Part shown: in pieces, positions 1-64,000 of the stretch | Layout: each line of letters opens with the position of its first letter | Position numbering within the stretch: the stretch's first letter is position 1 | NCBI GenBank assembly: GCA_963795165.1 | Contig: CAWCGT010000001.1 | Coordinates: forward strand, 1,538,048-1,602,047 | Length of the DNA stretch: 64,000 nt | Reading direction: 5' to 3' | DNA from: an uncultured Microthrixaceae bacterium | Lineage (GTDB): Bacteria > Actinomycetota > Acidimicrobiia > Acidimicrobiales > VFJN01 | Notes under the pieces: model-generated | Databases searched by the model: none | The model's input: only the letters and a program-made list of their open reading frames with translations | What the model was told of the DNA's origin: nothing | Position numbers and translations under genes: made by a program

Positions 1-99
1 GAGACCTACGACCACGCCCACGTGGAACGGGTCATCGCCGCCCTGGCCGATGCCGGGCTGGCCGCTCGCCTCGGCGAGGTCACCTTCGGTCCCGCCTGA
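1..99 (+). CDS. C-terminal end of an unidentified protein (truncated by window edge)
   Basis: Frame +1 is open from base 1 and stops at TGA 97-99 (ETYDHAHVERVIAALADAGLAARLGEVTFGPA*). Too short for a family call. Confidence 0.3.
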   Translation, partial: ETYDHAHVERVIAALADAGLAARLGEVTFGPA

Positions 100-113
100 C
101 CGTCGCCGTCGGC

Positions 114-821
114 TCAGACGAGAAGGGCGTTGCGCAGGGCGCCGACGGCCGCGTCGTCGATGCCGAGGGTTCGGGCCAGGCCCTCCATCGACCCGTGGCG
201 CACCTCGACCACCTCCAGGAAGCCGACCATGGCCTCCATCGGCGCCTCGAGGTACTCGGGCGGCTGGCTGGTCATCGAGTCCATGGCCTCGGGGTGGGCC
301 ATGGTGAGCCAATCGACGAAGGCCGCCATCGCCCCTGCCGTCGCGTGGTAGTCGCTGGCGATCTCGTCGTGGGGGACGCCCGCCAGACCGAGCAGCACCG
401 CCGCCACCACGCCGGTCCGGTCCTTGCCGGCAGCGCAGTGGAACAAGGCAGGGGTGCCGGCGCCCACCAGCTCCACGATCCGGGCCAGCGACGGCCCGCC
501 CGAGACGAGCATCTCGAGATACCGCTCGCGCAGGAAGTCCACCGCACCGGTGGTGGCCACCAGGTCGTCCTCCGACCACATGCGATCGATGATCGGGAGG
601 TGGTGCCAGGTGACCGGCAGGTGCTCCACCGGGAATCGGCCACCGCGCTCGATCTCTCCGGCGGTGCGGAGGTCGATGACGGTGGTCAGACCGAGGCCTC
701 GGGCCCGTTCCAGATCGTCGCCGGCCAGCCGCTGGACGCCGTCGGCCCGGAAGAGGCGACCCGGGGCGATCCGGGCGCCGTCGGCGGCGGGCAGCCCTCC
801 CAGATCGCGCACGTTGAACAC
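114..821 (-). CDS. protein tyrosine/serine phosphatase (Cys-X5-Arg type)
   Basis: Track ORF 114..821(-), 235 aa. Catalytic P-loop HCAAGKDRTG. Overlapping ORFs in other frames are Arg/Pro/Gly-rich high-GC artefacts. Confidence 0.8.
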   Translation of the reverse strand: MFNVRDLGGLPAADGARIAPGRLFRADGVQRLAGDDLERARGLGLTTVIDLRTAGEIERGGRFPVEHLPVTWHHLPIIDRMWSEDDLVATTGAVDFLRERYLEMLVSGGPSLARIVELVGAGTPALFHCAAGKDRTGVVAAVLLGLAGVPHDEIASDYHATAGAMAAFVDWLTMAHPEAMDSMTSQPPEYLEAPMEAMVGFLEVVEVRHGSMEGLARTLGIDDAAVGALRNALLV

Positions 822-965
822 GAGGTCGAAGCGGATGCTGCGGTCGACGCGGTGGAATCGACCGCGAAGGCATCAGGGGTGGGGGGCACCCGGGCCACCG
901 TACCGGTGTGGACGGGCGTCTCCCTCGGTTTGAGGTGGTTGCCAGCGGACGGGCAGGCTGCGGCG

Positions 966-2135
966 ATGTCGATCCGGGGGAAGGCCGTCATCGTCGGCGC
1001 CTACGAGCACCCCCGCCGCGAGATCCCCGACCGGACCATCGCCCAGATCCATCGCGAGGTGGCCGTCGGGGCGCTGGCCGACGCCGGGCTCACCCTGGCC
1101 GATGTCGACGGCTACTTCTGCGACGCCACCGCGCCGGGCTTCGGCCCGGTGTCGATGTCCGAGTACCTGGGTCTGTCGGCCCGCTACGTGGACTCCACCG
1201 AGACCGGCGGCAGCTCCTACCTGGCTCACGTGGGCCACGCCGCCGCCGCCATCGCCACCGGCAAGTGCCGCGTGGCCCTCATCACCCTGGCGGGCCGGCC
1301 CCGCACCGGCGGCAACGCGCCGGGCGGGGCCCAGCGGATCATGGACAGCCCCGAGGCGGGCTTCGAGCAGGCCGGGATCTTCGCCCCGGTGGGCAACTAC
1401 GCCCTGACGGCCTCGCGGCACATGCACGAGTTCGGCACCACCAGCGAGCAGCTGGCGTGGATCAAGGTGGCGGCGTCGGAGCACGCCCAGCACAACCCCG
1501 ACGCCCTCCTCCGCACCGTGGTGACCGTCGACGACGTGCTGGCCTCTCCGCTGGTCGCCGACCCCTTGCACCGCCTCGACTGCTGCGTGGTCACCGACGG
1601 CGGCGGCGCGCTCGTGGTGGCGCACCCCGACGTGGCCACGGAGCTCGGGCGACCCGGCGCGTCCGTGCTCGGTCACGGCGAGGCGCTGAAGCACACCGAT
1701 GCTGGGCGCGTCGACCTCACCTACTCAGCCGCCCGCTGGTCGGGGCCCGCCGCCTTCGCCGAGGCCGGCGTATCTGCCCACGACATCCAGTACGCCAGCA
1801 TCTACGACAGCTTCACGATCACCGTGCTGATCGCCCTCGAGGACCTCGGGTTCTGCGAGAAGGGCGGGGGCGGGGCCTTCGTGGCTGACGGGGGCCTGCG
1901 CAGCCCTGGGGGCCGGCTGCCCTTCAACACCGACGGCGGGGGTCTGTGCAACAACCACCCGGCCAACCGCGGCGGGATGACCAAGGTGATCGAGGCGGTC
2001 CGCCAGCTCCGCGGTGAGGCCCACCCGGCCGTCCAGGTTCCGGGGTGCGAGCTGGCGTTGGCCCACGGCACTGGCGGTGCTCTCAGCACCCGACACGGCA
2101 GTGCCACCCTCGTTCTCGGCGCGTGGTCGAGGTGA
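966..2135 (+). CDS. thiolase-like lipid-transfer protein (SCP-x type thiolase)
   Basis: ATG at 966 (MSIRGKAVIVGAYEH...) inside track ORF 195..2135; 389 aa. Thiolase-fold sequence through the C-terminal GGLCNNHPANRGG / HGTGG region. The upstream part of the track ORF is antisense to the phosphatase gene. Confidence 0.8.
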   Translation: MSIRGKAVIVGAYEHPRREIPDRTIAQIHREVAVGALADAGLTLADVDGYFCDATAPGFGPVSMSEYLGLSARYVDSTETGGSSYLAHVGHAAAAIATGKCRVALITLAGRPRTGGNAPGGAQRIMDSPEAGFEQAGIFAPVGNYALTASRHMHEFGTTSEQLAWIKVAASEHAQHNPDALLRTVVTVDDVLASPLVADPLHRLDCCVVTDGGGALVVAHPDVATELGRPGASVLGHGEALKHTDAGRVDLTYSAARWSGPAAFAEAGVSAHDIQYASIYDSFTITVLIALEDLGFCEKGGGGAFVADGGLRSPGGRLPFNTDGGGLCNNHPANRGGMTKVIEAVRQLRGEAHPAVQVPGCELALAHGTGGALSTRHGSATLVLGAWSR

Positions 2136-2552
2136 GCTCCCTCCCGGCGGCCCGGCCGCCCTTCAACGCCGAGGCGGCGCCCTACTGGGCCGCGGCCGCC
2201 GAGGGCCGCTTGGTCCTCCCGGTGTGCGATGCCTGCGACCACCACATCTGGTACCCGCGGTCATGGTGCCCCGTGTGCGGCGGCCAGTCGGTCACCTGGA
2301 CCGAGCTGAGCGGCCGAGGCACCGTGTACGCCCGCACCATCCTCCACAAGGGGATGGGTCCGTGGGCGACGGCGGCGCCCTACGTGGCCGCCTACGTGGA
2401 GCTGGCCGAGGGCCCTCGGGTGCTCGCCAACGTGGTCACCGACGACCCCGAGTCGGTCGTCATCGGGCTGCCGGTCGAAGCAGTGTTCGCCGCCGTCGAG
2501 GGCGCCGACGCAGAGATGGCCGAGGGTCGGGTGGGACAGGCCATCTTGCGCT

Positions 2553-2569
<17 letters not shown>
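2132..2569 (+). CDS. DUF35 OB-fold / zinc-ribbon acyl-CoA-associated protein
   Basis: GTG 2132 overlaps the thiolase stop (GTGA). Zinc ribbon CDACDHH...CPVCGG followed by an OB-fold-like region. Thiolase + DUF35 is a well known gene pair. Start uncertain by a few codons. Confidence 0.75.
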
Positions 2570-3353
<784 letters not shown>

Positions 3354-3510
3354 GGGCGGAGACCGTACGCTCCGCGCCGACACCTGCTGTGGGTGGAGCT
3401 GCTCAACGCGCGGGCCGAGCGGGTGGGCCGGCTCCTCCTCCCCCGGTTCACCCTCGGCCCCCTCAGCTGACCCACTTGCGGTCACGCAGGCCACACGCTG
3501 GCCTGGGGGA

Positions 3511-4188
3511 ATGCGCTATCGGGACCGCGCCGACGCCGGCCGCCAGCTGGCCGCTCGGGTGGCCGCCGAGGTGGGCGACATCGATGCCGTCGTGCTCGCC
3601 CTCCCTCGGGGCGGCGTGGCGGTGGCGGTGGCCGTGGCCGATGCGCTGGACGCCCCGCTCGACGTGCTCGTAGCGCGCAAGGTGGGTGCCCCGCACCAGC
3701 CCGAGTACGGGATCGGTGCGGTGGCCGAAGGTGGGGGGCGGGTAGCCGACCGGACGGCGCTCGAGCACCTCAGGATCAGCGGCGAGACCTTCGACGCGCT
3801 GGCCCGGCGGGAGGAGGCCAGGCTCGTCGACGCCGTCGACCGCTTCCGCGGCGGACAGCCCCTCCCGCCCCTGGCGGGCCGCGCCGCGGTGGTGGTCGAC
3901 GACGGTCTGGCCACAGGCGTCACGGCCGAGGCCGCCCTGGCGTCGGTCCGAGCGCTTCGCCCGGAACGGGTGCTCTTGGCCGTGCCGGTGGGCTCCGCCG
4001 ACACGGTCGAGCGCCTGCAACCTGCCGTCGACGTGCTGATCTGCCCGTCGACGCCACCGCAGTTCCGTGCGGTGGGCGAGTGGTACGACGACTTCTCCCA
4101 GACCACCGACGACGAGGTCCGCCGACTGCTCGCCGGCACCCGCCGGCTGGTCGTCGGCGAGCAGGACGGATCCCCGGGAGGGGGCTAG
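3511..4188 (+). CDS. phosphoribosyltransferase family protein
   Basis: ATG 3511 ([10 protein letters not shown]...) within track ORF 3352..4188. PRPP-binding loop [12 protein letters not shown]. Confidence 0.75.
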
Positions 4189-4305
4189 GGCTACGGCGGC
4201 CGGGGGGCGTCGACGCCGAGGAGTTCACGGGATGCCATCCTGGACGGTTCGGGCGCTCGTCATCGTCCGACCGCCAAGATCCACAACGACCCAGGAGCCG
4301 GTGAC

Positions 4306-5142
4306 ATGACCCTGTTCGATGCGTTCTCCTACCGAGGCAAGCGGGCGCTCGTCGTCGGCGGTGCCACGGGCATGGGCGCCGCCGTGGCGGAGGTGGCCAA
4401 GGACGCCGGAGCCGAGGTCGTGGTGATGGACCGGGCCGACGTGACCCTCGATGGGGTCAAGGCCATCCGCCTCGACCTCTCCGACAAGGCCTCGATCGAC
4501 GCCGCCATCGACGAGTGCGGAGGACCCATCCACGCCTTGTTCTCGTGCGCAGGGGTGGCCGACGGCACCCCAGGCATCGAACGCATCAACTTCGTCGGCC
4601 ACCGCTACATGATCGATCGCCTCCTGGATGCCGACCTCCTCCCCCGCGGCTCGGCCATCGGCATGATCTCCTCGGCCGCCGGGCTGGGCTGGGAGTCGAA
4701 CCTCGACCTCATCCTCGAGTTCCTGGAGATCGATGACTTCGACGCCGCCTCGGCCTGGTGCCACGAACAGGGCCGGGCCACCTACATGTGGAGCAAGCAG
4801 GTCATCAACACCTACGTCGCCCAGCAGGCGTTCCCGCTGCTCCAGCGGGGGATCCGGATCAACGCCATCCTGCCCGGCCCCACGAACACGCCGCTGGCCC
4901 AGGCGAACGCCGACACGTGGCTCTCCTTCGGCGCCGACTATCGGGAGGAGGCGGGCATCGAGGCGTCGACCCCGCTCGAGCAGGCCTACCCGCTCGTGTA
5001 CCTGTGCAGCGACGCGGCCACCGGCGTCAACGGCATCACCATGATCACCGACGCCGGCTACGTCGGCGCAGGGATCACCCGAGCCTTTCCCTCCGCCGTG
5101 GAGTCCGTCGACTTCCTACGCGGCAAGTACGGGCCCGTCTGA
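4306..5142 (+). CDS. short-chain dehydrogenase/reductase (SDR)
   Basis: 278-aa ORF with AGGAG 8 nt upstream. Rossmann motif VVGGATGMGAA, catalytic YMWSK (YxxxK). Confidence 0.8.
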   Translation: MTLFDAFSYRGKRALVVGGATGMGAAVAEVAKDAGAEVVVMDRADVTLDGVKAIRLDLSDKASIDAAIDECGGPIHALFSCAGVADGTPGIERINFVGHRYMIDRLLDADLLPRGSAIGMISSAAGLGWESNLDLILEFLEIDDFDAASAWCHEQGRATYMWSKQVINTYVAQQAFPLLQRGIRINAILPGPTNTPLAQANADTWLSFGADYREEAGIEASTPLEQAYPLVYLCSDAATGVNGITMITDAGYVGAGITRAFPSAVESVDFLRGKYGPV

Positions 5143-5158
5143 GCCGGCTGCGAGACCC

Positions 5159-5935
5159 ATGACGTACTCGCTGCCCGACGTGCTCACCGTGGAGGCCGAT
5201 GGTCCCGTGCGGATCATCCGCTTGAACCGCCCTGAGCAGCTCAACGCCACCAACCACGTGCTCCACGGCGCCCTGGCCGAGGTGTGGCCTCAGCTCGACG
5301 CCGACCTCGACGCCCGGGTGGCCGTGCTCACCGGCAACGGCCGGGCCTTCTCCGCTGGCGGCGACTTCGACTACATCGACGAGCTCATCGCCGACGCTGC
5401 CCTCCGCCAGGAGAGCCTCCTCGACGGCAAGAAGATCGTGCAGCGGATGGTGGCCTGCCGAGTGCCGGTGATCGCAGCGGTCAACGGCCCGGCCGTGGGT
5501 CTGGGCTGCAGCCTGGTCGCCCTCTCCGACATCGTCTTCATGGCAGAGAGCGCCCACCTGGCCGACCCTCACGTGCTCATCGGCCTGGTGGCAGCCGATG
5601 GCGGCCCCGTCACCTGGCCGCTGCTCACCAGCCTCCAGCTGGCCAAGGAGTACGCCCTCACCGGCGACCGCATCCCGGCCCGGCGGGCGGCGGAGATCGG
5701 TCTGGTCAACCACGTCTGCCCCGACGGCGAGGTGCTCGACGCAGCGCTGGCGTGCGCCCGCAAGATCGCGGCCCTCCCCCAGCGGGCGGCCGAGGACACC
5801 AAGCGCATCCTCAACATGCAGCTGGAGCGGGCCGTGCTCTCCACCCTCGACTTCGCCCTCACCGCCGAGGACCGCTCCTTCCAGAGCCCCGAGCTGCGCG
5901 CCAACGTCGACCGCCTGCGCCAGCCCAAGGGCTAG
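5159..5935 (+). CDS. enoyl-CoA hydratase/isomerase family protein
   Basis: 258-aa ORF. Crotonase signature GNGRAFSAGGD, VNGPAVGLG. Confidence 0.8.
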   Translation: MTYSLPDVLTVEADGPVRIIRLNRPEQLNATNHVLHGALAEVWPQLDADLDARVAVLTGNGRAFSAGGDFDYIDELIADAALRQESLLDGKKIVQRMVACRVPVIAAVNGPAVGLGCSLVALSDIVFMAESAHLADPHVLIGLVAADGGPVTWPLLTSLQLAKEYALTGDRIPARRAAEIGLVNHVCPDGEVLDAALACARKIAALPQRAAEDTKRILNMQLERAVLSTLDFALTAEDRSFQSPELRANVDRLRQPKG

Positions 5936-6055
5936 GGGTCTCGTCGAGCATCGGTGCTGGGTGACCCAACCGCCCGCACTCGATCCCTCGCCCATCCACC
6001 GCAAGCTGCAACCCCGTCGGCACCGGCTTCGCGCCCGTCCGCATGGCCTCGGCCG

Positions 6056-7252
6056 TCAGCCGTCGGTGCCCGTGGCCTTCGGGTCGTCGAGATGGATGCC
6101 GAGCTGCTGCTCGAGGTGCTGGCGAGTGCCCCTCGCCAGGGGGGCTGGTCGACATCGGAGCTCTCGGCCCCAGGGGCTGACGAAGGTGAGCTCACCGTCG
6201 GCGTGGCCCAGGACGTCCCAGCCGCCCTCGTGGACGAGATGGTGGTGCTCCCAGCAGAGGCCGATCAGGTTCGCCGCGTCGGTGGCGCCGCCGTCGCGCC
6301 AGTGGGCGACGTGGTGGACGTGGCGGATGCGACGGCCGCAGCCGGGGAAGCGGCAGATGCCGGCGTCGCGGTGGTGGATGCGCCGGGCCAGCCAGCGCGG
6401 GATCCGGCGGCTGGTCCGGCCGATCCCGATGGTGGCGCCGTCGGGGCCGTCGACGTGGAACTCGATCTGGCCGTCGCAGAGCAGCCGCAGGATCGAGTCG
6501 CGGGGCAGCTGCATGCCGTTGGGCAGCGCGCCGTTGCCGGCTTCGAGCCCCTCGACCACCTCGCTGTCGATGTGGACGACGACGGCGTGATCGGGGGGCG
6601 GGTGTTCGCCGAGCTGCTGGTCGGCGACGGCGACGAGGGCGTCGGCCTGGCGCTGGTGCTGGGGCGCCCAGAGGCCGGTGGCCGGATCGGGGCCGAGGTC
6701 GGTGGCGGCTTGCGCGATGGCAGCGGACACGACGGCGCCCTGCTCCGGTGGGAGGAACCCGCCGAGGCGCCAGCCATCGCCCGCCCGGGTGGGCCGGATC
6801 GAGAACCGCCGCTTGGCGTGGGCCTCGTTGGCGTCGCGGGCCGCCAGCGGTTGGCGCTCGCGAGCCATGCGCTCGATCTGGGCGGCGGAGAAGGCAGGAA
6901 GCTCGGCGGCGAGCGCTTCGTCGGTGGCGGCCGTGGCGAACCGGGTGGCTTGGCGAACCTGGTCCCACGACAGCTCGCCGCACGCGTGCAGCGCGCGCAG
7001 TGCCGGGAGCTCGTCGAGGGCGGTGGCCACCCGCACCCACTCCGACGCTGTCGCCGCCGACACGTTGAGCGCCATCACCAGCCAGTCGCGCATGGAGAAC
7101 ATGCCGTCGGGCCGCCAGTGCTCAGCCCGGTCGAATGCCACGATCGCCGTGAGCAGCTCGGCATCGGCCGCGCACACGAGCGAGGCCATCTGCTCGATCA
7201 CCCCGGCGATCGCCGGGCCTTCGAACTCGTGGTACTTGTCCGCTGCGGACAT
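6056..7252 (-). CDS. DUF222 / HNH endonuclease domain protein (REP13E12-like family)
   Basis: ATG 7252 (MSAADKYHEF...) within track ORF 6056..7414(-). N-terminal DUF222-like region and C-terminal HNH motif HVHHVAHWRDGG...NLIGLCWEHHHLVH. Flanked by 120-bp and 333-bp non-coding gaps. Confidence 0.75.
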   Translation of the reverse strand: MSAADKYHEFEGPAIAGVIEQMASLVCAADAELLTAIVAFDRAEHWRPDGMFSMRDWLVMALNVSAATASEWVRVATALDELPALRALHACGELSWDQVRQATRFATAATDEALAAELPAFSAAQIERMARERQPLAARDANEAHAKRRFSIRPTRAGDGWRLGGFLPPEQGAVVSAAIAQAATDLGPDPATGLWAPQHQRQADALVAVADQQLGEHPPPDHAVVVHIDSEVVEGLEAGNGALPNGMQLPRDSILRLLCDGQIEFHVDGPDGATIGIGRTSRRIPRWLARRIHHRDAGICRFPGCGRRIRHVHHVAHWRDGGATDAANLIGLCWEHHHLVHEGGWDVLGHADGELTFVSPWGRELRCRPAPLARGTRQHLEQQLGIHLDDPKATGTDG

Positions 7253-7585
7253 CGCCGACCCCACTCGGAACGCGGTCAACCACTGGAAGGGGAGCCATCG
7301 CTCCCGAAGGGGAAGGCCCTCATCGTATCGAACAGACGTTCGCACGTCAACCGCAGTGATCAGATCTCGTCCAGGATCAGGGCCTCCAGCACCCCCTGTC
7401 CCGGGCCGCACCACACCCGTGACCTCCTACCGCCAATCAGCACCTCAGCCGCCCAGACGGGAGCAGGACCACCCGTCCTCAGTGCTGAGGACCTAGGTGA
7501 GCGTCCGCTCCCCCGACCACGGAGCCGTGCAACCCGGCGTGCGAACCCATCCCGATACGGGCTGCGGAGTGGCATTCTGCACGCC

Positions 7586-8889
7586 ATGACGTGGAGCTTC
7601 GAGACCGAGCCTGAGTTCCAGCAGAAGCTGGACTGGGCGGATGCCTTCGTGCGGGAGGAGGTGGAGCCGCTCGACCTGCTGTGGCCCGACCTCGTGTTCA
7701 CGCCGCCCGATGCCCGCCTGAAGGCGGTGCTCGACCCGCTCAAGGACCAGGTGCGCGCCCAGGGCCTGTGGGCCACCCACCTCGGGCCCGAGCTCGGCGG
7801 CGAGGGCTACGGCCAGCTCAAGCTGAGCCTGCTCAACGAGATCCTCGGGCGCTCGCTCGTGGGCCCCGGTGATCTTCGGCTGCCAGGCGCCCGACACCGG
7901 CAACGCCGAGATCATCGCCCACTACGGCACGCCCGAGCAGAAGGAGCGCTACCTCCAGCCGCTGCTGCAGGGCGAGCTGTTCTCCTGCTACTCGATGACC
8001 GAGCCCCACGGCGGGTCCGACCCCACGCTGTTCACCACCCGGGCCACCAAGGACGGCGACGAGTGGGTGATCCAGGGCTGGAAGTACTTCTCCTCCAACG
8101 CCAAGACGGCCGCCTTCCTCATCGTCATGGCCGTCACCGACCCCGAGGTGAGCGCCTACCAGGGCATGTCGATGTTCCTCGTCCCGACCGACACGCCGGG
8201 CATCAAGATCGAGCGCCACATCGGCCTCGGTGGCGAGCCTCTCGGAGAGGGCTCGCACGCGCTCATCCACTACGACGACGTGCACGTGCCGGCCGACGCC
8301 CTGCTCGGCGGCGAGGGCCAGGCCTTCGCCATCGCGCAGACCCGCCTCGGCGGCGGCCGCATCCACCACGCCATGCGCACCATCGGCATGGCCCAGAAGG
8401 CCATCGACGCCATGTGCGAGCGGGCCCTCAGCCGCAAGGTGCAGGGCGGCATCCTGGCCGACAAGCAGTTCGTGCAGGGCTACATCGCCGACTCCTACGC
8501 CCAGCTGGCGCAGTTCCGGCTGTTCGTGCTCTACACGGCGTGGACGATCGACAAGCACAACGACTACAAGCAAGGTCCGCAAGGACATCGCGGCGGTGAA
8601 GGTGCTGATGCCGGGCGTGCTGCACGACATCGCCTGGCGGGCCATCCAGATCCACGGCGCGCTCGGCGTGAGCAACGAGATGCCCTTCCCCGGGATGCTC
8701 CTCGGCTCCAGCATCATGGGCCTGGCCGACGGCCCCACCGAGGTCCACAAGGTCACCGTCGCCCGCCAGGTGCTTCGTGAGCACAAGGCCACCGACGACC
8801 TCTGGCCCACCACGCACCTTCCCAAGCGCCTGGCCGCCGCACGCGAGAAGTACGCCGAGCACCTGGAGCACGAGGTGGGCAACCTGTGA
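7586..8889 (+). pseudogene. acyl-CoA dehydrogenase, frame broken twice (+1 at ~7859 and ~8571)
   Basis: The protein continues across three track ORFs: 5954..8599 (MTWSFETEPEF...LNEILGRSL), 7869..8780 (WAPVIFGCQAPDTGNAEII...IDKHNDYK), 8230..8889 (KVRKDIAAVKVLMP...EHEVGNL). No other defects. The pseudogene status may be a sequence artefact. Confidence 0.8.
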
Positions 8890-9902
8890 GCCTCGACACT
8901 GACCGCCTGGCCGCCTGGCTCGACGAGCAGGACGTCCCTGGCACCGGACGAGCCGCTGGAGGCCACGCTTCGTCTCCGGTGGCACCCAGAACGAGATCTA
9001 CGAGATCCGCCGTGGCGACCTGCACGGCGCGCTGCGCATCCCGCCGGCCGCTGCGCCCGAGAGCCGCGACGAGGGCATCCTGCGCGAGTGGCGGATCATC
9101 GAGGCGCTCGACGGCACCGACGTGCCCCACACGTCGGCCATCGCGGCCTGCACCGACGTCGACGTGCTGGGCCGGGCCTTCTACGTCATGGGGTTCGTCG
9201 ACGGCTGGTCGCCGATGAACGTCGACGACTGGCCCGCCCCCTTCGACACCGACATGGCCGCCCGGCAGGGGCTGGCCTACGAGCTGGTCGACGGCATCGC
9301 CCTGCTGTCCAAGGTGGACTGGAAGGCCAAGGGCCTCCACGACCTCGGGCGTCCCGACGGGTTCCACGAGCGTCAGGTCGACCGCTGGACGGCCTTCCTC
9401 GAGCGCATCAAGGGCCGGGAGCTGCCGGGGTTCGACGAGGCGTCAGCCTGGCTGCGAACCCACTCGCCGCATCGACTACGTGCCGGGGCTGATGCACGGC
9501 GACTACCAGTTCGCCAACGTCATGTACCGCCACGGCGGGCCGGCTCGGCTGGCCGCCATCGTCGACTGGGAGATGGGCACCGTCGGCGATCCCAAGCTCG
9601 ACCTCGGGTGGGTGGTGCAGTCCTGGCCGACCGACACGGCCGAGACCGATCGAGCCCTCTCCTACGTCGACATGAGCGGCATGCCGACGCGCGACCAGGT
9701 GCTGTCCCGCTATGCCGAGGTGTCGGGCCGGCAGGTCGACGACATCGACTACTACGTGATCCTCGCCAAGTGGAAGCTGGCCGTGGTGCTCGAGCAGGGG
9801 TACCAGCGGCGAGGCGACGACGAGAAGCTCAACGCCTTCGGGCCGGTGGTGCTCAACCTGATGCGGGAGGCGGCGGAGGTCGCCGCCACCACCGACTACT
9901 GA
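8886..9902 (+). pseudogene. phosphotransferase (APH/choline-kinase-like) family protein, frame broken three times (~8949, ~8977, ~9470)
   Basis: GTG 8886 overlaps the ACAD stop (GTGA). The sequence runs MSLDTDRLAAWLDEQDVPGTG / EPLEATLRL / GGTQNEIYEIRRGD...WLRTHSP / IDYVPGLMHGDYQFANVM...IVDWEMG across three phases (track ORFs 8886, 9122, 9480). Kinase catalytic HGDxxxxN and DWE motifs are present. Confidence 0.75.
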
Positions 9903-9931
9903 TCGAGGTCCGGGCCTCCACCGAACCAGCC

Positions 9932-11036
9932 TCACGGTGAGATCCGGGCCCGTCCAGGGTTGGCCGGCCAGCCGTCGAGGCCCTCCGGTCGCAGGGCCCG
10001 GTAGGCCGACACAACCGGGGCCAGCTCGTCGGGCGTGGCCCCGTGCATGATCACGCCGTCCACGCCCAGGTCCAGCTGGCGGAGAACCCGCGCCGCGCAG
10101 TGCTCGGCCGAGCCGCGCGCGGACGGCTCGAGCCAGTCTTCTGGCAGCAGCGTGGCGATGTGCTCGAGCTGGGTGCGGTCGGCGACGCCGTCGATGGCGC
10201 CGGCGATCGACCCGACCACGGGGTCGGCACGGAAGCGCTCGAGCACAGCGGGATCCCACCCGTTCGTGCTGACCAGGAGGTCGCCGTAGCCCTGTAGGTA
10301 GGTCGCCAGCCGGCCCACCGTCTTCTTCAGGACCAGGGCGGGCTCGATGGTGTCGGGGACGGTGGCGTAGCAGGACCAGATCCGAACCGACGCCGGGTCT
10401 CGGCCCGCCTCCTCGGCCGCCGTCCGTACGATGCGAACGGCCCGCTCGACCGTCTCGTCCGTGAAGAACGTGTGGAGCACCACCATGTCGAAGGCCCGGC
10501 CGGCCAGGGCGAGGCTCTGGGGCCCGAAGGCCACCAGACCGACGGGGATGTCCTCGTCGAACGAGGCGTCCAGGTGCAGCACCGGGAACCGACCGGCCGG
10601 ACCGTCGTGGCCGAAGATGACCTCACCCCGCCACAGCCGGCGCAGCAGGCCCACGAAGTCCTCCATCTGGGCGGTGGTGATCTTGGGGATCCCGAAGGCC
10701 CCGAAGATGGCGTCGATGCCCCGCCCCAGACCGAGGGTGAACCGCCCCCCGCTCAGGCGGTGCATCGTGGTCCCGAACGCCGCTGTGATGAGCGGGTGGC
10801 GGGTGTTCTGGTTGGTCGCCGCCGTGGCGATCCCCAACCGGGCGGTGACGAGCCGCTGCCGCCCCGCACAGCGTGGCCGCCTCCTTGATGTTGTACCGCT
10901 CCGAGATGAACGTCGAGCCGAAGCCCAAGGTCTCCCCGGCGGCCACCTCCTCCATCAGCGGCGCCGGCGAAGGCGGGGCGCCCGCCAACGCGTAGAAGCC
11001 GAGCTCGTTCATCGGCGGCAGCGGGGTGGCGCTCAC
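9932..11036 (-). pseudogene. LLM-class (luciferase-like) F420/flavin-dependent oxidoreductase, one +1 break (~10850)
   Basis: The N-terminal part is in track ORF 10623..11036(-) (MSATPLPPMNELGFYALAG...IKEAATLCGAAAA). The rest is in 9932..10837(-) (GIATAATNQNTRHPLITAA...). Confidence 0.75.
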
Positions 11037-11128
11037 GGGCAGCTCCAGAGGAGGCGGACGATGGGCGACAGCATCGCGCTCCGTCGCAGTAGGTTCCGCT
11101 CCGGTCGCCCGTCCGGAGGAGTCGCAGC

Positions 11129-12115
11129 GTGTTCAGGCTCAGGTTCGACATGCGGGCCCCCGGGAGCTCGCCCGAGGAGGTCGCCCGGCTCTACGAGACC
11201 GCGCTGGAGATGGCGGCGTGGGCCGACGACAAGGGCTGCCAGGCCATCGCCATCTCAGAGCACCACGCCTCCGAGGACGGGTACCTCCCGTCTCCCCTCC
11301 CCATGGCGGCCGCCGTGGCCGCCGTCACCAGCCAGACGCCGATCATGGTGACTGCCGCCCTCCTCCCGCTCTACGACCCTGTGCGGCTGGCCGAGGAGAT
11401 GATCGTCCTCGATCACCTGTCACGTGGACGCGTGATCTACGTCCTCGGCGTCGGCTACCGACCGGTGGAGTACGAGCTCCACGGCGTGGACTTCCACCGG
11501 CGGGGCAAGATCGCCGACGAGAAGCTGGCCGCGCTCCTAGAGCACCTGCGCATCGCCCACGAGGCCACCGCGACGACTCGGATCACCCCGGCGCCCTTCA
11601 CCTCGGGCGGACCGATGCTGCTGTGGGGCGGCAGCACCCCCAAGGCGGCTGAGCGGGCGGGGCGCAACGGGCTGGGCTTCCTCGCCCAGTCGGACGACCC
11701 GGCGCTGGGTGTCGCCTACGAGGCGGCCGCCCGCGCCGCCGGCCACAAGCCGGGCCTCTGCATCCTCCCCGACAGCGGCTCACCGGCCTCGGTGTTCGTG
11801 ACCGACGACGTCGAGGCGGGGTGGCGGGAGGTGGGCGACGCCCTCCTCGCCGATGCCACCGCCTACTACGCCTGGAACCAGGCGGCTGGCCTGGCCGAGC
11901 ACACCGTGTCGCTCACCAAGGGCTCCACGGTGGACGAGCTGCGCGAAGCCAACGGGTCCCACCGCGTCGTCACGGTCGCCGAGGCCGTCGCCCTCGTCCA
12001 GCGCGACGGCGCCCTGGGCCTGCAGCCCCTCTGCGGCGGCCTGTCCCCCGACGTGGCCTGGCCCTACCTCCGCCGGGTGGTGGAGGAGGTCCTCCCGGTC
12101 GTACGAGGCGGCTGA
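11129..12115 (+). CDS. LLM-class flavin-dependent oxidoreductase
   Basis: Intact 328-aa ORF with luciferase-like TIM-barrel sequence (AISEHHASEDGYLPSPL...). Confidence 0.8.
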   Translation: MFRLRFDMRAPGSSPEEVARLYETALEMAAWADDKGCQAIAISEHHASEDGYLPSPLPMAAAVAAVTSQTPIMVTAALLPLYDPVRLAEEMIVLDHLSRGRVIYVLGVGYRPVEYELHGVDFHRRGKIADEKLAALLEHLRIAHEATATTRITPAPFTSGGPMLLWGGSTPKAAERAGRNGLGFLAQSDDPALGVAYEAAARAAGHKPGLCILPDSGSPASVFVTDDVEAGWREVGDALLADATAYYAWNQAAGLAEHTVSLTKGSTVDELREANGSHRVVTVAEAVALVQRDGALGLQPLCGGLSPDVAWPYLRRVVEEVLPVVRGG

Positions 12116-12140
12116 GGCCGCCCTGAGCCCGGTGTGGTGG

Positions 12141-12214
12141 TGGAGGTGATGGGACTCGAACCCACGGCCTCTTCGATGCGACCGAAGCGCTCTAGCCAAC
12201 TGAGCTACACCCCC
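12141..12214 (-). tRNA. tRNA-Ala (anticodon CGC)
   Basis: 74-nt cloverleaf read on the minus strand: GGGGGTG acceptor with G3:U70, D arm GCTC/GAGC, anticodon loop GTCGCAT, T arm GTGGG TTCGAGT CCCAT, discriminator A. CCA is encoded at 12138-12140. Confidence 0.9.
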
Positions 12215-12261
12215 GAGGGAGCCGTCACGCTAGCGCGTGCGGCTGCGGGGCCCCTACCGGC

Positions 12262-12936
12262 TCAGCTGCCGTAGCGGCGGACGGCCAGCTGCGGCGGGAC
12301 CTGCCGACGGGCGGGGGCCTGGCTGGGCAGACGCCGCACCTTGAGGTCCTTCTCGGCCGTCTGCTGCTGCAGGCTCACCAGCATCCCCACGTAGGCCACG
12401 AAGGCCACGTCGATGAGCAGGTGGAGCATCCACACGGAGCCGCCGAGGGCGACGGCCAGGAGGAAGGACACACCGACGGCACCCAGCAGGGTGAGGAAGA
12501 CGTCGCGGCGACGGCGACGGACCTCGGCCCGGCGCAGGGCGGCGTGGGAGGCGGCCGGACGGCGCTGCGGTGCACGACCGGCCAGCTGGGCCACGTTGCC
12601 CCTCGGGTCGTAGCGGGGGGCGTCGTAGCGACCCACGTCGAGGCGGGCCAGGTTGCTGCGCCGGGCGCCAGGGGTGGTGCGCTCCAGGACGCTGAGCTGC
12701 TGGCGGAACGAGGCGATGGAGTCGCCAGGGCGGCTCTCCCGCCGCGTCTGCAGGTAGGGAGGGATCAACACGAAGCCCCAGATGAGGCCCAGGATCATGA
12801 GTACCAGCACGGTGGTCACGCTCCGTAGCCGTCCTTTGCGCTTTGAGGAACGTACCTGGCGCCGTGGTGGCATCGGTGGATGCTCGGCAGCCCGGTCGAT
12901 CCGGCGGTTTCGGTCACTTGCGGTCAGGCCGTCCAT
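12262..12936 (-). CDS. conserved three-TM membrane protein (possible GlpR/SepX-like)
   Basis: 224-aa ORF. One N-terminal TM (VTTVLVLMILGLIWGFVLIPPYL), an Arg/Pro-rich low-complexity linker, and two C-terminal TMs (VFLTLLGAVGVSFLLAVALGG, VWMLHLLIDVAFVAYVGMLVSL). The family call rests on synteny only. Confidence 0.6.
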   Translation of the reverse strand: MDGLTASDRNRRIDRAAEHPPMPPRRQVRSSKRKGRLRSVTTVLVLMILGLIWGFVLIPPYLQTRRESRPGDSIASFRQQLSVLERTTPGARRSNLARLDVGRYDAPRYDPRGNVAQLAGRAPQRRPAASHAALRRAEVRRRRRDVFLTLLGAVGVSFLLAVALGGSVWMLHLLIDVAFVAYVGMLVSLQQQTAEKDLKVRRLPSQAPARRQVPPQLAVRRYGS

Positions 12937-13025
12937 GACGGGCGGCGATCGAACGTTACGGTTGTACTACGAACCTACGACGATCGCCACCAGAACTGCA
13001 AACTTCTGCAAGCACCCAGCAAGCG

Positions 13026-13532
<507 letters not shown>

Positions 13533-13555
13533 GGGCGGGAGTCTAGTGACCCCCC

Positions 13556-14563
13556 TCAGCCGCCGATCTGGCTCATGCTGCGGCGAGGCCGAACGAACTG
13601 GACCTGGTTGATGGCGTGGCCCGCCCACTTGGCGCCGACACAGGCCTCGATGGCGTCCGAGAGGTCGTCGTCGGTGCCGCCGCTGCGAAGGACGGATCGC
13701 AGATCGTGGTCCTCCAAGGCGAAGAGGCAGCTGCGCAGCTGGCCGTCGGCCGTGAGGCGGATCCGGTCGCACTGCTCGCAGAACGGGCGGGTGACGCTGG
13801 GGATCACCCCCACCTCACCGCCGCCGTCGAGATAGCGGAAGCGCTCGGCCGGCTCGCTCCCGCGCTGGACCGCCTCCAGCGGGAAGACGGCCGCGATCCG
13901 CTGGAGGATCTCCGCCTGGGTGACCACCTGGTCGTTGGTCCAGCTGCCGTCGGCCTCCAGGGGCATCCACTCGATGAAGCGCACCGTCACCCCCCGGTCA
14001 CGGCCGTAGCGGGCCAGGTCGACGATCTCGTCGTCGTTGACGCCCCGCACCACCACCACGTTCACCTTCACCGGGTGCAACCCCGCTGCCACAGCGGCGT
14101 CGATGCCGTCGAGGACGTCCTGGAGCTGGTCGCGCCGGGTGAGGGCGGCGAAGCGCTCGGGGCGGAGCGAGTCGAGGGAGACGTTGACCCGGCGGAGGCC
14201 GGCGCCCGCCAGGCCCGGGGCCACCGTGGCCAAGGTGGCGCCGTTGGTGGTGAGGGCCAGGTCGACGGGCAGCACGGCCAGCTTCGCCACGAGCGTCGGG
14301 AGGTGGGCTCGCACGGTGGGCTCGCCGCCGGTGAGGCGGATGGCGTCGATGCCGTGGCGCTCCACCAGCACCCGCGCCACCCGGCCCAGCTCCTCGAAGG
14401 TGAGCACCTCGTCTCTCGGGAGCCACGTCATGCCCTCTTCCGGCATGCAGTAGGTGCAGCGAAAGTTGCAGCGGTCCGTCACCGAGATCCGCAGATCGCG
14501 GTGCACCCGCCCGAACCCGTCGACCAGCGGCCGGGGCACCTCGCGCTCGTGGACAGCGGTCAT
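13556..14563 (-). CDS. moaA: GTP 3',8-cyclase MoaA (radical SAM)
   Basis: ATG 14563 (MTAVHEREVPRPLVDGFGR...); 335 aa. Radical-SAM cluster motif CNFRCTYC and C-terminal CEQCDRIRLTADG. It is only the last 335 aa of the 834-aa track ORF 13556..16060(-). Confidence 0.9.
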   Translation of the reverse strand: MTAVHEREVPRPLVDGFGRVHRDLRISVTDRCNFRCTYCMPEEGMTWLPRDEVLTFEELGRVARVLVERHGIDAIRLTGGEPTVRAHLPTLVAKLAVLPVDLALTTNGATLATVAPGLAGAGLRRVNVSLDSLRPERFAALTRRDQLQDVLDGIDAAVAAGLHPVKVNVVVVRGVNDDEIVDLARYGRDRGVTVRFIEWMPLEADGSWTNDQVVTQAEILQRIAAVFPLEAVQRGSEPAERFRYLDGGGEVGVIPSVTRPFCEQCDRIRLTADGQLRSCLFALEDHDLRSVLRSGGTDDDLSDAIEACVGAKWAGHAINQVQFVRPRRSMSQIGG

Positions 14564-14589
14564 CGTCCGCCAGGCTACGACCGGCCACC

Positions 14590-14727
14590 TCCCACCCCCG
14601 CAACTTGTGGCGAATCCGATCCGTTTCCGCACGAAATCGCCACAAGCTGGGAGCGCGGCGTCCCACCCCCCGCAACTTGTGATGACGACGTGCCGTTTCG
14701 GCACGGATTCGCCACAAGCTGCGGGGG
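14590..14727. repeat. two tandem ~71-bp hairpin-forming repeat units between moeA and moaA
   Basis: Unit 1 starts at 14590 and unit 2 at 14661. Each begins TCCCACCCC(C)CGCAACTTGTG and ends TCGCCACAAGCTG, with a central CCGTTTC. The arms CAACTTGTG(GCGA) and (TCGC)CACAAGCTG are inverted repeats with one mismatch. Unit 2 also contains a perfect inner hairpin CGTGCCG-TTT-CGGCACG (14689-14705). Confidence 0.75.
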
Positions 14728-14745
14728 TTGTCGCGGTGGGCGGGG

Positions 14746-15975
14746 TCAGACGTGGGTGCGGAGGAGGACGTGGACGGGGGTGCCCTGCGTGACGCCGTCG
14801 CCGTCGGGGAGCGGGAGCAGGCCGTGGGCCCGGGCCATGGCGGTGAGGTGGTGGGAGCCCTGGCCGCCGGCGGAGCGGACCAGCAGCTGGCCGTCGGCGT
14901 CCCGCTCGGCTCGCACTCGCACGAAGTGGACCTTCCCGTCGGGCCGTCGGGGGAAGTCCTCCGCCGTCACCGCCGGGATCGCCGGCCGCAGCAGGTCGGT
15001 GTGGCCGGCCATGCGCCGCAGCGCCGGCCGGGCCAGGAGCTCGAAGCTGACGAGCGACGACACCGGGTTGCCGGGCAGGCCGAACACCGGAGCGGACCGT
15101 GGGCCGACCAGCCCGAAGGCGAAGGGCTTGGCCGGGCGGATGGCGATCTGCATCCACCGCATGTCGCCCAGCCGATCGAGCACCACCTTCACGAGATCGA
15201 TGTCGCCCATCGAGACGCCGCCGCTGGTGAGCACCGCATGGCACTCGGCCACGCCCTGGGTGATGGCGGCGGCGATGGCGCCCTCGTCGTCGGGGATCAG
15301 GCCGAGGTCGACCGGGGTCCACCCCTCCTCGGCGACGAGGGCGAGCAGCGCCGCCCGGTTGGCGTCGCGGATCTGGCCCGGGCCGAGCGGCCGGCCGTCG
15401 CCCACCAGCTCGTCGCCGGTGGACAGCACCCCGACCCGCAGCCGGGGGTGCACCAGCGCCTCGGTGCAGCCGATGCCCGTCAGCACCCCCAGGTGACCAG
15501 GGCCGAGGACCTCGCCGGCGGCGAAGACAGCATCGCCCGCCCGGAGGTCGTCGCCGGCCGCCCGCACCGCTTCCCCCGCCGGGACCTCGGCGCGGATCGC
15601 CACACGGCGGCCGTCGTCGAGGCGCTCGGTGCGCTCCACCATCACCACCGCATCGGCGCCGGAAGGCATCGGAGCCCCGGTGAAGATCCGCATGGCCTCC
15701 CCGGCCTGGAGCGGGCGGTCGGCCGGGTGCCCGGCCGCCACCTCGGCCACAACCGGGAGCTCCACCGGGGCATCGGCGCTGGCACCAGCGACGTCGGCCG
15801 CCCGCACGGCGTACCCGTCCATGGCCGTGTTGGCGAAGGGTGGCACGTCCTCCGGCGAGGTGACGCCCTCGGCCAGCACGCACCCTCGGGCGTCGGCCAC
15901 GGCCACCCGCTCCGGCGGAAGCGGAGCCACCCGTTCGAGCACATGGCCCCGAGCGTCCTCCAGCGGCAGCAGCAC
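14746..15975 (-). CDS. moeA: molybdopterin molybdotransferase MoeA (gephyrin-like)
   Basis: 409-aa ORF with a GTG start at 15975. MoeA hallmarks include PPFANTAMDGYAV and SGGVSMGDIDLVK. Confidence 0.9.
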   Translation of the reverse strand: MLLPLEDARGHVLERVAPLPPERVAVADARGCVLAEGVTSPEDVPPFANTAMDGYAVRAADVAGASADAPVELPVVAEVAAGHPADRPLQAGEAMRIFTGAPMPSGADAVVMVERTERLDDGRRVAIRAEVPAGEAVRAAGDDLRAGDAVFAAGEVLGPGHLGVLTGIGCTEALVHPRLRVGVLSTGDELVGDGRPLGPGQIRDANRAALLALVAEEGWTPVDLGLIPDDEGAIAAAITQGVAECHAVLTSGGVSMGDIDLVKVVLDRLGDMRWMQIAIRPAKPFAFGLVGPRSAPVFGLPGNPVSSLVSFELLARPALRRMAGHTDLLRPAIPAVTAEDFPRRPDGKVHFVRVRAERDADGQLLVRSAGGQGSHHLTAMARAHGLLPLPDGDGVTQGTPVHVLLRTHV

Positions 15976-16011
15976 CCGGAGAGCCTACGAGCCGCCGACC
16001 CCCGACCGACC

Positions 16012-16110
16012 CGAGGCAATGACTGCCACCTCGGCGAGGTCGAGTCCTCCACTGCCGCATGTGGCAGTCATCGCCTCGAGACGACCAGAACGGCAGTCAT
16101 TGCCTCGAGC
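16012..16110. repeat. three copies (one inverted) of a 16-19-bp element between galU and moeA
   Basis: CGAGGCAATGACTGCCAC (16012-16029) is the reverse complement of GTGGCAGTCATCGCCTCG (16061-16078, 17/18). It also matches GGCAGTCATTGCCTCG (16092-16107, 16/16). The latter two are direct repeats 30 bp apart, each followed by AG. A G-rich box CCGGGGTGGGG follows at 16110-16120. Confidence 0.75.
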
Positions 16111-16120
16111 CGGGGTGGGG

Positions 16121-17008
16121 TCAGGCGATGCCCTGGGCGCGGACGTAGGTGGCCAGCCAGGCGCGGAACTCCGGGCCGAGGTCGTCTCGGGCCAGGGCCA
16201 GCTCCACGGTGGCCCGCAGGTAGTCGAGCTTGCTGCCGATGTCGTAGCGGCCCTCGTCGAAGGTGTAGCCGTAGACCTCGAGCTCGGGCAGGAGCCCCCC
16301 GATCGCATCGGTGAGCTGGATCTCCCCCCCGGCCCCCGGCTTGGTGCGGTCGATCGACTCGAAGATGTCGGCGGTGAACACGTAGCGGCCCATCACCCCC
16401 CATCCGGACGGGGCGTCAGCCGGCTTCGGCTTCTCCACGATGCCGTGCACGGGCAGCAGCCGGGGGGCCACCTCCTCACCGTGGGCGATGCTGCCGTAGA
16501 GGCTGATCTCCTCCGGCGGGAACTGCTTGCAGGCGATGACGGCGGCCGCTCCCCGCTGCTGGTGGGCCTCGATCATCTCCACCAGGACAGTGGAGTGCTC
16601 GTCCATGATGTCGTCGCCCAGCATCACGGCGAAGGGCTGGTCGCCCACGTGCTTGCGGCCCATCGCCACCGCGTGCCCCAGCCCCAGCGCCTCGCCCTGG
16701 CGGACGTAGTGGATGTCGGCCAGGCCGGCGAGATCGAGCACCTCGGCCAGCAGCGAGTCCTTGCCCTTGGCGTGGAGCTCGGCCTCCAGCTCGGCGTTGC
16801 GGTCGAAGTGGTCCTCGATGGCCTTCTTGCCCCGCCCGGTGATGATCAGGATGTCGTCGATCCCCGAGCGCACCGCCTCCTCCACCACGTACTGGATGGC
16901 CGGCTTGTCGACGACCGGCAGCATCTCCTTGGGCTGGGCCTTGGTGGCGGGGAGGAACCGGGTGCCCAGCCCGGCAGCGGGGATGACAGCCTTGCGGACG
17001 GCGCTCAT
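16121..17008 (-). CDS. galU: UTP--glucose-1-phosphate uridylyltransferase GalU
   Basis: 295-aa ORF. N-terminal nucleotide-binding motif IPAAGLGTRFLPATKAQPKEMLPVVDKP. Confidence 0.9.
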   Translation of the reverse strand: MSAVRKAVIPAAGLGTRFLPATKAQPKEMLPVVDKPAIQYVVEEAVRSGIDDILIITGRGKKAIEDHFDRNAELEAELHAKGKDSLLAEVLDLAGLADIHYVRQGEALGLGHAVAMGRKHVGDQPFAVMLGDDIMDEHSTVLVEMIEAHQQRGAAAVIACKQFPPEEISLYGSIAHGEEVAPRLLPVHGIVEKPKPADAPSGWGVMGRYVFTADIFESIDRTKPGAGGEIQLTDAIGGLLPELEVYGYTFDEGRYDIGSKLDYLRATVELALARDDLGPEFRAWLATYVRAQGIA

Positions 17009-17610
17009 CCCTCGTTTCTACTTGCTCCCTCCCGGGACAACGAGCGCTCCTCCCCTCGACGGAGGCGCCCCAGGTTCTCGCGGTGGCGCGCCACCACCAG
17101 CAGCCCGCCGGCCGCGAAGGCCACCACCTCCCCTGCCGGCCGCCCAGCCAGGGCGGCCCCGGCAGGGAGCCCGAGCGCCACCACGAGCGACCCGGCCGAT
17201 GCTGCGCCGGCCACCCGTACGGCCACCAGCCACAGCGCGGCCAGCACCACGGCCGGCCCGGGAAGCAGCACCAGGGCCATGCCGGCCCCGGTGGCCACCC
17301 CCTTGCCCCCACGGCCGCCTCGGGTCACCGGCACCACGTGGCCCACCACGGCGGCCAGCCCGCAGGCCACCCCCACGGCCCGGTTGCCGGTGGCAAGACC
17401 CCCGGCTGCGGCCAGGACGCCCTTGGCCAGATCACCGAGCAGGACGGCAGCTCCGGCCCGGCGGCCCAGCGTCCGGTAGGCGTTCGAGGCCCCGGGGTTG
17501 CCGGAGCCCTCGGTCGTGAGGTCGCGCCCCAGCCGGCGCCCCACCAGGGCGGCGGTGGGGAAGGTGCCCAGCAGGTAGGCGGGCAGCACCAGCAGCCAGG
17601 CGACGTCCAC
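17005..17610 (-). CDS. plsY: glycerol-3-phosphate acyltransferase PlsY
   Basis: 201-aa polytopic ORF with the PlsY motif GSGNPGASN. Its stop overlaps the galU start by 4 nt. Confidence 0.85.
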   Translation of the reverse strand: MDVAWLLVLPAYLLGTFPTAALVGRRLGRDLTTEGSGNPGASNAYRTLGRRAGAAVLLGDLAKGVLAAAGGLATGNRAVGVACGLAAVVGHVVPVTRGGRGGKGVATGAGMALVLLPGPAVVLAALWLVAVRVAGAASAGSLVVALGLPAGAALAGRPAGEVVAFAAGGLLVVARHRENLGRLRRGEERSLSREGASRNEG

Positions 17611-17704
17611 CCCGTGACCCTACGGGCGGCCGTGGCGTGCGGGCCGGGACGGCCGGCCGCTACCCTGGCACTCTCCACGTTCGAGTGCTAACGGAGGACG
17701 GAGC

Positions 17705-18058
17705 GTGCCCACCTACGAGTACCGGTGCAAGGCCTGCGGCGACGAGCTCGAGGTCGTGCAGTCGTTCACCGACGACGCCCTCACCACCTGCGACGCCTGC
17801 GGCGGCGACCTGCGCAAGGTGTTCGGGAACGTCGGCATCGCCTTCAAGGGCAGCGGGTTCTACAAGAACGACAGCCGAGGCAAGACCAAGGCCGCGTCGA
17901 GCACCTCGAGCGGCGACAACGGCTCCAGCGGGTCCGACACCGCCAGCCCCAGCACCACCACGGGCGACAAGGCGGCCAGCACCAACGGATCGAGCTCTGG
18001 CGGCTCCACGGAGACCAAGAAGGCCAAGCCCGCCGCCACCCCCGCCTCGGGCACCTGA
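17705..18058 (+). CDS. FmdB-family zinc-ribbon protein with Ser/Thr/Gly-rich tail
   Basis: GTG start at 17705 with GGAGGA 8 nt upstream. MPTYEYRCKACGDELEV...CDACGG (CxxC...CxxC), then a low-complexity tail. Confidence 0.8.
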   Translation: MPTYEYRCKACGDELEVVQSFTDDALTTCDACGGDLRKVFGNVGIAFKGSGFYKNDSRGKTKAASSTSSGDNGSSGSDTASPSTTTGDKAASTNGSSSGGSTETKKAKPAATPASGT

Positions 18059-18136
18059 CCCTTCCCGACGGCCGAGGCCGCCACTAGCGTCAGGCCCGGC
18101 TTCCCCGCTCGCCGCTCCATCCCAGGAGGCGCGCCC

Positions 18137-18782
18137 ATGCGCCGGAAGCCGCTGCACCGCCGTCCCGGCATGGCCCTGACCCTGCGCCGTCGGCCTCGCC
18201 TCCGGGCCGCCGTGGCCAGCGCGGTGGCCGTGCTCACGGGCGCGGCCGTGGCCATCACCGCCAACCAGGCCGAGCAGACCCGGGCGGCGTGGGGTCGACG
18301 AACCGCCGTGGTGGTCGCCGTCGCGCGACGTCGAGGCCGGGGAGGTGCTCGAGCCCGGCGACGTTCGACTGGTCGACCATCCCGGCCCGCTCGTGCCGGC
18401 CGGGGCCCTCACGGGGCTCCCCGACGGCGTCCGCCTGGCCCACCCGGTGTTCGCCGGGGAGGTGGTGCACGAAGGGCGGCTGGCCCCGGCCGCCACGTCG
18501 GCGGCGGCGGCCCGGCTGCCTGCCGGCACGCGTGCGGTGGCCGTCCCGAGGGAGCCTGCCACCACCCCACCACTCGAGGTGGGCGACCGCGTCGACGTCC
18601 TGGTGGCACTGGGTCCGGAGGCGGCCGGGACCGGCGCCCCCGGCTTCGCCCTGACCACCAACGCGATGGTGGTCGACGTGGCCGAGGCGGCCGTCACCGT
18701 GGCCGTGCCCCGCGATGCCGCGCCGCGGCTGGCGGTCGCCCTCACCCAGGGCGCCGTCCTGCTGGCGCTCACCGTGGGCTGA
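18137..18782 (+). pseudogene. SAF-domain protein, one +1 break (~18320-18329)
   Basis: The N-terminal TM/anchor is in track ORF 18137..18847 (MRRKPLHRRPGMALTL...AWGRRTAVVVAV). The SAF-like remainder is in 18345..18782 (RDVEAGEVLEPGDVRLVDHP...LTQGAVLLALTVG). Confidence 0.6.
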
Positions 18783-18791
18783 CGGCGAGCC

Positions 18792-19610
18792 TCAGCGGAC
18801 GGCGTAGAGCACCAGCACGCCCACGCCGAGCACCACCCGGTAGATGACGAAGGGGGCGAAGGACCGGGTCCGGATCAGCCGCAGGGTCCCCCACACGGCC
18901 AGCCAACCGGTGAGGCCCGAGGCGACGATGCCCCATGCGAAGGGGGCATGGAACCCGTCGGGGATGCCTCCTTCGCTGGCGGCGTCGAGAGCCTTGAAGA
19001 CGAGCGCCCCGGCGGTGATGGGAAGGCTCATCAGGAAGGCGAAGCGGGCGGCGCCGTCGCGCCCCAGACCCACCAGGCGTCCCGCGGTCATGGTGACGCC
19101 GGAGCGTGAGACGCCGGGCTGCAGGGCCACGGCCTGTCCGGCGCCCATGAGCAGGGCGTCGCGCAGCCGGATGTCCTCCACCCGGCGCACACCCGGCCGC
19201 CGGTCGGCCCAGGCCAGCACCAGCCCGAACACGATGAGCATGGTGGCGATGAGCCAGATGTAGCCGGTGCGCTCCTCGATGACGTCGGCGAAGAGGGCAC
19301 CGGTGACGGCCGCGGGGATGGTCGACACGACCAGCAGCCAGGCCAGGCGCCCGTCGTCGGTGCCTCGTCCAGCCCGGGTGAGGCCGGCCCGCGCGTAGCG
19401 GACGACATCCCGGCGGAAGTAGGCCACTGCGCCCACCAGCGTCCCCAGGTGGAGGGCCACGTCGAAGGTCTTCTCCAAGGACTCCTGACCGGCGAAGTCG
19501 TCCCAACCGAACAGCCACGGCACCAGCCGCAGGTGGCCGCTGGAGGAGATGGGCAGGAACTCCGAGAGGCCCTGGGTGATGCCCAGGACGATGGCGTGGA
19601 GGATCGGCAC
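18792..19610 (-). CDS. uppP: undecaprenyl-diphosphate phosphatase UppP (BacA)
   Basis: 272-aa polytopic ORF. Motifs GITQGLSEFLPISSSGH and PGVSRSGVTMTAG. Confidence 0.9.
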   Translation of the reverse strand: MPILHAIVLGITQGLSEFLPISSSGHLRLVPWLFGWDDFAGQESLEKTFDVALHLGTLVGAVAYFRRDVVRYARAGLTRAGRGTDDGRLAWLLVVSTIPAAVTGALFADVIEERTGYIWLIATMLIVFGLVLAWADRRPGVRRVEDIRLRDALLMGAGQAVALQPGVSRSGVTMTAGRLVGLGRDGAARFAFLMSLPITAGALVFKALDAASEGGIPDGFHAPFAWGIVASGLTGWLAVWGTLRLIRTRSFAPFVIYRVVLGVGVLVLYAVR

Positions 19611-19616
19611 GCTCGG

Positions 19617-20973
19617 CTAGGCGCCCGAGAGGGCGATGTCGGGGATCACGAGCGTGACGCCCCCGGTGCCGTCGGGCAGCCACTCGAGGTCGGCTCCCAC
19701 CGCGGAGATGTCGAGCAGCAGCCGCTGGAGGGTGGAGGCGATGGTGGCCTCCCGGATGGGCTCAGCCAGCTCGCCTCCCTTGACCATGAGACCCTCCACC
19801 CCGACGGAGAAGTCGCCGGACACCGGGTTCACCCCGGAGTGCAGCCCGGCCATCGACGTGACGAACAGGCCGTGCTCCACGGCGCCGAGCACCTCCTCGT
19901 GGGTGCCCGCCCCTGGCGCAACGGCCAGCGCAGCGGCTGACACGCCTGGGGTGGAGGCCACCCCGCGCTCAGCCGACCCGGTGGAGGCGGTGCCCGACCT
20001 CCGCCCGGTGTACGTGTTGTGCAGGAAGCCCTGCAGGACGCCGTCGACCACCAGCTCGTTGCGGCGACGGGCCAGCCCCTCCCCGTCGTGGGACTCGGCG
20101 CCCAGGGAACGGGGGTCGGTGGGGTCGTCGATGAAGGTGAGCAGCTCGGATGCCACCTGCTCCCCCACCCGACCGGCGAAGGGCGACCGCCCCTTCAGGA
20201 CGGCCTCGCCGCTGAGCATGCCGCCCACCAGCCCGAGGATGGTGGCAGTCATGCGAGGCTCGAGGACCAGGGTGAGGCGCTGGGTGGACGGCTGGGAGGA
20301 GCCCAGCAGCCGGGTGGAGCGCAGCACGGCGTCGTCGGCCGCCTCGTCGATGGAGAGCTCGACTGATCTCGCGACCCACCGACAGCCCCCCGGCGATCTG
20401 GGTCTCCTCGCCCTGCCGAGCCAGGGCCTGGACCATGAGGTGGCAGGTGCCCGCCCGACCCCACGCACGGATCCCCGTGCTGGTCGCCACCGCGCCCTCC
20501 CCGAGCGAGTCGCTGAAGAGCGCCATGCGAACCCCGGTGACCCGGGGGTCGCGCCCGGTGGTGGCCTTCTCCAGCTCGAGGGCCATGGCCACCTTGTCGG
20601 CGGTGGGCACGTCGGCCAGGTGCTCGGGCCAGAGGTCGAGGTCGGCCGCCACCACGCCATCGGGCTCGGCCAGGCCGTTGAACTCGTCCGGCTCGCCGAA
20701 CGCGGCGTTGTCGCGTGCCTCGGCGAGCGCTTCGAGGACCACGGCTTCGTCGAGGGTGCCTGCATAGGCGAAGCCCTGCCGGTGGTCGACGATGACCCGC
20801 ACCCCGATGCCGGCCGAGGTGGCCTGGGTGAGGCTCTCCACCTCCCCGGCGTAGGCCCGCACCGAGGTGCTGGTGCCCCGGGCGACGAAGGCCTCGACCT
20901 GCTCGCCGGGCTCAGCCCGGTCGGCGATGCGGGCGGCGACGTCGAGCAGCTCGGGGTGGTCCGGGCTGCTCAC
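19617..20973 (-). pseudogene. pmbA: PmbA/TldE-family metalloprotease modulator, one +1 break (~20364)
   Basis: GTG 20973 overlaps the tldD stop (GTGA). The N-terminal part is in track ORF 19969..21621(-) (VSSPDHPELLDVAARIADRA...GLSVGREI). The C-terminal part is in 19617..20765(-) (VELSIDEAADDAV...VIPDIALSGA). Confidence 0.8.
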
Positions 20974-22360
20974 GCCGTGCCGCCGACGGTGAGCGCCGGC
21001 ACCCGGAGGGTGGGAACCCCGTCGCCGACCGGCACGCCCTGCCCGTCCTTGCCGCACATCCCCGGGCTCCCCATGGCGAAGTCGTTGCCCACGGCGTCGA
21101 TGCTGGCCAGCACCGCGGGACCGTTGCCGATGAGGTTGCCCTCCCTGATGGGCTCGGTGATGCGACCTCCCTCGATGAGGTAGGCCTCCGTCATGCCGAA
21201 GACGAAGTCCCCGGTGGCCGTGTTCACCTGACCGCCTCCGAGGTGGGCCACGTAGACCCCGTCGGGGGTGCCGGCCACGATGTCGTCGGGCTCGTCGGGC
21301 CCGCCGAGCACGTAGGTGTTGGTCATGCGGACCATCGGGAGGTGCTTGTAGCTCTGGCGGCGGCCGTTGCCCGACCGGGGCCGGCCCTCTGTGCGGGAGC
21401 GGAGCAGGTCGTACATGTAGTCGGTGAGGATGCCGTCCTCGATGAGGACGTTGCGCTGGGCCAGCGAGCCCTCGTCGTCGACGGCGAAGGCGCCCCACTC
21501 CTCGGCCATCGTGCCGTCGTCGACCAGGGTGATGCGCGGGTCGGCCACCCGCTCGCCCACCCGACCGGCGAACACCGAGGCGCCTTTGGCGACCAGATCG
21601 GCTTCCAGGCCGTGCCCGCAAGCCTCATGGAAGAGCACACCGCCGCCGCCGGGGCCGATGACCACGGGCAGGGTGCCGGACGGGGCCGGACGGGCGGCCA
21701 GCTTGAGCAGGGCCCGCTCCGCCGCCTCCCGGGCGATGTCGTCGACGTCGTAGGTGTCGAACAGCTCGAACCCCACGGTGCGGCCGAGCGACTGGTAGCC
21801 CGTCTGCATGCCCGTGTCGCCGGTGGCCACCGCCATCACCGTGAAGAGCGTTCGCACCTGGTCGTCCTCCGTGAGGAGGCCGTCGCTGTTGGCCACCAGG
21901 ATGCGTCGACGGCTATCGCCGTAGCGAGCCGTCACCTGGCTGATGGCCCCACCAGCCGCCGCGGGCACTGGCATCGGCTCGACGCAGCAGCTCCACCTTG
22001 CGGCCCTTGGCCACGTCCTCAGGGAGCACGGCGATCTCGTTGGGTCGGGGTGCCTCCTGGCGGGTGAGGGCCACCTCCACCACCCCGCCGTCCCCGGAGC
22101 GGGCGGCGGCCCCGGCCGCCTCAGCTGCCTCGGCCAAGCCGGCCTCGGACAGGTCGGCGGTGTGGGCGAACCCGGTCGTCTCCCCCACGATCACCCGGAT
22201 CCCGGCCCCGCGGATCGCGGCCGGAGCTGAGGTTCTCCACCTTCCCGTCGTCGAAGATGGCGTTGGCGCTGGCCTTGTCCTCCACGAAGATCTCCGCCAG
22301 CTCGCCTCCTCGGCGCAGGGCGGTGCTCAGGGTGCGTTGGACGAGGTCGTGATCAAGCAC
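20970..22360 (-). pseudogene. tldD: TldD-family metalloprotease, two +1 breaks (~22213, ~21957)
   Basis: The sequence runs through track ORFs 22121..22360(-) (MLDHDLVQRTLSTALRRGGELAEIFVEDK...), 21913..22194(-) (AGIRVIVGETTGFAHTADL...) and 20970..21974(-) (AGGAISQVTARYGD...HEACGHGLE...). Confidence 0.8.
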
Positions 22361-22407
22361 TGGGCTCCTCTTGCTCCGGTGGTCAGGGTGCGGCGTATCG
22401 TACCCAG

Positions 22408-22785
22408 GTGCCTCTGCAGCCAGGGCTCCACGGCAGCGCCAAGCTGGTGGTGGGAGACGACGACACGGCCATCGCCCACCACTCCGGTGACGTACCGGTG
22501 CTGGCCACCCCCCGCCTCATCGCGCTCTGCGAGGAGGCGGCCATCGTCGCCCTCGCTGATGGCCTCCCGGCCGGTCAGACCACCGTGGGCATGCGGGTGC
22601 AGATCGACCACCTGGCCCCCACCTCCGTGGGATCCTCGGTGGCGGCCGAGGCGAACCTGGAGAAGGTGGAGGGGCGCCGGCTCACCTTCACCGTGTCGGC
22701 CAGCGACAGCTGTGGCCTTGTCGCCGCCGGCAAGGTCACCCGAGTGGTCGTCGACACCGACCGCTTCCTCGAGAAGGCCCGCTGA
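22408..22785 (+). CDS. hotdog-fold thioesterase family protein
   Basis: 125-aa ORF. Resembles fluoroacetyl-CoA-thioesterase-like hotdog proteins (VLATPRLIALCEEAA...VGMRVQIDHLAPT). Confidence 0.7.
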   Translation: MPLQPGLHGSAKLVVGDDDTAIAHHSGDVPVLATPRLIALCEEAAIVALADGLPAGQTTVGMRVQIDHLAPTSVGSSVAAEANLEKVEGRRLTFTVSASDSCGLVAAGKVTRVVVDTDRFLEKAR

Positions 22786-22797
22786 GGATCGGCCCGG

Positions 22798-23645
22798 TCA
22801 GAGCCGGGCCAGGAACCCCGACAGCGCCGACCACCAGGCGTCAGGGCTCTCGAACTGCGGGGAGTGCCCCGCCTCCGGGAGCACCACCAGCTCGGCCCCG
22901 GCGATCGCCTCCGCCATCCGCCGGGATGGCTTGAGGAACGGGGTGTCCTCCTCCCCCACCAGCACCAGCGCCGGCATGGCGATCTGGGGAAGGTCGGGGA
23001 GGCGATCGACCGCAGCGGCGTCGGTGATGGCGCGGCAGCATGGCGGCGTACATGACCGGCGACGAGGCGAGCATCTTGCGAGCTCCGAACTCGCGGTAGC
23101 CCTCGCGGGAGTCGAGGAGGCGCTGGTGGGCGCCGCTGGCGAGGGGTTGGTCCTTCCCGAGAGCGTCCTGGGCAGCCATGACGGCGGCCATGCCCTCGGT
23201 TCGGGCCAGCGCCGCCCCCATCTCCACCAGACCGCCGTCGGCTCGCACGCCGCGGTGGGACGTGTCCATGAGGCACCAGCGCGTCGAAGCGCTCGGGCGC
23301 CCGCAGCACCGCCGTCTGCACGACCATGCCGCCCATCGAGTGGCCGAGCACGGCGCAGCGCTCCCATCCCAGCGCGTCGACCAGGCCCAGGAGGTCCGCT
23401 GAGAACACGTCGAACCCGTAGGCCTCCTCCGCATCGGGCTGGGCGCTGCACCCGTGACCCCGCTGGTCGGGCGCCACCGCGTGCCAGCCGAGCTCGGCCA
23501 GCCGATCGAGCCAGTCGGTGAAGTCCTCCTTGGCCCCGGTGAAGCCGTGGACCAGGAGGAGCGGCCGACCGCCGGGACCGGCCTCGGCCAGGCAGAGCTC
23601 GACCGGGCCGCCCGACCCGACCACCTCGAGGTGGCGCTCGATCAC
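22798..23645 (-). pseudogene. alpha/beta hydrolase, two +1 breaks (~23274, ~23036)
   Basis: Track ORFs 22575..23645(-) (MIERHLEVVGSGGPVEL...GHSMGGMVVQ...APERFDALV), 22841..23434(-) (LMDTSHRGV...SSPVMYAAML) and 22798..23682(-) (RAITDAAAVDRLPDL...EAGHSPQFESPDAWW...). Nucleophile elbow GHSMGG. Confidence 0.75.
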
Positions 23646-24556
23646 GATCGGCTGGCGCGTGAACGGGCGCCCAGGAGCCCACCCATCAGATCTGTGAAGG
23701 GCGTGACCTCGTCGGCGGAGGGCACGTCGATGGTGACGGGCTCGCCGTAGTCGAACACCTCCAACGTCATGGCCGCCGTCGCGCCGTCGCCGAGGTCGGT
23801 GCCGGCGAGCATGGACCCCATGTCCATCCGCAGCCGGCGCGGCAGGTCGTCAGCATCGAGCCACACCTCGACGGGGACGCCCGCGTCGGCCGACACCCCG
23901 AGTCGGTCCAGCTGCGCCTCCAGCCGCTCACGCTGATCGGCGGGAGCCCGCTCGATGGCGGTGGCCAGATCCATGGTGATGGAGTAGCGGGTGGTCTCCA
24001 CCCCCCGAACCGTCTCCTGTCCGACCACCTCCGGCTCACCCACCACCCCGCGGAGCGTGTCGAGGAGCTCGGTGAAGTCGTAGGACCCGGCCCCCAGGCC
24101 CAGCCCCTCGGCCCCAGGGCCGAGCGCATCGGGCGTCACGGACAACCACCCATCCGCTCCCGTGAGCATGCGGAACATGGCCGCCCGCAGGTACACGGTC
24201 GTGCCGTCGGCCACGACCTGCCACGGCTCGTCGAAGCCGGCGGGCACCTCCTCGTCGTCGGCGGCGGCCAACCTCTGGAACATGGCGCCCATGTCCATCT
24301 CCATCGACATGCGCTGAGCGGCAGCGTCGAGCGCACCCGTGGCCAAGATGTCGAAGGACTGCCCGTCGACGGTCATGTCCATCACCATCTCGAAGGCGGC
24401 CGTCCCCGACTCGGTCACGGCGTCGGGAGCCGACCGCAGTGCGCTGGCCGCCTCGGCCCCGGTGCGGACCTCGACCGCGGCCCGATCGGCCTCGTCGGCA
24501 CAAGCCGCTACGAGGAGCAACGGCGCGGCCAGCGTCACGATCAGCTTCCGGAACAT
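23642..24556 (-). CDS. secreted lipoprotein (possibly LolA/LppX-like fold)
   Basis: ATG 24556 (MFRKLIVTLAAPLLLVAAC...) within track ORF 23642..24718(-). Signal peptide with lipobox LVAAC. Its stop overlaps the hydrolase start by 4 nt. Confidence 0.6.
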   Translation of the reverse strand: MFRKLIVTLAAPLLLVAACADEADRAAVEVRTGAEAASALRSAPDAVTESGTAAFEMVMDMTVDGQSFDILATGALDAAAQRMSMEMDMGAMFQRLAAADDEEVPAGFDEPWQVVADGTTVYLRAAMFRMLTGADGWLSVTPDALGPGAEGLGLGAGSYDFTELLDTLRGVVGEPEVVGQETVRGVETTRYSITMDLATAIERAPADQRERLEAQLDRLGVSADAGVPVEVWLDADDLPRRLRMDMGSMLAGTDLGDGATAAMTLEVFDYGEPVTIDVPSADEVTPFTDLMGGLLGARSRASRS

Positions 24557-24699
24557 GCGTCCTCCGAGGGTGCAGCGTGTGGTTCGACAGGTCCCAGCCA
24601 GGTCCCCCGCCTGTGCTCGCCCGTGCGGCAGCGTACTGGGCCGACGGAAGGGTCGATAGGGAGGAATACGATGGTCGCCGGACAGCACGAGGGGGGGCA

Positions 24700-25683
24700 G
24701 TGAACCGCAAGCAGGCAATGTCGCTGGTGCTGCGCCTGGCCCTGAGCGGGGCGATGCTCGGCGTGCTGCTGTGGCGGGTCCCGTCCTTCGACCTCGACGA
24801 GGTGGTCCCGGAGCTGACGGTCCGGACCGTCCTGTGGCTGGTCGTGGCCATGGGGCTCACCCTGGCCGGCTTGGTGCTGTCGGCCCTCCGCTGGCAGCGG
24901 GTCCTCGACGTCCTGGGCCTCCACGCCGGACTGCGCCGCCTCCTCTCGCACTACCTCGCCGGCCAGTTCGTCTCCAACGTGCTCCCCACCACCATCGGCG
25001 GCGACGTGCTGCGGGTGAGCAGGCTGTCGCGCGAAACCGGCGAGTCCCCCAAGACCTTCGCCTCCGTCGTGCTGGAGCGGCTCACCGGCTGGCTCGTCCT
25101 CCCGGTGATCAGCGTCATCGGCTTCCTGGTCAACCCCCCGCTCCAGCACCTCGGGCGGGCCACCCAGGTGGCGGTGGGGATGGCCTTCGTCACGCTGCTG
25201 GCGCTCGGGATCCTCCTGTACGCCGTGGCCGACCAGCGCATCGGCGGCCGCTTCGAGGCGCGCGACGGCTGGCGTCGCTTCGCCAGCGCCGTCCACCTCG
25301 GCCTCGACCGGATGAAGCGAGACCCCGCGGCGGCCATCAACGTGCTCGCCGTCGGGTTCGCCTACCAGCTGGTCCTCGTCCTGGCGGCGGTGGCGGCGGC
25401 CCAGGCGCTGGGCGTGCGACCCGCCGGGCTCACCGCCCTGCTCGCCTTCTTCCCCGCCGTCGCCATCGCCCAGGTGCTGCCCATCGGGATCTCCGGGCTC
25501 GGTGTGCGAGAGGGGGCCTTCGTCCTCTTCCTCAGTCCCCTCGGCGTGGCCTCTCAGGACGCCATCGCCCTGGGACTGCTCCTCTACCTGCTCAACCTGG
25601 GCGTGAGCCTGCTGGGCGCTCCGGCGTTTGCGGTGGGAGGTCGCCTCCCCAACCCCGAGGCAGCGCTTCCCGCCGCACCGTGA
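24700..25683 (+). CDS. lysylphosphatidylglycerol-synthase transmembrane-region (UPF0104/flippase-like) protein
   Basis: Polytopic membrane ORF (VNRKQAMSLVLRLALSGAML...GGDVLRVSRL...). The start is GTG 24700 or ATG 24718. There is no C-terminal synthase domain. Confidence 0.7.
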   Translation: MNRKQAMSLVLRLALSGAMLGVLLWRVPSFDLDEVVPELTVRTVLWLVVAMGLTLAGLVLSALRWQRVLDVLGLHAGLRRLLSHYLAGQFVSNVLPTTIGGDVLRVSRLSRETGESPKTFASVVLERLTGWLVLPVISVIGFLVNPPLQHLGRATQVAVGMAFVTLLALGILLYAVADQRIGGRFEARDGWRRFASAVHLGLDRMKRDPAAAINVLAVGFAYQLVLVLAAVAAAQALGVRPAGLTALLAFFPAVAIAQVLPIGISGLGVREGAFVLFLSPLGVASQDAIALGLLLYLLNLGVSLLGAPAFAVGGRLPNPEAALPAAP

Positions 25684-25701
25684 CCTGCTAACCCTTGCGC
25701 C

Positions 25702-26544
25702 ATGACTGAGGTGGCGGCGGAGGCCGAGATCGGCGACGACCGCGCCGGCCTCCGGTGGTGGAAGGAGGTGCTCCTCGCCGCTGCCGTGTACGGGGTGTAC
25801 TCGGTCGTGCGGAACCAGTTCGGGTCCGCTGGCGGGGACCCGGGCCCGGCCTTCGGCCACGCCCTGGACCTCATCGACCTGGAGGATCGCCTCCACCTCT
25901 ACGTCGAGCGGGACATCCAGGCGTGGTACCTGGACCTGCCGGCCAACGGGCTCATCCGACTCTGGAACGTGTACTACGGGCTCGCCCACTTCGTGGTGAC
26001 GCTGGGGGCGTTGGTGTGGATGTTCCGCCGGGCCCCCACCCGTCATCGGGTGCTTCGCAACACCTTGGCCATCACCACCGCGCTGGCGGTGATCGGGTTC
26101 GCGGCCTACTCCCTCATGCCGCCGCGCCTCCTCGACGACCCAGGCGAGTTCGGAGGGTGCCAGGTCTACGCTCCCGAGGCCGCCCGCGCCGCGCCGCCGG
26201 GGGCCCTCACCGCACCGGGCTGCGACCGCTTCGGCTACGTCGACACGGTGGCCCGCTACGGCGGGTGGATCAGCTTCGGCGACGAGGGCATGAAGCAGGT
26301 GTCGAACCAGTACGCCGCCATGCCCAGCATGCACATCGGCTGGTCGGCCTGGAGCGCCATCGTGCTCGTGCCGCTGGTGCGACGACGTTGGGCCAAGGCG
26401 CTCGCCGTCCTCTACCCGTTCATCACGTTGGTGTGCATCGTGGTCACCGGCAACCACTACTGGATCGATGGCGTGGGCGGCCTGGCCTGCCTGGCGGCGG
26501 GCTATGGCTTGGCCCGGGTGCTCACCCGACCCCAGGTGGAGTAG
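25702..26544 (+). CDS. PAP2-superfamily membrane protein (inositol-phosphorylceramide-synthase-like PAP2_C type)
   Basis: 280-aa polytopic ORF. C-terminal motif pair AMPSMHIGWS ... TGNHYWIDGVGG, typical of PAP2_C phosphotransferases. Confidence 0.7.
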   Translation: MTEVAAEAEIGDDRAGLRWWKEVLLAAAVYGVYSVVRNQFGSAGGDPGPAFGHALDLIDLEDRLHLYVERDIQAWYLDLPANGLIRLWNVYYGLAHFVVTLGALVWMFRRAPTRHRVLRNTLAITTALAVIGFAAYSLMPPRLLDDPGEFGGCQVYAPEAARAAPPGALTAPGCDRFGYVDTVARYGGWISFGDEGMKQVSNQYAAMPSMHIGWSAWSAIVLVPLVRRRWAKALAVLYPFITLVCIVVTGNHYWIDGVGGLACLAAGYGLARVLTRPQVE

Positions 26545-26558
26545 GCGACCCCGAGCGG

Positions 26559-26777
26559 CTACTCGTTGTCCTGGTTGGTCCCCTCGTCCTGGGCGTCGAC
26601 CTCCTGCTCCACCTGGTCCTCGATGGAGTCGACGGTGTCCTTGCCGTCCTGGATCTCCTCGTCGGTGGTGCCGCCGTCGCCGTCCTCGTCGGAGCAGGCG
26701 GCGGCAGTCAACGAGCCGAGCCCGAGGAGAGCGGCCAGGGTGGCGGAGCGGAGACGGCTGGTGGTGGTGCGCTGCAT
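26559..26777 (-). CDS. small acidic lipoprotein
   Basis: 72-aa ORF. Signal peptide plus lipobox (LGSLTAAAC) followed by a very Asp/Glu-rich mature part. No family recognised. Confidence 0.45.
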   Translation of the reverse strand: MQRTTTSRLRSATLAALLGLGSLTAAACSDEDGDGGTTDEEIQDGKDTVDSIEDQVEQEVDAQDEGTNQDNE

Positions 26778-26814
26778 GACGCCGCCCTTACCCCACCGCC
26801 GGGGCCGCGAACCC

Positions 26815-27873
26815 TCACCGCTCCGTCGACCACCAGATCGGCCCCCCGTGGTACCCGGAGGTGGCCAGGAGGCGCTCGTCGCCGTGAGGCCAGGTCGTCA
26901 GGCGGAGCTCCGCCCGCTCGCCGCCAGGCTCCAGGCGCAGCCAGGCCAGCGGGGCAGCACCGGTGGCCCGTTGGCCCGCCTCGGCCAGCGCCTGCCGAAA
27001 CCGCCGTCGCTGAGCGGCGGAGAGGTACTGGGCCACGATCGAGTGCACCACCACGGTGGCCATCCCCGGGCGAGGCTCGGCGAGCCGCCTCGCCACCCAA
27101 TCGTCGGCGTCGGCCTCCTCCACGGTGGCGGGCACCCGGCGGGCGACGCCGATGGCGGCCTCCAAGCGACGGACGCGCTCCAGCTGGTCGGGCCACACGT
27201 ATGACAGCAAGGTCAGCCGGCCCTCCGGGGTGGTGGCATCGACGGGGTTGCGATCGCACCCCGCCCGCTCGGCCACGTCGAAGGCGGCCGGGAGCTCAGG
27301 CGGTTCGCCCTCCCACAACCCCGCGAAGCGGACGGGGCTGTCGGGATCGCCGGTCACCCCCCGGCCCGTGTCGTAGGCGTAGTGGTCCCACCGGAGGTTG
27401 AGACCGGCACTGGCCCCCACCTCGAGGACGCGGAGGGGAAGGTGCGTGCGACGAGCCACGGCTGCGTAGCCGCCCACCAGCACAGCCGAGCGGCCCACCT
27501 CGTTGGTCTGCACGCCGTCCTCGATCCGCCGATCGATCTCCGCCGCGTGCTCCTCCACCGTGGCCAGGAAGGCAGCCTCGGCTCCATCGCCCGGCTGGCC
27601 TCCGGCCGACGGGTAGTGACCGGCCAGCGCGGGAGACCGTCCCTCCAGCACGATCCGGTGGACGGCGCCGAGGAAGCGCAGCGTGAGGGCCGAGCCCAGC
27701 GGATCTCCGACACGGCCGGTCAGCAGGGCCGTCGTGGGCCCGCCCCGTCGCAGGTCGGCCACCACGGCTCGCAGGACGAGCCCGTAGAGGGGGGACCCCT
27801 GACCAGCGCAGGCGTCGGCCTGGAACGCCACCACCTCGACCACCCGGTCGAGGTCGTCGTGCCCCTCAGCCAC
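26815..27873 (-). CDS. DUF2332 family protein
   Basis: 352-aa ORF resembling DUF2332 proteins (SPLYGLVLRAVVADL..., LEVGASAGLNLRWD...). Overlaps the cyclase gene end by 8 nt. Confidence 0.7.
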   Translation of the reverse strand: MAEGHDDLDRVVEVVAFQADACAGQGSPLYGLVLRAVVADLRRGGPTTALLTGRVGDPLGSALTLRFLGAVHRIVLEGRSPALAGHYPSAGGQPGDGAEAAFLATVEEHAAEIDRRIEDGVQTNEVGRSAVLVGGYAAVARRTHLPLRVLEVGASAGLNLRWDHYAYDTGRGVTGDPDSPVRFAGLWEGEPPELPAAFDVAERAGCDRNPVDATTPEGRLTLLSYVWPDQLERVRRLEAAIGVARRVPATVEEADADDWVARRLAEPRPGMATVVVHSIVAQYLSAAQRRRFRQALAEAGQRATGAAPLAWLRLEPGGERAELRLTTWPHGDERLLATSGYHGGPIWWSTER

Positions 27874-28669
27874 CTCGAGACACCGGGCACACCGACACCG
27901 CCTGCTCCACGCCCTTGAAGCTGCGCCGGCGGGCGCGACCGAACACCACCGATGGGAGGTCCCCCACCGCGTCGCGGGTGGTGGCAGTGGCCAGCACCTG
28001 ATCCCCCTTGGCCACGGAGGCCACGCGAGCCGCCACGTTCACGTCGTGGCCGATGAGGTCGTCGGCGGTGGCCACCACCTCACCGGTGTGCACCCCCGCC
28101 CGAAGGCGGAGGGCCTCCGGCGGCACCTCGATCAGCTCGAGGGCCGCCATCACAGCCGACTCGGCCGAAGGGAAGGAGAGCATCAGCCCATCGCCCAGCC
28201 GCTTGACCACCCGGCCGCCGCGGCTGCGCACGACCGGGCCGATCACCCGGTGGTGATCGGCCAGCAGGGCGAGGGCGGCATCGTCGCCGTGGCGGGACGT
28301 GAAGCGGGTGAAGCCCTCGAGGTCGGTGAACACGATCGACAGCGGGATCGGCCGCGTGGCCTCCTCGTCGCCACTGCGGTCGTAGGCCAACAGCTGCAAG
28401 GCGTTGAGGCCGATCGACCCCAGCGCCGACGGTCGCCGCTCCACGGACCGCTCGAGGAACCGATGGACGACGTCGAGGGCAGGGGCGGTGCGCATCGGGC
28501 GGTCGCCGGGGGCCTCGAGCCACGACCGGTCGACGAGCCCTACCTCCACGGCGGTGTCGGTGAGCTCCGGATCTCGCCGAAGCAGGTCGGCGGCGCGCTC
28601 GGCCAGCCCTCGCCGTACCGATCCCATGGCCGACTCACCCTTGGGTTGCACGTCGTCGGCTCCAGCCAC
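27866..28669 (-). CDS. class III adenylate/guanylate cyclase
   Basis: C-terminal cyclase homology domain: IVFTDLEGFTRFTSRHGDD...KRLGDGLMLSF...RAGVHTGEVV...GHDVNVAARV. The start could be ATG 28627 instead of 28669. Confidence 0.8.
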   Translation of the reverse strand: MAGADDVQPKGESAMGSVRRGLAERAADLLRRDPELTDTAVEVGLVDRSWLEAPGDRPMRTAPALDVVHRFLERSVERRPSALGSIGLNALQLLAYDRSGDEEATRPIPLSIVFTDLEGFTRFTSRHGDDAALALLADHHRVIGPVVRSRGGRVVKRLGDGLMLSFPSAESAVMAALELIEVPPEALRLRAGVHTGEVVATADDLIGHDVNVAARVASVAKGDQVLATATTRDAVGDLPSVVFGRARRRSFKGVEQAVSVCPVSRGG

Positions 28670-28753
28670 CGGCCCAACCTAGCCACCGCCGCTCGCCGAA
28701 AACCCTGCCCTGCGTGGTCTCGGTGGCCGGGTGGCGGGTACCGTGGGTCCTCC

Positions 28754-30598
28754 ATGCTCCTCGACTCGATCCACGGTCCCGGCGACCTGAAGGCGCTCTC
28801 CCAGGAGCAGCTCGAGCGGCTGGCGGTCGAGCTCCGGCAGCTCATCGTCACCTCCGTGGAGGGGACTGGTCACGGGCACCTCGGCTCCAACCTCGGGGCG
28901 GTGGAGCTCACCCTGGCGCTGCACCGCGTCTTCGACTCGCCCCGCGACATCCTGCTGTGGGACACCGGCCACCAGGCCTACGTGCACAAGATGCTCACCG
29001 GGCGCGTGGCCGACTTCGCCACCCTGCGCCAGGCCGGCGGGCTCTCCGGCTACCCATCGCGTGCGGAGTCGGACCACGACTGGATCGAGAACAGCCACGC
29101 GTCCACCGTGATCAGCTACGCCCACGGGCTGGCCGTCGCCCAGGAGCACGAGCTGGGAGACGGGCGGCGCATCGTGGCCGTGATCGGCGACGGCTCGCTC
29201 ACCGGCGGCATGGCCTTCGAGGGCCTCAACAACCTGGGCCACTCGGGCAAGAAGGCCATCCTCGTGCTCAACGACAACGGCCGGTCTTACGCCCCCACCG
29301 TCTCCAAGCTGGGCGACAGCCTGGCTCGGCTGCGCCTCAACCCCACCTACCTGCGCAACCGCTCGCGGCTCGACCGCATCCTCCACGAGGTGCCGGTGGT
29401 GGGGCACCAGCTCGAGAAGAGCCTCGACGGCTTCGTGGCGGCCATGCGCGAGATGTTCGAGCCGCCGGCCTTCTTCGAGAACCTCGGCGTTCGCTACACC
29501 GGCCCCTTCGACGGGCACGACATCGAGGGCATGGAGAAGGCCCTGCGCCACGCCGCCGAGTACGACGGGCCGATCGTGGTCCACGTCCTCACCCAGAAGG
29601 GCCGGGGCCACGCCCCCGCCGAGAACGACGAGGTGAAGCGGCTCCACGACATGGGCCACGGCGCCAAGCCGGGCAGCTACACGGCCGCCTTCACCGAAGC
29701 CATGATCAAGGAGGCGGAGGCGCGGCCCGAGCTGGTGGCCATCACCGCCGCCATGCCCGACTCCACCGGCCTCCTCCCCTTCGGAGAGCGGTTCCCCGGC
29801 CGGCTCATCGACGTGGGCATCGCCGAGCAGCACGCCGTGACGTCGGCCGCCGGGATGGCGATGGGGGGCCTGCGGCCCGTCGTCGCCGTCTACGCCACCT
29901 TCCTCACCCGGGCCGTCGACCAGGTCACCTACGACGTCGGCCTCCACGGCCAGCCGGTGGTGTTCTGCCTCGATCGGGCGGGCATCACGGGCGACGACGG
30001 CGCGTCGCACCACGGGGTGCTCGACATGGCGCTCGTCACCAAGGTGCCGGGGATGACCCTCTTCGCCCCCTCCAGCTACCAGGAGCTCGGGGTGATGCTG
30101 CACGACGCCCTCGACCTGTGCACCGACGGTCCGGCCGCCATACGGTGGTCGAAGACAGCCGCCCCCTCCGTGTCCGACGACGAGGTGGGCTCGGGTCTCT
30201 CGGCCCGCCGGGTGCGGGTGGGTGCTGATGTGTGCATCCTCGCCGTGGGCAAGATGCTGGGCGCGGCCCAGGAGGCCGCCGAGGCGCTGGCCGCTGAGGG
30301 CGTGGAGGCCACGGTGTGGGACGTGCGGGTGGTCCCCCTCGACCCCGAGATGCTCGCCGACGCGGCCAGCCATCCAGCCGTCGTCACCGCCGAAGACGGC
30401 GTGCGCGAGGGCGGGGTCGGCACGATGATCGCCGATGCCATCTCCCGCACGGGCCGCAGCGCCCCTCCGGTGCGGGTGCTGGGGGTGCCCATCGAGTTCA
30501 TCCCGCACGGCAAGCCCGACCAGATCCTCGCCGAGCTGGGACTCGACGGGTCTGGCCTGGCGGCAGCTGTGCAGGCCCTCCTCGCCCCCGCCGGCTGA
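28754..30598 (+). CDS. dxs: 1-deoxy-D-xylulose-5-phosphate synthase
   Basis: ATG 28754 (MLLDSIHGPGDLKAL...) within track ORF 28046..30598; 614 aa. TPP motif GDGSLTGGMAFEGLNN. Full-length DXS architecture. Confidence 0.95.
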   Translation: MLLDSIHGPGDLKALSQEQLERLAVELRQLIVTSVEGTGHGHLGSNLGAVELTLALHRVFDSPRDILLWDTGHQAYVHKMLTGRVADFATLRQAGGLSGYPSRAESDHDWIENSHASTVISYAHGLAVAQEHELGDGRRIVAVIGDGSLTGGMAFEGLNNLGHSGKKAILVLNDNGRSYAPTVSKLGDSLARLRLNPTYLRNRSRLDRILHEVPVVGHQLEKSLDGFVAAMREMFEPPAFFENLGVRYTGPFDGHDIEGMEKALRHAAEYDGPIVVHVLTQKGRGHAPAENDEVKRLHDMGHGAKPGSYTAAFTEAMIKEAEARPELVAITAAMPDSTGLLPFGERFPGRLIDVGIAEQHAVTSAAGMAMGGLRPVVAVYATFLTRAVDQVTYDVGLHGQPVVFCLDRAGITGDDGASHHGVLDMALVTKVPGMTLFAPSSYQELGVMLHDALDLCTDGPAAIRWSKTAAPSVSDDEVGSGLSARRVRVGADVCILAVGKMLGAAQEAAEALAAEGVEATVWDVRVVPLDPEMLADAASHPAVVTAEDGVREGGVGTMIADAISRTGRSAPPVRVLGVPIEFIPHGKPDQILAELGLDGSGLAAAVQALLAPAG

Positions 30599-30641
30599 GC
30601 CGGGCGGGAACCACCCAGGGTCCCTGGACGTCGGATCCACC

Positions 30642-31526
30642 ATGCGACGACTCCTGCTGGGCCTCCTCATCGTCGCGGCCGCCGTCGGCTGCCGCGATCA
30701 GGGGGCCGAGGTGCGGGCCGACGGCGAGAGCGCTGGCGACGTAGCGGTGGCCCAGCTCGTCCGGCGCGACTGGCGCATCGAGGTGATCACCGACGCCAGT
30801 GGCGACCGCCGGGACGTCGCCCCGGACTACGACGCCGTGCTGCGCTTCGACGGCGAAGGCGGCTTCAGTGCCAAGACGTGCAACCACACCGGGGGCGACG
30901 TCACCGTCGATGCGGGGCGGCTCACCTGGGGTCGCGAGATCGCCTCGACAGCGGCGGCGTGCCTCGACGAGGACCTGACCTGGATCGAGACCACTCTGGG
31001 ATCGCTGTTCCGCGGGAGCGCCACGTGGACGCTCGCCGACGGGCGGCTGCACATCCGGGGCAACGGCGTGGCAGCGGAGCTGAGCGAACGCCCGGTCGGG
31101 TTCCCCACCGAGCTGGTGCAGCTGGCCACCTCCGACCCGGACGGCGAGTCGGAGTGGCAGTTCGGCTACGCCGAGGATTCGGCCGCCGGTCCTGGTGGCT
31201 ACCGCTTCTCGCTCACCTGGGAGGGCCGGTCAGGACCGGGCAGGGGCTACGGCTCCTCGGGCATGGTCGTGGACCCGGAGGTCCCGATGGACACCATGTG
31301 GGTGGACGACGTCGACGGGCGGCTGTTCCCCTTCGGCACCTTGCCCGTCGGAGCGGCGGCTGCAGTCTTCGAGAGCGTCGACGGCACCACCGAGGCCCTC
31401 CAGACCCATGAGCTACCCGACGGCCGACGCGTGTACGGGGAGACGGTAGAGGCCGGTCAGGGCCAGGTGGTGGCCGTCGACGGCGCCGGGCACGAGATGG
31501 GCCGCGGCCGCGTGGTGCCCGTCTGA
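30642..31526 (+). CDS. lipoprotein with N-terminal META (HslJ-like) domain
   Basis: ATG 30642 (MRRLLLGLLIVAAAVGC...), lipobox AAVGC. META-like region (WRIEVITDASG...FSAKTCNHTGGDVTV...LTWGREIASTAAAC). Confidence 0.6.
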   Translation: MRRLLLGLLIVAAAVGCRDQGAEVRADGESAGDVAVAQLVRRDWRIEVITDASGDRRDVAPDYDAVLRFDGEGGFSAKTCNHTGGDVTVDAGRLTWGREIASTAAACLDEDLTWIETTLGSLFRGSATWTLADGRLHIRGNGVAAELSERPVGFPTELVQLATSDPDGESEWQFGYAEDSAAGPGGYRFSLTWEGRSGPGRGYGSSGMVVDPEVPMDTMWVDDVDGRLFPFGTLPVGAAAAVFESVDGTTEALQTHELPDGRRVYGETVEAGQGQVVAVDGAGHEMGRGRVVPV

Positions 31527-31530
31527 TAGC

Positions 31531-32154
31531 TCAGGTGTAGAAGGGGTTCTCGCCGGCCGCGTGGTCGGTGGTGTCGATGACCTCGGTGATCTCCGGGATG
31601 GCCTCGGTGATCGAGCGAGCGATCCCATCGCGGAGGGTCATGGCCGACACGGCACAGCCCTGGCAGCCGCCTCCCATGGTCACGTAGGCCTTGTCGCCGT
31701 CGATGCCCTTCAGCTCCGCGAAGCCGCCGTGGGCGGCCAGCGCCGGGTTGATCTGCTCCTGGAGGAGCTGCTCGACCTTCTCCGGCACCGAGCCCGTCAG
31801 CTCGAGGTGCTTGCCCGAGAGGGGATCTGGCCGGTTGGGGTTGCGGAGCACCAACCCGGGGCCACCGCCCGCCGGGATGTCGAGGGTGGCGCCGGTGAGC
31901 TGCTCGATCGAACCCGCCGGCACGAGGACCGGGAGATCGCCCTGGGAGTAGTGGACGTCGGCGTCGTCGGCCTCGGCGATCGGATCGAAGGTGAGGTCGT
32001 AGGCGTACTCCACGCCGGTGGTGCCGGTGACCTCGACGCGCAGGGCCAGCCCGGGCGGATCATCCTCCTGCTCCCGCAGCTCCAGCACGCGTGCGATGGC
32101 GTCGGGGGTGACGGTGAAGACCACCAGGTCGGTCTCTGCGGTGGCATCGGCCAT
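31531..32154 (-). CDS. NfuA-like Fe-S cluster carrier (HesB/IscA-like N-domain + NifU C-domain)
   Basis: 207-aa ORF. C-terminal NifU motif GGGCQGCAVSAMTL. Confidence 0.75.
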   Translation of the reverse strand: MADATAETDLVVFTVTPDAIARVLELREQEDDPPGLALRVEVTGTTGVEYAYDLTFDPIAEADDADVHYSQGDLPVLVPAGSIEQLTGATLDIPAGGGPGLVLRNPNRPDPLSGKHLELTGSVPEKVEQLLQEQINPALAAHGGFAELKGIDGDKAYVTMGGGCQGCAVSAMTLRDGIARSITEAIPEITEVIDTTDHAAGENPFYT

Positions 32155-32211
32155 GGGGCCAGGCTAACGACTGCCGACCGGCCCGCCACCGCCGCCTCTA
32201 TCGTCCCCCCC

Positions 32212-32493
32212 ATGGCCCGGCCGGACTGGCACTCCCCTCGAGAGCTCCTCGACTTCATCCTGCTGTCGGCCAAGCGGGTGGTGATCCTCGTCGTGGGCAC
32301 CGCGCTGGTGGTCGCCGGGTTGGCCATGCTGGTCCTTCCTGGCCCCGGGATCCTCGTCATCATCGGGGGCCTGGCCGTGCTGGCATCGGAGTTCGCCTGG
32401 GCTGAGACCATGCTCGACAAGGCCAAGGATCAGGCCCAGAAGGCCGGACAGGCCGCCAAGCGGTCGATCTTCAAGCGCGGCAAGGGCTCCTGA
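32212..32493 (+). CDS. PGPGW-domain small membrane protein
   Basis: ATG 32212. 93 aa with two TMs and the signature LPGPGILVIIGG. Confidence 0.6.
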   Translation: MARPDWHSPRELLDFILLSAKRVVILVVGTALVVAGLAMLVLPGPGILVIIGGLAVLASEFAWAETMLDKAKDQAQKAGQAAKRSIFKRGKGS

Positions 32494-32731
32494 CCCACGG
32501 CCCAGGACTCGGCACGCTCGGTGCCGAATTGGGCCGATCGACTCTGGCGCGGCGAGGCGAGAACAGGGATCCTGCTGGGAACGACCTCCTCGGAGGGAGT
32601 CACCAGCGAAAGCGTCGCCTCGGCGACGCCCGCCAGCGAATCCGGCCGAGTCCCGGCGGGCGGGGCTCGGCCGACTCGCGCGTGGGCCACGGTCCGCGGC
32701 GAGCGGATCGTCAGTCGGTACCGTCGACCAG

Positions 32732-33550
32732 GTGGCCTCGGACGGCATCCTCTCCGGCCCCATCGACCTCGACGGCCGCCCTCGGCATCCGGCCCACCCC
32801 ACCGTCGAGGCACGACTCGGCCTGGTGGTGGAGCACCGGGCCAGCGGTGTGGTCGGCTCCATCCGCTCCTTCAGCGACGCGGTGGTGGTGCTGCGCGATC
32901 GCCAGGAGGTCGACCGACCCCTGCGCAACCTGCCAGGGGGGTTCCTGGTGGAGGGACGGGTGGCCACGCTCGTGGCGCCCCCCGCCGGCGCTCGCTGGGC
33001 GACCACCGCCTCCGGATCGGTCGCTGGCCCGGCCCGGCCCGCCCGAGTCGCCCGCGCCAGCCGGATCCTCGTCGAGGGCATCCACGACGCGGAGCTGGTG
33101 GAGAAGGTGTGGGGCGACGACCTCCGGGAGGTAGCGGTGGTGGTGGAGCGCCTCGACGGGATGGATGATCTGGCCGACGTGGTGCGCAACCTTGATCCGG
33201 CTCCGGGTCGTCGGCTCGGCGTGCTGCTCGACCATCTGGTGCCGGGCTCGAAGGAGTGGCGGGCGGCCCGGGAGGTCCGTCATCCGCACGTCCTCGTGAC
33301 GGGCACGCCCTTCGTCGACGTGTGGGCCGCCGTCCGCCCGACCGCCATCGGGATCGACGCCTGGCCGGACGTCCCCATGGGGGTGCCGTGGAAGGCGGGG
33401 GTGCTGGATGCCCTCGGCATCGTGGCCCACCCCGGGGCGTTCTGGCGCCAGCTGCTCGGCAGCGTGCAGAGCTACGCCGACCTGCAGCCTGGCCTGGTCG
33501 GCGCAGTGGAGCAGCTCATCGACTTCGTCACCGATCCTGACGCCACCTGA
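32732..33550 (+). CDS. DUF3097 family protein
   Basis: 272-aa ORF with a GTG start. Sequence typical of actinobacterial DUF3097 (RILVEGIHDAELVEKVWGDDLR...). Confidence 0.7.
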   Translation: MASDGILSGPIDLDGRPRHPAHPTVEARLGLVVEHRASGVVGSIRSFSDAVVVLRDRQEVDRPLRNLPGGFLVEGRVATLVAPPAGARWATTASGSVAGPARPARVARASRILVEGIHDAELVEKVWGDDLREVAVVVERLDGMDDLADVVRNLDPAPGRRLGVLLDHLVPGSKEWRAAREVRHPHVLVTGTPFVDVWAAVRPTAIGIDAWPDVPMGVPWKAGVLDALGIVAHPGAFWRQLLGSVQSYADLQPGLVGAVEQLIDFVTDPDAT

Positions 33551-33581
33551 GACGACCGCTAGGCAGCAGTAGCGTCCGGTC

Positions 33582-34298
33582 ATGTCCCCAGACACGACCA
33601 CCGAGCCCGTCACCACCACCATCGAGGAGGGCGTCGCCGTCGTCCGCATCGACGACGGCAAGGTCAACGTCATCAGCCACCGGGTGGTCGAGCTCCTCCT
33701 CGCTGCCCTCGACAGCGCCCAGGCTGATGCCACCGCCGTGGCCATCATCGGGCGGGACGGCAAGCTCTCGGCGGGGTTCGACCTGAGCGAGATGACGGCC
33801 AGCCCCGAGCGGGCCGGTGCCCTGGTGGGAGCAGGCGGCCGCCTGCTGATGCGCGTGTTCACCCATCCCCAGCCTGTGGTGCTCGGCATCACCGGACACG
33901 CCTTGGCGGCCGGGGCCCTCCTGTGCCTGGCCTGCGACGTGCGGGTGGTGGGCGACGGGCCGGCCAAGATCGGGCTGAACGAGACAGCCATCGGCATGGG
34001 GTTGCCTGCCTACGCCGTGGAGCTGGCCCAGGCCCGACTCTCCCCCGCCCACCTGCGTCGGGGCGCGGTCCAAGCCGAGATCTACAGCCCGGAGGGGGCG
34101 GTGGAGGCCGGGTACGCCGATCGAGTGGTGTCGGCCGCGGACGTGGCGAAGGCCACCATCGAGGAGGCCCGCCGCCTGGGAGAGCTCCCGGCCGCCGCCT
34201 ACCGGCACACGAAGCTGGCCATCAACCGCGCCCTGGCCGAGCGGGTGCTGGCCGGGATCGATGCCGACATGCAGCGGATGACGATGCCCACGCCCTGA
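33582..34298 (+). CDS. crotonase/enoyl-CoA hydratase family protein
   Basis: 238-aa ORF with a crotonase-fold core (GRDGKLSAGFDL, ITGHALAAGALL). Confidence 0.8.
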   Translation: MSPDTTTEPVTTTIEEGVAVVRIDDGKVNVISHRVVELLLAALDSAQADATAVAIIGRDGKLSAGFDLSEMTASPERAGALVGAGGRLLMRVFTHPQPVVLGITGHALAAGALLCLACDVRVVGDGPAKIGLNETAIGMGLPAYAVELAQARLSPAHLRRGAVQAEIYSPEGAVEAGYADRVVSAADVAKATIEEARRLGELPAAAYRHTKLAINRALAERVLAGIDADMQRMTMPTP

Positions 34299-34329
34299 AC
34301 GCCCCGTCGCGGCTATGGTCTAACGCGGC

Positions 34330-35111
34330 ATGTCAGGTTCGGGTCTCCTCGAGGGGAAGGTGGCCGTGATCACCGGCGCGGCCTCCGGCCAGGGCCGGGC
34401 CGCCGCTCGCCTCTTCGCCGACAACGGGGCTCGCATCCTGGTGGCCGATGTGGACGACGCCGGCGCCGACGAGACCGTCTCGATGGTGGCAGAGAGCGGG
34501 GGTGAGGCGACCAGCGTGCACGCCGACGTCTCCATCCGGGCCGACAACGAGGCCATGGTGGCGGCGGCGGTGGACCGATGGGGACGCCTCGATGTCCTCT
34601 ACAACAACGCCGCCGTGCAGATGTCGGGCCGGCTGCGTGGAGTGCACCGAGGACGAGTGGGACCGCACGGTGGCCACCAACCTCGACGCCATCTTCTGGG
34701 CCTGCCGGGCCGCCCTCCCCCACCTGCGGGCCAGCGGGGCCGGCTCGATCATCAACACCGCGTCGGTGCTCGGGCTGGTCGGGCTCGGAGGGCTACTGCG
34801 CCTACGGCGCCGCCAAGGCGGGCCTGGTGGCGCTCACCCGCCAGCTCGCGGTGGAGCACGGCCCGGACGGTGCGGGCCAACGTCATCGCGCCCGGATCGA
34901 TCGACACGCCCCGGTTCCGCAAGGTGGCCGAGGACATGGGCATGGAGCGACAGGCCTTCCTCGACATGCTCCACAAGAACATCCCGCTGCACCGGCTCGG
35001 GCACGGCCGACGACGTGGCCGGGATCGCCCTGTTCCTCGCCGTCCGACCTGTCCGCGTACACCTCCGGTGCGGTGATCCCGGCCGACGGCGGGCTGGCGG
35101 TCCTGCGATGA
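34330..35111 (+). pseudogene. SDR-family oxidoreductase, five +1 breaks (~34636, ~34781, ~34869, ~35000, ~35041)
   Basis: The SDR sequence cycles through track ORFs 34330, 34448, 34578, 34330, 34448, 34578: GKVAVITGAASGQG...NNAAVQMSGRL / VECTEDEWDRT...SVLGLVG / SEGYCAYGAAKAGLVALTRQLAVEHGPD / VRANVIAPGSIDTP...HRLG / TADDVAGIALFLA / SDLSAYTSGAVIPADGGLAVLR. Confidence 0.75.
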
Positions 35112-35853
35112 CCGCCGCCCGTCGCCATCGTCACGGGCGGAGGCTCCGGCCTGGGCGCCGCCATCTCGCAGCGGCTGGCCGACGACGGCCACACGGTGGT
35201 GGTCGCCGACATCGACGTCGAGGCCGCCGGCAAGGTGGCCGCCGACGTCGGCGGACACCCGTTCGCGGTCGACGTGCGCCGTCGCCGACGAGGTGCAGGC
35301 ACTCGCCGATCACTCGGCCGAGCTCGGTCCGGTCCGTGTCCTGGTGCTGTCGGCGGCCGTGGAGGTGCGGGCGGGCATCCTCGACACCTCCGACGACGAC
35401 TGGCGCTCGGTGCTCGACACCAACCTCAAGGGCCCCTTCCTCTGCATGCGGGCCGTGGTGCCCAAGATGGTCGACGCCGGTGGCGGTTCCATCGTGGCCC
35501 TCGGCTCCACGCTGGGCGCCATCGTCGCCCCCGGGTACCCCGCCTACTGCACCAGCAAGTTCGCCCTCACCAACCTCTGCAAGCAGGTGGCCATCGAGCA
35601 CGCCCCGGACGGCGTGCGCGTCAACGTGGTGGCGCCCTCGGCCTGCGACACCGGACTGTTCGTACGGATGGCCGAGTCCACCGGCGACCCAGAGGCCATC
35701 AGACGCATGGTCACGTCCAACGTGCCGATGGGCCGCCTCGGCACGGCTCGGGAGGTTTGCGACGCCGTTGCCTTCTTCGCGTCCGATGCGTCCTCGTACA
35801 CCAGCGGTACCGTGCTCCCCCTCGATGGCGGCCTGGCCGCTCGGAGGATGTGA
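35108..35853 (+). pseudogene. SDR-family oxidoreductase, two +1 breaks (~35120, ~35280)
   Basis: ATG 35108 overlaps the previous stop (ATGA). [32 protein letters not shown]... is in the phase of track ORF 35196. [15 protein letters not shown]...YCTSKFAL...[12 protein letters not shown] is in track ORF 35293..35853. Confidence 0.75.
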
Positions 35854-36924
35854 TGCTGGACGACGGCGCTCGGGTGCTCGACGCCGACGGGCACGTGATC
35901 GAGCCCGCCCACCTGTTCCACCGGTGGAGCGAGGGCCGGCTGCCCATGGACCTGCCCGCGACCACCCCGATGGTCCCCTGCGGCGACTTCGACCTGCTGG
36001 CCGACCAGCTCGAGCACGGCTTCGACGCCCCTTCCTACCTCCGGGCGTTGGACGCACAGGGCATCGACGCTGCGGTGCTCTACCCGTCGATCGGTCTGTT
36101 CGTGCCGTTCCTACCCGAGCTCGACACCGCCGAGAGCGTGGCCGCCTGCCGGGCCTACGACGATTGGATCGCCGAGTACTGCAGCGACACCGACGGCCGC
36201 CTGTTCGGCGTGGGCATCCTCCCGCTGGCTGACCCCGCGGAGGCGGAGAAGGAGGTCAGCCGGGCGGCCGAGATGGGGCTGGTGGCCATGATGGCCCGCC
36301 CCAACCACCTCTACGGGCGCAACCTCGGCGATCCTGCCTACGACGGCGTCTACGACGCCCTGGCCGGCCACGGCTTGGTGCTCTCCGTGCACGAGGGGCT
36401 GGGCCTGCGCGGCCAGCCCACCATCGGCTCCGATCGCTTCGATCGCTTCGGGCCGCGCCACGCCCTCAGCCACCCGATGGAGCAGATGGCGGCCATGGCC
36501 AGCCTCGTGCTCGACGGCGCCTTCGAGCGGCACCCGGCGCTGCGCACTGCGTTCTTGGAGTCGGGCACAGGGTGGCTGCCCTACTGGCTGCACCGCCTCG
36601 ACGAGCACCGCGAGTGGCTCGAGGGCACCGAGTGCGCAGACCTGTCCCTCAGCGCCAGCGAGTACTTCGCACGGCAGTGCGCCATCAGCACCGAAGCCGA
36701 CGACGACCTGGCCGCCGACGTGGTGGGTGCCGTCGGGGCCGACCACGTGCTGTGGGCCAGCGACTTCCCCCATCCCGACGCGGTGTTCCCCGGCTCGGCC
36801 GCGCGAGTTCGCTCGTCGGTGTGCCGAGCACGACCTATCCCACGAGGATCGCAACGCCGTCCTGTGGTCGACACCGATCGACCTCTACCGGCTCGGCGAC
36901 CGGATCCAAGGAGGCGCCCAATGA
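35853..36924 (+). pseudogene. amidohydrolase-2 (ACMSD-like) family protein, one +1 break (~36800)
   Basis: ATG 35853 overlaps the SDR stop. [18 protein letters not shown]...[16 protein letters not shown] is in the phase of track ORF 35196. The C-terminus [31 protein letters not shown]... is in track ORF 36727..36924. Confidence 0.75.
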
Positions 36925-38114
36925 CCGAGACCTTCGACGCCATGGGCCAGTTCACCGACACGGTGGCTGGTGACGTCCGCGACCCCTATCCGGAGCTGGC
37001 GCGCAAGCGGCGCGAGTCGCCCGTCGAGCTCGACATGCAGATGGGGTTCGACCTCGAGGAGCGGCTCACCGCCACCGTGTACCGCCACGACGACGTGGCC
37101 ACCGTGCTGCGCGACAACGCCACCTTCTCGTCCACCGCCATCCGCGACCTCATGGGCGTGGTGATGGGACCCTTCGTGCTGGTGGGCATGGACGGCGCCG
37201 AGCACAAGCGCCATCGCCACCTGGTGTCGCAGGCCTTCCGGTCCAAGGCTCTGGCCCACTGGGAAGACGACCTCATCACCGACGTGATCGATCAGCTCAT
37301 CGACGGGTTCGCTGGCGACGGCCGGGCCGAGCTGGTCCGCCAGCTCACCTTCCACTTCCCCGTGCAGGTGATCGCGGAGGTGCTGGGCCTCCCCCACGAG
37401 GACCACGAGCGGTTCCACGAGTACGCCGTGGCCATCATCAACGTGGCCGCCAACCCCGAAGCCGGCATCAAGGCGTCCGAGGCCCTCCGCACCTACCTCT
37501 CCGAGCACGTCGAGGCCCGGCGGCGCGATCCCGGCACCGATGTGATCAGCGACCTCGTCACCAGCGAGTTCGACGGCGAGGTGCTCGACGACGAGGAGAT
37601 CTACTCCTTCCTCCGGCTGCTCCTGCCCGCCGGCGCCGAGACCACCTATCGGGCGGCCGGGAACTTCCTCTTCGGCCTCCTCACCAACCCCGACCAGATG
37701 GACGCCCTGCGAGCCGATCGCTCGCTGATGGTGCCAGCGGTGGAGGAGGCCATCCGGTGGGAGTCGCCGCTGCTGATCACCACCCGTCGGTGCATGGCCG
37801 ACACCGAAGTCGCCGGCGTCGCCATCCCGGAGGGGGCCAACGTGATCGCCAACCTGGGCTCGGCCAACCACGACGAGGCCCACTGGGACGATGCCGAGTC
37901 CTTCGACATCCACCGCGAGCCGAAGCCCCAGATCGCCTTCGGGGCTGGTCCGCACATGTGCCTCGGGATGCACCTGGCCCGGCTGGAGCTGCGGGTGGCC
38001 GTCAACCGCCTTCTTGACCGGCTCCCCGACCTCCGCATCGATCCCGACGGGGACGACCCCCACATCCATGGTGAGCGCTTTCGATCGCCCACCGCGCTGC
38101 CCGTGCTCTTCTGA
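36921..38114 (+). CDS. cytochrome P450
   Basis: ATG 36921 overlaps the amidohydrolase stop (ATGA); 397 aa, intact. I-helix AGAETT, ExxR (EEAIRW), heme loop [14 protein letters not shown]. Confidence 0.9.
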
Positions 38115-38299
38115 TGATCGAGATCGACCGCAACACCTGCATCGGGTCGGGCAACTGCGGCTTCTGGGCCCCGCACACCTTCGACATCGGCGACGACAAC
38201 GTGGCCTTCGTCCTGGACCCGCCCCACGACGATCCCGGCGTGATCGCCAAGGCCGCCCAGGGCTGTCCCACCCGCAGCATCGCCATTACCGGAGGCTGA
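38114..38299 (+). CDS. ferredoxin (3Fe-4S/4Fe-4S single-cluster type)
   Basis: 61 aa. Start overlaps the P450 stop. Cluster motif CIGSGNC...CP. Confidence 0.8.
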   Translation: MIEIDRNTCIGSGNCGFWAPHTFDIGDDNVAFVLDPPHDDPGVIAKAAQGCPTRSIAITGG

Positions 38300-38332
38300 G
38301 CGAGCCGAGGTCCGGTCCCCTAGGTTCCGGGC

Positions 38333-39175
38333 ATGCCCAACGTCTTCATCACCGGCGCGTCCACCGGCATCGGGGAGGCGACCGCCCTGCGTCTGGCCCG
38401 GCTGGGTCACCGGGTGTTCGCCGGTGTGCGTCAGGATGCCGACGGCGAGGCGCTGGCCAGCCAGGCTCCCGGGCGCATCGTGCCGGTGCGATGCGACGTG
38501 ACCGACGGCGGCCAGATCGCCGCCGCTCGGAAGGTGGTGGGCGACGAGGTGGGCGACGCCGGCCTCCAGGGCTTGATCAACAACGCCGGGGTGGCCGTCG
38601 GCGGCCCGCTGGAGCACCTGACCCTCGACCGCTGGCGGTGGCAGTTCGAGGTGAACGTGTTCGGGCAGATCGCGGTCACCCAGGCCTTCCTCGACCTGGT
38701 TCGGCAGGGCCGCGGCCGGATCAGCTTCACCGGCTCGATCGCCGGACGCACCGCCAACCCCATGCTCGGCCCCTACGCGGCGTCGAAGCACGCCGTCGAG
38801 GCCATCAGCCAGGCGCTTCGTGGAGAGCTCGAGCCGTGGGGCATCCACGTGTCGGTGGTGGAGCCGGGGGCCGTCAAGACCCCCATCTGGGACAAGGGTC
38901 GCCAGACGGCCGACGAGCTCGAGTCGGAGCTGGGTCCCGAGGTGGCGGCCAAGTACGCCGAGGGCGTGGCCTTCCTCCGGAAGGGCATCGACTACCAGGA
39001 CAACCGGGCCACCCCGCCTGAACAGGTGGCCGCCGCCTTCGAGCACGCCCTGTTCAGCGCTCGGCCGCGCAGCCAGTACCTGGTGGGCGTGGACGCCAAG
39101 CTGCTCGGCACCCTCGACCGTCTGCTCCCCCAGCGGACCCTCGATGCCCTGGTGAAGCGCGTCGGGCCCTCCTGA
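38333..39175 (+). CDS. SDR-family oxidoreductase
   Basis: 280 aa. TGASTGIGEA, NNAG, YAASKHA. Confidence 0.85.
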   Translation: MPNVFITGASTGIGEATALRLARLGHRVFAGVRQDADGEALASQAPGRIVPVRCDVTDGGQIAAARKVVGDEVGDAGLQGLINNAGVAVGGPLEHLTLDRWRWQFEVNVFGQIAVTQAFLDLVRQGRGRISFTGSIAGRTANPMLGPYAASKHAVEAISQALRGELEPWGIHVSVVEPGAVKTPIWDKGRQTADELESELGPEVAAKYAEGVAFLRKGIDYQDNRATPPEQVAAAFEHALFSARPRSQYLVGVDAKLLGTLDRLLPQRTLDALVKRVGPS

Positions 39176-39238
39176 CGGTGGCCGCAGGGCGTCGGGCGCC
39201 CGAGTACGGTCGATCCAAGACTGGGACGAAAGGCGATC

Positions 39239-41398
39239 GTGGATCTCACGGCGGCTGTGAGGACCAACGGCGACGATGAGGCGTGGGCGGCCCTCTTCAG
39301 CGCTCCGAAGAAGCGGCGGCGACGGGGCGCGCCCGACGTCTGGCAGGCAGTGTCGACGGTGGAGGATCCGCGTCCCCAGCTCCGCGCATCGGTGGAGGCG
39401 CGCTTCGTCCCGGTGCGCTGGGACGACGACTACTGGGTGGTGGGCGACCCCGAACGCCGCAAGCACTTCACCCTGGAGCCCTGGGAGTGGGAGCTGGCCC
39501 AGCGGATGGATGGCCAGCGCTCCTTGGAAGAGCTGGTGGCCCTGCGCCTAGAGCAGGACGGGGTGCTCGATCCCGACGCCGTGCGGGACCTCATCGCCCT
39601 CCTCCGGCACGGCGACATGCTCGAGGGTGGCAACCGCGACGTCTGGCGCACGCTCGCCGAGGCCACCACCCCGCCGAGGACGCTGCGCCAGCGGGTGATC
39701 GCCACCCTGGCCAGCTTGAAGGTGGAGTGGACAGGCGCCGAGGCCCTGGTCGCCGCCCTCTACCGGACGGTGCTGCGGCCGCTCTTCGTCCCCTGGCTAC
39801 AACCCATCCTGATCGCCGTGGCCGTGGCGGGCCTGGCGGCCTTCGGGTGGATGGCAGCCGATGGCCGGCTCACCCTCAGCCAGGGAAGCGTGACCTCCGG
39901 TGTCTTCCTGATCGTGCTCTCGCTGTTCATGACCTTCGTGCACGAGCTGGGCCACGCCGCCTACCTCGTGCACCGGCGCCGGCGGGTGTACAGCGCCGGG
40001 TTCCTCCTCTACTTCGGATCCCCGGCCTTCTTCGTCGACTCCACCGACGGGCTGCTTCTGGAGCGGCGCGACCGGATCCGCCAGGCGTTCGCCGGTCCCT
40101 ACTACGAGATGGTCCTCGGGGGCGCCATCGCGCTGGTTGCCCTCGCCCTGCCTGCCGGGGGCGTGGCCGACACCATGCACGTGTTCATCCTGCTGCTCTA
40201 CTTCGGGGTCTTCCTGAACCTCATCCCGCTGCTGGAGCTGGATGGCTACTGGATCTTCGCGGAGCTCCTGGAGTCGCCCACGTTGCGCAGCCGGTCCTTC
40301 GAGTTCGTCCGCCACGAGCTCCCCACCCGGCTGTGGCGCCGCCAGCCCCTCCGCCGCCACGAGGTGTGGTTCACCTTCTACGTGGTCGTGGGCACCGCCT
40401 TCACCATCTGGTCGGTGTGGGTGGCCATCGTGTTCTGGCAGACCATGTTCGGGCCCATGGTGAGCGGCCTGTGGAACGGCGGCACCACCAGCCGGGTCAT
40501 CCTGGTGGTGGGCGCCGCCGCCCTGGCCGGACCGGCCGTGCAGGGGGCGGCCAAGCTCACCCGCAACCTCCTGGCCCGGGCGACCCAGGCGGCGGCCGAC
40601 GTGCGCTTCCGGTTCGAGACGAGCTGGCGGGTGGAGGCGGCGCTCCTCCTCGACGACTCGCCGGTGTTCGGCGACCTGCCGGAGGAGACGTTGAGCGACC
40701 TGTCGGGTCGGCTCCGACGCCGCCGGATCGATCCCGGCGAGGCGGTGTTCCGGCAGGGCGACCGGGCCGACGCCTTCTACGTCGTGCGGACCGGAACGCT
40801 CCAGGTGGTGTCCGAGACCGACCAGGACACCACCGTGATGGCCATCCTCCAGCGAGGCGACACCTTCGGCGAGCTGGGCCTGCTCGGCCACGCCGTGCGC
40901 CAGGCCACCGTGCGGGCTACCGCCCCGTCCGAGGTCTTCGTGGTGCTCGAGAACGACTTCGACCGGCTGCTCCGGACCGACGCCAGCCTCCCCACCGTCG
41001 CCCCCACCCTCACCGCGCTCGCCACCCTCGGAGCCCTCCCCCCCTTCGCCCGTCTCACCTCGGCCCGGCTGGCCGCCCTGCACCGGGCCGGCACCTGGCT
41101 CGACGTGGCCCCAGGCACCGCGGTGGTCAGCGAGGGCGAGGTGGGCGACGCCTTCTATGTGATCTCGTCCGGCCAGGCCGAGGTGAGACGGAAACGGCGG
41201 AAGCTGGGGACGCTCGGAGCCGGCGACGCCTTCGGGGAGCTGGCGCTGCAGAGCGGCGAGCCGCGGGCCGCCACCGTCACTGCCGTCACGCCGCTGCGCC
41301 TCTTCCAGGTGCCGCCGACCGCCTTCCGCCGGTTCCTGGCCGCCGATGCCCGCCCACGCGCCGTCGACGAGCCCGAGCAGCGGGTGATGAGCCATTGA
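39239..41398 (+). CDS. M50 (site-2-protease-like) membrane metalloprotease fused to two cyclic-nucleotide-binding domains
   Basis: 719-aa ORF. HELGH (HExxH) and NLIPLLELDG (NxxPxxxLDG) motifs sit in a polytopic core. Two C-terminal cNMP-binding domains (FGELGLL...RQATVRA and FGELAL...RAATVTA). An N-terminal segment (EPWEWELAQRMDGQRSLEELVALRLEQDGVLDPDAVRDLIALL) looks PqqD/RRE-like. Confidence 0.75.
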   Translation: MDLTAAVRTNGDDEAWAALFSAPKKRRRRGAPDVWQAVSTVEDPRPQLRASVEARFVPVRWDDDYWVVGDPERRKHFTLEPWEWELAQRMDGQRSLEELVALRLEQDGVLDPDAVRDLIALLRHGDMLEGGNRDVWRTLAEATTPPRTLRQRVIATLASLKVEWTGAEALVAALYRTVLRPLFVPWLQPILIAVAVAGLAAFGWMAADGRLTLSQGSVTSGVFLIVLSLFMTFVHELGHAAYLVHRRRRVYSAGFLLYFGSPAFFVDSTDGLLLERRDRIRQAFAGPYYEMVLGGAIALVALALPAGGVADTMHVFILLLYFGVFLNLIPLLELDGYWIFAELLESPTLRSRSFEFVRHELPTRLWRRQPLRRHEVWFTFYVVVGTAFTIWSVWVAIVFWQTMFGPMVSGLWNGGTTSRVILVVGAAALAGPAVQGAAKLTRNLLARATQAAADVRFRFETSWRVEAALLLDDSPVFGDLPEETLSDLSGRLRRRRIDPGEAVFRQGDRADAFYVVRTGTLQVVSETDQDTTVMAILQRGDTFGELGLLGHAVRQATVRATAPSEVFVVLENDFDRLLRTDASLPTVAPTLTALATLGALPPFARLTSARLAALHRAGTWLDVAPGTAVVSEGEVGDAFYVISSGQAEVRRKRRKLGTLGAGDAFGELALQSGEPRAATVTAVTPLRLFQVPPTAFRRFLAADARPRAVDEPEQRVMSH

Positions 41399-41429
41399 CC
41401 ACCACGACGACCCCCTGGAGGGATCCCCC

Positions 41430-41639
41430 ATGGACTGCTGGCACTGTCGAAGGACGGCGGTCGGGGCCTGCCGCTTCTGCGGCCGCGGCATCTGCGAGGA
41501 CCACGTGCGAACACAGCCGTTCGTGCTCAGCCTGTACAGCCGCGACGGCACCCCCAACGCCCTCGTGGTGGACGACGCCCTCGCGTGCGGCCACTGCCAC
41601 CCCCGGCCCGAGCCCGTGCCCCTCCCCGAGCTGGCCTGA
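41430..41639 (+). CDS. DUF2180-like cysteine-rich small protein
   Basis: 69 aa with GGAGGG 9 nt upstream. CxxC...CxxC...CxxC pattern (MDCWHCRR..CRFCGRGICEDH...ACGHCHP). Confidence 0.6.
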   Translation: MDCWHCRRTAVGACRFCGRGICEDHVRTQPFVLSLYSRDGTPNALVVDDALACGHCHPRPEPVPLPELA

Positions 41640-41645
41640 ACCCGT

Positions 41646-41661
41646 TGTGATGAACATCACG
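41646..41661. promoter_or_regulatory. CRP/cAMP-receptor-like binding site TGTGA-N6-TCACG
   Basis: TGTGATGAACATCACG matches 9/10 of the TGTGA-N6-TCACA consensus. It lies 86 bp upstream of the small ORF start at 41747 and 300 bp upstream of the Crp/Fnr gene. It is part of the longer inverted repeat GTTGTGATG-AA-CATCACGAC. Confidence 0.4.
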
Positions 41662-41746
41662 ACGCGAAGGGGCCAAACGGCACAACCCGGGCACCGCCTG
41701 GAGGCGCATGCTGCAGGCAACAACTCGCCCAACCAAGGAGCGCACG

Positions 41747-41884
41747 ATGTCCGACAAGAAGATCACCCCGAAGGCCGCCGACAAGACCAGCGCCGCCACC
41801 GACGAGGACAAGGCCACCACCCGCATCACCAAGAAGTTCGTCAAGCGGACGGTGCAGCGCAAGCAGCTTCGCAACAAGCTGTAG
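41747..41884 (+). CDS. unannotated 45-aa lysine/arginine-rich small protein
   Basis: Below the track size cutoff. ATG 41747 preceded by AAGGAG (41735-41740, 6-nt spacer). MSDKKITPKAADKTSAATDEDKATTRITKKFVKRTVQRKQLRNKL*, stop TAG 41882-41884. GC3-rich codons. A strong hairpin follows. Confidence 0.45.
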   Translation: MSDKKITPKAADKTSAATDEDKATTRITKKFVKRTVQRKQLRNKL

Positions 41885-41917
41885 TCGAGCGTTCGGGCCT
41901 CCGGGTCCGACGCACGC

Positions 41918-41954
41918 CGCCGACAGGGCACGGCTCGGCCGTGCCCTGTCGGCG
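41918..41954 (+). terminator. perfect 17-bp stem / 3-nt loop hairpin
   Basis: CGCCGACAGGGCACGGC-TCG-GCCGTGCCCTGTCGGCG, 34 nt after the small-ORF stop and 15 nt before the Crp/Fnr start. No U-tract, as is common in high-GC actinobacteria. Confidence 0.5.
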
Positions 41955-41969
41955 CGACCGGAGCCCACG

Positions 41970-42692
41970 ATGGCGGTGACCTCCGGTTCCGCCAGCATCG
42001 GCGCCCGCGACCTTGCCGTCGCGCTGGCGGAGGTGCCGATGCTGGCGGGGGTGCCGGCCGACGCCCTGAAGCGGCTGGCCGCCGTCGGGCACGTCAAGCA
42101 GTACCGGCGCAGCAGCTACCTCTTCCACCAAGGCGACGAGGCCCCCGACGTTGTCGTCCTCTGCGAGGGCCGGGTGGAGATCTCCTCCACCTCCCCCAGC
42201 GGCGACCGGCAGCTGCACACCGTCCTGTCGCCACCCCAGCTCTTCGGTGAGCTCGGCGTCCTCGCCGAGCAACCCCGAGGGTCCGGTGCCTTCGCTGTCA
42301 CCGACTGCCTGGTCCTGTCGATCCCTGCCGACGCCTTCCTCGCCTTCCTCGACGACACCCCGCCGGCGGCCCGGGCGGTGCTGCGAGCCCTCGCCCAGCA
42401 GGTGCAGGCCTTCGGTGGGCTGATCGACGACCTCCTCTTCCTCGATCTCCGTGGCCGCGTGGCCAAGCGCCTTCTGGGGCTGGTGACCCCCGCCTTCGCC
42501 GACCTCCCCCCGGACGGCACCAAGGTGCCCACCGTCACCCAGACCGACCTGGCCAGCCTGGCCGGCGGCTCCCGGGAGAACGTGAGCCGCATCCTGTCGG
42601 AGTTCGTGCGGCGGGGGCTCCTCGAGCGGGTGGGCCGAGGCCAGTTCGTCCTGGCCGACGTGGAGGCCCTCCGCCGGGCCGCCCAGCTCTGA
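41970..42692 (+). CDS. Crp/Fnr-family transcriptional regulator
   Basis: 240 aa. N-terminal cNMP-binding domain (FGELGVL...) and C-terminal HTH (SRENVSRILSEFVRRGLL). Confidence 0.85.
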   Translation: MAVTSGSASIGARDLAVALAEVPMLAGVPADALKRLAAVGHVKQYRRSSYLFHQGDEAPDVVVLCEGRVEISSTSPSGDRQLHTVLSPPQLFGELGVLAEQPRGSGAFAVTDCLVLSIPADAFLAFLDDTPPAARAVLRALAQQVQAFGGLIDDLLFLDLRGRVAKRLLGLVTPAFADLPPDGTKVPTVTQTDLASLAGGSRENVSRILSEFVRRGLLERVGRGQFVLADVEALRRAAQL

Positions 42693-42756
42693 CCCGCCGA
42701 CGCGGCCCGGAACCAGCCCGGAGGCGGCAGCACGGCCGCTGCCGTAGGTTCGCAGC

Positions 42757-43515
42757 GTGAGCTTCTCGGTGGCGGCGGAGTCCTACGACCGGTTCATGGG
42801 GCGGTACTCGGTGCCCCTCGGTCCCCGGTTCGCAGATCTGGCCGGGGTCGTCTCCGGCCAGCGGGTGGTGGACGTCGGATGCGGGCCAGGGGCGCTCACG
42901 GCCGAGCTGGTGTCCCGGGTGGGCCCTGGATCGGTGGCGGCCGTCGACCCGTCGGAGCCGTTCGTCGCCGCCGCCCGGGAGCGGCACCCCGACGTCGATG
43001 TGCGCCACGCCCGGGCCGAGGAGCTCCCCTTCGAGGACGACGCGTTCGACGTCGCTGTCGCCCAGCTCGTCGTGCACTTCATGGCTGACCCGGTGGCCGG
43101 ACTGCGCGAGATGCGGCGGGTGACGCGCCCCAATGGGGTGGTGGCAGCGTGCGTCTGGGACTACCAGGGTGGCACGAGCCCCCTCAGCCCGTTCTGGGCG
43201 GCCGCCCACCGCTTCGATGCGGCCGTGCAGGACGAGTCCAGCCTGGCTGGAGCGCGCCGAGGGCACCTCACCGAGCTGTTCGGGGCCGCCGGCCTCCACG
43301 ACGTGGAGGAGACCCTCCTGTCGTCGCAGGTGGAGCACCCCACCTTCGACGACTGGTGGGAGCCCTTCACGCTCGGCGTCGGACCCGCCGGGGCCTTCAC
43401 GGCGAGCCTCGACGAGGCTGGCCGAGCCCGGCTACGAGCGCTGTGCCAGGAAACGATGCCGTCGGCACCCTTCACGCTGACGGCGAGCGCCTGGGCCGCT
43501 CGCGGCCGCACCTGA
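42757..43515 (+). CDS. class I SAM-dependent methyltransferase
   Basis: 252 aa. Motif I VVDVGCGPG. Typical Methyltransf_11 sequence. Confidence 0.85.
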   Translation: MSFSVAAESYDRFMGRYSVPLGPRFADLAGVVSGQRVVDVGCGPGALTAELVSRVGPGSVAAVDPSEPFVAAARERHPDVDVRHARAEELPFEDDAFDVAVAQLVVHFMADPVAGLREMRRVTRPNGVVAACVWDYQGGTSPLSPFWAAAHRFDAAVQDESSLAGARRGHLTELFGAAGLHDVEETLLSSQVEHPTFDDWWEPFTLGVGPAGAFTASLDEAGRARLRALCQETMPSAPFTLTASAWAARGRT

Positions 43516-43560
43516 CCCGTGAGCTCGCCGGGTCACCGGCAACGGCATCTCGCCGGTCGC

Positions 43561-43881
43561 TCAGCCGGTGGGGGCGACACCCTTCATCCACCGCGGTGAG
43601 CAGGTGCTGACCGCAGGTTCACCGGCCATCAGCGGACCGGCTTCGGCCATGTAGGCCCAGAACCAGTCGGCCTGCGAGCTGACGGCAACGGCGGCCGGAT
43701 CGTCGTACACCTCCACGAGGTGGAACCGGTCCGCGTCGCCATCGTCGGCCGCCCAGATGACCACCGGCTGGGCGTCGTTCGCCGTCGCCCGATCTGCGAG
43801 GTGCGTCCGGAACAGCTCGAGGAGCTGGTCCCGCGCACCAGGCTGCGCCTGTCCGCTGATGATCATCATCACGTGCCCCAT
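43561..43881 (-). CDS. antibiotic-biosynthesis-monooxygenase (ABM/Dabb) domain protein
   Basis: 106-aa ORF with an ABM-like pattern (MIISGQAQPGARDQLLELFRTHL...FHLVEVYDDPAAV). Confidence 0.55.
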   Translation of the reverse strand: MGHVMMIISGQAQPGARDQLLELFRTHLADRATANDAQPVVIWAADDGDADRFHLVEVYDDPAAVAVSSQADWFWAYMAEAGPLMAGEPAVSTCSPRWMKGVAPTG

Positions 43882-43919
43882 CGATCGGCCGCTCCTTCTC
43901 GTCGGTAGAGCGATGATCT

Positions 43920-45227
43920 GTGGGGGACGGTTGGGGTGTGCCCCACATCACTGCCCCGGCGTTTGTGGGCGGCCACAATTGGCCCGTGGACGACCCGTGG
44001 CGCTACCTGGGTGCCGCGCTCTCTGCCCGGCGGGCGGCGTTGCACAACGATCTCCGAGACGCAGTCGAGTCTGAGGTGGCCGACTTCCGCTTCACCGACC
44101 CGGCCGCGGAGGAGCGGGCCTTCCAGCTGCGGGAGGCGATCATCGACGCGGAGATCGCCACCCTCTCCTCCGGCGACGTACCGCCGCTGCGGTTCATGGT
44201 GGACCTCGGCCGAGCGGTGGGCCACACGCGCCTCCCGCTCGAGCACCACTTCACGGCGCACCGGGCGGCGTACCCCCTGCTCCTCGACGCGGCGCTGGAA
44301 GCCGCCCGTGCGTGGCCTCCCGACGACGTCGCCGAGCTGGTGCGGCGCCACAACCAGTACGCGACGGCCACGACCGAAGCGTTCGTCGAGGGCTACGTCG
44401 AGTCGCGTGAGGCCGACGTGGTCGACAACCCTCGTGCCGCTCGCCGCTTCCTCGACGAGATCCTCACCACCCGCGGCGGGTGGACGGCCAGCGCGACGCG
44501 GCAGGCCGCCACCCTCGGGATGACCGAGCACACGCCGTGCTGTGTCGTCGCTGGCAGCTGGGCGTCACTCGGGACGCTGCGAACCGACGCTCTCGCCCGT
44601 CGCCTCTCCGCCTGGTTGGCGATGGTTCCAGCCCCCAACCTGCTGGTCGCCGACCACCACGTCGACGGCGTGGTCCTCGGTGGCGACGGTGTGGCACGAG
44701 TGGTCGACACCCTCCGCGCCGCAGTCGACGCCCTGCGCTCCGACGGCGTGGTGGGACTGCGCGTGGGGGTCAGCTCCATCCTGGAGGCTGGTCAGGGGCT
44801 GGAGCTCGCCCGCGAGGCCCGCCTCGCCCACGATGCCACCACCGAGCACCGGCCCGTCGTCGACGCTGCCAACCTCGGCGTCCTGGAGTACCTGGTCGCC
44901 GTCGGAGGCGTCAACGCTGCGCACCTGGTCCCGGAAGGCGTCCGCAACCTCCACCGCGTGGCTGACCGCAACAGCCCGTCCGCTCGGGAGGTGCTCGCAC
45001 AGTGGCACGACCTGGACGGCGACCTCCGAGGGGTGGCCGCCCGTCTCCACTGTCACCCGAACACCATCCTCAACCGCCTCAGGACCGTGGCCGAGACGAG
45101 CGGCTTCGATCCCCGAACGCCTCGTGGGATCCTCACCCTCCTCGTGGGTCTCGCCACGCTCGACCATGCGTCCGTACCCGGCGGGCATGGCGGCGGACTG
45201 CCTCCGGTCCCACTCGGCCACGCATAG
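43920..45227 (+). CDS. PucR-family transcriptional regulator
   Basis: 435-aa ORF. C-terminal PucR-type HTH (LRGVAARLHCHPNTILNRLRTVAETSGFD). The start is uncertain (GTG 43986 is an alternative). Confidence 0.65.
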   Translation: MGDGWGVPHITAPAFVGGHNWPVDDPWRYLGAALSARRAALHNDLRDAVESEVADFRFTDPAAEERAFQLREAIIDAEIATLSSGDVPPLRFMVDLGRAVGHTRLPLEHHFTAHRAAYPLLLDAALEAARAWPPDDVAELVRRHNQYATATTEAFVEGYVESREADVVDNPRAARRFLDEILTTRGGWTASATRQAATLGMTEHTPCCVVAGSWASLGTLRTDALARRLSAWLAMVPAPNLLVADHHVDGVVLGGDGVARVVDTLRAAVDALRSDGVVGLRVGVSSILEAGQGLELAREARLAHDATTEHRPVVDAANLGVLEYLVAVGGVNAAHLVPEGVRNLHRVADRNSPSAREVLAQWHDLDGDLRGVAARLHCHPNTILNRLRTVAETSGFDPRTPRGILTLLVGLATLDHASVPGGHGGGLPPVPLGHA

Positions 45228-45249
45228 GCTCTGACGCGGCCTTGTGGTC

Positions 45250-45397
45250 ATGGCTGACCCGGTGGCGGGACTGCGCGAGATGCGGCGGGCCACTCGCCCC
45301 GGTGGGGTGGTGGCAGCGTGCGTGTGGGACCACCATGGTGGCACCAGACGCCTCAGTGCCCGGAGACGCTGCAATCCGCGCCCTTCACGCTGACGGC
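45250..45397 (+). pseudogene. degenerate partial copy of the 42757-43515 methyltransferase gene
   Basis: 45250-45362 aligns to 43081-43192 at about 90% identity (ATGGCTGACCCGGTGGC.GGACTGCGCGAGATGCGGCGGG...GTGGTGGCAGCGTGCGT.TGGGAC). 45381-45397 (CCCTTCACGCTGACGGC) is identical to 43468-43484. The N-terminal third and the middle of the gene are missing. Confidence 0.65.
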
Positions 45398-46032
45398 AAG
45401 CCGGCACGGTCGCCGGGAGGTTCTCTCCCACGGATGTTGAGGAGCGTGGTGCTCAGCGCCACGAAGGTGTCGATGAAGCGCTCGTCGGAGAGCCCGAGCG
45501 GCGGTGCGCCGAAGCTCCAGGTCGAGCGTCGCAGGTTGATGAGGCCGCCGATGAGCAGCACTGCGAGGGCTTCGTTGTCGATGCGTTGGTCGGTGATCGT
45601 GGCGGTCCATCGTTCGATGAGCGACGCCGCGACTCGGTAGCCGCGATCGGACACGCCGGTCCGCATCCGATCGCGTAGTTCGGGGAGTCGGTCTCCTTCT
45701 CGTTCGATGACGTGGGTGATGGTGCGTTCACGGTCGAGTTCCGCGAGCAGCCATCGCATGACTGCCTCGATCTCGGCTGCGGGCTCCGTGAGTGGTGAAG
45801 CGGAGAGGTCGATCTCGACCTCGGCGATCGAGGCGAGGTGTCGCTCCAATCCAGCCTCGAGCACTGCCAGCTTCGAATCGAAGTACTTGTACAGCGCTCC
45901 ACTGCGCGGCGCGAGCCCCGCACCGGCCTCGATGTCGCCGACACTCACCCCAGCGAAGCCGCGCTCGGCGACCAGTTCGAGCGTGGCATCGATGAGCCGA
46001 TCTCGCGTCTGATGCAACCCCGACTTGACCAT
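45385..46032 (-). CDS. TetR/AcrR-family transcriptional regulator
   Basis: ATG 46032 (MVKSGLHQTRDRLIDATLELVAERGFAGVSVGDIEAGAG...) within track ORF 45385..46443(-); 215 aa. GC is visibly lower than in the neighbouring genes. Confidence 0.85.
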   Translation of the reverse strand: MVKSGLHQTRDRLIDATLELVAERGFAGVSVGDIEAGAGLAPRSGALYKYFDSKLAVLEAGLERHLASIAEVEIDLSASPLTEPAAEIEAVMRWLLAELDRERTITHVIEREGDRLPELRDRMRTGVSDRGYRVAASLIERWTATITDQRIDNEALAVLLIGGLINLRRSTWSFGAPPLGLSDERFIDTFVALSTTLLNIRGREPPGDRAGLPSA

Positions 46033-46076
46033 CACTACGATTGTAGTGATACTCGCATCACTACGATCGTAGTGAT
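46031..46076. promoter_or_regulatory. two tandem 20-bp palindromic operators in the TetR / DDN divergent region
   Basis: ATCACTACGATTGTAGTGAT (46031-46050, 18/20 palindromic) and ATCACTACGATCGTAGTGAT (46057-46076, perfect palindrome), separated by 6 bp. The first overlaps the TetR start codon. Confidence 0.6.
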
Positions 46077-46093
46077 GACCGAGGGAGGTGGGG

Positions 46094-46522
46094 ATGGCCA
46101 TGAGCCGTGATGCGGCTACCGATGCGCGAAAGCGACGTCGGGTTCTGGCACTGCAACGATGGATTCTGAACCCGCCGATGAAGCTGCTCGTCTGGCTGGG
46201 TGTCGTGCCCGGCCACGTCGTCATCGAAACGCTCGGCTGCCGGACCGGCAAACGACGGCGCACTGTCGTCGGTGCGCACCGCGACGGCGACACGATCTGG
46301 GTGGTCGCCGAGCAGGGACGACGTGCCGGATGGGTTCGCAATCTCGAGGCTGAACCCGAGGTCCGAGTCCGTCGGCGCGCCCAGTGGCGTGCGGCGAGCG
46401 CGTCGATCATCGACGACGACGATGCCAGTGCACGGATGGGCACATGGCATCGACCGGGACATGCTCGACTCGTCGAGCGATTCGGGACTCAGCTCACAAC
46501 GATCCGGCTCGACGTTCGATAG
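46094..46522 (+). CDS. deazaflavin (F420)-dependent nitroreductase family protein (DDN-like)
   Basis: ATG 46094 with GGGAGG 5 nt upstream (the track starts at GTG 46088). Family pattern ...LGCRTGKRRRTVVG...VVAEQGRRAGWVRNLEAEPEVRV. Confidence 0.7.
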   Translation: MAMSRDAATDARKRRRVLALQRWILNPPMKLLVWLGVVPGHVVIETLGCRTGKRRRTVVGAHRDGDTIWVVAEQGRRAGWVRNLEAEPEVRVRRRAQWRAASASIIDDDDASARMGTWHRPGHARLVERFGTQLTTIRLDVR

Positions 46523-46599
46523 TCGCTGCGCTCAGGCCCCTTGCGCGCGACGCTCGTTCCGCCGGAACGGACCAGGCACGTGAGTCACTTGGACGAGCC

Positions 46600-46814
46600 A
46601 TGGCGTTTCACCGGACGGTACGACACCCGGCAATCGTCGCTCCGATCGAGGTGATCGACACGCGCACCAAGCGGCAGCTCGTCTATCCGTGGCTGGACGG
46701 AGTCGTGCGTAACCATGCCACTGTCGCGGGGTCAGACCGATCCGGACTGAAACGGTTCCATGGACTACCCCAGCCTGAGCTTTCGGGCCCTGCAGGTAGA
46801 GTCACCTGTCCTTT
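46600..46814 (+). pseudogene. possible N-terminal fragment of a phosphotransferase/kinase, truncated at tRNA-Arg
   Basis: MAFHRTVRHPAIVAPIEVIDTRTKRQLVYPWLDGVV...KRFHGLPQPE resembles the first ~70 aa of APH-type kinases. The ORF runs into the tRNA gene and ends at 46824 with no catalytic region. Confidence 0.3.
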
Positions 46815-46887
46815 GCCCTCGTAGCTCAGGGGATAGAGCATCGGTTTCCTAAACCGTGCGTCGCAGGTTCGAATCCTGCCGAGGGCG
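46815..46887 (+). tRNA. tRNA-Arg (anticodon CCT)
   Basis: 73-nt cloverleaf: acceptor GCCCTCG/CGAGGGC, D arm GCTC-AGGGGATA-GAGC, anticodon loop TTCCTAA, T arm GCAGG-TTCGAAT-CCTGC, discriminator G. CCA is not encoded. Confidence 0.9.
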
Positions 46888-46919
46888 CAACCCTCGCAGC
46901 CCCCCCCGGCCGATGCGAG

Positions 46920-47330
46920 TCAGGCCGATCCGAGCGGGTGCTCCTCGAAGTACTCCACGATGCTCGGCATCATCGCCTCGAACCCGCCCGGTGCTCCGAT
47001 GTTCAGAGCGCCGGCCGGTTGGTCGTGCGAGTTCTTGAAGGTGTGGGTCACCCCGCCCGGCACCAGCACAAAGGAGCCCCGCGGGGCCTCGATCCACTCC
47101 TCGTCGACCAGGAAGTCCATGGTCCCCTCGATGACGTAGAAGACGTCGTCCTCGTCGTGCGAGTGGGCGTCGGGCCCGACGGTGTGCGGGTCGAGCCACC
47201 ACTCCGACACGTTGTAGAGGTTGGCTGACTCAGCCCCATCGGCCTTGAACGTGGCGCGCATCCCGCCCATGTCGTAGGCCCGACCTCCCCCAGGAGCCAG
47301 GACCACCGCCCGCCGAGCTGCTCGGTGCAT
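46920..47330 (-). CDS. cupin-domain protein
   Basis: ATG 47330 (MHRAARRAVVLAPGGG...) within track ORF 46920..47396(-). Cupin motifs HSHDEDDVFYVIEG and VLVPGGVTHTF. Confidence 0.7.
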   Translation of the reverse strand: MHRAARRAVVLAPGGGRAYDMGGMRATFKADGAESANLYNVSEWWLDPHTVGPDAHSHDEDDVFYVIEGTMDFLVDEEWIEAPRGSFVLVPGGVTHTFKNSHDQPAGALNIGAPGGFEAMMPSIVEYFEEHPLGSA

Positions 47331-47387
47331 TCCGCCAGGGTACGCCTCACCTCGCGAGGCTGGCGATGACAGGTCGTTGGCCGGCGT

Positions 47388-47416
47388 CTGCAACACGTTG
47401 ACTGTCTATGTTGCAG
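47388..47416. promoter_or_regulatory. inverted repeat CTGCAACA-N13-TGTTGCAG at the TetR / cupin divergent region
   Basis: Perfect 8-bp arms overlapping the upstream-most start (47408) of the TetR gene. Candidate operator; function not demonstrated. Confidence 0.3.
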
Positions 47417-48034
47417 CGTGGCACAGTGGCGGGGATGAGTGAGGTGCTGGCCTGGCCACAGGCGCAGGGGGTGCTGCCGGAACCACCTGAGGAGGCGGTG
47501 GTGCCGTTCCTGGATGCCGCCTGCCGGGCCATCGGCCGCTTCGGCTGGGCCCGCACCACCATGCGCGACATCGCTCGCGAAGCCGGGGTGGAGCGCACCA
47601 CCGTCTACCGCCACGTGGGGTCCATGTCCGACGTGTACCGGCTGGTGGTGGCGCATGAGCTGCACAAGCTGGTGGCCGCCATCCCGTCGTCGATCCCCGA
47701 GGAGACGGACGGGCCCGGCCTTGTGGTGGAGATGGTGGCGGCCGCCGTGGAGCACTGCCTGGAGCACCCCGTGCTCACCAAGGTCCTCACCGACGAGCCG
47801 GAGCTGATCTCCGGCTTCCTGCTCGACGGCGTCCCGTCGATCATCGAGCGCTTGCGGGAGCTGCTCTCCCCCATGGTGGGCACCGCCATCGACGCCGGCC
47901 TGCTGGCGAGGCGCGACCCGGCCATGGTCACCGAGTGGATCGTGCGGGTGGGCCTCTCGTTGCTGGTGGCCCCGCCGCCGGGCGACCTGCGTGCCTTCCT
48001 CGACGAGATGCTCCGCCCCGCGCTCCAGCCCTGA
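47408..48034 (+). CDS. TetR/AcrR-family transcriptional regulator
   Basis: 208-aa ORF. HTH TTMRDIAREAGVERTTVYRHV. The true start may be ATG 47435 (MSEVLAW...). Confidence 0.8.
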   Translation: MLQRGTVAGMSEVLAWPQAQGVLPEPPEEAVVPFLDAACRAIGRFGWARTTMRDIAREAGVERTTVYRHVGSMSDVYRLVVAHELHKLVAAIPSSIPEETDGPGLVVEMVAAAVEHCLEHPVLTKVLTDEPELISGFLLDGVPSIIERLRELLSPMVGTAIDAGLLARRDPAMVTEWIVRVGLSLLVAPPPGDLRAFLDEMLRPALQP

Positions 48035-48048
48035 CCAGGAGGACCAAC

Positions 48049-48966
48049 ATGACGCTCGACTTGGACAAGATGCTGATCCGGATCCAGGAGCGGCAGTGGG
48101 CGCTCGCCGACTTCGACTGGGAGGCGCCGGGGGCCGAGGCCATCACCGACGAGCAGCGGCCTGACCTGGCCGCGTTCATGATCGACCTGGTGTGGATCGA
48201 GCAGGTGGGGGCCCGAGCCTTTGCCGCGCTGTCCCGCCAAGCCGACGATCCCACCCTGGCCGAGATCTATCGCTGGTTCCACGCCGAGGAGCAGCGCCAC
48301 GCCAACGCCGAGCTGGCCCTGATGCGGCGCTGGGGGATGCTCGAGGGCGACACCCCCGCTCCCAACAACAACATCCGCCTCGTCATCGAGTGGCTGGACC
48401 GCTTCGGCGACGGGCTCCCGATGGGCGTGCTCGGGTCGGTCATCCCGCTCCTGGAGGTGGCCCTCGACGGCGCCCTGCTGAAGTTCCTCCTCGACGAGGT
48501 GCACGACCCGCTGTGCCACGCGGTGTTCGAGAAGATCAACAACGACGAGTCCCGGCACCTCGCCGTGGACTTCCACGTCCTGGGCCTCCTGGGCCAGGAG
48601 GCGTCGGGCGTCGACCTGCGCAGCGTCCTGAAGACGCTGACCAACCCGGGGATCGTTGCGTCGGTCCCCATCGCCCTCCCGCTGTTCACCAAGATGCGGG
48701 AGAACATCGTGAGCATGGGCCTCGACGAGACCCGCCTGCACGCCGCCATCGAGCGCTACGGGCAGCTGGCCGCCCGCAACGGAGACGCCACCCGCAACCC
48801 GGCCTACCGGGTGCTGCGCCGCTACGGCGACCAGATCGTCGAGGACGACAGCTGGCTGGCCAGCCTGGCCGAGATCCTGGTCAGCCTCACCGACCGGATC
48901 CCCAATCGGGCCTTCGGCCCCGTCCCCAGCTGGATCGACAGCCTCACCTACGAGCCGGTGGCGTGA
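48049..48966 (+). CDS. ferritin-like di-iron carboxylate protein (oxygenase/desaturase-like)
   Basis: ATG 48049 with AGGAGG 6 nt upstream; 305 aa. Two ExxH motifs (AEEQRH, NDESRH), each preceded by a helix carrying Glu (WIEQVG, LLEVAL). This is the E...ExxH...E...ExxH ligand set. Confidence 0.7.
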   Translation: MTLDLDKMLIRIQERQWALADFDWEAPGAEAITDEQRPDLAAFMIDLVWIEQVGARAFAALSRQADDPTLAEIYRWFHAEEQRHANAELALMRRWGMLEGDTPAPNNNIRLVIEWLDRFGDGLPMGVLGSVIPLLEVALDGALLKFLLDEVHDPLCHAVFEKINNDESRHLAVDFHVLGLLGQEASGVDLRSVLKTLTNPGIVASVPIALPLFTKMRENIVSMGLDETRLHAAIERYGQLAARNGDATRNPAYRVLRRYGDQIVEDDSWLASLAEILVSLTDRIPNRAFGPVPSWIDSLTYEPVA

Positions 48967-49517
48967 GCTCCCGCGTCGCCACCGGGCCTCGCCCGGTCCT
49001 GCTGCCTCTCGAGCTCGAGGCGTTCGCCGGTCCGGTCCTCCACCTCCAGCGCGCCGACGAAGTCGACGGCCAGGTGGCGGGGCGGCGGATCGGCGTGGTG
49101 GGCGACCCCGTGGGCATCGCAGGGGTGACGCCCGCCCTGGCGGCGAGCGCCGCCTGCCTCAAGGTGTTCCAGACCGATGGGGCCTGGATCCTCCCGCGAC
49201 TGGGCGGTCCGGCGGCACTGACCACCTGGCTGCCCCGGCTCGCCCCCGTGCAGGTCCGGCGTCGGCTGACGAGACGGATCGCTCGCGCTCACCTGCGCGC
49301 CGGCGTGCCCGACGGGTGGACCCGCCGCCAGCTCACCCCATCCCAACCCCCCTCTCGGAGCAACATCGCCTACAGCAGCACCTTCTACCGAGTGCTGCGC
49401 CACCCCCACGTGGAGCTCGTCACCTGGCCGATCGCCCGGGTGGTGGCCGAGGGAGTCCGCACGGCCGACGGCATCGAGCACCACCTCGACGCGCTCGTCG
49501 TCGTAGAGCCGGGATAG
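48963..49517 (+). CDS. truncated flavin-monooxygenase-like protein (only the NAD(P)-binding middle third)
   Basis: GTG 48963 overlaps the upstream stop (GTGA); 184 aa. GRRIGVVGDPVGIAG...LKVFQTDGAWILPR...VELVTWPIARVVAEGVRTADGIEHHLDALVV resembles residues ~170-350 of FMO/BVMO enzymes. No FAD-binding N-terminus or C-terminal domain is present in any frame. Confidence 0.5.
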   Translation: MSSRVATGPRPVLLPLELEAFAGPVLHLQRADEVDGQVAGRRIGVVGDPVGIAGVTPALAASAACLKVFQTDGAWILPRLGGPAALTTWLPRLAPVQVRRRLTRRIARAHLRAGVPDGWTRRQLTPSQPPSRSNIAYSSTFYRVLRHPHVELVTWPIARVVAEGVRTADGIEHHLDALVVVEPG

Positions 49518-49594
49518 CCCACCGGAGGGTTGCCGGCCGTCTTCGTCGGGAAGGCGGGGGCATCGCTCCTCGACTCCCCACCCCCCGCGGCCCC

Positions 49595-50575
49595 GTGTCG
49601 GGCCTCCTTCTCGACGCCGTCCGCCAGCCGCCTCACCGCATCGCCGCGCCGCTCTTCGAGCTCACGAACCCGCTCGTCGACGACGACCTCCACCTCGCGC
49701 TCTACGTCTGCTACGAGCTGCACTACCGGTCGTTCTCGGGGGTGGACGACGGGTGGGAGTGGGCGCCGTCGCTGCTGGCCCTGCGGGCCCGCCTGGAACG
49801 GGCCTTCGAGGCCGCGCTGCGCGAGGAAGCTCCCGACGTCCGAGTGGACGATCACGCCGACGTCGACAGGGCGCTCGTCGACCTGGCCACCGGCGGGGGC
49901 GACGACCGATCGCTGTCGGCCTTCGTGGCCGACCAGGGCACCCTGGAGCAGGTACGAGAGCTGGCGGCGCACCGCTCCGCCTACCAGCTCAAGGAGGCCG
50001 ACCCCCACACGTGGGCCATCCCCCGGCTCCCCAGCGGAACGGCCAAGGCGGCGCTCGTGGACATCCAGGCCGACGAGTACGGCAACGGTGACCCGGCGTC
50101 CATGCACTCGGCGCTCTTCGCCGACACCATGGCGGCACTCGACCTCGACCCCGCCTACGGCGCCTACCTCGACGACCTGCCAGGCCCGACGCTGGCCACG
50201 GTGAACCTGGTCTCCATGCTCGGCCTGCACCGCCGGCTGCGGGGGGCGCTGGTGGGTCACCTGGCCCTGTTCGAGATGACCTCGGTGGCGCCGATGGGTC
50301 GGTATGCGGCCGCCCTGCGCAGGCTGGGACTGGGCGACAAGGCCTGCCGGTTCTACGACGTGCACGTGGAGGCCGACGCCGTCCACGAGGTGGTGGCTCG
50401 GCAGGACATGGCGGTCGCTCTGGCGCAACAGGACCCGGACCTCGGCCCCGACATCGTGTTCGGCGCCCAGGCCGTCACCGCCGTCGAAGGGCGTTTCTCC
50501 CGTCACGCCCTCGACGCGTGGGCCAACGGCCGCAGCTCCCTGCGGAAGCCAGCCCCGCAGGCCGCCACCGCCTGA
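49595..50575 (+). CDS. iron-containing redox enzyme family protein (heme-oxygenase-like di-iron fold)
   Basis: GTG 49595 (start uncertain) within track ORF 49316..50575. DLHLALYVCYELHYRSF...WEWAPSLL...DIQADEYGNG...FEMTS...VHVEADAVHE matches the HO-like/iron-containing redox enzyme family pattern. Confidence 0.65.
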   Translation: MSGLLLDAVRQPPHRIAAPLFELTNPLVDDDLHLALYVCYELHYRSFSGVDDGWEWAPSLLALRARLERAFEAALREEAPDVRVDDHADVDRALVDLATGGGDDRSLSAFVADQGTLEQVRELAAHRSAYQLKEADPHTWAIPRLPSGTAKAALVDIQADEYGNGDPASMHSALFADTMAALDLDPAYGAYLDDLPGPTLATVNLVSMLGLHRRLRGALVGHLALFEMTSVAPMGRYAAALRRLGLGDKACRFYDVHVEADAVHEVVARQDMAVALAQQDPDLGPDIVFGAQAVTAVEGRFSRHALDAWANGRSSLRKPAPQAATA

Positions 50576-50640
50576 CGCACCAACCCCGGCGCGCCGCCGG
50601 CCCCGACGCCGTCCCAGTGGCCCTGGCTAGCGTCGCTGGC

Positions 50641-52983
50641 ATGGAAGACATCCCCGCCGGCCACCTGTTCCTGGGCGAGGCGGTCGATGCCGACCATGAG
50701 CGCACCGGAGATCGCGTCCTGCTGGAGGCAGCCGACCTCACCACCCACGGGGTGATCGTGGGGATGACCGGCTCCGGAAAGACGGGCCTCGGGGTGGCCC
50801 TGATCGAGGAGGCCCTCCTCCAGGGGATCCCGACGCTGATCCTCGATCCCAAGGGCGACCTGGGCAACCTCCTCCTCGCCTTCCCCGACTTGGCCGCCGA
50901 GTCCTTCGCCCCCTGGGTGGAGGGCGACGACGCCGCGGAGGTGGCCGAGCGGTGGCGGGAGGGCCTGGCTGGCTGGGGCATGGACGGCGACCGCATCCAG
51001 GCCCTGCGGGACGCCGCCACCTTCACCATCTACACGCCGGGCTCCACCAGTGGGGTGGGCCTCGACGTGGTGGGCAGCCTGCAGCGCCCGCCCGAGGGCA
51101 CCGATGCCGAGACCACCGCCGATGAGGTGCAGGGGTTCGTGTCCGGGCTGCTCCGCCTGGTGGGGATCGAGGCCGATCCCCTCGCCAGCCGCGAGCACAT
51201 CCTGCTGGCCAACCTGGTGCAGCACGCCTGGGCCGAAGGTCGCGACCTCGATCTCGCCGGCCTGGTGGGTCAGGTGCAGGCGCCGCCGCTGCGAAAGCTC
51301 GGGGTGTTCGAGCTCGACGAGTTCTTCCCGGCCGACGACCGCACCCAGCTGGCACTGCGGCTGAACGGCTTGCTGGCCTCTCCCGCCTTCGCCGCCTGGG
51401 GCGGTGGCCAGCCGCTGGACATCGACGGGCTCCTCACCCCCGGCGGTGAGGACGAGCCGCCCGGCTGCGCCATCGTCTCGCTGGCCCACCTCTCCGACGA
51501 CGAGCGGCAGTTCGTGGTCACCCTGGTGCTGTCGAAGCTGGTCACCTGGATGCGTCGCCAGCCCGGCACCGACCGGCTCCGGGTGCTCGTGTACTTCGAC
51601 GAGGTGGTGGGCTTCGTCCCACCGACGGCCACGCCCCCGGCCAAGGCCCCGATCCTCACCCTGTTGAAGCAAGCACGGGCCTTCGGCGTGGGGCTGGTCC
51701 TGGCCACCCAGAACCCCGTCGACGTGGACTACAAGGCGCTCTCCAACGCCGGAACCTGGATGATCGGTCGGCTGCAGACCGAGCAGGACAAGGCCCGTCT
51801 CCTCGACGGGCTGGCGTCAGTGACCGGCGGGAGCGATCCCGGCACCACCGGGGACACCATCGCCGGGCTGGAGAAGCGGGAGTTCGTGCTGCGCCAGGCG
51901 GGCCAGTCCGACACCACCACCTTCACCAGCCGCTGGGCGATGTCATACCTGCGGGGTCCCCTCACCCGGGACCAGATCGCCACCCTGATGGCCGACCGGG
52001 CTGGCCCTGCGCCCGTGGCGGCCGCCGAGGCGGAGCCGCCGCTGTCGGATGACGCCACCCCCGTCGTCCCGGCCGTGGCCGACGGCATCCCCGTGCGGTG
52101 GGTCGATCCCGCGGCCGCGTGGATCGCGGAGGCGGACGGGGACGCCACCAGCACCACCTACGCGGCCGCGGTGGCCGCCACCGTCGAGCTCCTCTTCGAC
52201 GAGACCAAGGCCGACCTCCGCCACACTGAGACCGTGGAGGGGATCCTGTACCCGCTGGCCCATCCACCCGACCCGGCCTCGCTGGTCCTGGTCGACCACG
52301 ATCCCCGCGACTTCCGAGAGGCGGCGCCCGACGGCGCCGCCTACCGCCTCCCCGACGCCGCCCTCAGCAAGAAGGCCACCTTCACCGCTCTCAAGCGATC
52401 CATCGTGGAGCACCTGTTGGCCAACCGCTCGCTCACCCTGTCCGCCAACCGGGAGCTCAAGCTCTACAGCCGGCCCGGCGAGACGCCTGACGCCTTCGCC
52501 GCGAGGTGCGAGAAGGCTGCCGATGACGGCGCCGACAAGGCGGCTGCGGCCATGGCCAAGAAGATGGCCGGCCGCATCGACCGGGCGCGCAAGGCCGCGG
52601 CCGCCGCCGACGACCGGGTGGGGCAGGCCGAGGAGGCGAAGTCGAGCAAGACGACCGACGAGCTGGTGAGCGGGGCCGGCGACCTGTTGGGCTCGCTGCT
52701 CGGGGGTCGCGGGGGTGCCCGGTCGATCGCCCGCAAGGTCGGCGGTCTGGCTCGGCGCCGGGGCCGGGCCAGCGAGGCGGCCAAGCGGGTGGAGACAGCC
52801 AGCAATCGAGCGGCCGAGAAGGCCCAGGCGGTGGCGGACCTCGAGGCGGACATGGCCGACGAGCTGGCGACCATCGCGGACGAGTGGGACGCCAAGGCCA
52901 TCGCCATCGAGCCCCTCGAGGTTGGGCTGGAGAAGAGCGACGTCCGAGTCGTCGAGCTCAGCCTGGTGTGGCTGCCCGTCTAG
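50641..52983 (+). CDS. HerA/DUF853-like P-loop ATPase with long C-terminal extension
   Basis: ATG 50641; 780 aa. Walker A GMTGSGKTG followed by LILDPKGDL, Walker B VLVYFDEV, then ATQNPVDVDYKALSNAGTWMIGRL. The last ~300 aa are Ala/Lys/Arg-rich predicted coiled coil with no recognised domain. Confidence 0.7.
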   Translation: MEDIPAGHLFLGEAVDADHERTGDRVLLEAADLTTHGVIVGMTGSGKTGLGVALIEEALLQGIPTLILDPKGDLGNLLLAFPDLAAESFAPWVEGDDAAEVAERWREGLAGWGMDGDRIQALRDAATFTIYTPGSTSGVGLDVVGSLQRPPEGTDAETTADEVQGFVSGLLRLVGIEADPLASREHILLANLVQHAWAEGRDLDLAGLVGQVQAPPLRKLGVFELDEFFPADDRTQLALRLNGLLASPAFAAWGGGQPLDIDGLLTPGGEDEPPGCAIVSLAHLSDDERQFVVTLVLSKLVTWMRRQPGTDRLRVLVYFDEVVGFVPPTATPPAKAPILTLLKQARAFGVGLVLATQNPVDVDYKALSNAGTWMIGRLQTEQDKARLLDGLASVTGGSDPGTTGDTIAGLEKREFVLRQAGQSDTTTFTSRWAMSYLRGPLTRDQIATLMADRAGPAPVAAAEAEPPLSDDATPVVPAVADGIPVRWVDPAAAWIAEADGDATSTTYAAAVAATVELLFDETKADLRHTETVEGILYPLAHPPDPASLVLVDHDPRDFREAAPDGAAYRLPDAALSKKATFTALKRSIVEHLLANRSLTLSANRELKLYSRPGETPDAFAARCEKAADDGADKAAAAMAKKMAGRIDRARKAAAAADDRVGQAEEAKSSKTTDELVSGAGDLLGSLLGGRGGARSIARKVGGLARRRGRASEAAKRVETASNRAAEKAQAVADLEADMADELATIADEWDAKAIAIEPLEVGLEKSDVRVVELSLVWLPV

Positions 52984-53028
52984 CGACGGGCAGCCCAGCG
53001 ACCAGGCGAGCGCTGGCGGTCAGCCGCC

Positions 53029-53487
53029 TCAGGCGTCGATGGTGGCGTGCTGCCGACGGCGGATGCCGACGACGAGCACCGCACCAGCGGCCACCAGCAC
53101 GAGTCCGGCCCGCACCAGCGCACCGGTGTTGCTGGAGCCGGTCTGCGGCAGGGCGGCGCCCCGCTCGACGGTCTTCCCACCGACGACCTCGTCGCAGCCG
53201 CTTGCCGTGACGACGTAGTCAGCCGGGTCGGTGCCGTCCGCGATCTCATAGGTCACGGAGTAGGCGCCGTCGCTGCCCACCGTCGTGGTGGCCACCTCTT
53301 CACCACCGAGGGTGACCACGACCGCGCTGCCGACATCACAGCCCGTGCCCTTGGCCGTCACCGAGGACGAGGGCGGAGGGTCGTAGTCGCCGGCTTCGGC
53401 CGGACCCGCCAGCAGGACCAGGGCCGCCAGCCCGGTCGTCAGGAGCACCAAAGCACGCTTCGTTCCTCGAGCCATTGCAACCGCCAT
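53029..53487 (-). CDS. small LPXTG-anchored surface protein
   Basis: Signal peptide (LVLLTTGLAALVLLAGPAEA), a ~100-aa Ig-like/Thr-rich body, sortase signal LPQTGS, a hydrophobic helix and RRRQ. The start is ATG 53487 or 53475 (the track starts at GTG 53496). Confidence 0.7.
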   Translation of the reverse strand: MAVAMARGTKRALVLLTTGLAALVLLAGPAEAGDYDPPPSSSVTAKGTGCDVGSAVVVTLGGEEVATTTVGSDGAYSVTYEIADGTDPADYVVTASGCDEVVGGKTVERGAALPQTGSSNTGALVRAGLVLVAAGAVLVVGIRRRQHATIDA

Positions 53488-53577
53488 CCTTCGCACGTGT
53501 AGAGAGGATCCTGTTCGGCCAGAAAACTAGCCCATACGGGGCATACGTGGCGAGTCGAACTTTCTCCGTGGTCAAAG

Positions 53578-55821
53578 TCACCCCCCGACCACCCGGATCC
53601 GGGGCCGATCGAGGAGGTCCGCGCCACCAGGACCGCGCACGGTGACGTCCACCTCGCTGCGAGTCGCCAGAGGCTGGCGGAGGACCGTCAGCTCGTAGGC
53701 ACCGGCCGGCACGCGACCGGCCAGAGCAACACGGAGGGTGGTGGACTCGCCCCGACGGACCGTGAGGAACGTGAGGTACCGATGGCGCCCCAGCTCCTCC
53801 TGGCGCTCGAGGGCCACCGGCTGGCCGTCGAGCGTCGCCTCCACCACCTCGTGGGGGGTCCACAGCGACACGAGGGTGCGGTTGGTGCCGTCGGGCAGCC
53901 CGTGGATGTTGGTGGCCACGAACGGAGGCAGCCCGGCCGGCGCCTCGTTCGTGTAGGTCGCGGTGACGACGGAGCGCAGGGTCCCGGAGATCTCGTCCAC
54001 CTCCACCTCGTAGCGGATCGTCTCGTCGAGGTACGCGTCGAGCTTGTTCGGGCCGCCGTTGGCCCGAGCCACCGCCAGCGCATCACCCTGTACCGGAGGC
54101 ATCTCACCGGCCAGGCCGAGCTCGCGCAGCAGCGGCTGCGCCACGGGGTCGAGCGTCCAGAACAGCAGGTGCCGGTCGCGGACGACCGGTCCGAGCACGT
54201 CGGCGATCCGAGAGGGACCCGGCATGTCGCCATCGGTGAGGTCGTCGAAGGTGGCATCGGCCGTGGCGTCGAGGAAGTCGATGCGCTCGGTCCGCTCCGG
54301 GAACCGCAGGTACTGCTCCCGAAGGAGGAACGAGGCGGCGTTGTCGGCGTCCAGCGGCTCGTCGAGGTCGGGGACCTCCACCGGCCCGGTGAGCTCCAGC
54401 AGGGCGGCCAGGGCCAGCGGGTCGACGACGAGCACGCCGTCGATGGCATCCCCGGTTGTCTGCCGGTAGAGGTCGGCCACGCCCCGGGCCACGGTGGGCA
54501 GGTCGGGCGAGCTGGTGACGTTCTGCCAGAACGAACCCTGCTGGGCGCGGACGTAGCGCTCCGGGAAGGAGTCCGGATCGGTGAGGCTGGAGCCGACGGC
54601 CAGGGACGCTTCGTTGAGGTCGGCGGCCCGTCCCGTCTCCTCGAGGTCCAGGCGGCCCTCCTCGGCCCGCAGGATGCCCCAGTTGCCGAGGAACCCGCCC
54701 AGCTCGCGCGTCTCGGCCGGGGAGCTGAACACCACGAAGTAGCGACGGGCTTCGCCTTGGCCGAGCAGGCCCGGGAGGACGTCGAGCACGCGATCGGCGA
54801 AGTCGGCGTCGCGACGGGCATCGATCACCCGGGACGCCACGTCGCGAACGTCGTCGGCGATGTTGGGCAGGAGCCACCGGGTCTCCAAGGCAGCCAGGTC
54901 GCCCTCGACGTCGGCCAGGGTGCCCCGCCCGTCGTCGAGGGGAACCTGCAGATCGGCCACCAGGTCGAGGTCGAGCGCGCCGTCGGAGAGCTGCAGGTCC
55001 TTGGGGTCGGCCACATCGAGGATGTCCTGGGCGGCCTCCACCAACCGGAGCCCCGAGTGCATCCCCACCTCGGCCGCCTCCGCGTGGTGGCCCACCACCG
55101 GGACCAGCCGGGCCGGCGCGGTCCACCACCCGTCGAGCCGATCGTCGGCTCGACGGAAGGCATGGGTGGCGCGCTCCAGGTGCGTCGCCGCCTCCTCCTC
55201 GAATCCCGCGGTGGTGGTGCGGCGCCACTCGGCCGCCTCGCCGGTGCCTCGCCCGATGTCGCCCCAAGCCAGCGCCCCGGCCACCACGAAGGGGGCCGCC
55301 GCCAACGCCAACCCGCCCACCAGCACCCCGCCGGCTCGACGAAGGACGGCCCGCGGGCGCTCGGGGGTCATCCGCCAGCCCCGCACGAGAACCGGCAGGC
55401 AGGCGACGACTGCCAGGCCCGTCGTGAGCCGATCCACCGTCAGCGTCGGCAGACGGAACAGGACCTGCACGGCCATGGCGGTGAGCGCCGCGTCGATGGT
55501 GGGCTGCCACCGCCCCTGGATCGGGGGGCGGAGCGCGCCGGCCATGGCGAGCCCCGCCACCGCCGCCCCGGCCCACGACTCCGTCCACACGCAGACGCCC
55601 GCCGCGGCGGCCGCCGGGAGCACCGGCGCGAGCGGGCCGACCCGAGAGGCGGCGACCACCACCGCCACCCCGGCCAGGACCCGCCACACCACATCGGCGG
55701 CATCGACGGCCGACGGGGCCGCGTCGGCCAGGCCGGCACCGATCGCGGTCACAGCCAGCAGCGCCGCCAGTGCCGCTTCGGGGGCGCCCCAGCTCGGGCG
55801 CGGGGCAGAGGTGGGGCCCAT
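53578..55821 (-). CDS. DUF4012-domain membrane protein
   Basis: 747-aa ORF. Multi-TM N-terminus, then DUF4012-like sequence (RYFVVFSSPAETRELGGFLGNWGILRAEEGRL...VVDPLALAALLELTGPV...GPNKLDAYL). Confidence 0.7.
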   Translation of the reverse strand: MGPTSAPRPSWGAPEAALAALLAVTAIGAGLADAAPSAVDAADVVWRVLAGVAVVVAASRVGPLAPVLPAAAAAGVCVWTESWAGAAVAGLAMAGALRPPIQGRWQPTIDAALTAMAVQVLFRLPTLTVDRLTTGLAVVACLPVLVRGWRMTPERPRAVLRRAGGVLVGGLALAAAPFVVAGALAWGDIGRGTGEAAEWRRTTTAGFEEEAATHLERATHAFRRADDRLDGWWTAPARLVPVVGHHAEAAEVGMHSGLRLVEAAQDILDVADPKDLQLSDGALDLDLVADLQVPLDDGRGTLADVEGDLAALETRWLLPNIADDVRDVASRVIDARRDADFADRVLDVLPGLLGQGEARRYFVVFSSPAETRELGGFLGNWGILRAEEGRLDLEETGRAADLNEASLAVGSSLTDPDSFPERYVRAQQGSFWQNVTSSPDLPTVARGVADLYRQTTGDAIDGVLVVDPLALAALLELTGPVEVPDLDEPLDADNAASFLLREQYLRFPERTERIDFLDATADATFDDLTDGDMPGPSRIADVLGPVVRDRHLLFWTLDPVAQPLLRELGLAGEMPPVQGDALAVARANGGPNKLDAYLDETIRYEVEVDEISGTLRSVVTATYTNEAPAGLPPFVATNIHGLPDGTNRTLVSLWTPHEVVEATLDGQPVALERQEELGRHRYLTFLTVRRGESTTLRVALAGRVPAGAYELTVLRQPLATRSEVDVTVRGPGGADLLDRPRIRVVGG

Positions 55822-55873
55822 GTCGTCCTGAGGCTACTGGGGACCGGATCTGACGACCTGTCAGAATGGCCGC

Positions 55874-57073
55874 GTGCCAGACCACCCCACGCGAGACGAC
55901 ATCGAGCTGTGCAGCGGAGCCTTCTGGGCCGGAGACCACCACGAGGCGCTCACCTGGATGCGAGACAACGCCCCGGTGTACTGGGACGGGACGGTGTGGG
56001 GGGTGACCCGCTATGCCGACCTCAAGGACGCGTCGAGGCGCCCGGAAGAGTTCTCCAACGCCGGTGGGATCCGTCCCGGCTTCGCCCCGCTCCCGATGAT
56101 GATCGACATGGACGACCCTGCCCACTTCCAGCGCCGCAAGCTGGTGAACAAGGGGTTCACGCCCCGGCGGGTGCGTGACAGCGAGCCGGCGGTGCGCCGG
56201 GCCTGCGGCGAGATCGTCGACGCCGTGTGCGAGCGGGGATCGGCCGACCTGGTGGGCGACATCGCCGCCCACCTCCCGATGATCATGATCGGCGACGCGC
56301 TCGGGGTCCGCCCAGAGCACCGAGCCGACCTGCTGCGCTGGTCCGACGACATGGTGAAGGGGCAGGACGCCCACGCCACCCCCGAGCAGCTGGAGGCGGC
56401 CGGCACCGCGTTCGGCGAGTACTGGGCCTACGCCACGGACGTCATCGCCCAACGTCGCGCCGCCCCCGCCGACGACCTGATGAGCGTGCTCGTCCACGCC
56501 GAGGTCGACGGCGATCGCCTGGCCGACGACGAGATCGTGCACGAGTCGCTGTTGATCCTCGTCGGCGGCGACGAGACCACCCGGCACGTGATCAGCGGCG
56601 GGGTGCACCAGCTGCTGCTCGATCGCGTCGCAGTGGGAGGCCCTGCGAACGGACCCCGAGCTGCGGCGTGTCGGCGGTGGAGGAGATGCTGCGGTGGGTG
56701 TCGCCCATCAAGAACATGGTGCGAACCGTCACCCGCGCCACGTCGGCTGGGCGACCAGGACCTCGCCGAGGGCCAGGAGCTCATGCTGCTCTACCCGTCG
56801 GCCAACCGCGACGAGCGCACCTTCGCCGACCCCTTCACCTTCGACGTGGCCCGCTCCCCCAACGAGCACGTGGCCTTCGGGTTCGGCCCCCACTTCTGCT
56901 TGGGGGCCAGCCTGGCCCGGCTGGAGATCGCCGCCATGCTCGACGAGCTGCTCACCCGTCTCCCCGACCTGGATCTCGCCGACCCCGGCTCCTCCCCCGC
57001 CCTCCGTCCCGCCAACTTCATCAGCGGCCTCGAGGAGCTGGCGGTCACCTTCACCCCCGCCCCGCCCACCTGA
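55874..57073 (+). pseudogene. cytochrome P450 with three closely spaced +1 breaks (~56628, ~56668, ~56745) that restore the original frame
   Basis: The track shows one 399-aa ORF, but residues ~252-292 are nonsense (RVAVGGPANGPRAAACRRWRRCC...). The expected SQWEALRTDPEL and SAVEEMLRWVSPIKNMVRTVTRAT (ExxR) lie in the other two phases. The I-helix GGDETT and heme loop FGFGPHFCLGASLA are in the main frame. Confidence 0.8.
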
Positions 57074-57090
57074 CGCCGTCCGGCGCGCCC

Positions 57091-58623
57091 TCAGACCGAC
57101 GTCGGGCGGTCGGACCAGTACCGATCGCGCAGCAGACGGGTGTAGAGCTTGCCGGTGGGGTGCCGGGGAAGCTGGTCCTCGAAGTCGACCGACCGGGGCA
57201 CCTTGAACCCGGCCAGCCGGCGGCGGGCGAACAGCAGCAGGTCCTGCTCCAGCGCCGCCGTGGGCGCATGGCCCTCCACCAGCTCCACCGCCGCCTTCAC
57301 CTGCTCCCCCCACTCCTCGTCGGGGACGCCGAAGACGGCAACGTCGGCCACGGCCGGGTGCTCGATCAGCACTTGCTCGATCTCGGCCGGGTAGATGTTC
57401 ACACCACCGGAGATGATCAGGTTGGCCGCCCGGTCGGAGAGGAAGACGTAGCCGTCGTCGTCGACGTGCCCGATGTCGCCCATGGTGAACGTGCCCGGGG
57501 CCAGGTGGGCGGCGGCTGTCTTCTCGGCGGCCCGGTGGTACTCGAAGACCTCGTCGGTGGTGAGGTTGTGCGTGTAGAGGGTGCCCACCTCGCCGGGCGG
57601 GAGACGGTCGCCGTCGGCGTCGACGGCGAACACCTCGTAGGTGGCGATGGCCTTGCCGACGGTGCCCGGCTTGGTGAGCCAGGCCTCGGAGTCCACCAGG
57701 GTGAACACGCCGCCCTTCGGTGCTCCCCCAGTACTCCGTGAGGACCGGACCCCACCACTCGATCATCCGCTGCTTGGTGGTGGGCGCGATGGGGGCGGCG
57801 CCGTGGAGGACGGTGGCCAGCGACGACGGATCGAAGGTCGCGCGCTCCTCGTCGGGCAGGCGCAGGAGCCGCACGCACATGGTGGGCACCACGTGGCTGT
57901 TGCGGACCGATCGCTCCTCGATGAGGCGCAGGCAGTGCGACTCGTCCCAGCGAGGCATCAGCACCAGCTCGCTGCCGTTGGCGAGGTCGATGGCCGCGAA
58001 GCCGAGGGGGGCGGCGTGGTAGAGCGGTCCGGTCACGAGGTGGGGCCCGAGGCCGTCGAGGCCCAGCACCAGGCCGGCGGCCGCGCCGACGGCGAGCGTC
58101 CGGCCCAGCGAGGGCTGCCGGGTGCGCTTCACTCCCTTGGGCCGTCCCGTGGTGCCCGACGTGTAGAGCATCGTCCCGCCTCCGGGACCATCGAGCGTCG
58201 AAGGGCGAGTCGTCGGGGTGGGCGGCGAGCCGCCTCGAGCTCAGGCCCCGCCACCACCACCGCGACCGAGCGGCGGGCCAGGGCCGCCGCCTGACGGGCC
58301 ACCGCCTCGTGGTCCGGGTCGGTGAGCAGGAGAGCGGCGGCCGAGTCGTCCAGGATGTAGGCGACCTCCTCGGCGGTGAGGTGCCAGTTGACGGCGGTGA
58401 GCCAGGTGCCGGAGTGCTGGGCGGCGACCAGGAGCTCGATGAGCTCCACCCGGTTGCCGATCAGCACGGCGACGTGACCACCCGGCGCCACGCCGCCGTC
58501 GTCGAGCAGCCAGTGCCCGAGCCGGCGGGCCCGGTCGAGCAGCTCGCCGCGCGTCCGGCGCCGGGTGAGGTCGTCGACGGCGGGGGCGTCGGGATCGTCC
58601 GCGACCCGGTCGAGGAAGCTCAT
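57091..58623 (-). pseudogene. acyl-CoA synthetase / AMP-dependent ligase, three +1 breaks (~58230, ~58196, ~57716)
   Basis: Track ORFs 58129..58623(-) (MSFLDRVADDPDAPAV...AGPELEAA), a short third-phase stretch (LAAHPDDSPFDA), 56729..58171(-) (LDGPGGGTMLYTSGTTGRPKGV...YWGSTE) and 57091..57708(-) (GGVFTLVDSEAW...TGKLYTRLLR). Confidence 0.8.
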
Positions 58624-58688
58624 GGGTCGGTGATCCTGGCAGGGATCCGGCGGTCCCGCCTCCGCCCGGCGCGCCGTAGTGTGCGCAG

Positions 58689-59717
58689 ATGGCAGGAGGA
58701 GGACACGGGACCAAGGCGGTCGTCGCCGCGCTGCTCGCCAACGCCGGGATCGCCGTCGCCAAGTTCGTGGGCTTCGTGATCACCGGATCGGCGTCGATGC
58801 TGGCGGAGTCGATCCACTCCGTCGCCGACTCCGGCAACCAGGGCCTGCTGCTGCTCGGCGGGCGGCGAGCCCGGCGGGCGGCCAGCGAGGCCCATCCCTT
58901 CGGCTACGGCCGGGAGCGCTACTTCTGGGCCTTCGTGGTGGCCATGGTGCTCTTCAGCCTCGGCGGAGCCTTCGCCATCTTCGAGGGCATCGAGAAGATC
59001 CGCCACCCGCACGAGATCGAGTCGGCCGGGATCGCCATCGGCATCCTGGCGGTGGCCTGCCTCCTCGAGGCGCTCTCCTTCCGCACCGCCATCGTCGAGT
59101 CCAGGAAGGTGAAGGGCGACTCGAGCTGGTGGCAGTTCGTGCGCCGGTCGAAGAACCCCGAGCTGCCCGTCGTGCTGCTGGAGGACCTCGGTGCCATGTT
59201 GGGCCTCCTCATCGCCCTCGGTGCCGTGATCACCTCACTGGCCACGGACAACGCCGGTCTACGACGGCGTACGGCACGCTGTCGATCGGCGTGCTGCTCA
59301 CGCTGATCGCCATCGTCCTGGCGGTGGAGATGAAGAGCCTCCTCATCGGCGAGTCGGCCGACCGCAAGGTGCTGGAGACCATCCGCTCGGCGGTGGAGAT
59401 CGAGCCCGCCGTGGAGCGGCTGATCCACGTGCGCACCCAGCACCTCGGTCCCGAGGAGCTGCTTGATCGGGGCCAAGGTGAGCTTCCTCGGAAGCCTCTC
59501 GGTGACGGAGCTCGCGGAGGCTGTCAATCGGGTGGAGGCCAACGTGCGACGTGGAGTTCCCGCCGCCGGGATCATGTACATCGAACCCGACGTCATGGGC
59601 ACGGACCTGCCCGGCGACCCCTTCGTCCCCGACCTGCCCGACGACCACCCGGCCGCTGAGCCCCACCCGGAGCCGGCCCCCCGCCGCCGGCGGGTGCTGC
59701 GCGCCAACGCCGACTGA
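58689..59717 (+). pseudogene. cation diffusion facilitator (CDF) transporter, three +1 breaks (~59256, ~59271, ~59461)
   Basis: Track ORFs 58689..59306 (GSASMLAESIHSVADSGNQ...SLATDNA), a 5-codon stretch VYDGV, 58679..59659 (GTLSIGVLLTLIAIVLAVEM...HLGPEEL) and 59463..59717 (LIGAKVSFLGS...). Confidence 0.8.
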
Positions 59718-59727
59718 GCCAGCCGAG

Positions 59728-60096
59728 ATGCCCGCGGACGCCGGAGCCCGAGCCCAGCTCGAGGCCCTCGGCGCCCTCATCCGGACCCAGCGCAAGCAGG
59801 CCGAGCTGACGCTGCGGGAGCTGGCCGCTCGCGCCAACGTCTCGAACCCGTACCTCTCGCAGATCGAGCGAGGCCTGCACGAGCCATCGGTGCGAGTCCT
59901 CAAGGCGATCGCCGGCGCCCTCAACCTGTCCGCCGAGTCCCTCCTCGTGCAGGCGGGGGTGCTCGAGGGGGAGCCGGGCGCCGAGCCGCCGGTGACGGTG
60001 GAGCAGGCGGTGCGGGCCGACCCGAAGCTGACCGCCGACCAGCGGGCCGCTCTCCTCAGCGTGTACCGGAGCTTCGTCGACGACCCTGGTCACTGA
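59728..60096 (+). CDS. XRE-family helix-turn-helix transcriptional regulator
   Basis: ATG 59728 within track ORF 59551..60096; 122 aa. HTH LTLRELAARANVSNPYLSQIERG. Confidence 0.75.
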   Translation: MPADAGARAQLEALGALIRTQRKQAELTLRELAARANVSNPYLSQIERGLHEPSVRVLKAIAGALNLSAESLLVQAGVLEGEPGAEPPVTVEQAVRADPKLTADQRAALLSVYRSFVDDPGH

Positions 60097-60110
60097 CCCC
60101 GGGCGACGCG

Positions 60111-60148
60111 GACGAGCGGTGCCCTTGGGGGGAAGGGCACCGCTCGTC
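60111..60148. terminator. perfect 16-bp stem / 6-nt loop hairpin between convergent genes
   Basis: GACGAGCGGTGCCCTT-GGGGGG-AAGGGCACCGCTCGTC, 15 nt after the XRE stop. Confidence 0.5.
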
Positions 60149-60175
60149 GTCGCTCGAACCCCAGTGGGGCCGGCG

Positions 60176-60200
60176 GCAGGGGCCGGGGGGTGGCCCCTGC
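60176..60200. terminator. 9-bp stem hairpin just downstream of the minus-strand gene 60205-60507
   Basis: GCAGGGGCC-GGGGGGT-GGCCCCTGC, ending 5 nt from the stop codon complement at 60205-60207. Confidence 0.35.
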
Positions 60201-60204
60201 GAGC

Positions 60205-60507
60205 TCAGGCGGCCTTGGCGGCCTTGACGACCTTCTTCGGCTTGAAGCCGGCCACGGGGGCCACCGTCTCGAGGACGGCGGTCACGATGGCGGTGTTGGC
60301 GTCGATCAGCTTCTTGGCGAAGGCGACCTGCGACTCCACGACCTCGATCGGGGTGGGGAGGCTGGCGGGGTAGGTCACCTCGGGGAGGCGGTCCTCGACC
60401 AGCTCGACGCCCTTGGCGACGTAGTCGACCACGGGGGCCTTGGCGCTCTTCACGAAGTCGATGATCTGGTCCTCGTAGCCGACGACCGTGCTCAGGATGG
60501 TGCTCAT
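60205..60507 (-). CDS. hypothetical small protein with Lys/Ala-rich C-terminus
   Basis: ATG 60507 (MSTILSTVVGYEDQIIDFVK...KPKKVVKAAKAA) within track ORF 60205..60555(-), with a GGAG-like RBS upstream. No family recognised. Confidence 0.5.
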   Translation of the reverse strand: MSTILSTVVGYEDQIIDFVKSAKAPVVDYVAKGVELVEDRLPEVTYPASLPTPIEVVESQVAFAKKLIDANTAIVTAVLETVAPVAGFKPKKVVKAAKAA

Positions 60508-60545
60508 GGGGGGATGCTCCAGGGGGTTGGGAATGTCGCTAACTA

Positions 60546-60574
60546 TATCTAGCACTTGCTAGATAGAGCAAGTG
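60546..60574. promoter_or_regulatory. two overlapping palindromes in an AT-rich patch upstream of the peroxiredoxin gene
   Basis: TATCTAGCA-CT-TGCTAGATA (60546-60565, perfect 9-bp arms) overlaps CACTTGCT-AGATAG-AGCAAGTG (60553-60574, perfect 8-bp arms). Local GC is far below the window average. The site lies between divergent genes 60507(-) and 60648(+). Confidence 0.4.
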
Positions 60575-60647
60575 GCATGGGTCACATCGCAAATCCCGAC
60601 CCCATCGACTAGGGTTTCGCCGACCGACGCACACGGAGGACGACGAC

Positions 60648-61280
60648 ATGGCCATCCGCCTGGGAGACGAAGCTCCCGACTTCACCGCCGACAGCACCGA
60701 CGGCAAGATCAGCTTCCACGCCTGGAAGGGCGACAGCTGGGCCGTGCTGTTCAGCCACCCCCGCGACTTCACCCCGGTCTGCACCACCGAGCTGGGACGG
60801 GTGGCCGCCCTCAAGCCGGAGTTCGACAAGCGGGACGTCAAGGTGGTGGGCCTGTCCGTGGACGGCGTGGCGGACCACGAGCGCTGGAGCCAGGACATCA
60901 CCGACGTCACCGGCTCGTCGCTCAACTTCCCGCTGCTGGCCGACCCCGACCGCACGGTGGCTGACCTCTACGACATGATCCACCCGCAGGCCGACGACAC
61001 CCTCACCGTGCGGTCGGTGTTCGTGATCGATCCCGACAACAAGGTGAAGCTCACGCTCACCTACCCGGCGTCCACCGGGCGGAACTTCGACGAGCTGCTG
61101 CGGGTCATCGACTCCCTCCAGCTCACGGCCAAGCACAAGGTGGCCACCCCATCGGACTGGAAGCAGGGCGACGACGTGATCATCGTGGCCGCCCTCTCCG
61201 ACGAGGACGCCAAGGCGGCCTTCCCCGATGGATGGGACACCAAGAAGCCCTACCTGCGGGTGGTCAAGCAGCCCACCTGA
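60648..61280 (+). CDS. 1-Cys peroxiredoxin (Prx6-like, AhpC/TSA family)
   Basis: 210 aa. Peroxidatic motif FSHPRDFTPVCTTE. No resolving Cys in the usual 2-Cys position. Confidence 0.9.
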   Translation: MAIRLGDEAPDFTADSTDGKISFHAWKGDSWAVLFSHPRDFTPVCTTELGRVAALKPEFDKRDVKVVGLSVDGVADHERWSQDITDVTGSSLNFPLLADPDRTVADLYDMIHPQADDTLTVRSVFVIDPDNKVKLTLTYPASTGRNFDELLRVIDSLQLTAKHKVATPSDWKQGDDVIIVAALSDEDAKAAFPDGWDTKKPYLRVVKQPT

Positions 61281-61292
61281 CCCTGGGATCCC

Positions 61293-64000
61293 TCACGCGG
61301 GGACGCCCACGGCCAGGGCGTACGCCTGCCGCCATCCGGTACGGCTGAGGCCGAGCTCCTCCAACCGGGCCTCGGCCTCGGTGTGGCGGGCCGCGGCGTC
61401 GGGACCTCCCGCGAGCGGCTGCCGCCGTGGCACCGGCCAACCGGACCAGGGCCTGGGACACCCGGTCCTCGGTGGCGTCGGCGGCTGCCGTCACCTGGTC
61501 GAGGGCGGCAAGCGCCGCGGCCACGTCGTCGCCCCGCGCCAGGGCCAGCCCTCGGGCGATCCCGGCCGTGATCTTGTCGAGGTAGGTGGCCCGCTCGGAG
61601 GCATCGACCTCGTCGGCCTCGCGAAGCGCGGTCGTCCACCTCACCGGCCGCCGCGTGGGCGAGAGCCAGCGCCGAGTGCAGGTTCGGGTCGATGGGGGCG
61701 TGGCGGGAGTCGAGCGCTGCCAGCACCTCGACGGCCCCGGCCACGTCACCGATCTGGAGGCGGTGCAGACCCAGCCCCGTGACGCGCTCGGTGTCGCCGA
61801 CGGTGAGGTCGTCGGCCGTAACCGCCTCCGGACGGGGACCAGCCGCGAGCAGCCGTTCGCTGCGCTCCACGTCGCCCACCTGCACGGTGGCACCGAGGCC
61901 CCCCATGACCGACACGAGGTACTCGCGATCGGACAGGGGCACGGTCGGAGTCGCGGCCGACGCTGGCCACCGTCTCCAGGCCCTCGTCGATGTGGCCCGC
62001 CAGGACGAGGGCGCGGCCCAGGACCGCGGCGCTCTGGGCCCGTCCGAAGTCGTCGTCGATCGACTCGAAGAGCTCGATGGGCCTCCCGGAGCCGCTCGAT
62101 GGCGCTGCGGGTGTGCCCGGTCCACAGCCGGACGGAGCCGGCCAGGACGTACATCATCCCGAGCGCCCACCGGTCGCCGCCCCGGCGCTCGCCGGCGAGG
62201 ACGGCCTCGGCCATCTCCCCGGCCTCCTCGGCGTGGCCCTGCTGGAACCGGGTCCAGGCCAGGAGGCCGTGCGCCCAGCGCAGGCCGCCGGGGTCGCCGA
62301 GCTCCTCGAAGGTGGCGGCGGCCCGACGCAGCAACCCCTCGGCCTCTTCGGCCCGCCCGGAGTAGAAGGCGCACCAGGCCAGGTTCTGGAGGGCCCACGC
62401 CACGCCCCGCCGATCGTCGAGCTGCCTCGAACCGGGCCCGGGCCTCCTCGAGCAGCTCGGTGGCGACGTCGTACTCGTGGCGGAGCAGGGCGCCGAAGCC
62501 GCGCAGCCGGAGCACCTCTGCCGCACCCGAAGGATCGTGGAGGGAATCGAGCACGTCGGCCGCCTCGGCCAGCACCGCCTCCGATGCCGGCCACGCCGAC
62601 TCCTTCTGCTCGATCTCCGCCAGCACCAGCAGCGCTCGGGCCAGGTCGGCTTGGCCCTCGCCCCCTGCTGCACGGCTCGCCGCCACCGCAGCCTCGGCGT
62701 CGACCCGAGCCGCCTTCAGGTCTCGAAGACCGGCCAGGGCCCGCGCCCGACCGGCGAGGAAGGCCCGGCGAAGCGGGCCTCGGTCCTCTCCGATCAGCGC
62801 CAGGCCCTCGCTGTAGAGCTGCTCCGCCACCATCGGGATCTCGGCCTGGTTGGCGCGTGCGGCGGCCCGCTCCAGCCAGTGCAGCGCCCGCTCGTCGAGG
62901 TCGGGTGGGAGGCCCTCCACCGCGCCGAGCTCGCGTAGCAGCTCGGCGGCGCGCACGTAGTGGTAGGTGATCCGATCCGTGACGTGGTCCCGATCGAGGT
63001 CTTCGTGCTCCTCCATCCAGGCGGCGATGCCGGCGTGCGAACGGGCCCGGTCCGACTTGGTGAGCGTGCCGTAGGCGACCTCACGGACGAGGTCGGAGCG
63101 GAACGTCCACTTCTCCGCCTCCCCTGCGCCGCTCAAGACGAGGAGGTCCTTCTCCTGCAGCGCCTCGAGGATCGGGCGCACGTCCTCCACCCCGAGGCGC
63201 TTGCTGGCCATCACCACGATGGCCATGAGCGGGCCGCGTCGGCCGAGCACCGCACAGCCCTCGAGGACGCGCCGCTCGTCGTCGGTGAGGCCATCGAGCC
63301 GGGCGGCTACCAGCCCGCGGAGGGTGTCGGGCAGCTCGACCCGACCGTGCAGCGGGACGACGGCACCCTCGCCGCCGACCATGCCAGCCTCCGCCAGGAG
63401 GGTGACGAGCTCCTCCATGAAGAACGGGTTGCCCCCGCTGCGGTCGAGGAGCGCTCGGGCCAGCTCGTCGCCCAGATCCTCGCCGGCCAGCACTGCGAGG
63501 AGCTCGGCGGCGGAGTCGGTGGTGAGGCTGTCCACCGTCAGCACCACCAGGTTGTGGCGACCGTGCGGCGGGTGCCACCGCTCGTCCATCGGCTGGCGGG
63601 CGGTGGCCAAGACGACGAACCGACGGCTGGACAGGCGGTCGAGGAGCGTGTCGACCAGCTCCAGGACCAGGTCGTCGGCCCAGTGGAGGTCGGACAGGAC
63701 CACCACCACCGGACGGTGCTGCGAGAAGCGGTCGGCGTAGGTGATGACCGCCTCGGTGGCCTCCTCGCGCGCCCGCGCCGGGTCGATCCCGCGCAGCTCG
63801 CTCTCGTAGCCCATGAGGAAGAGGAGGCCCTGGTGGACCCGCTCGATCTCTGCCTCCGACGCTCCCTCGCCCAACGCGGTGGCCACGGAGGAGCGGGCGA
63901 GGTCGATCGCCACGTCGGCGGGATCGCTCGACCGGATGCCGGCGCCGTGGCGAAGGGCGTCGGCCACGGGCCACCACACGTTGGCCTCGCCGTAGGGCAC
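61293..64000 (-). pseudogene. large STAND-type ATPase / TPR-repeat regulatory protein, 5-prime end outside window, five +1 breaks (~62426, ~62083, ~61957, ~61630, ~61407)
   Basis: Track ORF 61250..64000(-) is open to the window edge. It carries the Walker-B-like VVVLSDLHWADD and a helical/TPR region. The C-terminal 1.1 kb cycles through three phases (...ELLEEARARFE / QLDDRRGVAWALQNLAW... / PIELFESIDDDFGRAQS... / ATPTVPLSDREYL... / ALREADEVDASERATYL... / GPDAAARHTEAEARLEELGLSRTGWRQAYALAVGVPA*). The stop is at 61293-61295. Confidence 0.7.

Follow-up and report, generated by a model that had tools for sequence, protein, structure and literature searches.

Thirty-four +1 frame breaks in 14 conserved genes of a high-GC Acidimicrobiales-like sequence probably arise from consensus insertion errors

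Fourteen conserved genes in the window, the whole stretch of 64,000 nucleotides (64 kb) analysed here, are interrupted by 34 reading-frame breaks, which are probably technical insertion errors of the consensus, most likely of a long-read assembly, and not mutations of the organism. The breaks lie in five patches, and the net frame change along translation is +1 in 34 of 34. The source would be a fragment of a 72% GC Acidimicrobiales-like chromosome whose genes are intact in the organism, and single stray nucleotides would have been added to the consensus when the contig was produced. Tabulated by patch, the breaks number six in A, six in B, eight in C and 14 in D.

The same breaks come from three independent methods. 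A Viterbi frame path based on codon usage, independent of homology, finds essentially every listed site, Pfam domains become single stretches across the junctions once the frame segments are joined, and frameshift-aware protein-to-DNA alignments together with MAFFT DNA alignments against relatives pin the positions. By these methods the claims of the first-pass annotation, which had counted 34 breaks, all +1 and none -1, spread over 14 genes and confined to five patches, are borne out. Each break falls within about 17 nt of the site first listed, in most cases 1-10 nt away, and the sites that moved furthest are 8977 (now 8966-8) and 61957 (now 61940-5). No -1 event was verified by the codon-usage frame path and the alignments in the 64-kb window, and the protein-to-genome alignment that had been proposed as a check located the breaks without finding a mixture of +1 and -1. 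An extra nucleotide or a 2-nt loss had both been considered; at every break with a resolvable homologue, that is, one of at least 62% amino-acid identity or one to which the flanks align ungapped, the change is a 1-nt insertion with no residue lost. The flanks LNEILGRS before one break and SWAPVIFG after it, for example, are identical in the window and in the relative L164. Where the relatives' DNA allowed a check, each 1-nt insertion proved specific to the window.

Patch A affects three genes. The acyl-CoA dehydrogenase gene (7586..8889, plus strand) has two extra bases, at 7855-6 and 8571, and the Pfam acyl-CoA dehydrogenase N, M and C domains span its junctions. Its repaired product has 433 aa, shares 93% identity over 100% of the length with the intact 433-aa P0092/L164, and agrees in length with 120 listed homologues, almost all of which have 432-433 aa (range 432-443 aa); it exemplifies the family-typical, full-length products obtained after repair, as expected from the claim that deleting one base restores the protein. 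The APH-family phosphotransferase gene (8886..9902, plus strand) has three extra bases, at 8948-9, 8966-8 and 9472-3, which were placed by frameshift-aware alignment to the intact orthologues L164 (339 aa) and L165 (338 aa); the DNA alignment contains 1-nt insertions specific to the window and nothing else. The gene of an LLM-class (TIGR03857-like) F420-dependent oxidoreductase (9932..11094, minus strand, start codon uncertain) has one, at 10850-1, which appears as a single +1-nt event against P0212, P0213, P0215 and P0214 (72-73% identity), and the Bac_luciferase domain of Pfam spans the junction.

In patch B, a SAF/CpaB-like protein (18137..18782, plus strand) has one extra base at 18318-20, which is indicated by a Viterbi switch, by the SAF domain across the junction and by a +1 shift against the L005 homologue at just 42% identity. 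A PmbA/TldD-family metallopeptidase (19620..20975, minus strand) has one at 20361-2, where tblastn passes from frame -2 to frame -3 and where the frameshift-aware alignment to L008, L001 and L010 also places it; residues 10-451 of the 452 of the repaired protein align in one HSP. The TldD-family metallopeptidase (20970..22366, minus strand) has two, at 22212-4 and 21959-61, which four homologues (68-76% identity) place alike, and after repair the alignment covers residues 4-474 of 474. An alpha/beta hydrolase (22798..23645, minus strand), whose L004 homologue shares 47% identity, has two, at 23272-4 and, approximately, at about 23038, and after repair a single stretch covers Abhydrolase_1 positions 2-245 of 245.

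Patch C has two short-chain dehydrogenases (SDRs) and a hydrolase. The first dehydrogenase, C1 (34330..35111, plus strand), has five extra bases, at 34635-6, 34780-4, 34868-9, 34998-35002 and 35040-2; adh_short_C2 positions 1-235 of 236 run in one stretch across the five junctions, and five +1-nt events against P0006 (68% identity) agree with five window-specific 1-nt insertions against the DNA of L161-L163. The second, C2 (35106..35853, plus strand), has two, at 35116-20 and about 35274, which follow from the Viterbi path, and adh_short_C2 positions 6-235 of 236 form one stretch; the basis of the first event is the frame path and a conserved ATG, and distant-homologue alignments put the second at 35274-86. 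The ATGA start/stop overlap of C1 and C2 is kept in L161-L163. The Amidohydro_2-family hydrolase (35853..36924, plus strand) has one extra base at 36801-4, with Amidohydro_2 positions 2-289 of 289 in one stretch and one +1-nt event against P0241 and P0266 (62-64% identity); in the DNA alignment the insertion is specific to the window. The contigs L161-L163 were found with a chimeric patch C protein as query, and the matches were mostly tandem-SDR fusion proteins. These references contain many errors of their own, which makes the C2 part of the patch C DNA alignment noisy. The alignment gave two doubtful 'deletions' in the window, at 35242 and 35533, which neither the frame path nor Pfam supports and which were set aside as alignment noise.

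Patch D begins with a cytochrome P450 (55874..57073, plus strand) with three extra bases, at 56626-7, 56665-70 and 56743-6, the third of which restores the net frame; it was aligned to the intact orthologues L082 and L081 (74-75% identity). The AMP-binding acyl-CoA ligase (57091..58623, minus strand) has three, at 58230-1, 58198-9 and 57712-7, placed by alignment to the intact L084 orthologue of 516 aa (84% identity) and by the DNA alignment, and a further window-specific extra base is found at 58624, directly 5' of the ligase ATG. The cation diffusion facilitator (58689..59717, plus strand) has three, at 59254-7, 59271-2 and 59461-5, which are common to the alignments with four intact orthologues (L081, L084, L082 and L093). 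The large AAA_16/TPR regulator-like protein (61293..64000, minus strand, running off the window) has five, at 62422-3, 62073-7, 61940-5, 61632-4 and 61401-3, relative to the intact orthologues L081 (1204 aa) and L084 (1229 aa) at 72-74% identity; the DNA alignment agrees, and residues 1-900 of the repaired protein align in one HSP. The four genes of patch D and the two metallopeptidase genes of patch B match end to end the intact genes of the syntenic short-read contigs L081, L082, L084, L001 and L008.

The breaks are strongly clustered. The three largest gaps between them sum to 38.7 kb (P<1e-5, 100,000 simulations), and there are five gaps of less than 50 nt (P=0.001, simulation). At the densest point five breaks occur in one gene of 780 nt, and neighbouring stretches of 7-20 kb are untouched. 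Outside the patches nearly all same-strand frame switches lie within about 60 nt of the preceding ORF's stop codon and are therefore gene boundaries and not breaks. The exceptions were rejected on inspection: a candidate -1 at about 857 and candidate +1 events at about 11082 and at 39229 all fall in non-coding or start regions and are false positives. The long stretches between the patches thus are free of breaks, as had been described.

The interrupted genes still bear the marks of functional coding sequence. Codon bias (GC3 and the codon-usage path) persists in every shifted segment, and dN/dS is 0.11-0.34 in the broken genes against about 0.18-0.22 in their intact neighbours, a comparison that excludes the invalid row of AhpC against L081. 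No in-frame stops were found within the shifted segments, and no larger deletions. The unrelaxed dN/dS and the codon bias confirm the earlier remark that the genes have no other signs of decay. It is very unlikely that the breaks are genuine recent frameshifts that produced 14 young pseudogenes, for example by localised error-prone repair or a mutator episode. The extra bases are physically present in the sequence, and the genes hit are mostly accessory metabolic ones (ACAD, SDR, P450, ligase and hydrolases), whose loss could be tolerated. Nevertheless, up to five frameshifts in a 780-nt gene come without stops, larger deletions or a rise in dN/dS, the orthologues are intact, and the identical signature is confined to technically error-prone assemblies. 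Bacterial pseudogenes decay with an established bias to deletions (for example Mira, Ochman and Moran 2001), and the ratio of 34 insertions to no deletions contradicts such a bias.

The uniform +1 direction and the coding capacity kept downstream of every break would also be expected from programmed +1 recoding, in which ribosomal frameshifting or transcriptional slippage yields full-length proteins. The chance of this is practically negligible, since no slippery sequence, in-frame stop or A/T run is common to the sites, their contexts are heterogeneous, one to five sites occur per gene across unrelated families, and the sites are conserved in no orthologue, all orthologues being in frame. Natural pseudogenes and programmed frameshifting are both contradicted by the insertion-only spectrum, the constraint, the lack of a motif and the lack of conservation.

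The context of the inserted bases, whose tabulation had been suggested, gives neither a common motif nor the pattern of homopolymer-length errors. No 4-mer or 5-mer is enriched at the sites after multiple-test correction, and the positional composition around them is codon periodicity only, so that a shared-motif or methylation-site model is unsupported. A homopolymer candidate exists for 43% of the insertions, compared with 88% expected under homopolymer extension, a model that is thus rejected, and 0.51-0.59 under simulated random insertion. The A/T candidate fraction of 0.50 lies between the GC-matched value of 0.37 and the uniform one of 0.56. Sites compatible with a codon boundary make up 89% against 74% expected (p about 0.04), and the third codon position that directly precedes the extra base is A/T in 10 of 34 cases, where about 2 of 34 are expected. 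These two excesses hint weakly at mixed-strain pile-ups in which both alleles of a synonymous SNP were retained.

Relatives with long-read contigs have errors of the same kind. In locus L004, from a MAG of Microflora Danica (MFD; assembly method as given in PMC12313526), MoaA alone shows a 1-nt deletion and a 2-nt insertion besides six +1-nt insertions, and the genes adjoining it are clean. In L004, L012 and L161-L163 the density of stop-less frame switches is 0.4-2.5 per kb, with a +1:-1 ratio of 102:40 in a crude count in which a close pair of +1 events registers as one -1; in thirteen short-read or otherwise clean relatives it is 0-0.14 per kb. The insertions in L004, L010 and L161 likewise look non-homopolymeric. 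Nanopore-only contigs of related high-GC Acidimicrobiales thus have a like patchy, insertion-biased single-base noise at other positions, which short-read relatives lack, and the orthologues in short-read metagenome contigs are intact and in a single frame throughout. Soil assemblies made from Nanopore reads contain frameshift errors more often (PMC13087279), and a Nanopore assembly of a high-GC bacterium with a regional insertion cluster has been described (PMC11649196).

Two features fit less well with a consensus error. The sign of the breaks, 34:0, is purer in the window than in the long-read relatives, where about 72% of the events are +1, and the lack of homopolymer enrichment is atypical of the classic residual error of Nanopore or PacBio. 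Both bear on a deliberate or synthetic perturbation, in which random single bases would have been put into a correct sequence in chosen blocks: its sign could be solely +1, where real long-read relatives include some -1, and the homopolymer-candidate and A/T-candidate fractions, as well as the absence of a shared motif, resemble random insertion. Look-ups of three intact proteins of the window found no exact record, which is also in line with a perturbation. Such a perturbation is nonetheless unlikely. It is not needed, as Nanopore contigs of relatives have similar non-homopolymer insertions in similar patches; the breaks cluster hierarchically, in pairs spaced by 16-40 nt that lie within kb-scale patches, which is more like local consensus failure than a designed scheme; and the slight codon-boundary excess would not be expected from blind insertion. 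Extremely unlikely, in turn, are real localised bursts in a natural high-GC actinobacterial population, where error-prone synthesis during gap-filling or break repair, strongly biased to +1, might for example leave kb-scale insertion 'scars'.

Consensus insertion error is therefore preferred, and the initial judgement, which had favoured an insertion-biased consensus error or a perturbation over pseudogenisation, is supported by the intact orthologues, the exact repairs, the constraint, the absence of a motif and the long-read relatives. The patches would be places of poor consensus support in an otherwise clean sequence. They may have been caused, in a long-read assembly with light polishing, by coverage that was low or uneven or by pile-ups of reads from mixed strains, and the window itself would originate from such an assembly.

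As an artefact, the breaks have a value limited to a warning on annotation and quality. In DNA of 72% GC a wrong frame remains open over hundreds of codons, as in ORF 35196..38114 of 972 aa, and the expectation that ORF callers split or scramble these genes is supported. Gene callers would split the 14 genes or fuse chimeric ORFs, and protein databases would inherit the products. The homologue search did return fused products from related contigs, including a P450-SDR-amidohydrolase of 1184 aa. Metabolic reconstruction, pseudogene counts and estimates of completeness and quality of the genome would be distorted, and the 34 sites given here permit direct correction.

Among known systems, +1 frameshifting of the prfB/RF2 type resembles the window in its direction and in the conserved continuation in the downstream frame, but the window has no conserved shift site or stimulator, has many sites per gene and is unconserved in orthologues. 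Frameshift pseudogenes of reductive genome evolution are similar in that small indels interrupt recognisable genes, whereas the window has no relaxed constraint, stops or larger deletions and has insertions only, several per gene and in tight patches. Frameshift artefacts from long-read indels are the target of IDEEL-type tests and of frameshift correctors such as proovframe. The classic description of Nanopore metagenome artefacts stresses homopolymer indels, while the window has only insertions, which are not concentrated in homopolymers; like the window, these artefacts split conserved genes by single-base indels, leave the orthologues intact and form patches of errors where the consensus is weak.

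Two homology-free tests, a GC3 frame plot and a codon-usage Viterbi path (six coding frames and a non-coding state; training set, 18 long window ORFs), follow the coding frame along both strands. In both tests the frame steps +1 in the direction of translation at essentially every break proposed by the first-pass annotation. At these sites the frame left behind continues without a stop for tens to thousands of nucleotides; switches at ordinary gene boundaries coincide with a stop codon or lie close to one. When the segments are joined, 14 proteins result, in which Pfam domains span the junctions as single collinear stretches. After repair, the short-chain dehydrogenase (SDR) C1 matches adh_short_C2 over positions 1-235 of 236 across five junctions, the AMP-ligase D2 matches AMP-binding over 3-375 of 384 across three, the alpha/beta hydrolase B4 matches Abhydrolase_1 over 2-245 of 245 across two, and C3 matches Amidohydro_2 over 2-289 of 289 across one.

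In two of the patches, neighbouring genes overlap at their start and stop codons. The acyl-CoA dehydrogenase (ACAD) gene A1 and the APH-family gene A2 overlap in a GTGA motif (GTG start at 8886-8888, TGA stop at 8887-8889), and the ATG of the second SDR gene, C2, begins at 35106, just upstream of the C1 stop (35109-35111). The ATGA motif at the C1/C2 junction is conserved in the patch-C relatives L161-L163, and so helped to fix the true start of C2.

The type of change at each break was assigned by a purpose-written frameshift-aware protein-to-DNA dynamic programme, which distinguishes insertions of 1 or 2 nt from deletions of 1 or 2 nt. Whichever homologue of at least 62% identity is used, every event is a 1-nt insertion that has aligned sequence on either side and costs no residue, except for one call of a 2-nt deletion; this call falls in a weakly conserved stretch, and a second homologue gives an insertion there. 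MAFFT DNA alignments agree, the insertions being window-specific and of exactly one base each, and they contain no 1-nt indels in these genes among the short-read relatives. The repaired proteins match intact orthologues end to end in single HSPs, and the repaired ACAD has 433 aa, the 120 homologues listed having 432-443 aa, mostly 432-433. Inspection of the whole window leaves no -1 event standing, and together with the protein-to-DNA alignment of the breaks it leaves no mixture of signs. The claim of 34 breaks, all of them +1, is confirmed in full by frame plots, Pfam matches and both kinds of alignment, with a tally by patch of 6 + 6 + 8 + 14. A 35th window-specific extra base lies at 58624, directly 5' of the D2 ATG (window AAGCTCAT[G]GGTCGG; L084 and L082, two soil contigs, are without it). 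This base is non-coding, so the insertions are not confined to coding sequence, but natural intergenic variation could also account for it.

The probability that all 34 breaks share one direction by chance is about 2^-33. The breaks are also clustered: the three largest gaps between them total 38.7 kb (P<1e-5), the median gap is 307 nt (P<1e-5) and five gaps are shorter than 50 nt (P=0.001). Real insertion mutagenesis, clustered locally, is a very improbable source of this pattern.

The broken genes are not decaying. Their codon bias persists through all shifted segments in the GC3 plot and the Viterbi path, and their dN/dS against orthologues is 0.11-0.34, with most intact neighbours at about 0.18-0.22 and one short intact gene at 0.68 (one invalid row of the table was ignored). 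Neutral pseudogene decay in bacteria is deletion-biased, and as the origin of the breaks it does not fit 34 insertions against no deletion, nor five frameshifts in one 780-nt gene that has no other lesion. Programmed frameshifting was excluded on two grounds: the sites have no motif in common, and orthologues do not share them.

Expectations for the context of the extra bases came from simulation: insertions were placed in these genes and scored with the homologues used for the real ones. At 43% of the sites there is a candidate base that duplicates a neighbour; the expected share is 88% under pure homopolymer extension and 51-59% under random insertion. An A/T candidate is available at 50% of the sites, where G/C-only insertion predicts 21%, GC-matched insertion 37% and uniform insertion 56%. 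No 4-mer or 5-mer around the sites is enriched once multiple testing is corrected for. In 10 of 34 cases an A or T occupies the third codon position immediately preceding the extra base, compared with about 2 of 34 for third positions elsewhere, so that several of the stray bases are probably an A or T set before the original G/C. The insertions behave like near-random single bases, unlike homopolymer-length miscalls. An artificial insertion of random bases, a less likely origin, would be compatible with these random-like base and context statistics and with the perfect 34:0 sign. Whether consensus error or artificial insertion is the source, the breaks do not belong to the organism, and all 14 genes are to be taken as intact.

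The window has 72% GC throughout, and its best homologues come from Acidimicrobiales. Its GalU is 63-68% identical to proteins of Acidimicrobiales MAGs; its AhpC and acyl-CoA dehydrogenase reach 91% and 93% identity to proteins of soil metagenome contigs. Three intact proteins of the window, looked up by exact sequence, matched no database entry. Loci syntenic with 13-29 kb came from a genome scan. A metagenome scan returned three short-read soil contigs (L081, L082 and L084) whose synteny with the window extends over 55.8-64 kb, at 76-78% nucleotide identity, and which carry all four patch-D genes unbroken. Searches with proteins, and then look-ups of the contigs behind the hits, yielded L164 and L165, with intact ACAD and APH genes and DNA 86-88% identical to the window, the patch-C relatives L161-L163, and clean homologues of A3 and C3. 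Gene order around patch C varies: in blastn comparisons of window 34348-38121 with L162 (8803-12448) and L163 (329-4033), the P450 gene, at 36921-38111 of the window, is downstream of the SDR-SDR-amidohydrolase block in the window and L161 and upstream of it in L162 and L163. Coding signal is weaker and more fragmented at 41.6-47.4 kb, which may be an island adjoining a tRNA. About 0.9 kb at 45997-46931 has no coding signal, lies where the GC content of the window is lowest (66.9% over 46-48 kb) and ends at tRNA-Arg(CCT) (46815-46888). This tRNA gene and the second one, tRNA-Ala(CGC) on the minus strand (12138-12214), are both intact.

At 72% GC, ORFs in a wrong frame or with read-through run on for hundreds of codons, which makes mechanical ORF lists misleading around the breaks. 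One example, in line with the warning that ORF callers would scramble these genes, is the 972-aa ORF at 35196-38114, in which part of the amidohydrolase gene is fused to the P450 gene that follows. The called proteins P0001, P0002, P0005 and P0007 of the patch-C relatives are likewise fused or truncated artefacts, one an 1184-aa P450-SDR-amidohydrolase and others double SDRs of 482-619 aa, and such products are now present in protein databases.

The break pattern of the window appears again in related contigs from long-read metagenome assemblies. In the Microflora Danica MAG locus L004, searched with the intact MoaA and MoeA of the window, MoaA contains six insertions of 1 nt, a deletion of 1 nt and an insertion of 2 nt, MoeA contains one insertion, and the neighbouring genes are clean; L010 has one insertion, and six MEGAHIT-type MAG loci have no such indels. 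The insertion contexts in these relatives (GAA[G]GGC, GCG[C]ATG, TCC[A]GCG) look like those of the window. L161-L163 (ENA ERZ25039516, ERZ25039520 and ERZ25039586), which we infer to be long-read assemblies from their Flye-style contig names, contain many single-base indels, and their 1-nt insertions are mostly sequence-specific in a four-way DNA alignment. Frame switches without a stop, counted independently of homology, number 0.45 per kb in the window. Their rate in L004, L012 and L161-L163 is 0.4-2.5 per kb (1.7-2.5 in the last three; +1:-1 = 102:40), and the 13 relatives that are short-read or otherwise clean have 0-0.14 per kb. With the absence of decay, this shared pattern supports the first-pass reading that the breaks are a technical artefact biased towards insertions and not natural pseudogenes. 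They most likely go back to residual consensus error in a long-read assembly, probably of a Nanopore metagenome, in which errors would concentrate where consensus support was poor. The Microflora Danica MAGs are Nanopore-only Flye assemblies with one round of Medaka polishing (PMC12313526), frameshift rates are reported to be higher in Nanopore soil assemblies (PMC13087279), and a regional cluster of insertions has been described in the Nanopore assembly of a high-GC bacterium (PMC11649196).

What the first reader, a model, noticed from the sequence alone, without database searches (positions are those of the whole stretch)
39239..42692. Candidate cAMP-gated membrane protease module: RRE-like/M50/2xCNB protein, DUF2180 protein, CRP-box-controlled small protein, and Crp/Fnr
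Four co-oriented genes form a compact unit. (1) A 719-aa protein has a site-2-protease-type M50 core (HELGH, NLIPLLELDG). It also has two C-terminal cyclic-nucleotide-binding domains and an N-terminal segment resembling the PqqD/RiPP-recognition-element winged helix (WELAQRMDGQRSLEELVALRLEQDGVLDPDAVRDLIALL). (2) A Cys-rich DUF2180-like 69-aa protein has its own strong RBS. (3) A 45-aa highly basic ORF lies behind a near-consensus CRP site. (4) The last gene encodes a Crp/Fnr regulator. A class III adenylate cyclase lies at 27866-28669 in the same window. An intramembrane protease whose activity could be gated directly by cNMP, with a peptide-docking domain and adjacent small proteins as potential substrates, is not a characterised system as far as I know.
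Basis: partly seen in the sequence, partly recalled or inferred. Interest (0 to 1): 0.65.

Follow-up and report, generated by a model that had tools for sequence, protein, structure and literature searches.

The report
cAMP-linked membrane protease and basic peptide cassette
Four adjacent genes form a cassette that stays together in dozens of uncultured actinobacteria and looks like an undescribed circuit in which cyclic nucleotide controls both the transcription and the cleavage of a tiny basic protein. The genes encode a membrane-embedded zinc protease with a peptide-docking domain and two cyclic-nucleotide sensors, a small zinc-finger protein, the tiny very basic protein, and a cAMP-type transcription factor.

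Summary

**Gene A (39239-41398).** It encodes an N-terminal RiPP-recognition-element (RRE) fold. The best PDB structural matches are TbiB1, PqqD, LynD and TruD. This is followed by a six-helix site-2-protease (M50) core with HELGH and NLIPLLELDG. Two PKA-like cNMP-binding domains with intact FGE...R phosphate-binding cassettes complete the protein.

**Conservation.** Eighty related loci were examined, all Actinomycetota MAGs.
- The 69-aa Cys-rich protein B follows A in 79 of 79 testable loci. It is 65-75% identical, more conserved than A itself.
- A small basic ORF C lies between B and D in all 76 loci that contain D. Its consensus is MAEKKIxPK..., then a second motif, then a hypervariable K/R repeat tail.
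- The Crp/Fnr gene D follows in 76 of 76 loci that extend far enough.
- GTGA-N6-TCAC boxes are about 124-fold enriched just upstream of C.
- No other neighbour is conserved. There is no tailoring enzyme, transporter or cyclase.

**Best reading.** D plus cAMP controls transcription of C. A, sensing cNMP, docks C through its acidic RRE and cleaves it. B is an obligate zinc-finger partner. Substrate identity and gating are inferred, not shown.

**Verdict.** A new variant of known kinds (RRE-fused M50 peptidases and nucleotide-sensing S2Ps). I found no description of it in the literature searches run here.

The parts
39239..41398 (+). Gene A: 719-aa RRE / M50 site-2-protease / 2x cNMP-binding protein
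   Evidence: ORF. Pfam and NCBIfam hits. At least 120 listed full-length homologues (91% or more query coverage) among 480 hits at E<=1e-10. AlphaFold model with pLDDT 77.7.
39371..39628 (+). RRE (PqqD-like winged-helix, beta3-alpha3) domain of A, residues about 45-130. Net charge is -9 here, family median about -7.
   Evidence: Domain model pLDDT 89.6. Top Foldseek PDB hits are almost all RREs. PaaA N-terminal region (taken from memory to be its RRE) at E=0.083. Net charge.
39791..40618 (+). Six-helix M50/S2P membrane core of A. HELGH lies at 39941-39955, the re-entrant beta-hairpin with YFGSPAFF at 40010-40033, and NLIPLLELDG at 40217-40246.
   Evidence: Motif positions and hydropathy. Helices and hairpin. 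Invariant residues H235, E236, H239, N327, D335 and G336.
40646..41338 (+). Tandem cNMP-binding domains CNB-A and CNB-B of A. Their phosphate-binding cassettes are FGELGLLGHAVRQATVRA (40865-40918) and FGELALQSGEPRAATVTA (41231-41284).
   Evidence: Pfam E=1.6e-41. Foldseek top hits are PKA/PKG tandem CNB regulatory subunits at E about 1e-17. E545, R554, E667 and R676 are invariant.
41339..41395 (+). C-terminal tail of A, ending in an invariant terminal His (family pattern D-R-x-W/M-x-H-COOH)
   Evidence: H719 is invariant in 38 of 38 sequences. Its function is untested.
41430..41639 (+). Gene B: 69-aa DUF2180-like protein with eight conserved metal ligands (C3, C6, C14, C17, C22, H25, C53, C56) and a conserved acidic Pro-rich tail (PRPDPxxLPELD in the family)
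   Evidence: Found in 79 of 79 loci immediately after A at 65-75% identity. Alignment A3. The family is small and almost always a stand-alone protein of about 70 aa. Weak match to the NSD3 C5HCH finger at E=0.09.
41646..41661 (+). CRP-type operator TGTGATGAACATCACG, upstream of C
   Evidence: Unique in the window. Boxes of this type occur at 6.96 per kb upstream of C against 0.056 per kb elsewhere in the 80 loci. 73 of 77 C genes have at least one exact box, and boxes form arrays at 22-24 bp spacing.
41747..41884 (+). Gene C: 45-aa polycationic small protein MSDKKITPKAADKTSAATDEDKATTRITKKFVKRTVQRKQLRNKL
   Evidence: The AAGGAG SD is shown. The same ORF is called independently in a public assembly. 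A family member lies between B and D in all 76 loci that contain D. All share the conserved N-terminal motif and have a variable K/R repeat tail. All 78 copies have an SD-like sequence and a downstream hairpin.
41915..41956 (+). GC-rich hairpin between C and D. The outer stem (41903-41909 with 41959-41965) pairs with D's SD.
   Evidence: dG is -41 to -49.5 kcal/mol. All 78 C genes have such a hairpin, median -33.5 against -21 for control positions.
41970..42692 (+). Gene D: 240-aa Crp/Fnr-family regulator with recognition helix SRENVSR
   Evidence: Pfam and NCBIfam hits. The closest solved structures are M. tuberculosis CRP (E=5e-29) and a second CRP/FNR-family regulator, 3r6s. Present downstream on the same strand in 76 of 76 loci that extend far enough.

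Best explanation
This is a conserved four-gene cyclic-nucleotide output module of uncultured Actinomycetota.

**Proposed mechanism, step by step.**
- A and B are probably co-transcribed. This is inferred from their spacing: the A-B gap has a median of 46 nt across the loci, and B has its own SD.
- A is a polytopic site-2-type zinc metalloprotease. Its RRE docking domain, active site and two cNMP-binding domains all face the cytoplasm. This topology is inferred from the model and from hydropathy.
- D is a cAMP-receptor-type transcription factor. It binds the array of GTGA-N6-TCAC boxes that starts just after B, and so controls the promoter of gene C.
- C is a strongly translated unit bounded by a hairpin. 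D lies directly behind that hairpin, which suggests that D is also expressed from the C promoter by read-through.
- C is a protein of about 45 aa. It has a conserved N-terminal leader-like motif (M-A-E/D-K-K-I-x-P-K) and a second motif (AATRVTKR-like). A hypervariable polycationic repeat tail follows.
- I propose that the strongly acidic RRE of A captures C, and that A cleaves it at the membrane face. Binding of cNMP to the tandem CNB domains would switch the protease on or off.
- Under this model one second messenger sets both the synthesis and the processing of the small basic protein.
- B is the most conserved component. It is most likely a two-zinc accessory subunit or adaptor of A.

**Shown.** The domain identities, the RRE fold, the intact catalytic and cNMP-binding motifs, the invariable gene order, the enrichment of boxes, and the coding signals of C.

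**Inferred.** That D binds the boxes, that C is the RRE ligand and substrate, that cNMP gates catalysis, the sign of either regulation, and what the basic product does. Nucleic-acid or ribosome binding is a guess based on composition.
For: **Architecture of A.** PKA/PKG-like tandem CNB domains are the top structural matches. The PBC residues are invariant. The RRE fold is established. A is homologous to RRE-dependent intramembrane leader peptidases (daptide paper).

**Topology.** Six hydrophobic helices, with HExxH and LDG in TM2 and TM4, a re-entrant hairpin between TM2 and TM3, and a C-terminal cytosolic nucleotide-binding module. This is the same layout as SpoIVFB, which has a C-terminal CBS domain and captures its substrate Pro-sigmaK by beta-sheet augmentation (PMC11486902). 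From memory, SpoIVFB removes an N-terminal pro-sequence.

**Module conservation.** B follows A in 79/79 loci, and C and D are present in 76/76. Nothing else is universal.

**C is a real gene.** All 78 copies have an SD-like sequence, an ATG or GTG start and an open frame. Conservation is at the amino-acid level: K in 77/78, P in 78/78, E/D at the first motif position. All 78 also have a downstream hairpin.

**Boxes.** They are 124-fold enriched upstream of C and arranged in 22-24 bp arrays. D carries an R-E-x-x-x-R recognition helix like CRP, and its closest solved relative is M. tuberculosis CRP.

**Electrostatic match.** The RRE has a median net charge of -7. C has a median net charge of +13.
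Against: - There is no direct evidence that A touches C. No complex could be modelled.
- B has a conserved extended acidic tail ((D/E)LPELD). This resembles the acidic-hydrophobic-Pro leader motif of daptide precursors (ELExMEAP), so B could be the RRE ligand instead.
- B is more conserved than C, and it is the gene paired with A.
- C's tail has no hydrophobic or other obvious cleavage-site signature.
- Only about 22 of 80 loci have a box within 1 kb upstream of A, and the window has none there. A-B may therefore not belong to the D regulon.
- Nucleotide domains of S2Ps can be dispensable for cleavage. [quoted passage not shown]
- D could be the organism's general CRP rather than a dedicated regulator.
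Confidence: 0.45

Rival explanations
1. B is the partner or ligand of the RRE. It would act as a pseudo-substrate, inhibitor or adaptor, docking through its conserved PRPDPxxLPELD tail and perhaps sensing zinc or redox state. The true substrate of A is something else, for example a membrane protein encoded elsewhere. C is then only a CRP-induced effector that happens to sit between A-B and D.
For: - B is the most conserved gene of the module (65-75% identity, against 41-46% for A). It directly follows A with a median gap of 46 nt.
- Its eight metal ligands and its C-terminal tail are invariant or nearly so.
- The tail is acidic, hydrophobic and Pro-rich, like the daptide leader motif recognised by related RREs.
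- Small co-encoded proteins do inhibit S2Ps. BofA occupies the active-site cleft of SpoIVFB (PMC9042235, listed).
Against: - The RRE is itself strongly acidic (median -7), which fits C (+13) better than an acidic tail.
- C is as invariably present as B, and it has the conserved-leader plus variable-tail layout typical of RRE substrates.
- No candidate membrane substrate is conserved nearby.
Confidence: 0.25
2. The cassette is a minimal RiPP or bacteriocin-like gene cluster. C is a precursor whose leader is removed by the RRE-M50 peptidase A, which may also export it as proposed for EpeP. This would release a secreted cationic antimicrobial peptide. D provides cAMP-dependent regulation and B is an accessory or immunity factor.
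For: - A is homologous to the daptide and epipeptide leader peptidases (daptide_HExxH 1.1e-47, LiaK/YydH family 1e-9).
- The review PMC10885120 reports that EpeP is thought to both cleave and export.
- C has a conserved N-terminal part and a hypervariable C-terminal part, and it is sometimes tandemly duplicated, as precursor genes often are.
Against: - No tailoring enzyme, ABC transporter or immunity gene is conserved.
- NCBIfam scores are far below the equivalog cut-offs (163 against 300).
- C termini vary, so the invariant C-terminal Thr of daptides is absent.
- The tails are polar polycations such as (KRQT)n and (KKLSH)n. They lack the hydrophobic face of membrane-active peptides.
- In about half of the genomes the cassette sits inside the rimM-trmD translation cluster, which is not typical of accessory BGCs.
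Confidence: 0.12
3. C is not a functional protein. It is a leader ORF whose translation, together with the downstream hairpin, attenuates transcription or translation of D.
For: - C sits directly upstream of D, with a very stable hairpin in between and no room for a separate D promoter. In the window the hairpin ends about 14-18 nt before D's ATG.
- The outer stem can sequester D's SD.
Against: - Conservation is at the amino-acid level in two motifs, not merely in codon composition.
- C carries a strong SD.
- Tandem duplicates each have their own boxes and hairpin.
- A CRP regulator has no obvious reason to be attenuated by Lys/Arg codons.
Confidence: 0.06

Closest known systems
RRE-fused intramembrane M50 leader peptidases of RiPP pathways (daptide MpaP/DapP; more distantly EpeP/YydH/LiaK)
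   Same: An N-terminal RRE is fused to an S2P-type HExxH...LDG membrane core. The sequence is homologous across the RRE and the core (daptide_HExxH E=1.1e-47, covering 365 of 379 profile positions). A short conserved ORF is co-encoded nearby.
   Different: - The score is well below the family cut-off (163 against 300).
- A carries two extra C-terminal cNMP-binding domains.
- No daptide or epipeptide tailoring genes and no transporter are present.
- The candidate peptide is a polar polycation without the class-defining C-terminal Thr.
- The cassette is tied to a Crp/Fnr regulator and a zinc-finger protein.
CBS-domain site-2 proteases (SpoIVFB, mjS2P)
   Same: Six TM helices, a re-entrant beta-hairpin after the HExxH helix, an interdomain linker helix, then a cytosolic nucleotide-binding module. 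SpoIVFB captures its substrate Pro-sigmaK by beta-augmentation. From memory, that substrate is a non-membrane-spanning protein from which an N-terminal pro-sequence is removed.
   Different: The sensor is a PKA-like tandem CNB rather than a CBS domain. An RRE supplies substrate docking. No sigma factor or anti-sigma factor is encoded in the cassette.
PKA/PKG regulatory subunits (tandem CNB-A/CNB-B)
   Same: These are the best structural matches for residues about 470-700 (E about 1e-17). The phosphate-binding cassettes are nearly identical (FGELAL....PRAATV.A).
   Different: Here the CNB pair is covalently attached to a membrane protease, not to a kinase partner. An invariant C-terminal His tail follows CNB-B. 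Whether it acts like the PKA inhibitor segment is unknown.
Actinobacterial CRP (M. tuberculosis Rv3676) and a second CRP/FNR-family regulator (3r6s)
   Same: D has the same two-domain layout, the PBC Glu/Arg-Ser residues and an R-E-x-x-x-R recognition helix. The conserved boxes match the TGTGA-N6-TCACA class.
   Different: The match is only moderate (E=5e-29). D's genomic context is different from that of M. tuberculosis CRP, and it is always linked to A-B-C. It may be a dedicated paralogue.

Membership tests
Site-2 protease / peptidase M50 | HExxH in one TM helix and NxxPxxxLDG (third zinc ligand Asp) in another | tested here: met
   HELGH is at 235-239 and NLIPLLELDG at 327-336, both within predicted TM helices. 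H235, E236, H239, N327, D335 and G336 are invariant in 38 sequences.
Site-2 protease / peptidase M50 | Pfam PF02163 at or above the gathering score | tested here: inconclusive
   The window protein scores 22.8 bits against a cut-off of 27.2. All 38 homologues hit the model, with a best E of 2.6e-9.
Site-2 protease / peptidase M50 | Zinc-dependent peptide-bond hydrolysis | not testable with these tools
   This needs biochemistry.
RiPP recognition element (PqqD-like) | Three-stranded sheet plus three-helix winged-helix fold, structurally matching solved RREs | tested here: met
   The model (pLDDT 89.6) has strands E12-16, E24-29 and E34-38 and helices H40-46, H55-66 and H71-83. Foldseek top hits are TbiB1, PqqD, LynD, TruD, lasso B1, TigE, TglI and CteB.
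RiPP recognition element (PqqD-like) | Sequence match to the PqqD Pfam model | tested here: not met
   PF05402 is hit weakly by only 2 of 38 members, best E 0.044. Weak sequence signal is usual for RREs, as the daptide paper notes.
RiPP recognition element (PqqD-like) | Binds a leader peptide | not testable with these tools
   No multimer prediction or binding assay is available.
Daptide biosynthesis peptidase (NF041824 equivalog) | Score at or above the curated cut-off | tested here: not met
   163 bits against a cut-off of 300.
Daptide biosynthesis peptidase (NF041824 equivalog) | Co-occurrence with DUF-RRE, Fe-ADH, aminotransferase and methyltransferase genes, and with precursors ending in Thr | tested here: not met
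   None of these genes is conserved next to A. C termini vary.
Cyclic-nucleotide-binding domain | Beta-barrel with a phosphate-binding cassette carrying the conserved Glu and Arg | tested here: met
   Pfam E=1.6e-41 with two stretches. FGE...R is present in both domains and invariant. The fold matches PKA R subunits.
Cyclic-nucleotide-binding domain | Actual cAMP or cGMP binding, and ligand specificity | not testable with these tools
   The residue after the PBC Arg varies (A/T/N/Q/S), so specificity cannot be called.
CRP/FNR regulator (gene D) | N-terminal CNB domain plus C-terminal HTH_Crp | tested here: met
   cNMP_binding at 1e-21 and HTH_Crp_2 at 3.6e-15. The closest PDB entry is M. tuberculosis CRP.
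CRP/FNR regulator (gene D) | Cognate palindromic operator near a regulated promoter | tested here: met
   GTGA-N6-TCAC boxes are 124-fold enriched upstream of C, and 73 of 77 C genes have one. Binding by D itself has not been tested.
DUF2180 (gene B) | Pfam PF09947 at or above the gathering score | tested here: inconclusive
   22.1 bits against 22.2, matching the N-terminal 28 residues only. Some orthologues carry a precomputed PF09947 hit or the source name DUF2180. Distant relatives of about 71 aa share the Cys pattern.
RiPP biosynthetic gene cluster | Precursor peptide plus at least one modifying enzyme, usually with export or immunity genes | tested here: not met
   Only A, B, C and D are universally conserved. 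The neighbours are housekeeping genes: trmD, rplS, lepB, rnhB, rimM, ffh, moaA.

The most novel reading that the evidence does not exclude
This would be the first second-messenger-gated intramembrane protease. Here a RiPP-type recognition element has been taken over for signalling rather than natural-product synthesis. On a cAMP signal the cell both transcribes a small protamine-like polycationic protein, through a dedicated CRP, and proteolytically matures or clears it, through the RRE-S2P-CNB enzyme with its zinc-finger partner. That small protein would then act on the nucleoid, the ribosome or another polyanion. The invariant C-terminal His tail could act as a cNMP-released plug of the zinc site, analogous to the PKA inhibitor segment.
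Probability: 0.3. Interest if true: 0.8.

Novelty: new variant of a known kind. Interest (0 to 1): 0.66.

Why it matters
If the model holds, it adds a new output class to bacterial cAMP signalling: direct allosteric control of a membrane-embedded protease. It would also show that RRE domains work outside natural-product biosynthesis.

It provides a compact, testable system for a long-standing question. How site-2 proteases are regulated by their cytosolic nucleotide-binding domains is still described as enigmatic for CBS-type S2Ps. Here the system has four genes, a defined operator and a candidate 45-aa substrate.

It also flags an unannotated family of small polycationic proteins with fast-evolving repeat tails. 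These occur in a widespread group of soil Actinomycetota that is still uncultured.

Tried and rejected
- **Adenylate cyclase as part of the unit.** The domain is real but lies on the minus strand 11 kb away. No cyclase is among the conserved neighbours of the cassette.
- **Upstream P450, ferredoxin and SDR genes and the downstream methyltransferase as partners.** The upstream genes have no hits in any of the 80 loci. The methyltransferase has only weak, distant hits in 11 loci.
- **A-B gene fusions as Rosetta-stone evidence.** P0277 and P0304 combine CNB domains with the B domain, but their sequences run into out-of-frame Arg-rich stretches. They look like frameshift artefacts.
- **Daptide or epipeptide cluster.** Scores are below the cut-offs and the class-defining genes are absent.
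- **Known RNA in the B-D interval.** Rfam finds only two tRNAs in the window, both elsewhere.
- **Sigma-70 promoter and T-tract terminator scans of 39000-42900.** Both found nothing, as expected for a sequence with 72% G+C.
- **Homologue search with C.** It found only the query itself, because the word index fails on a short, low-complexity query. C relatives had to be found by position and motif in the loci.
- **Organism identity.** It could not be recovered.
- **Position of the C-terminal His relative to the zinc site.** This could not be checked because the model coordinates are not exposed.

Full report
**What is in the window.** The window has about 72% G+C, as in actinobacteria. Between 39239 and 42692 there are four ORFs on the + strand.
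- A, 39239-41398, 719 aa.
- B, 41430-41639, 69 aa.
- C, 45 aa from the ATG at 41747 to the stop at 41884. The longer 58-aa reading from 41708 lacks a ribosome-binding site.
- D, 41970-42692, 240 aa.

The raw sequence shows these signals:
- GGAGG 9 nt before B;
- AAGGAG 7 nt before C;
- GGAG 7 nt before D;
- the palindrome TGTGATGAACATCACG at 41646-41661, just after B's stop;
- a near-perfect GC hairpin at about 41915-41956 between C and D, with dG of -41 to -49.5 kcal/mol.

An independent gene call on a public assembly of the same DNA lists the 719-, 69- and 45-aa genes.

**Gene A.** Pfam gives two cNMP_binding domains (E=1.6e-41) and a sub-threshold Peptidase_M50 hit. NCBIfam gives a near full-length match of residues 60-442 to the daptide intramembrane metalloprotease model. 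That match has E=1.1e-47 and covers profile positions 13-377 of 379, but scores 163 bits against a cut-off of 300. There is a weaker match to the YydH/LiaK epipeptide protease.

An alignment of 38 homologues (A1) shows these invariant features:
- H235, E236 and H239, plus N327, P330, E333, D335 and G336, which are the S2P zinc site;
- the FGSPAFF hairpin;
- the phosphate-binding-cassette Glu and Arg of both CNB domains (E545/R554 and E667/R676);
- unexpectedly, the very last residue, His719, within a conserved tail D-R-x-W/M-x-H.

The AlphaFold model (pLDDT 77.7), together with hydropathy, shows these elements in order:
- a beta3-alpha3 N-terminal domain;
- six long hydrophobic helices, with HELGH in the second and NLIPLLELDG in the fourth;
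- a beta-hairpin between helices 2 and 3;
- a long linker helix;
- two beta-barrel CNB domains.

In the PDB, the CNB pair matches PKA/PKG tandem CNB regulatory subunits best (E about 1e-17). This TM layout with a C-terminal cytosolic nucleotide module is that of the CBS-type S2Ps. The SpoIVFB structure paper describes six TMs, a re-entrant loop between TM2 and TM3, an interdomain linker and substrate capture by beta-augmentation (PMC11486902).

**The RRE claim.**
- I modelled residues 42-136 alone with a 20-sequence alignment (A2). The model has pLDDT 89.6 and topology beta-beta-beta-alpha-alpha-alpha.
- Foldseek against the PDB returns almost only RiPP recognition elements at the top:
  - TbiB1 bound to its leader peptide (5v1u/5v1v, TM 0.62-0.67, probability 1.0);
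  - PqqD (5sxy), and LynD and TruD heterocyclases;
  - another lasso B1 protein (6jx3);
  - TigE, TglHI and the sactipeptide synthase CteB.
- A profile search of PDB sequences gives PaaA residues 46-91 as best hit, though weakly (E=0.083). I take that region from memory to be PaaA's RRE.
- Pfam's PqqD model is touched by only 2 of 38 members. This is normal for this divergent domain.
[quoted passage not shown] That is the family A is homologous to.

**Conservation of the cassette.** A has at least 120 listed full-length homologues of the same length, among 480 hits at E<=1e-10 in the 90%-clustered protein collection. Almost all come from metagenomes. They are named at most "CRP-like cAMP-binding protein/Zn-dependent protease" or "putative peptide zinc metalloprotease protein".

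Scanning one genome per species gave 219 encoding stretches. The best 80 loci (41-46% identical to A) are mostly labelled Actinomycetota or Actinomycetes MAGs. In these loci:
- B lies immediately after A, with a median gap of 46 nt, in all 79 loci that continue past A. Identity is 65-75%, so B is better conserved than the protease.
- D follows on the same strand in all 76 loci that extend far enough, at 51-57% identity.
- The B-D interval always contains a small ORF of the C family.

C is too short and too biased for tblastn, which gave 8 hits. By position and motif it is present in every locus that reaches D. Four loci carry slightly variant N-terminal motifs. Six loci have two tandem copies.

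An all-against-all clustering of every ORF of at least 100 aa in the 80 loci shows that only A and D are universal (B and C fall below the size cut-off). The next most frequent neighbours occur in fewer than half of the loci and are housekeeping genes. In about half of the loci the cassette sits on the opposite strand between trmD-rplS-lepB-rnhB and rimM...ffh. In others it is near moaA. No cyclase, transporter or peptide-modifying enzyme travels with it. The window's own flanks (P450, ferredoxin and SDR upstream, methyltransferase downstream) are not conserved either.

**Gene C.** The family consensus has four parts:
- M-A-(E/D)-K-K-I-x-P-K at the N-terminus;
- a variable Ala/Ser/Lys-rich spacer;
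- a second motif of the type (A/P)A(T/A)RV(T/S)K(K/R);
- a hypervariable tail of tandem basic repeats. Examples are (KRQT)n, (KKLSH)n, (RVK)n, (KAVHP)n, (SKALG)n, (KTGRAGL)n and (RSAT)n.

Median length is 48 aa and median net charge +13.

All 78 copies have an SD-like sequence and an ATG (58) or GTG (20) start. The motif is conserved at the amino-acid level: Lys in 77/78, Pro in 78/78 with three different codons, and Glu or Asp at the first position. A strong hairpin lies within 90 nt of every stop codon, with median -33.5 kcal/mol against -21 for control positions. C is therefore a genuine, separately punctuated, probably highly expressed small gene. Rfam finds no known RNA there.

**The operator.** Exact GTGA-N6-TCAC sites occur at 6.96 per kb in the 250 nt upstream of C, against 0.056 per kb in the rest of the 1.39 Mb of loci. 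That is about 124-fold enrichment, and 73 of 77 C genes have at least one site.

The sites form arrays. The numbers of C genes with 0, 1, 2 or 3 exact boxes are 4, 29, 29 and 16. Spacing is mostly 22-24 bp, and further degenerate boxes lie in register.

In the window, the single box is the only exact one in 64 kb. D has a CRP-like R-E-x-x-x-R recognition helix (SRENVSR) and the PBC Glu/Arg-Ser. Its closest solved relatives are M. tuberculosis CRP and a second CRP/FNR-family regulator, 3r6s (E=5e-29 and 2e-27). That D binds these boxes is an inference from this match and from invariable linkage.

The hairpin ends only about 14-18 nt before D's start codon. D is therefore probably expressed by read-through from the C promoter, which would make it autoregulated. 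This too is inference.

**Gene B.** Eight ligands are invariant (C3, C6, C14, C17, C22, H25, C53, C56), enough for two zinc sites. The C-terminal tail PRPDPxxLPELD is conserved.
- The DUF2180 hit is borderline.
- The best PDB sequence hit is the C5HCH finger of NSD3 (E=0.09).
- An exhaustive HMM search of 1.84 billion cluster representatives finds only 171 relatives at E<=0.001. Almost all are stand-alone proteins of about 70 aa.
- Apparent CNB-B fusions are frameshift artefacts.
- The papers library has nothing on DUF2180.

**Mechanism.** The shown facts are these:
- a catalytically intact S2P;
- a peptide-docking RRE;
- two ligand-competent CNB domains, all three in one polypeptide;
- an invariably co-encoded zinc-finger protein;
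- an invariably adjacent small basic protein behind CRP-type boxes;
- an invariably adjacent CRP-family regulator.

The topology (N-terminus in, six TMs, C-terminus in) puts the RRE, the active-site entrance and the CNBs on the cytoplasmic side. This is inferred. It is consistent with the positive-inside residues after the extra N-terminal TM helix seen in many orthologues.

The most economical model is that cNMP acts twice. It acts through D on transcription of C, and through the CNB domains of A on cleavage of C. C would be docked through its conserved N-terminal motif onto the strongly acidic RRE (median net charge -7 against +13 for C). B would serve as an obligate partner.

The main alternative is that B's acidic Pro-rich tail is the RRE ligand. 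That tail resembles the ELExMEAP daptide leader motif. A minimal bacteriocin reading and a leader-ORF or attenuator reading are less likely. The report's section on rival explanations gives the reasons.

**Comparison with what is known, and novelty.** Each part belongs to a known kind: RRE-fused M50 peptidases, nucleotide-sensing S2Ps, PKA-like CNB pairs and CRP regulators. The combination has not been described in anything I could find. Full-text searches for M50 or S2P with cyclic-nucleotide domains, for RRE-Finder with cyclic nucleotide, and for DUF2180 gave nothing relevant. Neither has the four-gene cassette.

It fails the membership tests for a daptide or epipeptide cluster. I therefore rate it as a new variant of a known kind rather than categorically new. 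The domain and synteny findings are firm. The substrate and gating model has moderate confidence (0.45).

Noticed in passing
window 41339-41395 (A residues 701-719): The last residue of A (His719) is invariant in 38 of 38 homologues, within a conserved tail D-R-x-W/M-x-H-COOH. It might be a zinc ligand or a pseudosubstrate plug released by cNMP.
   Followed up: partly
L012, L039, L050, L052, L056, L031 and about 30 other loci: In roughly half of the related genomes the cassette sits on the opposite strand between trmD-rplS-lepB-rnhB-DUF2469 and rimM...ffh. It thus splits the normally contiguous rimM-trmD translation cluster. The window copy is in a different context.
   Followed up: partly
L008, L012, L029, L034, L056, L071 (B-D interval): The small basic gene C is tandemly duplicated. 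Each copy has its own CRP-type box and terminator-like hairpin. The two copies often have different repeat tails.
   Followed up: partly
B-C intergenic regions of the 80 loci; window 41646-41712: The CRP-type boxes form arrays with 22-24 bp spacing. Additional degenerate boxes (GTGAC-N4-GNCAC) lie in register. A CATGAT-like motif follows about 45-50 nt downstream (CATGCT at 41707-41712 in the window) and could be the -10 element.
   Followed up: partly
window 41903-41965: The outer stem of the C-D hairpin (41903-41909 with 41959-41965) can pair with the SD (GGAG) of D. This may damp D translation.
   Followed up: no
up to 1 kb upstream of A in about 22 of the 80 loci (e.g. L045, L007, L018): Some loci also have a GTGA-N6-TCAC box upstream of A, about 6-fold over background. 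The window has none there.
   Followed up: partly
alignment A1, N-termini of most orthologues: Many orthologues of A carry an extra N-terminal hydrophobic helix (e.g. LILAAIVIAG...RQRR) before the RRE. The window protein lacks it.
   Followed up: no
window 45248-45401: This is a degenerate partial copy of the methyltransferase gene at 42757-43515, apparently a gene remnant. It consists of two abutting fragments, 89% and 83% identical, which lie about 256 nt apart in the intact gene.
   Followed up: partly
No cyclase is among the conserved neighbours of the cassette.
   Followed up: yes
window 43920-45227 (+): A PucR-type regulator (HTH_30 plus a GGDEF-like domain) lies downstream of the methyltransferase. 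tRNA genes are at 46815-46887 (+) and 12141-12214 (-).
   Followed up: no

Follow-up and report, generated by a model that had tools for sequence, protein, structure and literature searches.

A TetR-linked gene pair encoding a ferritin-like di-metal protein and a BVMO NADP-domain-only derivative in an uncultured Microthrixaceae bacterium

Within a 64,000-nucleotide stretch of DNA from an uncultured Microthrixaceae bacterium (the whole of which is called the window below), we identified a conserved unit at positions 47388-49517 that consists of a TetR-family gene, a gene for a ferritin-like di-metal carboxylate protein (FDO) and a small ORF derived from the NADP domain of type I Baeyer-Villiger monooxygenases (BVMOs). 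A gene for a heme-oxygenase-like diiron enzyme (HDO) follows on the same strand, all four genes being separated by short gaps, and lies outside this unit. The reading that we favor, with a probability of roughly 0.6, is that the three genes form a TetR-autorepressed operon in which the small protein is a non-catalytic partner of FDO, and that HDO is separate from it.

The TetR-family repressor gene (47435-48034, + strand) encodes 199 aa from the ATG at 47435, in an ORF open from the ATG at 47408, and its product contains a TetR_N helix-turn-helix (PF00440, E = 1.9e-11, 44 bits, cut-off 24) with only weak NCBIfam matches to named TetR regulators. The candidate operator that the initial annotation had reported with this gene is present as a palindrome at 47388-47416, composed of CTGCAACA (47388-47395), N13 and TGTTGCAG (47409-47416), with an exact match to TGCAACA-N13-TGTTGCA at 47389-47415; its placement had to be corrected, since it sits 5′ of the TetR gene, inside the promoter of the latter, and not downstream. 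Read by eye, the palindrome encloses a -35-like hexamer (TTGACT, 47398-47403), 18 nt past which lies a -10-like CACAGT (47422-47427), and both hexamers rest on cross-locus conservation; a strict consensus scan found none. Window statistics give a chance expectation of 0.88 matches for the palindrome at ≤2 mismatches; what lends it significance is instead its presence at the equivalent site of seven orthologous loci (L081, L082/L083, L167, L168, L169 and L175), each with TGCAAC(A)-N13/14-(T)GTTGCA, enclosing TTGAC, just 5′ of the TetR gene. These seven loci also carry a homologous TetR gene directly 5′ of the FDO gene, mostly with a 4-bp overlap. The tetR transcript is probably leaderless, because the ATG at 47435 is only 7 nt past the -10-like hexamer, and TetR would be expected to repress at the palindrome. 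A Cupin_2 gene (46920-47330, - strand; PF07883, E = 2.6e-14) runs divergently from the TetR promoter region and could share the operator; no homologue of it was found in any related locus, which makes it specific to this window.

The FDO gene (48049-48966, + strand, RBS AGGAGG) encodes 305 aa, and its recognition as a ferritin-like four-helix di-iron protein in the initial annotation was borne out by the putative metal ligands. E51, E81/H84, E136 and E167/H170 (codons verified at 48199, 48289, 48298, 48454, 48547 and 48556) are invariant in alignment A1, with E81-x-x-H84 lying in HAEEQRH and E167-x-x-H170 in NDESRH, and they are located on predicted helices 37-64, 68-94, 125-150 and 154-185. 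The AF2 model of the single protein was all-helical (pLDDT 75), and Foldseek matched it weakly with R2-like ligand-binding oxidase and RNR R2 (best E = 1.7e-3, TM 0.45-0.59), NrdI-R2 complexes being among the matches. Every Pfam match fell below its cut-off, including Rubrerythrin (20.2 vs 22.8 bits) and AurF (PF11583, best E = 5e-4), while NCBIfam gave zero matches and sequence and profile searches of the PDB found no significant relative. By its tandem E...ExxH, FDO is a member of the ferritin-like di-iron superfamily outside the curated families (Rubrerythrin, AurF, acyl-ACP desaturase and RNR R2); it may instead contain Mn/Fe, or be no oxygenase at all. Since some family members weakly match PF11583, FDO was also considered as an AurF-type N-oxygenase, and this was rejected on the sub-threshold scores and the absence of the extra His. 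In AurF/CmlI N-oxygenases this additional ligand sits on core helix 4, shortly ahead of the second ExxH (PMC7848743), whereas in FDO the residues before E167 are I163, N164, N165 and D166, position -4 is Ile, and the nearest His, H157, lies ten residues earlier in the chain.

A survey of 166 FDO loci revealed a BVMO homologue directly 3′ of the FDO gene in 151 of 152 evaluable loci, 142 of these homologues being full-length and 9 NADP-domain-only; the 14 loci left out had no partner match, mostly with the contig ending soon past the FDO gene. The first possible start of the partner overlaps the FDO stop or lies within 30 nt of it in 154 of 156 loci (ATGA or GTGA overlaps in 63), and the pair was confirmed in at least 567 stretches of species-representative genomes. 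A metagenome scan with the FDO protein as single query returned merely Mycobacterium-type loci, 54-57% identical. Where it is full-length, the partner qualifies as a true type I BVMO, matching PAMO at E = 1e-74. Neighbors were counted by targeted tblastn, all-against-all stop-to-stop ORF clustering of the 166 loci having been dropped because, in this high-GC DNA, ORFs in overlapping frames made the clusters too coarse. Among 80 genome loci, an SDR gene lies directly upstream in 71, an alpha/beta hydrolase gene upstream in 53 and a MerR gene downstream in 64, and the usual full-type arrangement is an esterase-SDR-FDO-BVMO-MerR cassette (annotated examples in NC_018022, NZ_AP022578 and NZ_LR134464). 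The SDR, hydrolase and MerR genes are missing from the loci with a short partner L001, L003, L004, L081, L082, L168 and L169. L127, a single 3.4-kb metagenome contig whose partner is likewise NADP-domain-only, keeps MerR; its short partner is 50-55% identical to full-length partners versus 34-41% to the short partners of Acidimicrobiales, and its FDO is nested among those of the full type. The reduction to the NADP domain in L127 was apparently independent of that in Acidimicrobiales, as judged from these relationships.

In the window, the partner is a 184-aa protein (48963-49517, + strand) whose gene has its GTG start codon within a GTGA overlap with the FDO gene. A PDB sequence search aligned it with residues ~158-221 and ~304-378 of cyclohexanone and phenylacetone monooxygenases (CHMO/PAMO). 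The AF2 model of the single protein (pLDDT 90.4) predicts an intact Rossmann beta-alpha-beta core, and the top 50 Foldseek matches were all BVMOs, with E values down to 4.8e-12 and TMq 0.64-0.70 to the NADP domain. The ORF begins at the equivalent of residues ~140-160 in full-length enzymes; the N-terminal FAD-binding Rossmann domain with its GxGxxG is absent, and altogether ~135 N-terminal and ~158 C-terminal residues of a full-length BVMO are missing. Such a protein is predicted to be incapable of acting as a monooxygenase. The fingerprint FxGxxxHxxxW[P/D] reads FAGPVLHLQRAD, which retains F, G, H and D with A in place of W, and only F21 and G23 of it are invariant across the family. The dinucleotide motif GxGxx[G/A] is replaced by G47-D-P-V-G-I (GDPVGI), and the 2′-phosphate site FQRT by FQTD.

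The family of this small protein comprises 28 clusters at 90% identity (164-252 aa) with 18 invariant columns and common start and end points. At 50% identity there are about 40 short representatives, and ~42 of 45 short representatives at this level start at M or V and stop shortly past a D.IV.A motif; a cluster look-up for public names returned none. The initial annotation had described the ORF as an FMO-like fragment coupled by a GTGA overlap and as a flavoenzyme remnant; its flavin monooxygenase origin and the overlap hold, and the word remnant is misleading: rather than decaying, the small ORF represents a conserved protein family whose members share their boundaries and whose fold is predicted with confidence.

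In 20 of 28 aligned family members, G-D/E-P stands in place of GxGxxG. GxGxxA and FQRTP are retained in some others, and NADPH binding may persist in part of the family, which weakens a purely structural reading of the small protein. It is conceivable, and in our view unlikely, that the protein is a non-canonical NAD(P)H-binding module serving as a redox sensor or as a docking site that couples reductant to the FDO metal in a reductase-like manner. Besides the retained motifs and the Rossmann core, this is consistent with the need of ferritin-like oxygenases for an electron source, none being encoded in the unit, and with the full-type partner being an NADPH-dependent flavoenzyme. However, in the clade of the window the second glycine has become proline and the 2′-phosphate-binding R-T has become T-D or similar, and the protein lacks a flavin domain, or any further redox cofactor site, through which electrons could be relayed.

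The third enzyme gene (49562-50575, + strand) starts at GTG 49595 in the public annotation or alternatively at ATC 49562. It was rightly assigned as a heme-oxygenase-like di-iron enzyme: its product matched PF14518 with 193.2 bits (cut-off 28.9) over profile positions 1-175 of 177, its PDB matches were HrmI, SznF and RohS, and pairwise and profile alignments place its putative ligands on SznF E189/E215/H225/E281/H311/D315/H318. The corresponding codons, E (49994), E (50075), H (50105), E (50273), H (50363), D (50375) and H (50384), were verified, and the seven positions are invariant in alignment A3 of 25 family members; a loss of metal ligands was thus found in neither di-iron protein. The canonical HDO set comprises three His and three carboxylates, which in SznF are E215, H225, E281, H311, D315 and H318. 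SznF E189, E215, H311, D315 and H318 are named as ligands in PMC7848743, where the Glu of auxiliary helix 2 (aux-alpha2) is also proposed as a tentative N-oxygenase marker. In both alignments the Glu of YQLKEADPHTW occupies the SznF Glu189 position on this helix, and the window HDO may tentatively be placed, by this marker, in the N-oxygenase subgroup of the SznF/RohS type.

The initial annotation had proposed that the two di-iron proteins belong to one small operon and pathway, a proposal at odds with the comparison of loci, in which FDO and the small ORF are co-conserved and HDO is not. An HDO homologue was found in 0 of 166 FDO loci, nor does one come after the small gene in L001, L081, L082, L168 or L169, which are close relatives. 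Five loci with HDO homologues have varied neighbors, namely Top1B, pyruvate kinase, ABC-transporter or FMO genes. No homologue of the 70-75 aa protein encoded before the HDO genes of L084 and L086 was found in the window, and a TetR-DUF455-188 aa operon beside the HDO gene of L086, considered as a distant version of the unit, has no homology to the window genes. HDO is a separate, widespread, stand-alone gene and a chance neighbor of the FDO unit. Co-transcription, with read-through into HDO, is still possible in this genome because the gene begins 45-78 nt past the 184-aa gene on the same strand and a consensus scan predicted no terminator between them. This layout, the two intact di-iron sites, and a PhyH oxygenase gene in L169 that overlaps the stop of the small gene by 4 bp, showing that extra oxygenases can be appended, are what would be expected of a TetR-run three-enzyme oxidative pathway in which FDO and HDO modify one small molecule successively and the flavoenzyme piece contributes nothing; we consider such a pathway improbable in view of the absence of HDO from FDO loci, the unrelated contexts of its homologues and the conservation of the "dead" piece beyond that of a remnant. 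Hardly credible at all is that the 184-aa ORF is merely what a BVMO deletion left behind, devoid of function and open only since stop codons are rare at 72% GC: it has lost the FAD domain and every catalytic motif, no Pfam model recognizes the ORF, and its dN/dS (<1 in 15 of 15 pairs, range 0.39-0.80, with dS near saturation and GC3 bias inflating the ratio) is above that of neighboring genes, yet orthologues just 36-54% identical keep the frame, boundaries and 18 invariant residues, the confident fold emerges from just 28 sequences with ~40 diverged clusters, the same domain limits were arrived at in two or more lineages, and translational coupling is retained.

Returning to the autorepressed operon with a non-catalytic FDO partner, we envisage that TetR binds the palindrome bracketing the -35 box of its own promoter and would be released by a small, probably hydrophobic, ligand. 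The full-type cassette has the look of a pathway that converts a secondary alcohol successively to ketone, ester and acid, and the substrate of FDO may be lipid or ketone-like. In the Acidimicrobiales lineage the cassette would have been reduced to FDO and the BVMO NADP-binding domain with its glycine motif destroyed. Because just this domain remains and the motif is lost, the small protein would no longer perform flavin chemistry; it may persist as a docking, stabilizing or effector subunit of FDO, made in step with it via translational coupling, which would leave FDO as the sole O2-activating enzyme of the unit. The two proteins would interact physically. A wider and more tentative proposal, for which we see clearly less than even prospects, is that FDO and BVMO form an unrecognized two-protein system, in which the di-metal protein docks on the NADP domain and this domain was kept alone as a pseudoenzyme subunit once flavin chemistry was lost, in Acidimicrobiales and independently elsewhere.

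If this is correct, the O2 chemistries of di-iron and flavin would be functionally linked in an FDO family of at least 1620 homologues, encoded almost always head-to-tail with a BVMO; the link would probably serve the oxidation of lipids, ketones or alkanes by Mycobacteriales and related bacteria. A BVMO cut down repeatedly to a lone NADP domain whose nucleotide motif is ruined would represent reuse of an enzyme domain as a non-catalytic partner, and the retained domain would mark the BVMO surface needed by the di-metal protein. For annotation, adjacency in a single genome was misleading in the case of HDO, and short "CzcO-like/hypothetical" ORFs of this kind are real genes and not pseudogene debris.

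We know of no ferritin-like di-metal family with an obligate BVMO-type neighbor; the open-access literature searched yielded neither such a neighbor nor a description of the ferritin-like/BVMO pairing or cassette. FDO shares its two E...ExxH motifs (30- and 31-residue spacing) with R2-like ligand-binding oxidase, class I RNR R2, AurF/CmlI and acyl-ACP desaturases; R2lox and R2, its best and weak structural matches, have the all-helical architecture of its model in common with it, while AurF/CmlI differ by their extra core-helix-4 His. The window HDO shares PF14518, the six canonical ligands and the aux-alpha2 Glu with the HDO N-oxygenases SznF, RohS and HrmI/BelK; unlike these enzymes it is a stand-alone protein of ~330 aa with variable neighbors and no biosynthetic cluster, and it lacks the cupin domain of SznF. 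Accessory proteins of di-metal enzymes are known in NrdI, which acts with NrdF, and in MmoB, which acts with methane monooxygenase hydroxylase. The 184-aa protein may be analogous to these as a small partner encoded beside a ferritin-like di-metal protein, an analogy of gene arrangement, as it has no sequence or fold relation to them. Its homology and predicted fold tie it to the NADP(H) domain of type I BVMOs (PAMO, CHMO, OTEMO, steroid monooxygenase and the EthA/MymA-like enzymes of Mycobacteriales), from which it differs by lacking the FAD domain, the fingerprint Trp and GxGxxG, the complete enzyme being the FDO partner elsewhere. In Mycobacterium tuberculosis, the TetR repressor EthR controls the divergent BVMO gene ethA through a palindromic operator. 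The window resembles EthR-EthA in its TetR gene and palindromic operator over a BVMO-family gene; in contrast, its genes are co-directional and overlapping, the BVMO is cut to one domain, and the ferritin-like protein is the main cargo.

The ferritin-like gene of the window (FDO; 48049-48966, with a strong AGGAGG ribosome-binding site) is preceded by a TetR gene (47435-48034, PF00440 match) and followed by a 184-aa ORF (48963-49517) whose start codon is the GTG within a GTGA overlap. The ligand residues E51, E81xxH84, E136 and E167xxH170 could be read in FDO, bearing out its initial annotation as a ferritin-like protein with di-iron motifs. No Pfam or NCBIfam model matched FDO above cut-off, with Rubrerythrin, AurF and FA_desaturase_2 below threshold; its AF2 model is entirely helical (pLDDT 75) and has weak structural matches to R2-like ligand-binding oxidase and class I RNR R2 (E ~2e-3, TM 0.45-0.59). 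At least 1620 homologues, mostly of ~306 aa, were found in Mycobacterium, Mycolicibacterium, Nocardia, Williamsia, Gordonia, Marmoricola, Jatrophihabitans, Acidimicrobiales and a few Proteobacteria and Acidobacteria. Within the ferritin-like di-metal superfamily, FDO forms an uncharacterised branch. Acidimicrobiales metagenome-assembled genomes supply the nearest relatives of the genes considered here, and G+C is ~72% throughout the window.

In close relatives, 4-bp overlaps join genes for a TetR of 206-213 aa, an FDO of 306-309 aa and a small protein of 172-190 aa, the exceptions being in locus L167, where TetR is miscalled as 170 aa and the small protein is cut by the contig end. All short forms with inspectable context (window and loci L001, L003, L004, L081-L083, L127, L167-L169 and L175) lie directly 3′ of a ferritin-like gene, and the composition of this unit is assigned with high confidence. 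In L169 (5918-7278), a PhyH-family Fe(II)/2-oxoglutarate dioxygenase gene follows the NADP-domain gene, with a 4-bp overlap at the stop of the latter, so the oxygenase appended to the unit differs from genome to genome.

The palindrome previously picked out as a candidate operator, CTGCAACA-N13-TGTTGCAG, lies at 47388-47416, and a TGCAAC(A)-N13/14-(T)GTTGCA palindrome stands upstream of the TetR gene in the window and in each close-relative locus. Every compared TetR locus has a conserved TTGAC inside the palindrome, with a CTnnAT-like hexamer (CACAGT in the window) 18 nt after it and the start codon ~7 nt further on; a strict consensus promoter scan found no promoter. The palindrome is a predicted operator, placed across the -35 and the spacer of a promoter from which a leaderless transcript would start. 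Divergent from this promoter, a Cupin_2 gene (46920-47330, minus strand) starts ~60 nt from the operator and may be co-regulated in the window; no cupin homologue was found in any related locus. Just upstream, a second TetR gene (~45385-46029, minus) and a divergent F420H2-dependent quinone reductase-like gene (46088-46522, plus; PF04075, E=8e-19) form a separate small regulated redox pair.

The 184-aa ORF aligns to cyclohexanone and phenylacetone monooxygenases in two segments (~residues 158-221 and 304-378), in keeping with its earlier description as FMO-like. Its AF2 model reached a pLDDT of 90.4 from an alignment of only 28 sequences, and in a Foldseek search of the PDB all top 50 matches were type I Baeyer-Villiger monooxygenases (BVMOs; E down to 4.8e-12, TMq 0.64-0.70). 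The protein could still be a nucleotide-binding redox or sensor module, as both NADPH motifs are kept in some other members of the short family. Proteins of the window's clade have G-D/E-P-x-x-x at the NADPH motif and FQTD or a similar sequence in place of FQRT, which makes canonical NADPH binding by them unlikely; we regard such a module as unlikely too.

The third gene of the proposed pathway encodes a heme-oxygenase-like diiron enzyme (HDO; ending at 50575). Of the profile searches suggested beforehand, that with PF14518 confirmed the HDO fold (193 bits), whereas AurF stayed sub-threshold for FDO. The PDB matches of HDO are HrmI, SznF and RohS, and the invariant E, E, H, E, H, D and H of its family align, pairwise and by profile, with SznF Glu189, Glu215, His225, Glu281, His311, Asp315 and His318. 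In SznF, Glu215, His311, Asp315 and His318 are ligands, and Glu189 is a seventh ligand and a tentative marker of N-oxygenases (PMC7848743). Since all seven ligand positions align, the window HDO is probably active and, on the tentative Glu189 marker, would be N-oxygenase-like. The near-invariant LPxPRGP of the family N-terminus is encoded in frame upstream of the public GTG start at 49595 (window 49517-49610), and no ATG, GTG or TTG occurs between the upstream stop at 49517 and this motif; the true start may be ATC at 49562, which has GGGAAGG 7 nt ahead of it; failing that, the window HDO would be N-terminally shortened.

The initial annotation had placed FDO, the FMO-like protein and HDO in one small TetR-linked operon, suggestive of a short oxidative pathway, and had named a lack of co-conservation elsewhere as grounds for refuting this. 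The survey of co-occurrence upheld the pairing of FDO with a BVMO-type partner but not the membership of HDO, because none of the 166 FDO loci surveyed (L001, L081, L082, L168 and L169 included) carries an HDO homologue and the neighbours of HDO homologues are inconsistent. After the unit in those five loci, the next gene is absent, on the opposite strand, AhpC-like or a PhyH dioxygenase. The HDO family itself is very large (at least 8000 candidates), and its neighbours vary from a 334-aa protein and an FMO (L085) to ABC-transporter genes (L173) and pyruvate kinase (L174). In two Acidimicrobiales contigs (L084, 5792-8108; L086, 5777-8117), HDO follows a conserved acidic protein of 70-75 aa by a 4-bp overlap and precedes a bacterial type IB topoisomerase; the acidic protein has no Pfam match, and tblastn found no homologue of it in the window. 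The next gene 3′ of the window HDO, on the same strand, is instead a HerA/DUF87-like ATPase (821-aa ORF, likely start near 50641). This gene and those for an LPXTG-anchored protein (53029-53496, minus) and a DUF4012 protein (53578-55821, minus) appear unrelated to the FDO finding. HDO is, with high confidence, independent of the unit and an unrelated neighbour, and the three-enzyme pathway is distinctly improbable.

The label of flavoenzyme remnant sits badly with the 184-aa protein, which has fixed boundaries. Another 27 clusters at 90% identity (164-252 aa) share them, with a start shortly ahead of the F-x-G of the BVMO fingerprint and an end right behind D-x-I-V-x-A, where the ATG linker follows directly in full-length enzymes; of 45 short sequences retrieved, ~42 have M or V as first residue and terminate at this motif. 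Eighteen residues are invariant in the short family, including W119/R121/P126 (DxWxRRQLTP), W155-P156 and G164/R166/T167/G170/H173 (GxRTADGxEH). A profile search of 1.84 billion representatives gave 76 matches below 1e-30; lengths of 160-250 aa are common among them and among the best 150 listed. Nei-Gojobori dN/dS was 0.39-0.80 for the small gene, 0.21-0.41 for the FDO gene and 0.23-0.55 for the TetR gene, which is weak evidence because dS is ~0.6-1.3 and compressed by GC3 bias. The kept frame, common boundaries and invariant motifs at 36-54% identity are stronger evidence of selection, and a functionless leftover, for which the high dN/dS of the small gene might speak, is very improbable; the 184-aa protein is not debris.

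Elsewhere the partner of FDO is mostly a complete enzyme. A BVMO homologue lies directly 3′ of the FDO gene on the same strand in 151 of the 152 loci, out of 166, that could be evaluated for partner (142 full-length, nine short), and its start overlaps the FDO stop or is at most 30 nt away in 154 of 156 loci. Full-length partners carry ~135 N-terminal and ~158 C-terminal residues beyond the short form, retain the FAD GxGxxG, BVMO fingerprint and NADPH GxGxxA, and match PAMO at E=1e-74. Over 80 species-representative genomes, an SDR is immediately upstream of the FDO gene in 71, an alpha/beta hydrolase upstream of the SDR in 53 and a MerR regulator downstream in 64. Annotated cassettes are plasmid-borne in Mycolicibacterium chubuense NBB4, M. 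aubagnense and Tsukamurella tyrosinosolvens; on the NBB4 plasmid (NC_018022; L170, 8134-17136) the full cassette lies among second and third FAD oxidoreductases, an alpha/beta hydrolase, a P450 and fatty-acid-CoA ligases, surroundings that point to aliphatic substrate oxidation.

Neighbour-joining of the ferritin-like proteins puts the short-partner loci of Acidimicrobiales in one group and places L127 inside the full-length-partner clade. This locus (161-2500) encodes a ferritin-like protein, an NADP-domain-only partner (ATGA overlap, GTSANA motif) and then MerR, a gene set apparently intermediate between the full cassette and that of Acidimicrobiales. Its partner is 50-55% identical to full-length partners as against 34-41% to Acidimicrobiales short forms, and seems to have been truncated independently of the latter. 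Loss of the FAD domain requires two deletions, one per end, so the same excision seemingly occurred at least twice, L127 being a single short metagenome contig.

Most likely, a small ligand would relieve the repression by TetR of a leaderless tetR-FDO-partner operon, FDO would be the sole catalytic O2-activating component, the NADP-domain protein, made stoichiometrically with FDO, would act as a non-catalytic partner, and HDO would be an unrelated neighbour. Confidence is moderate for the NADP-domain protein as FDO partner and low for any specific chemistry. Searches of open-access papers turned up neither a ferritin-like/BVMO cassette nor NADP-domain-only BVMO derivatives, and public names for such proteins are 'hypothetical protein', 'ferritin-like domain-containing protein', 'reductase' and 'CzcO'. 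Among known systems, an SDR, a BVMO and an esterase are the classic set oxidising a secondary alcohol via ketone and ester, and AurF and CmlI differ from the window FDO in having an extra helix-4 His.
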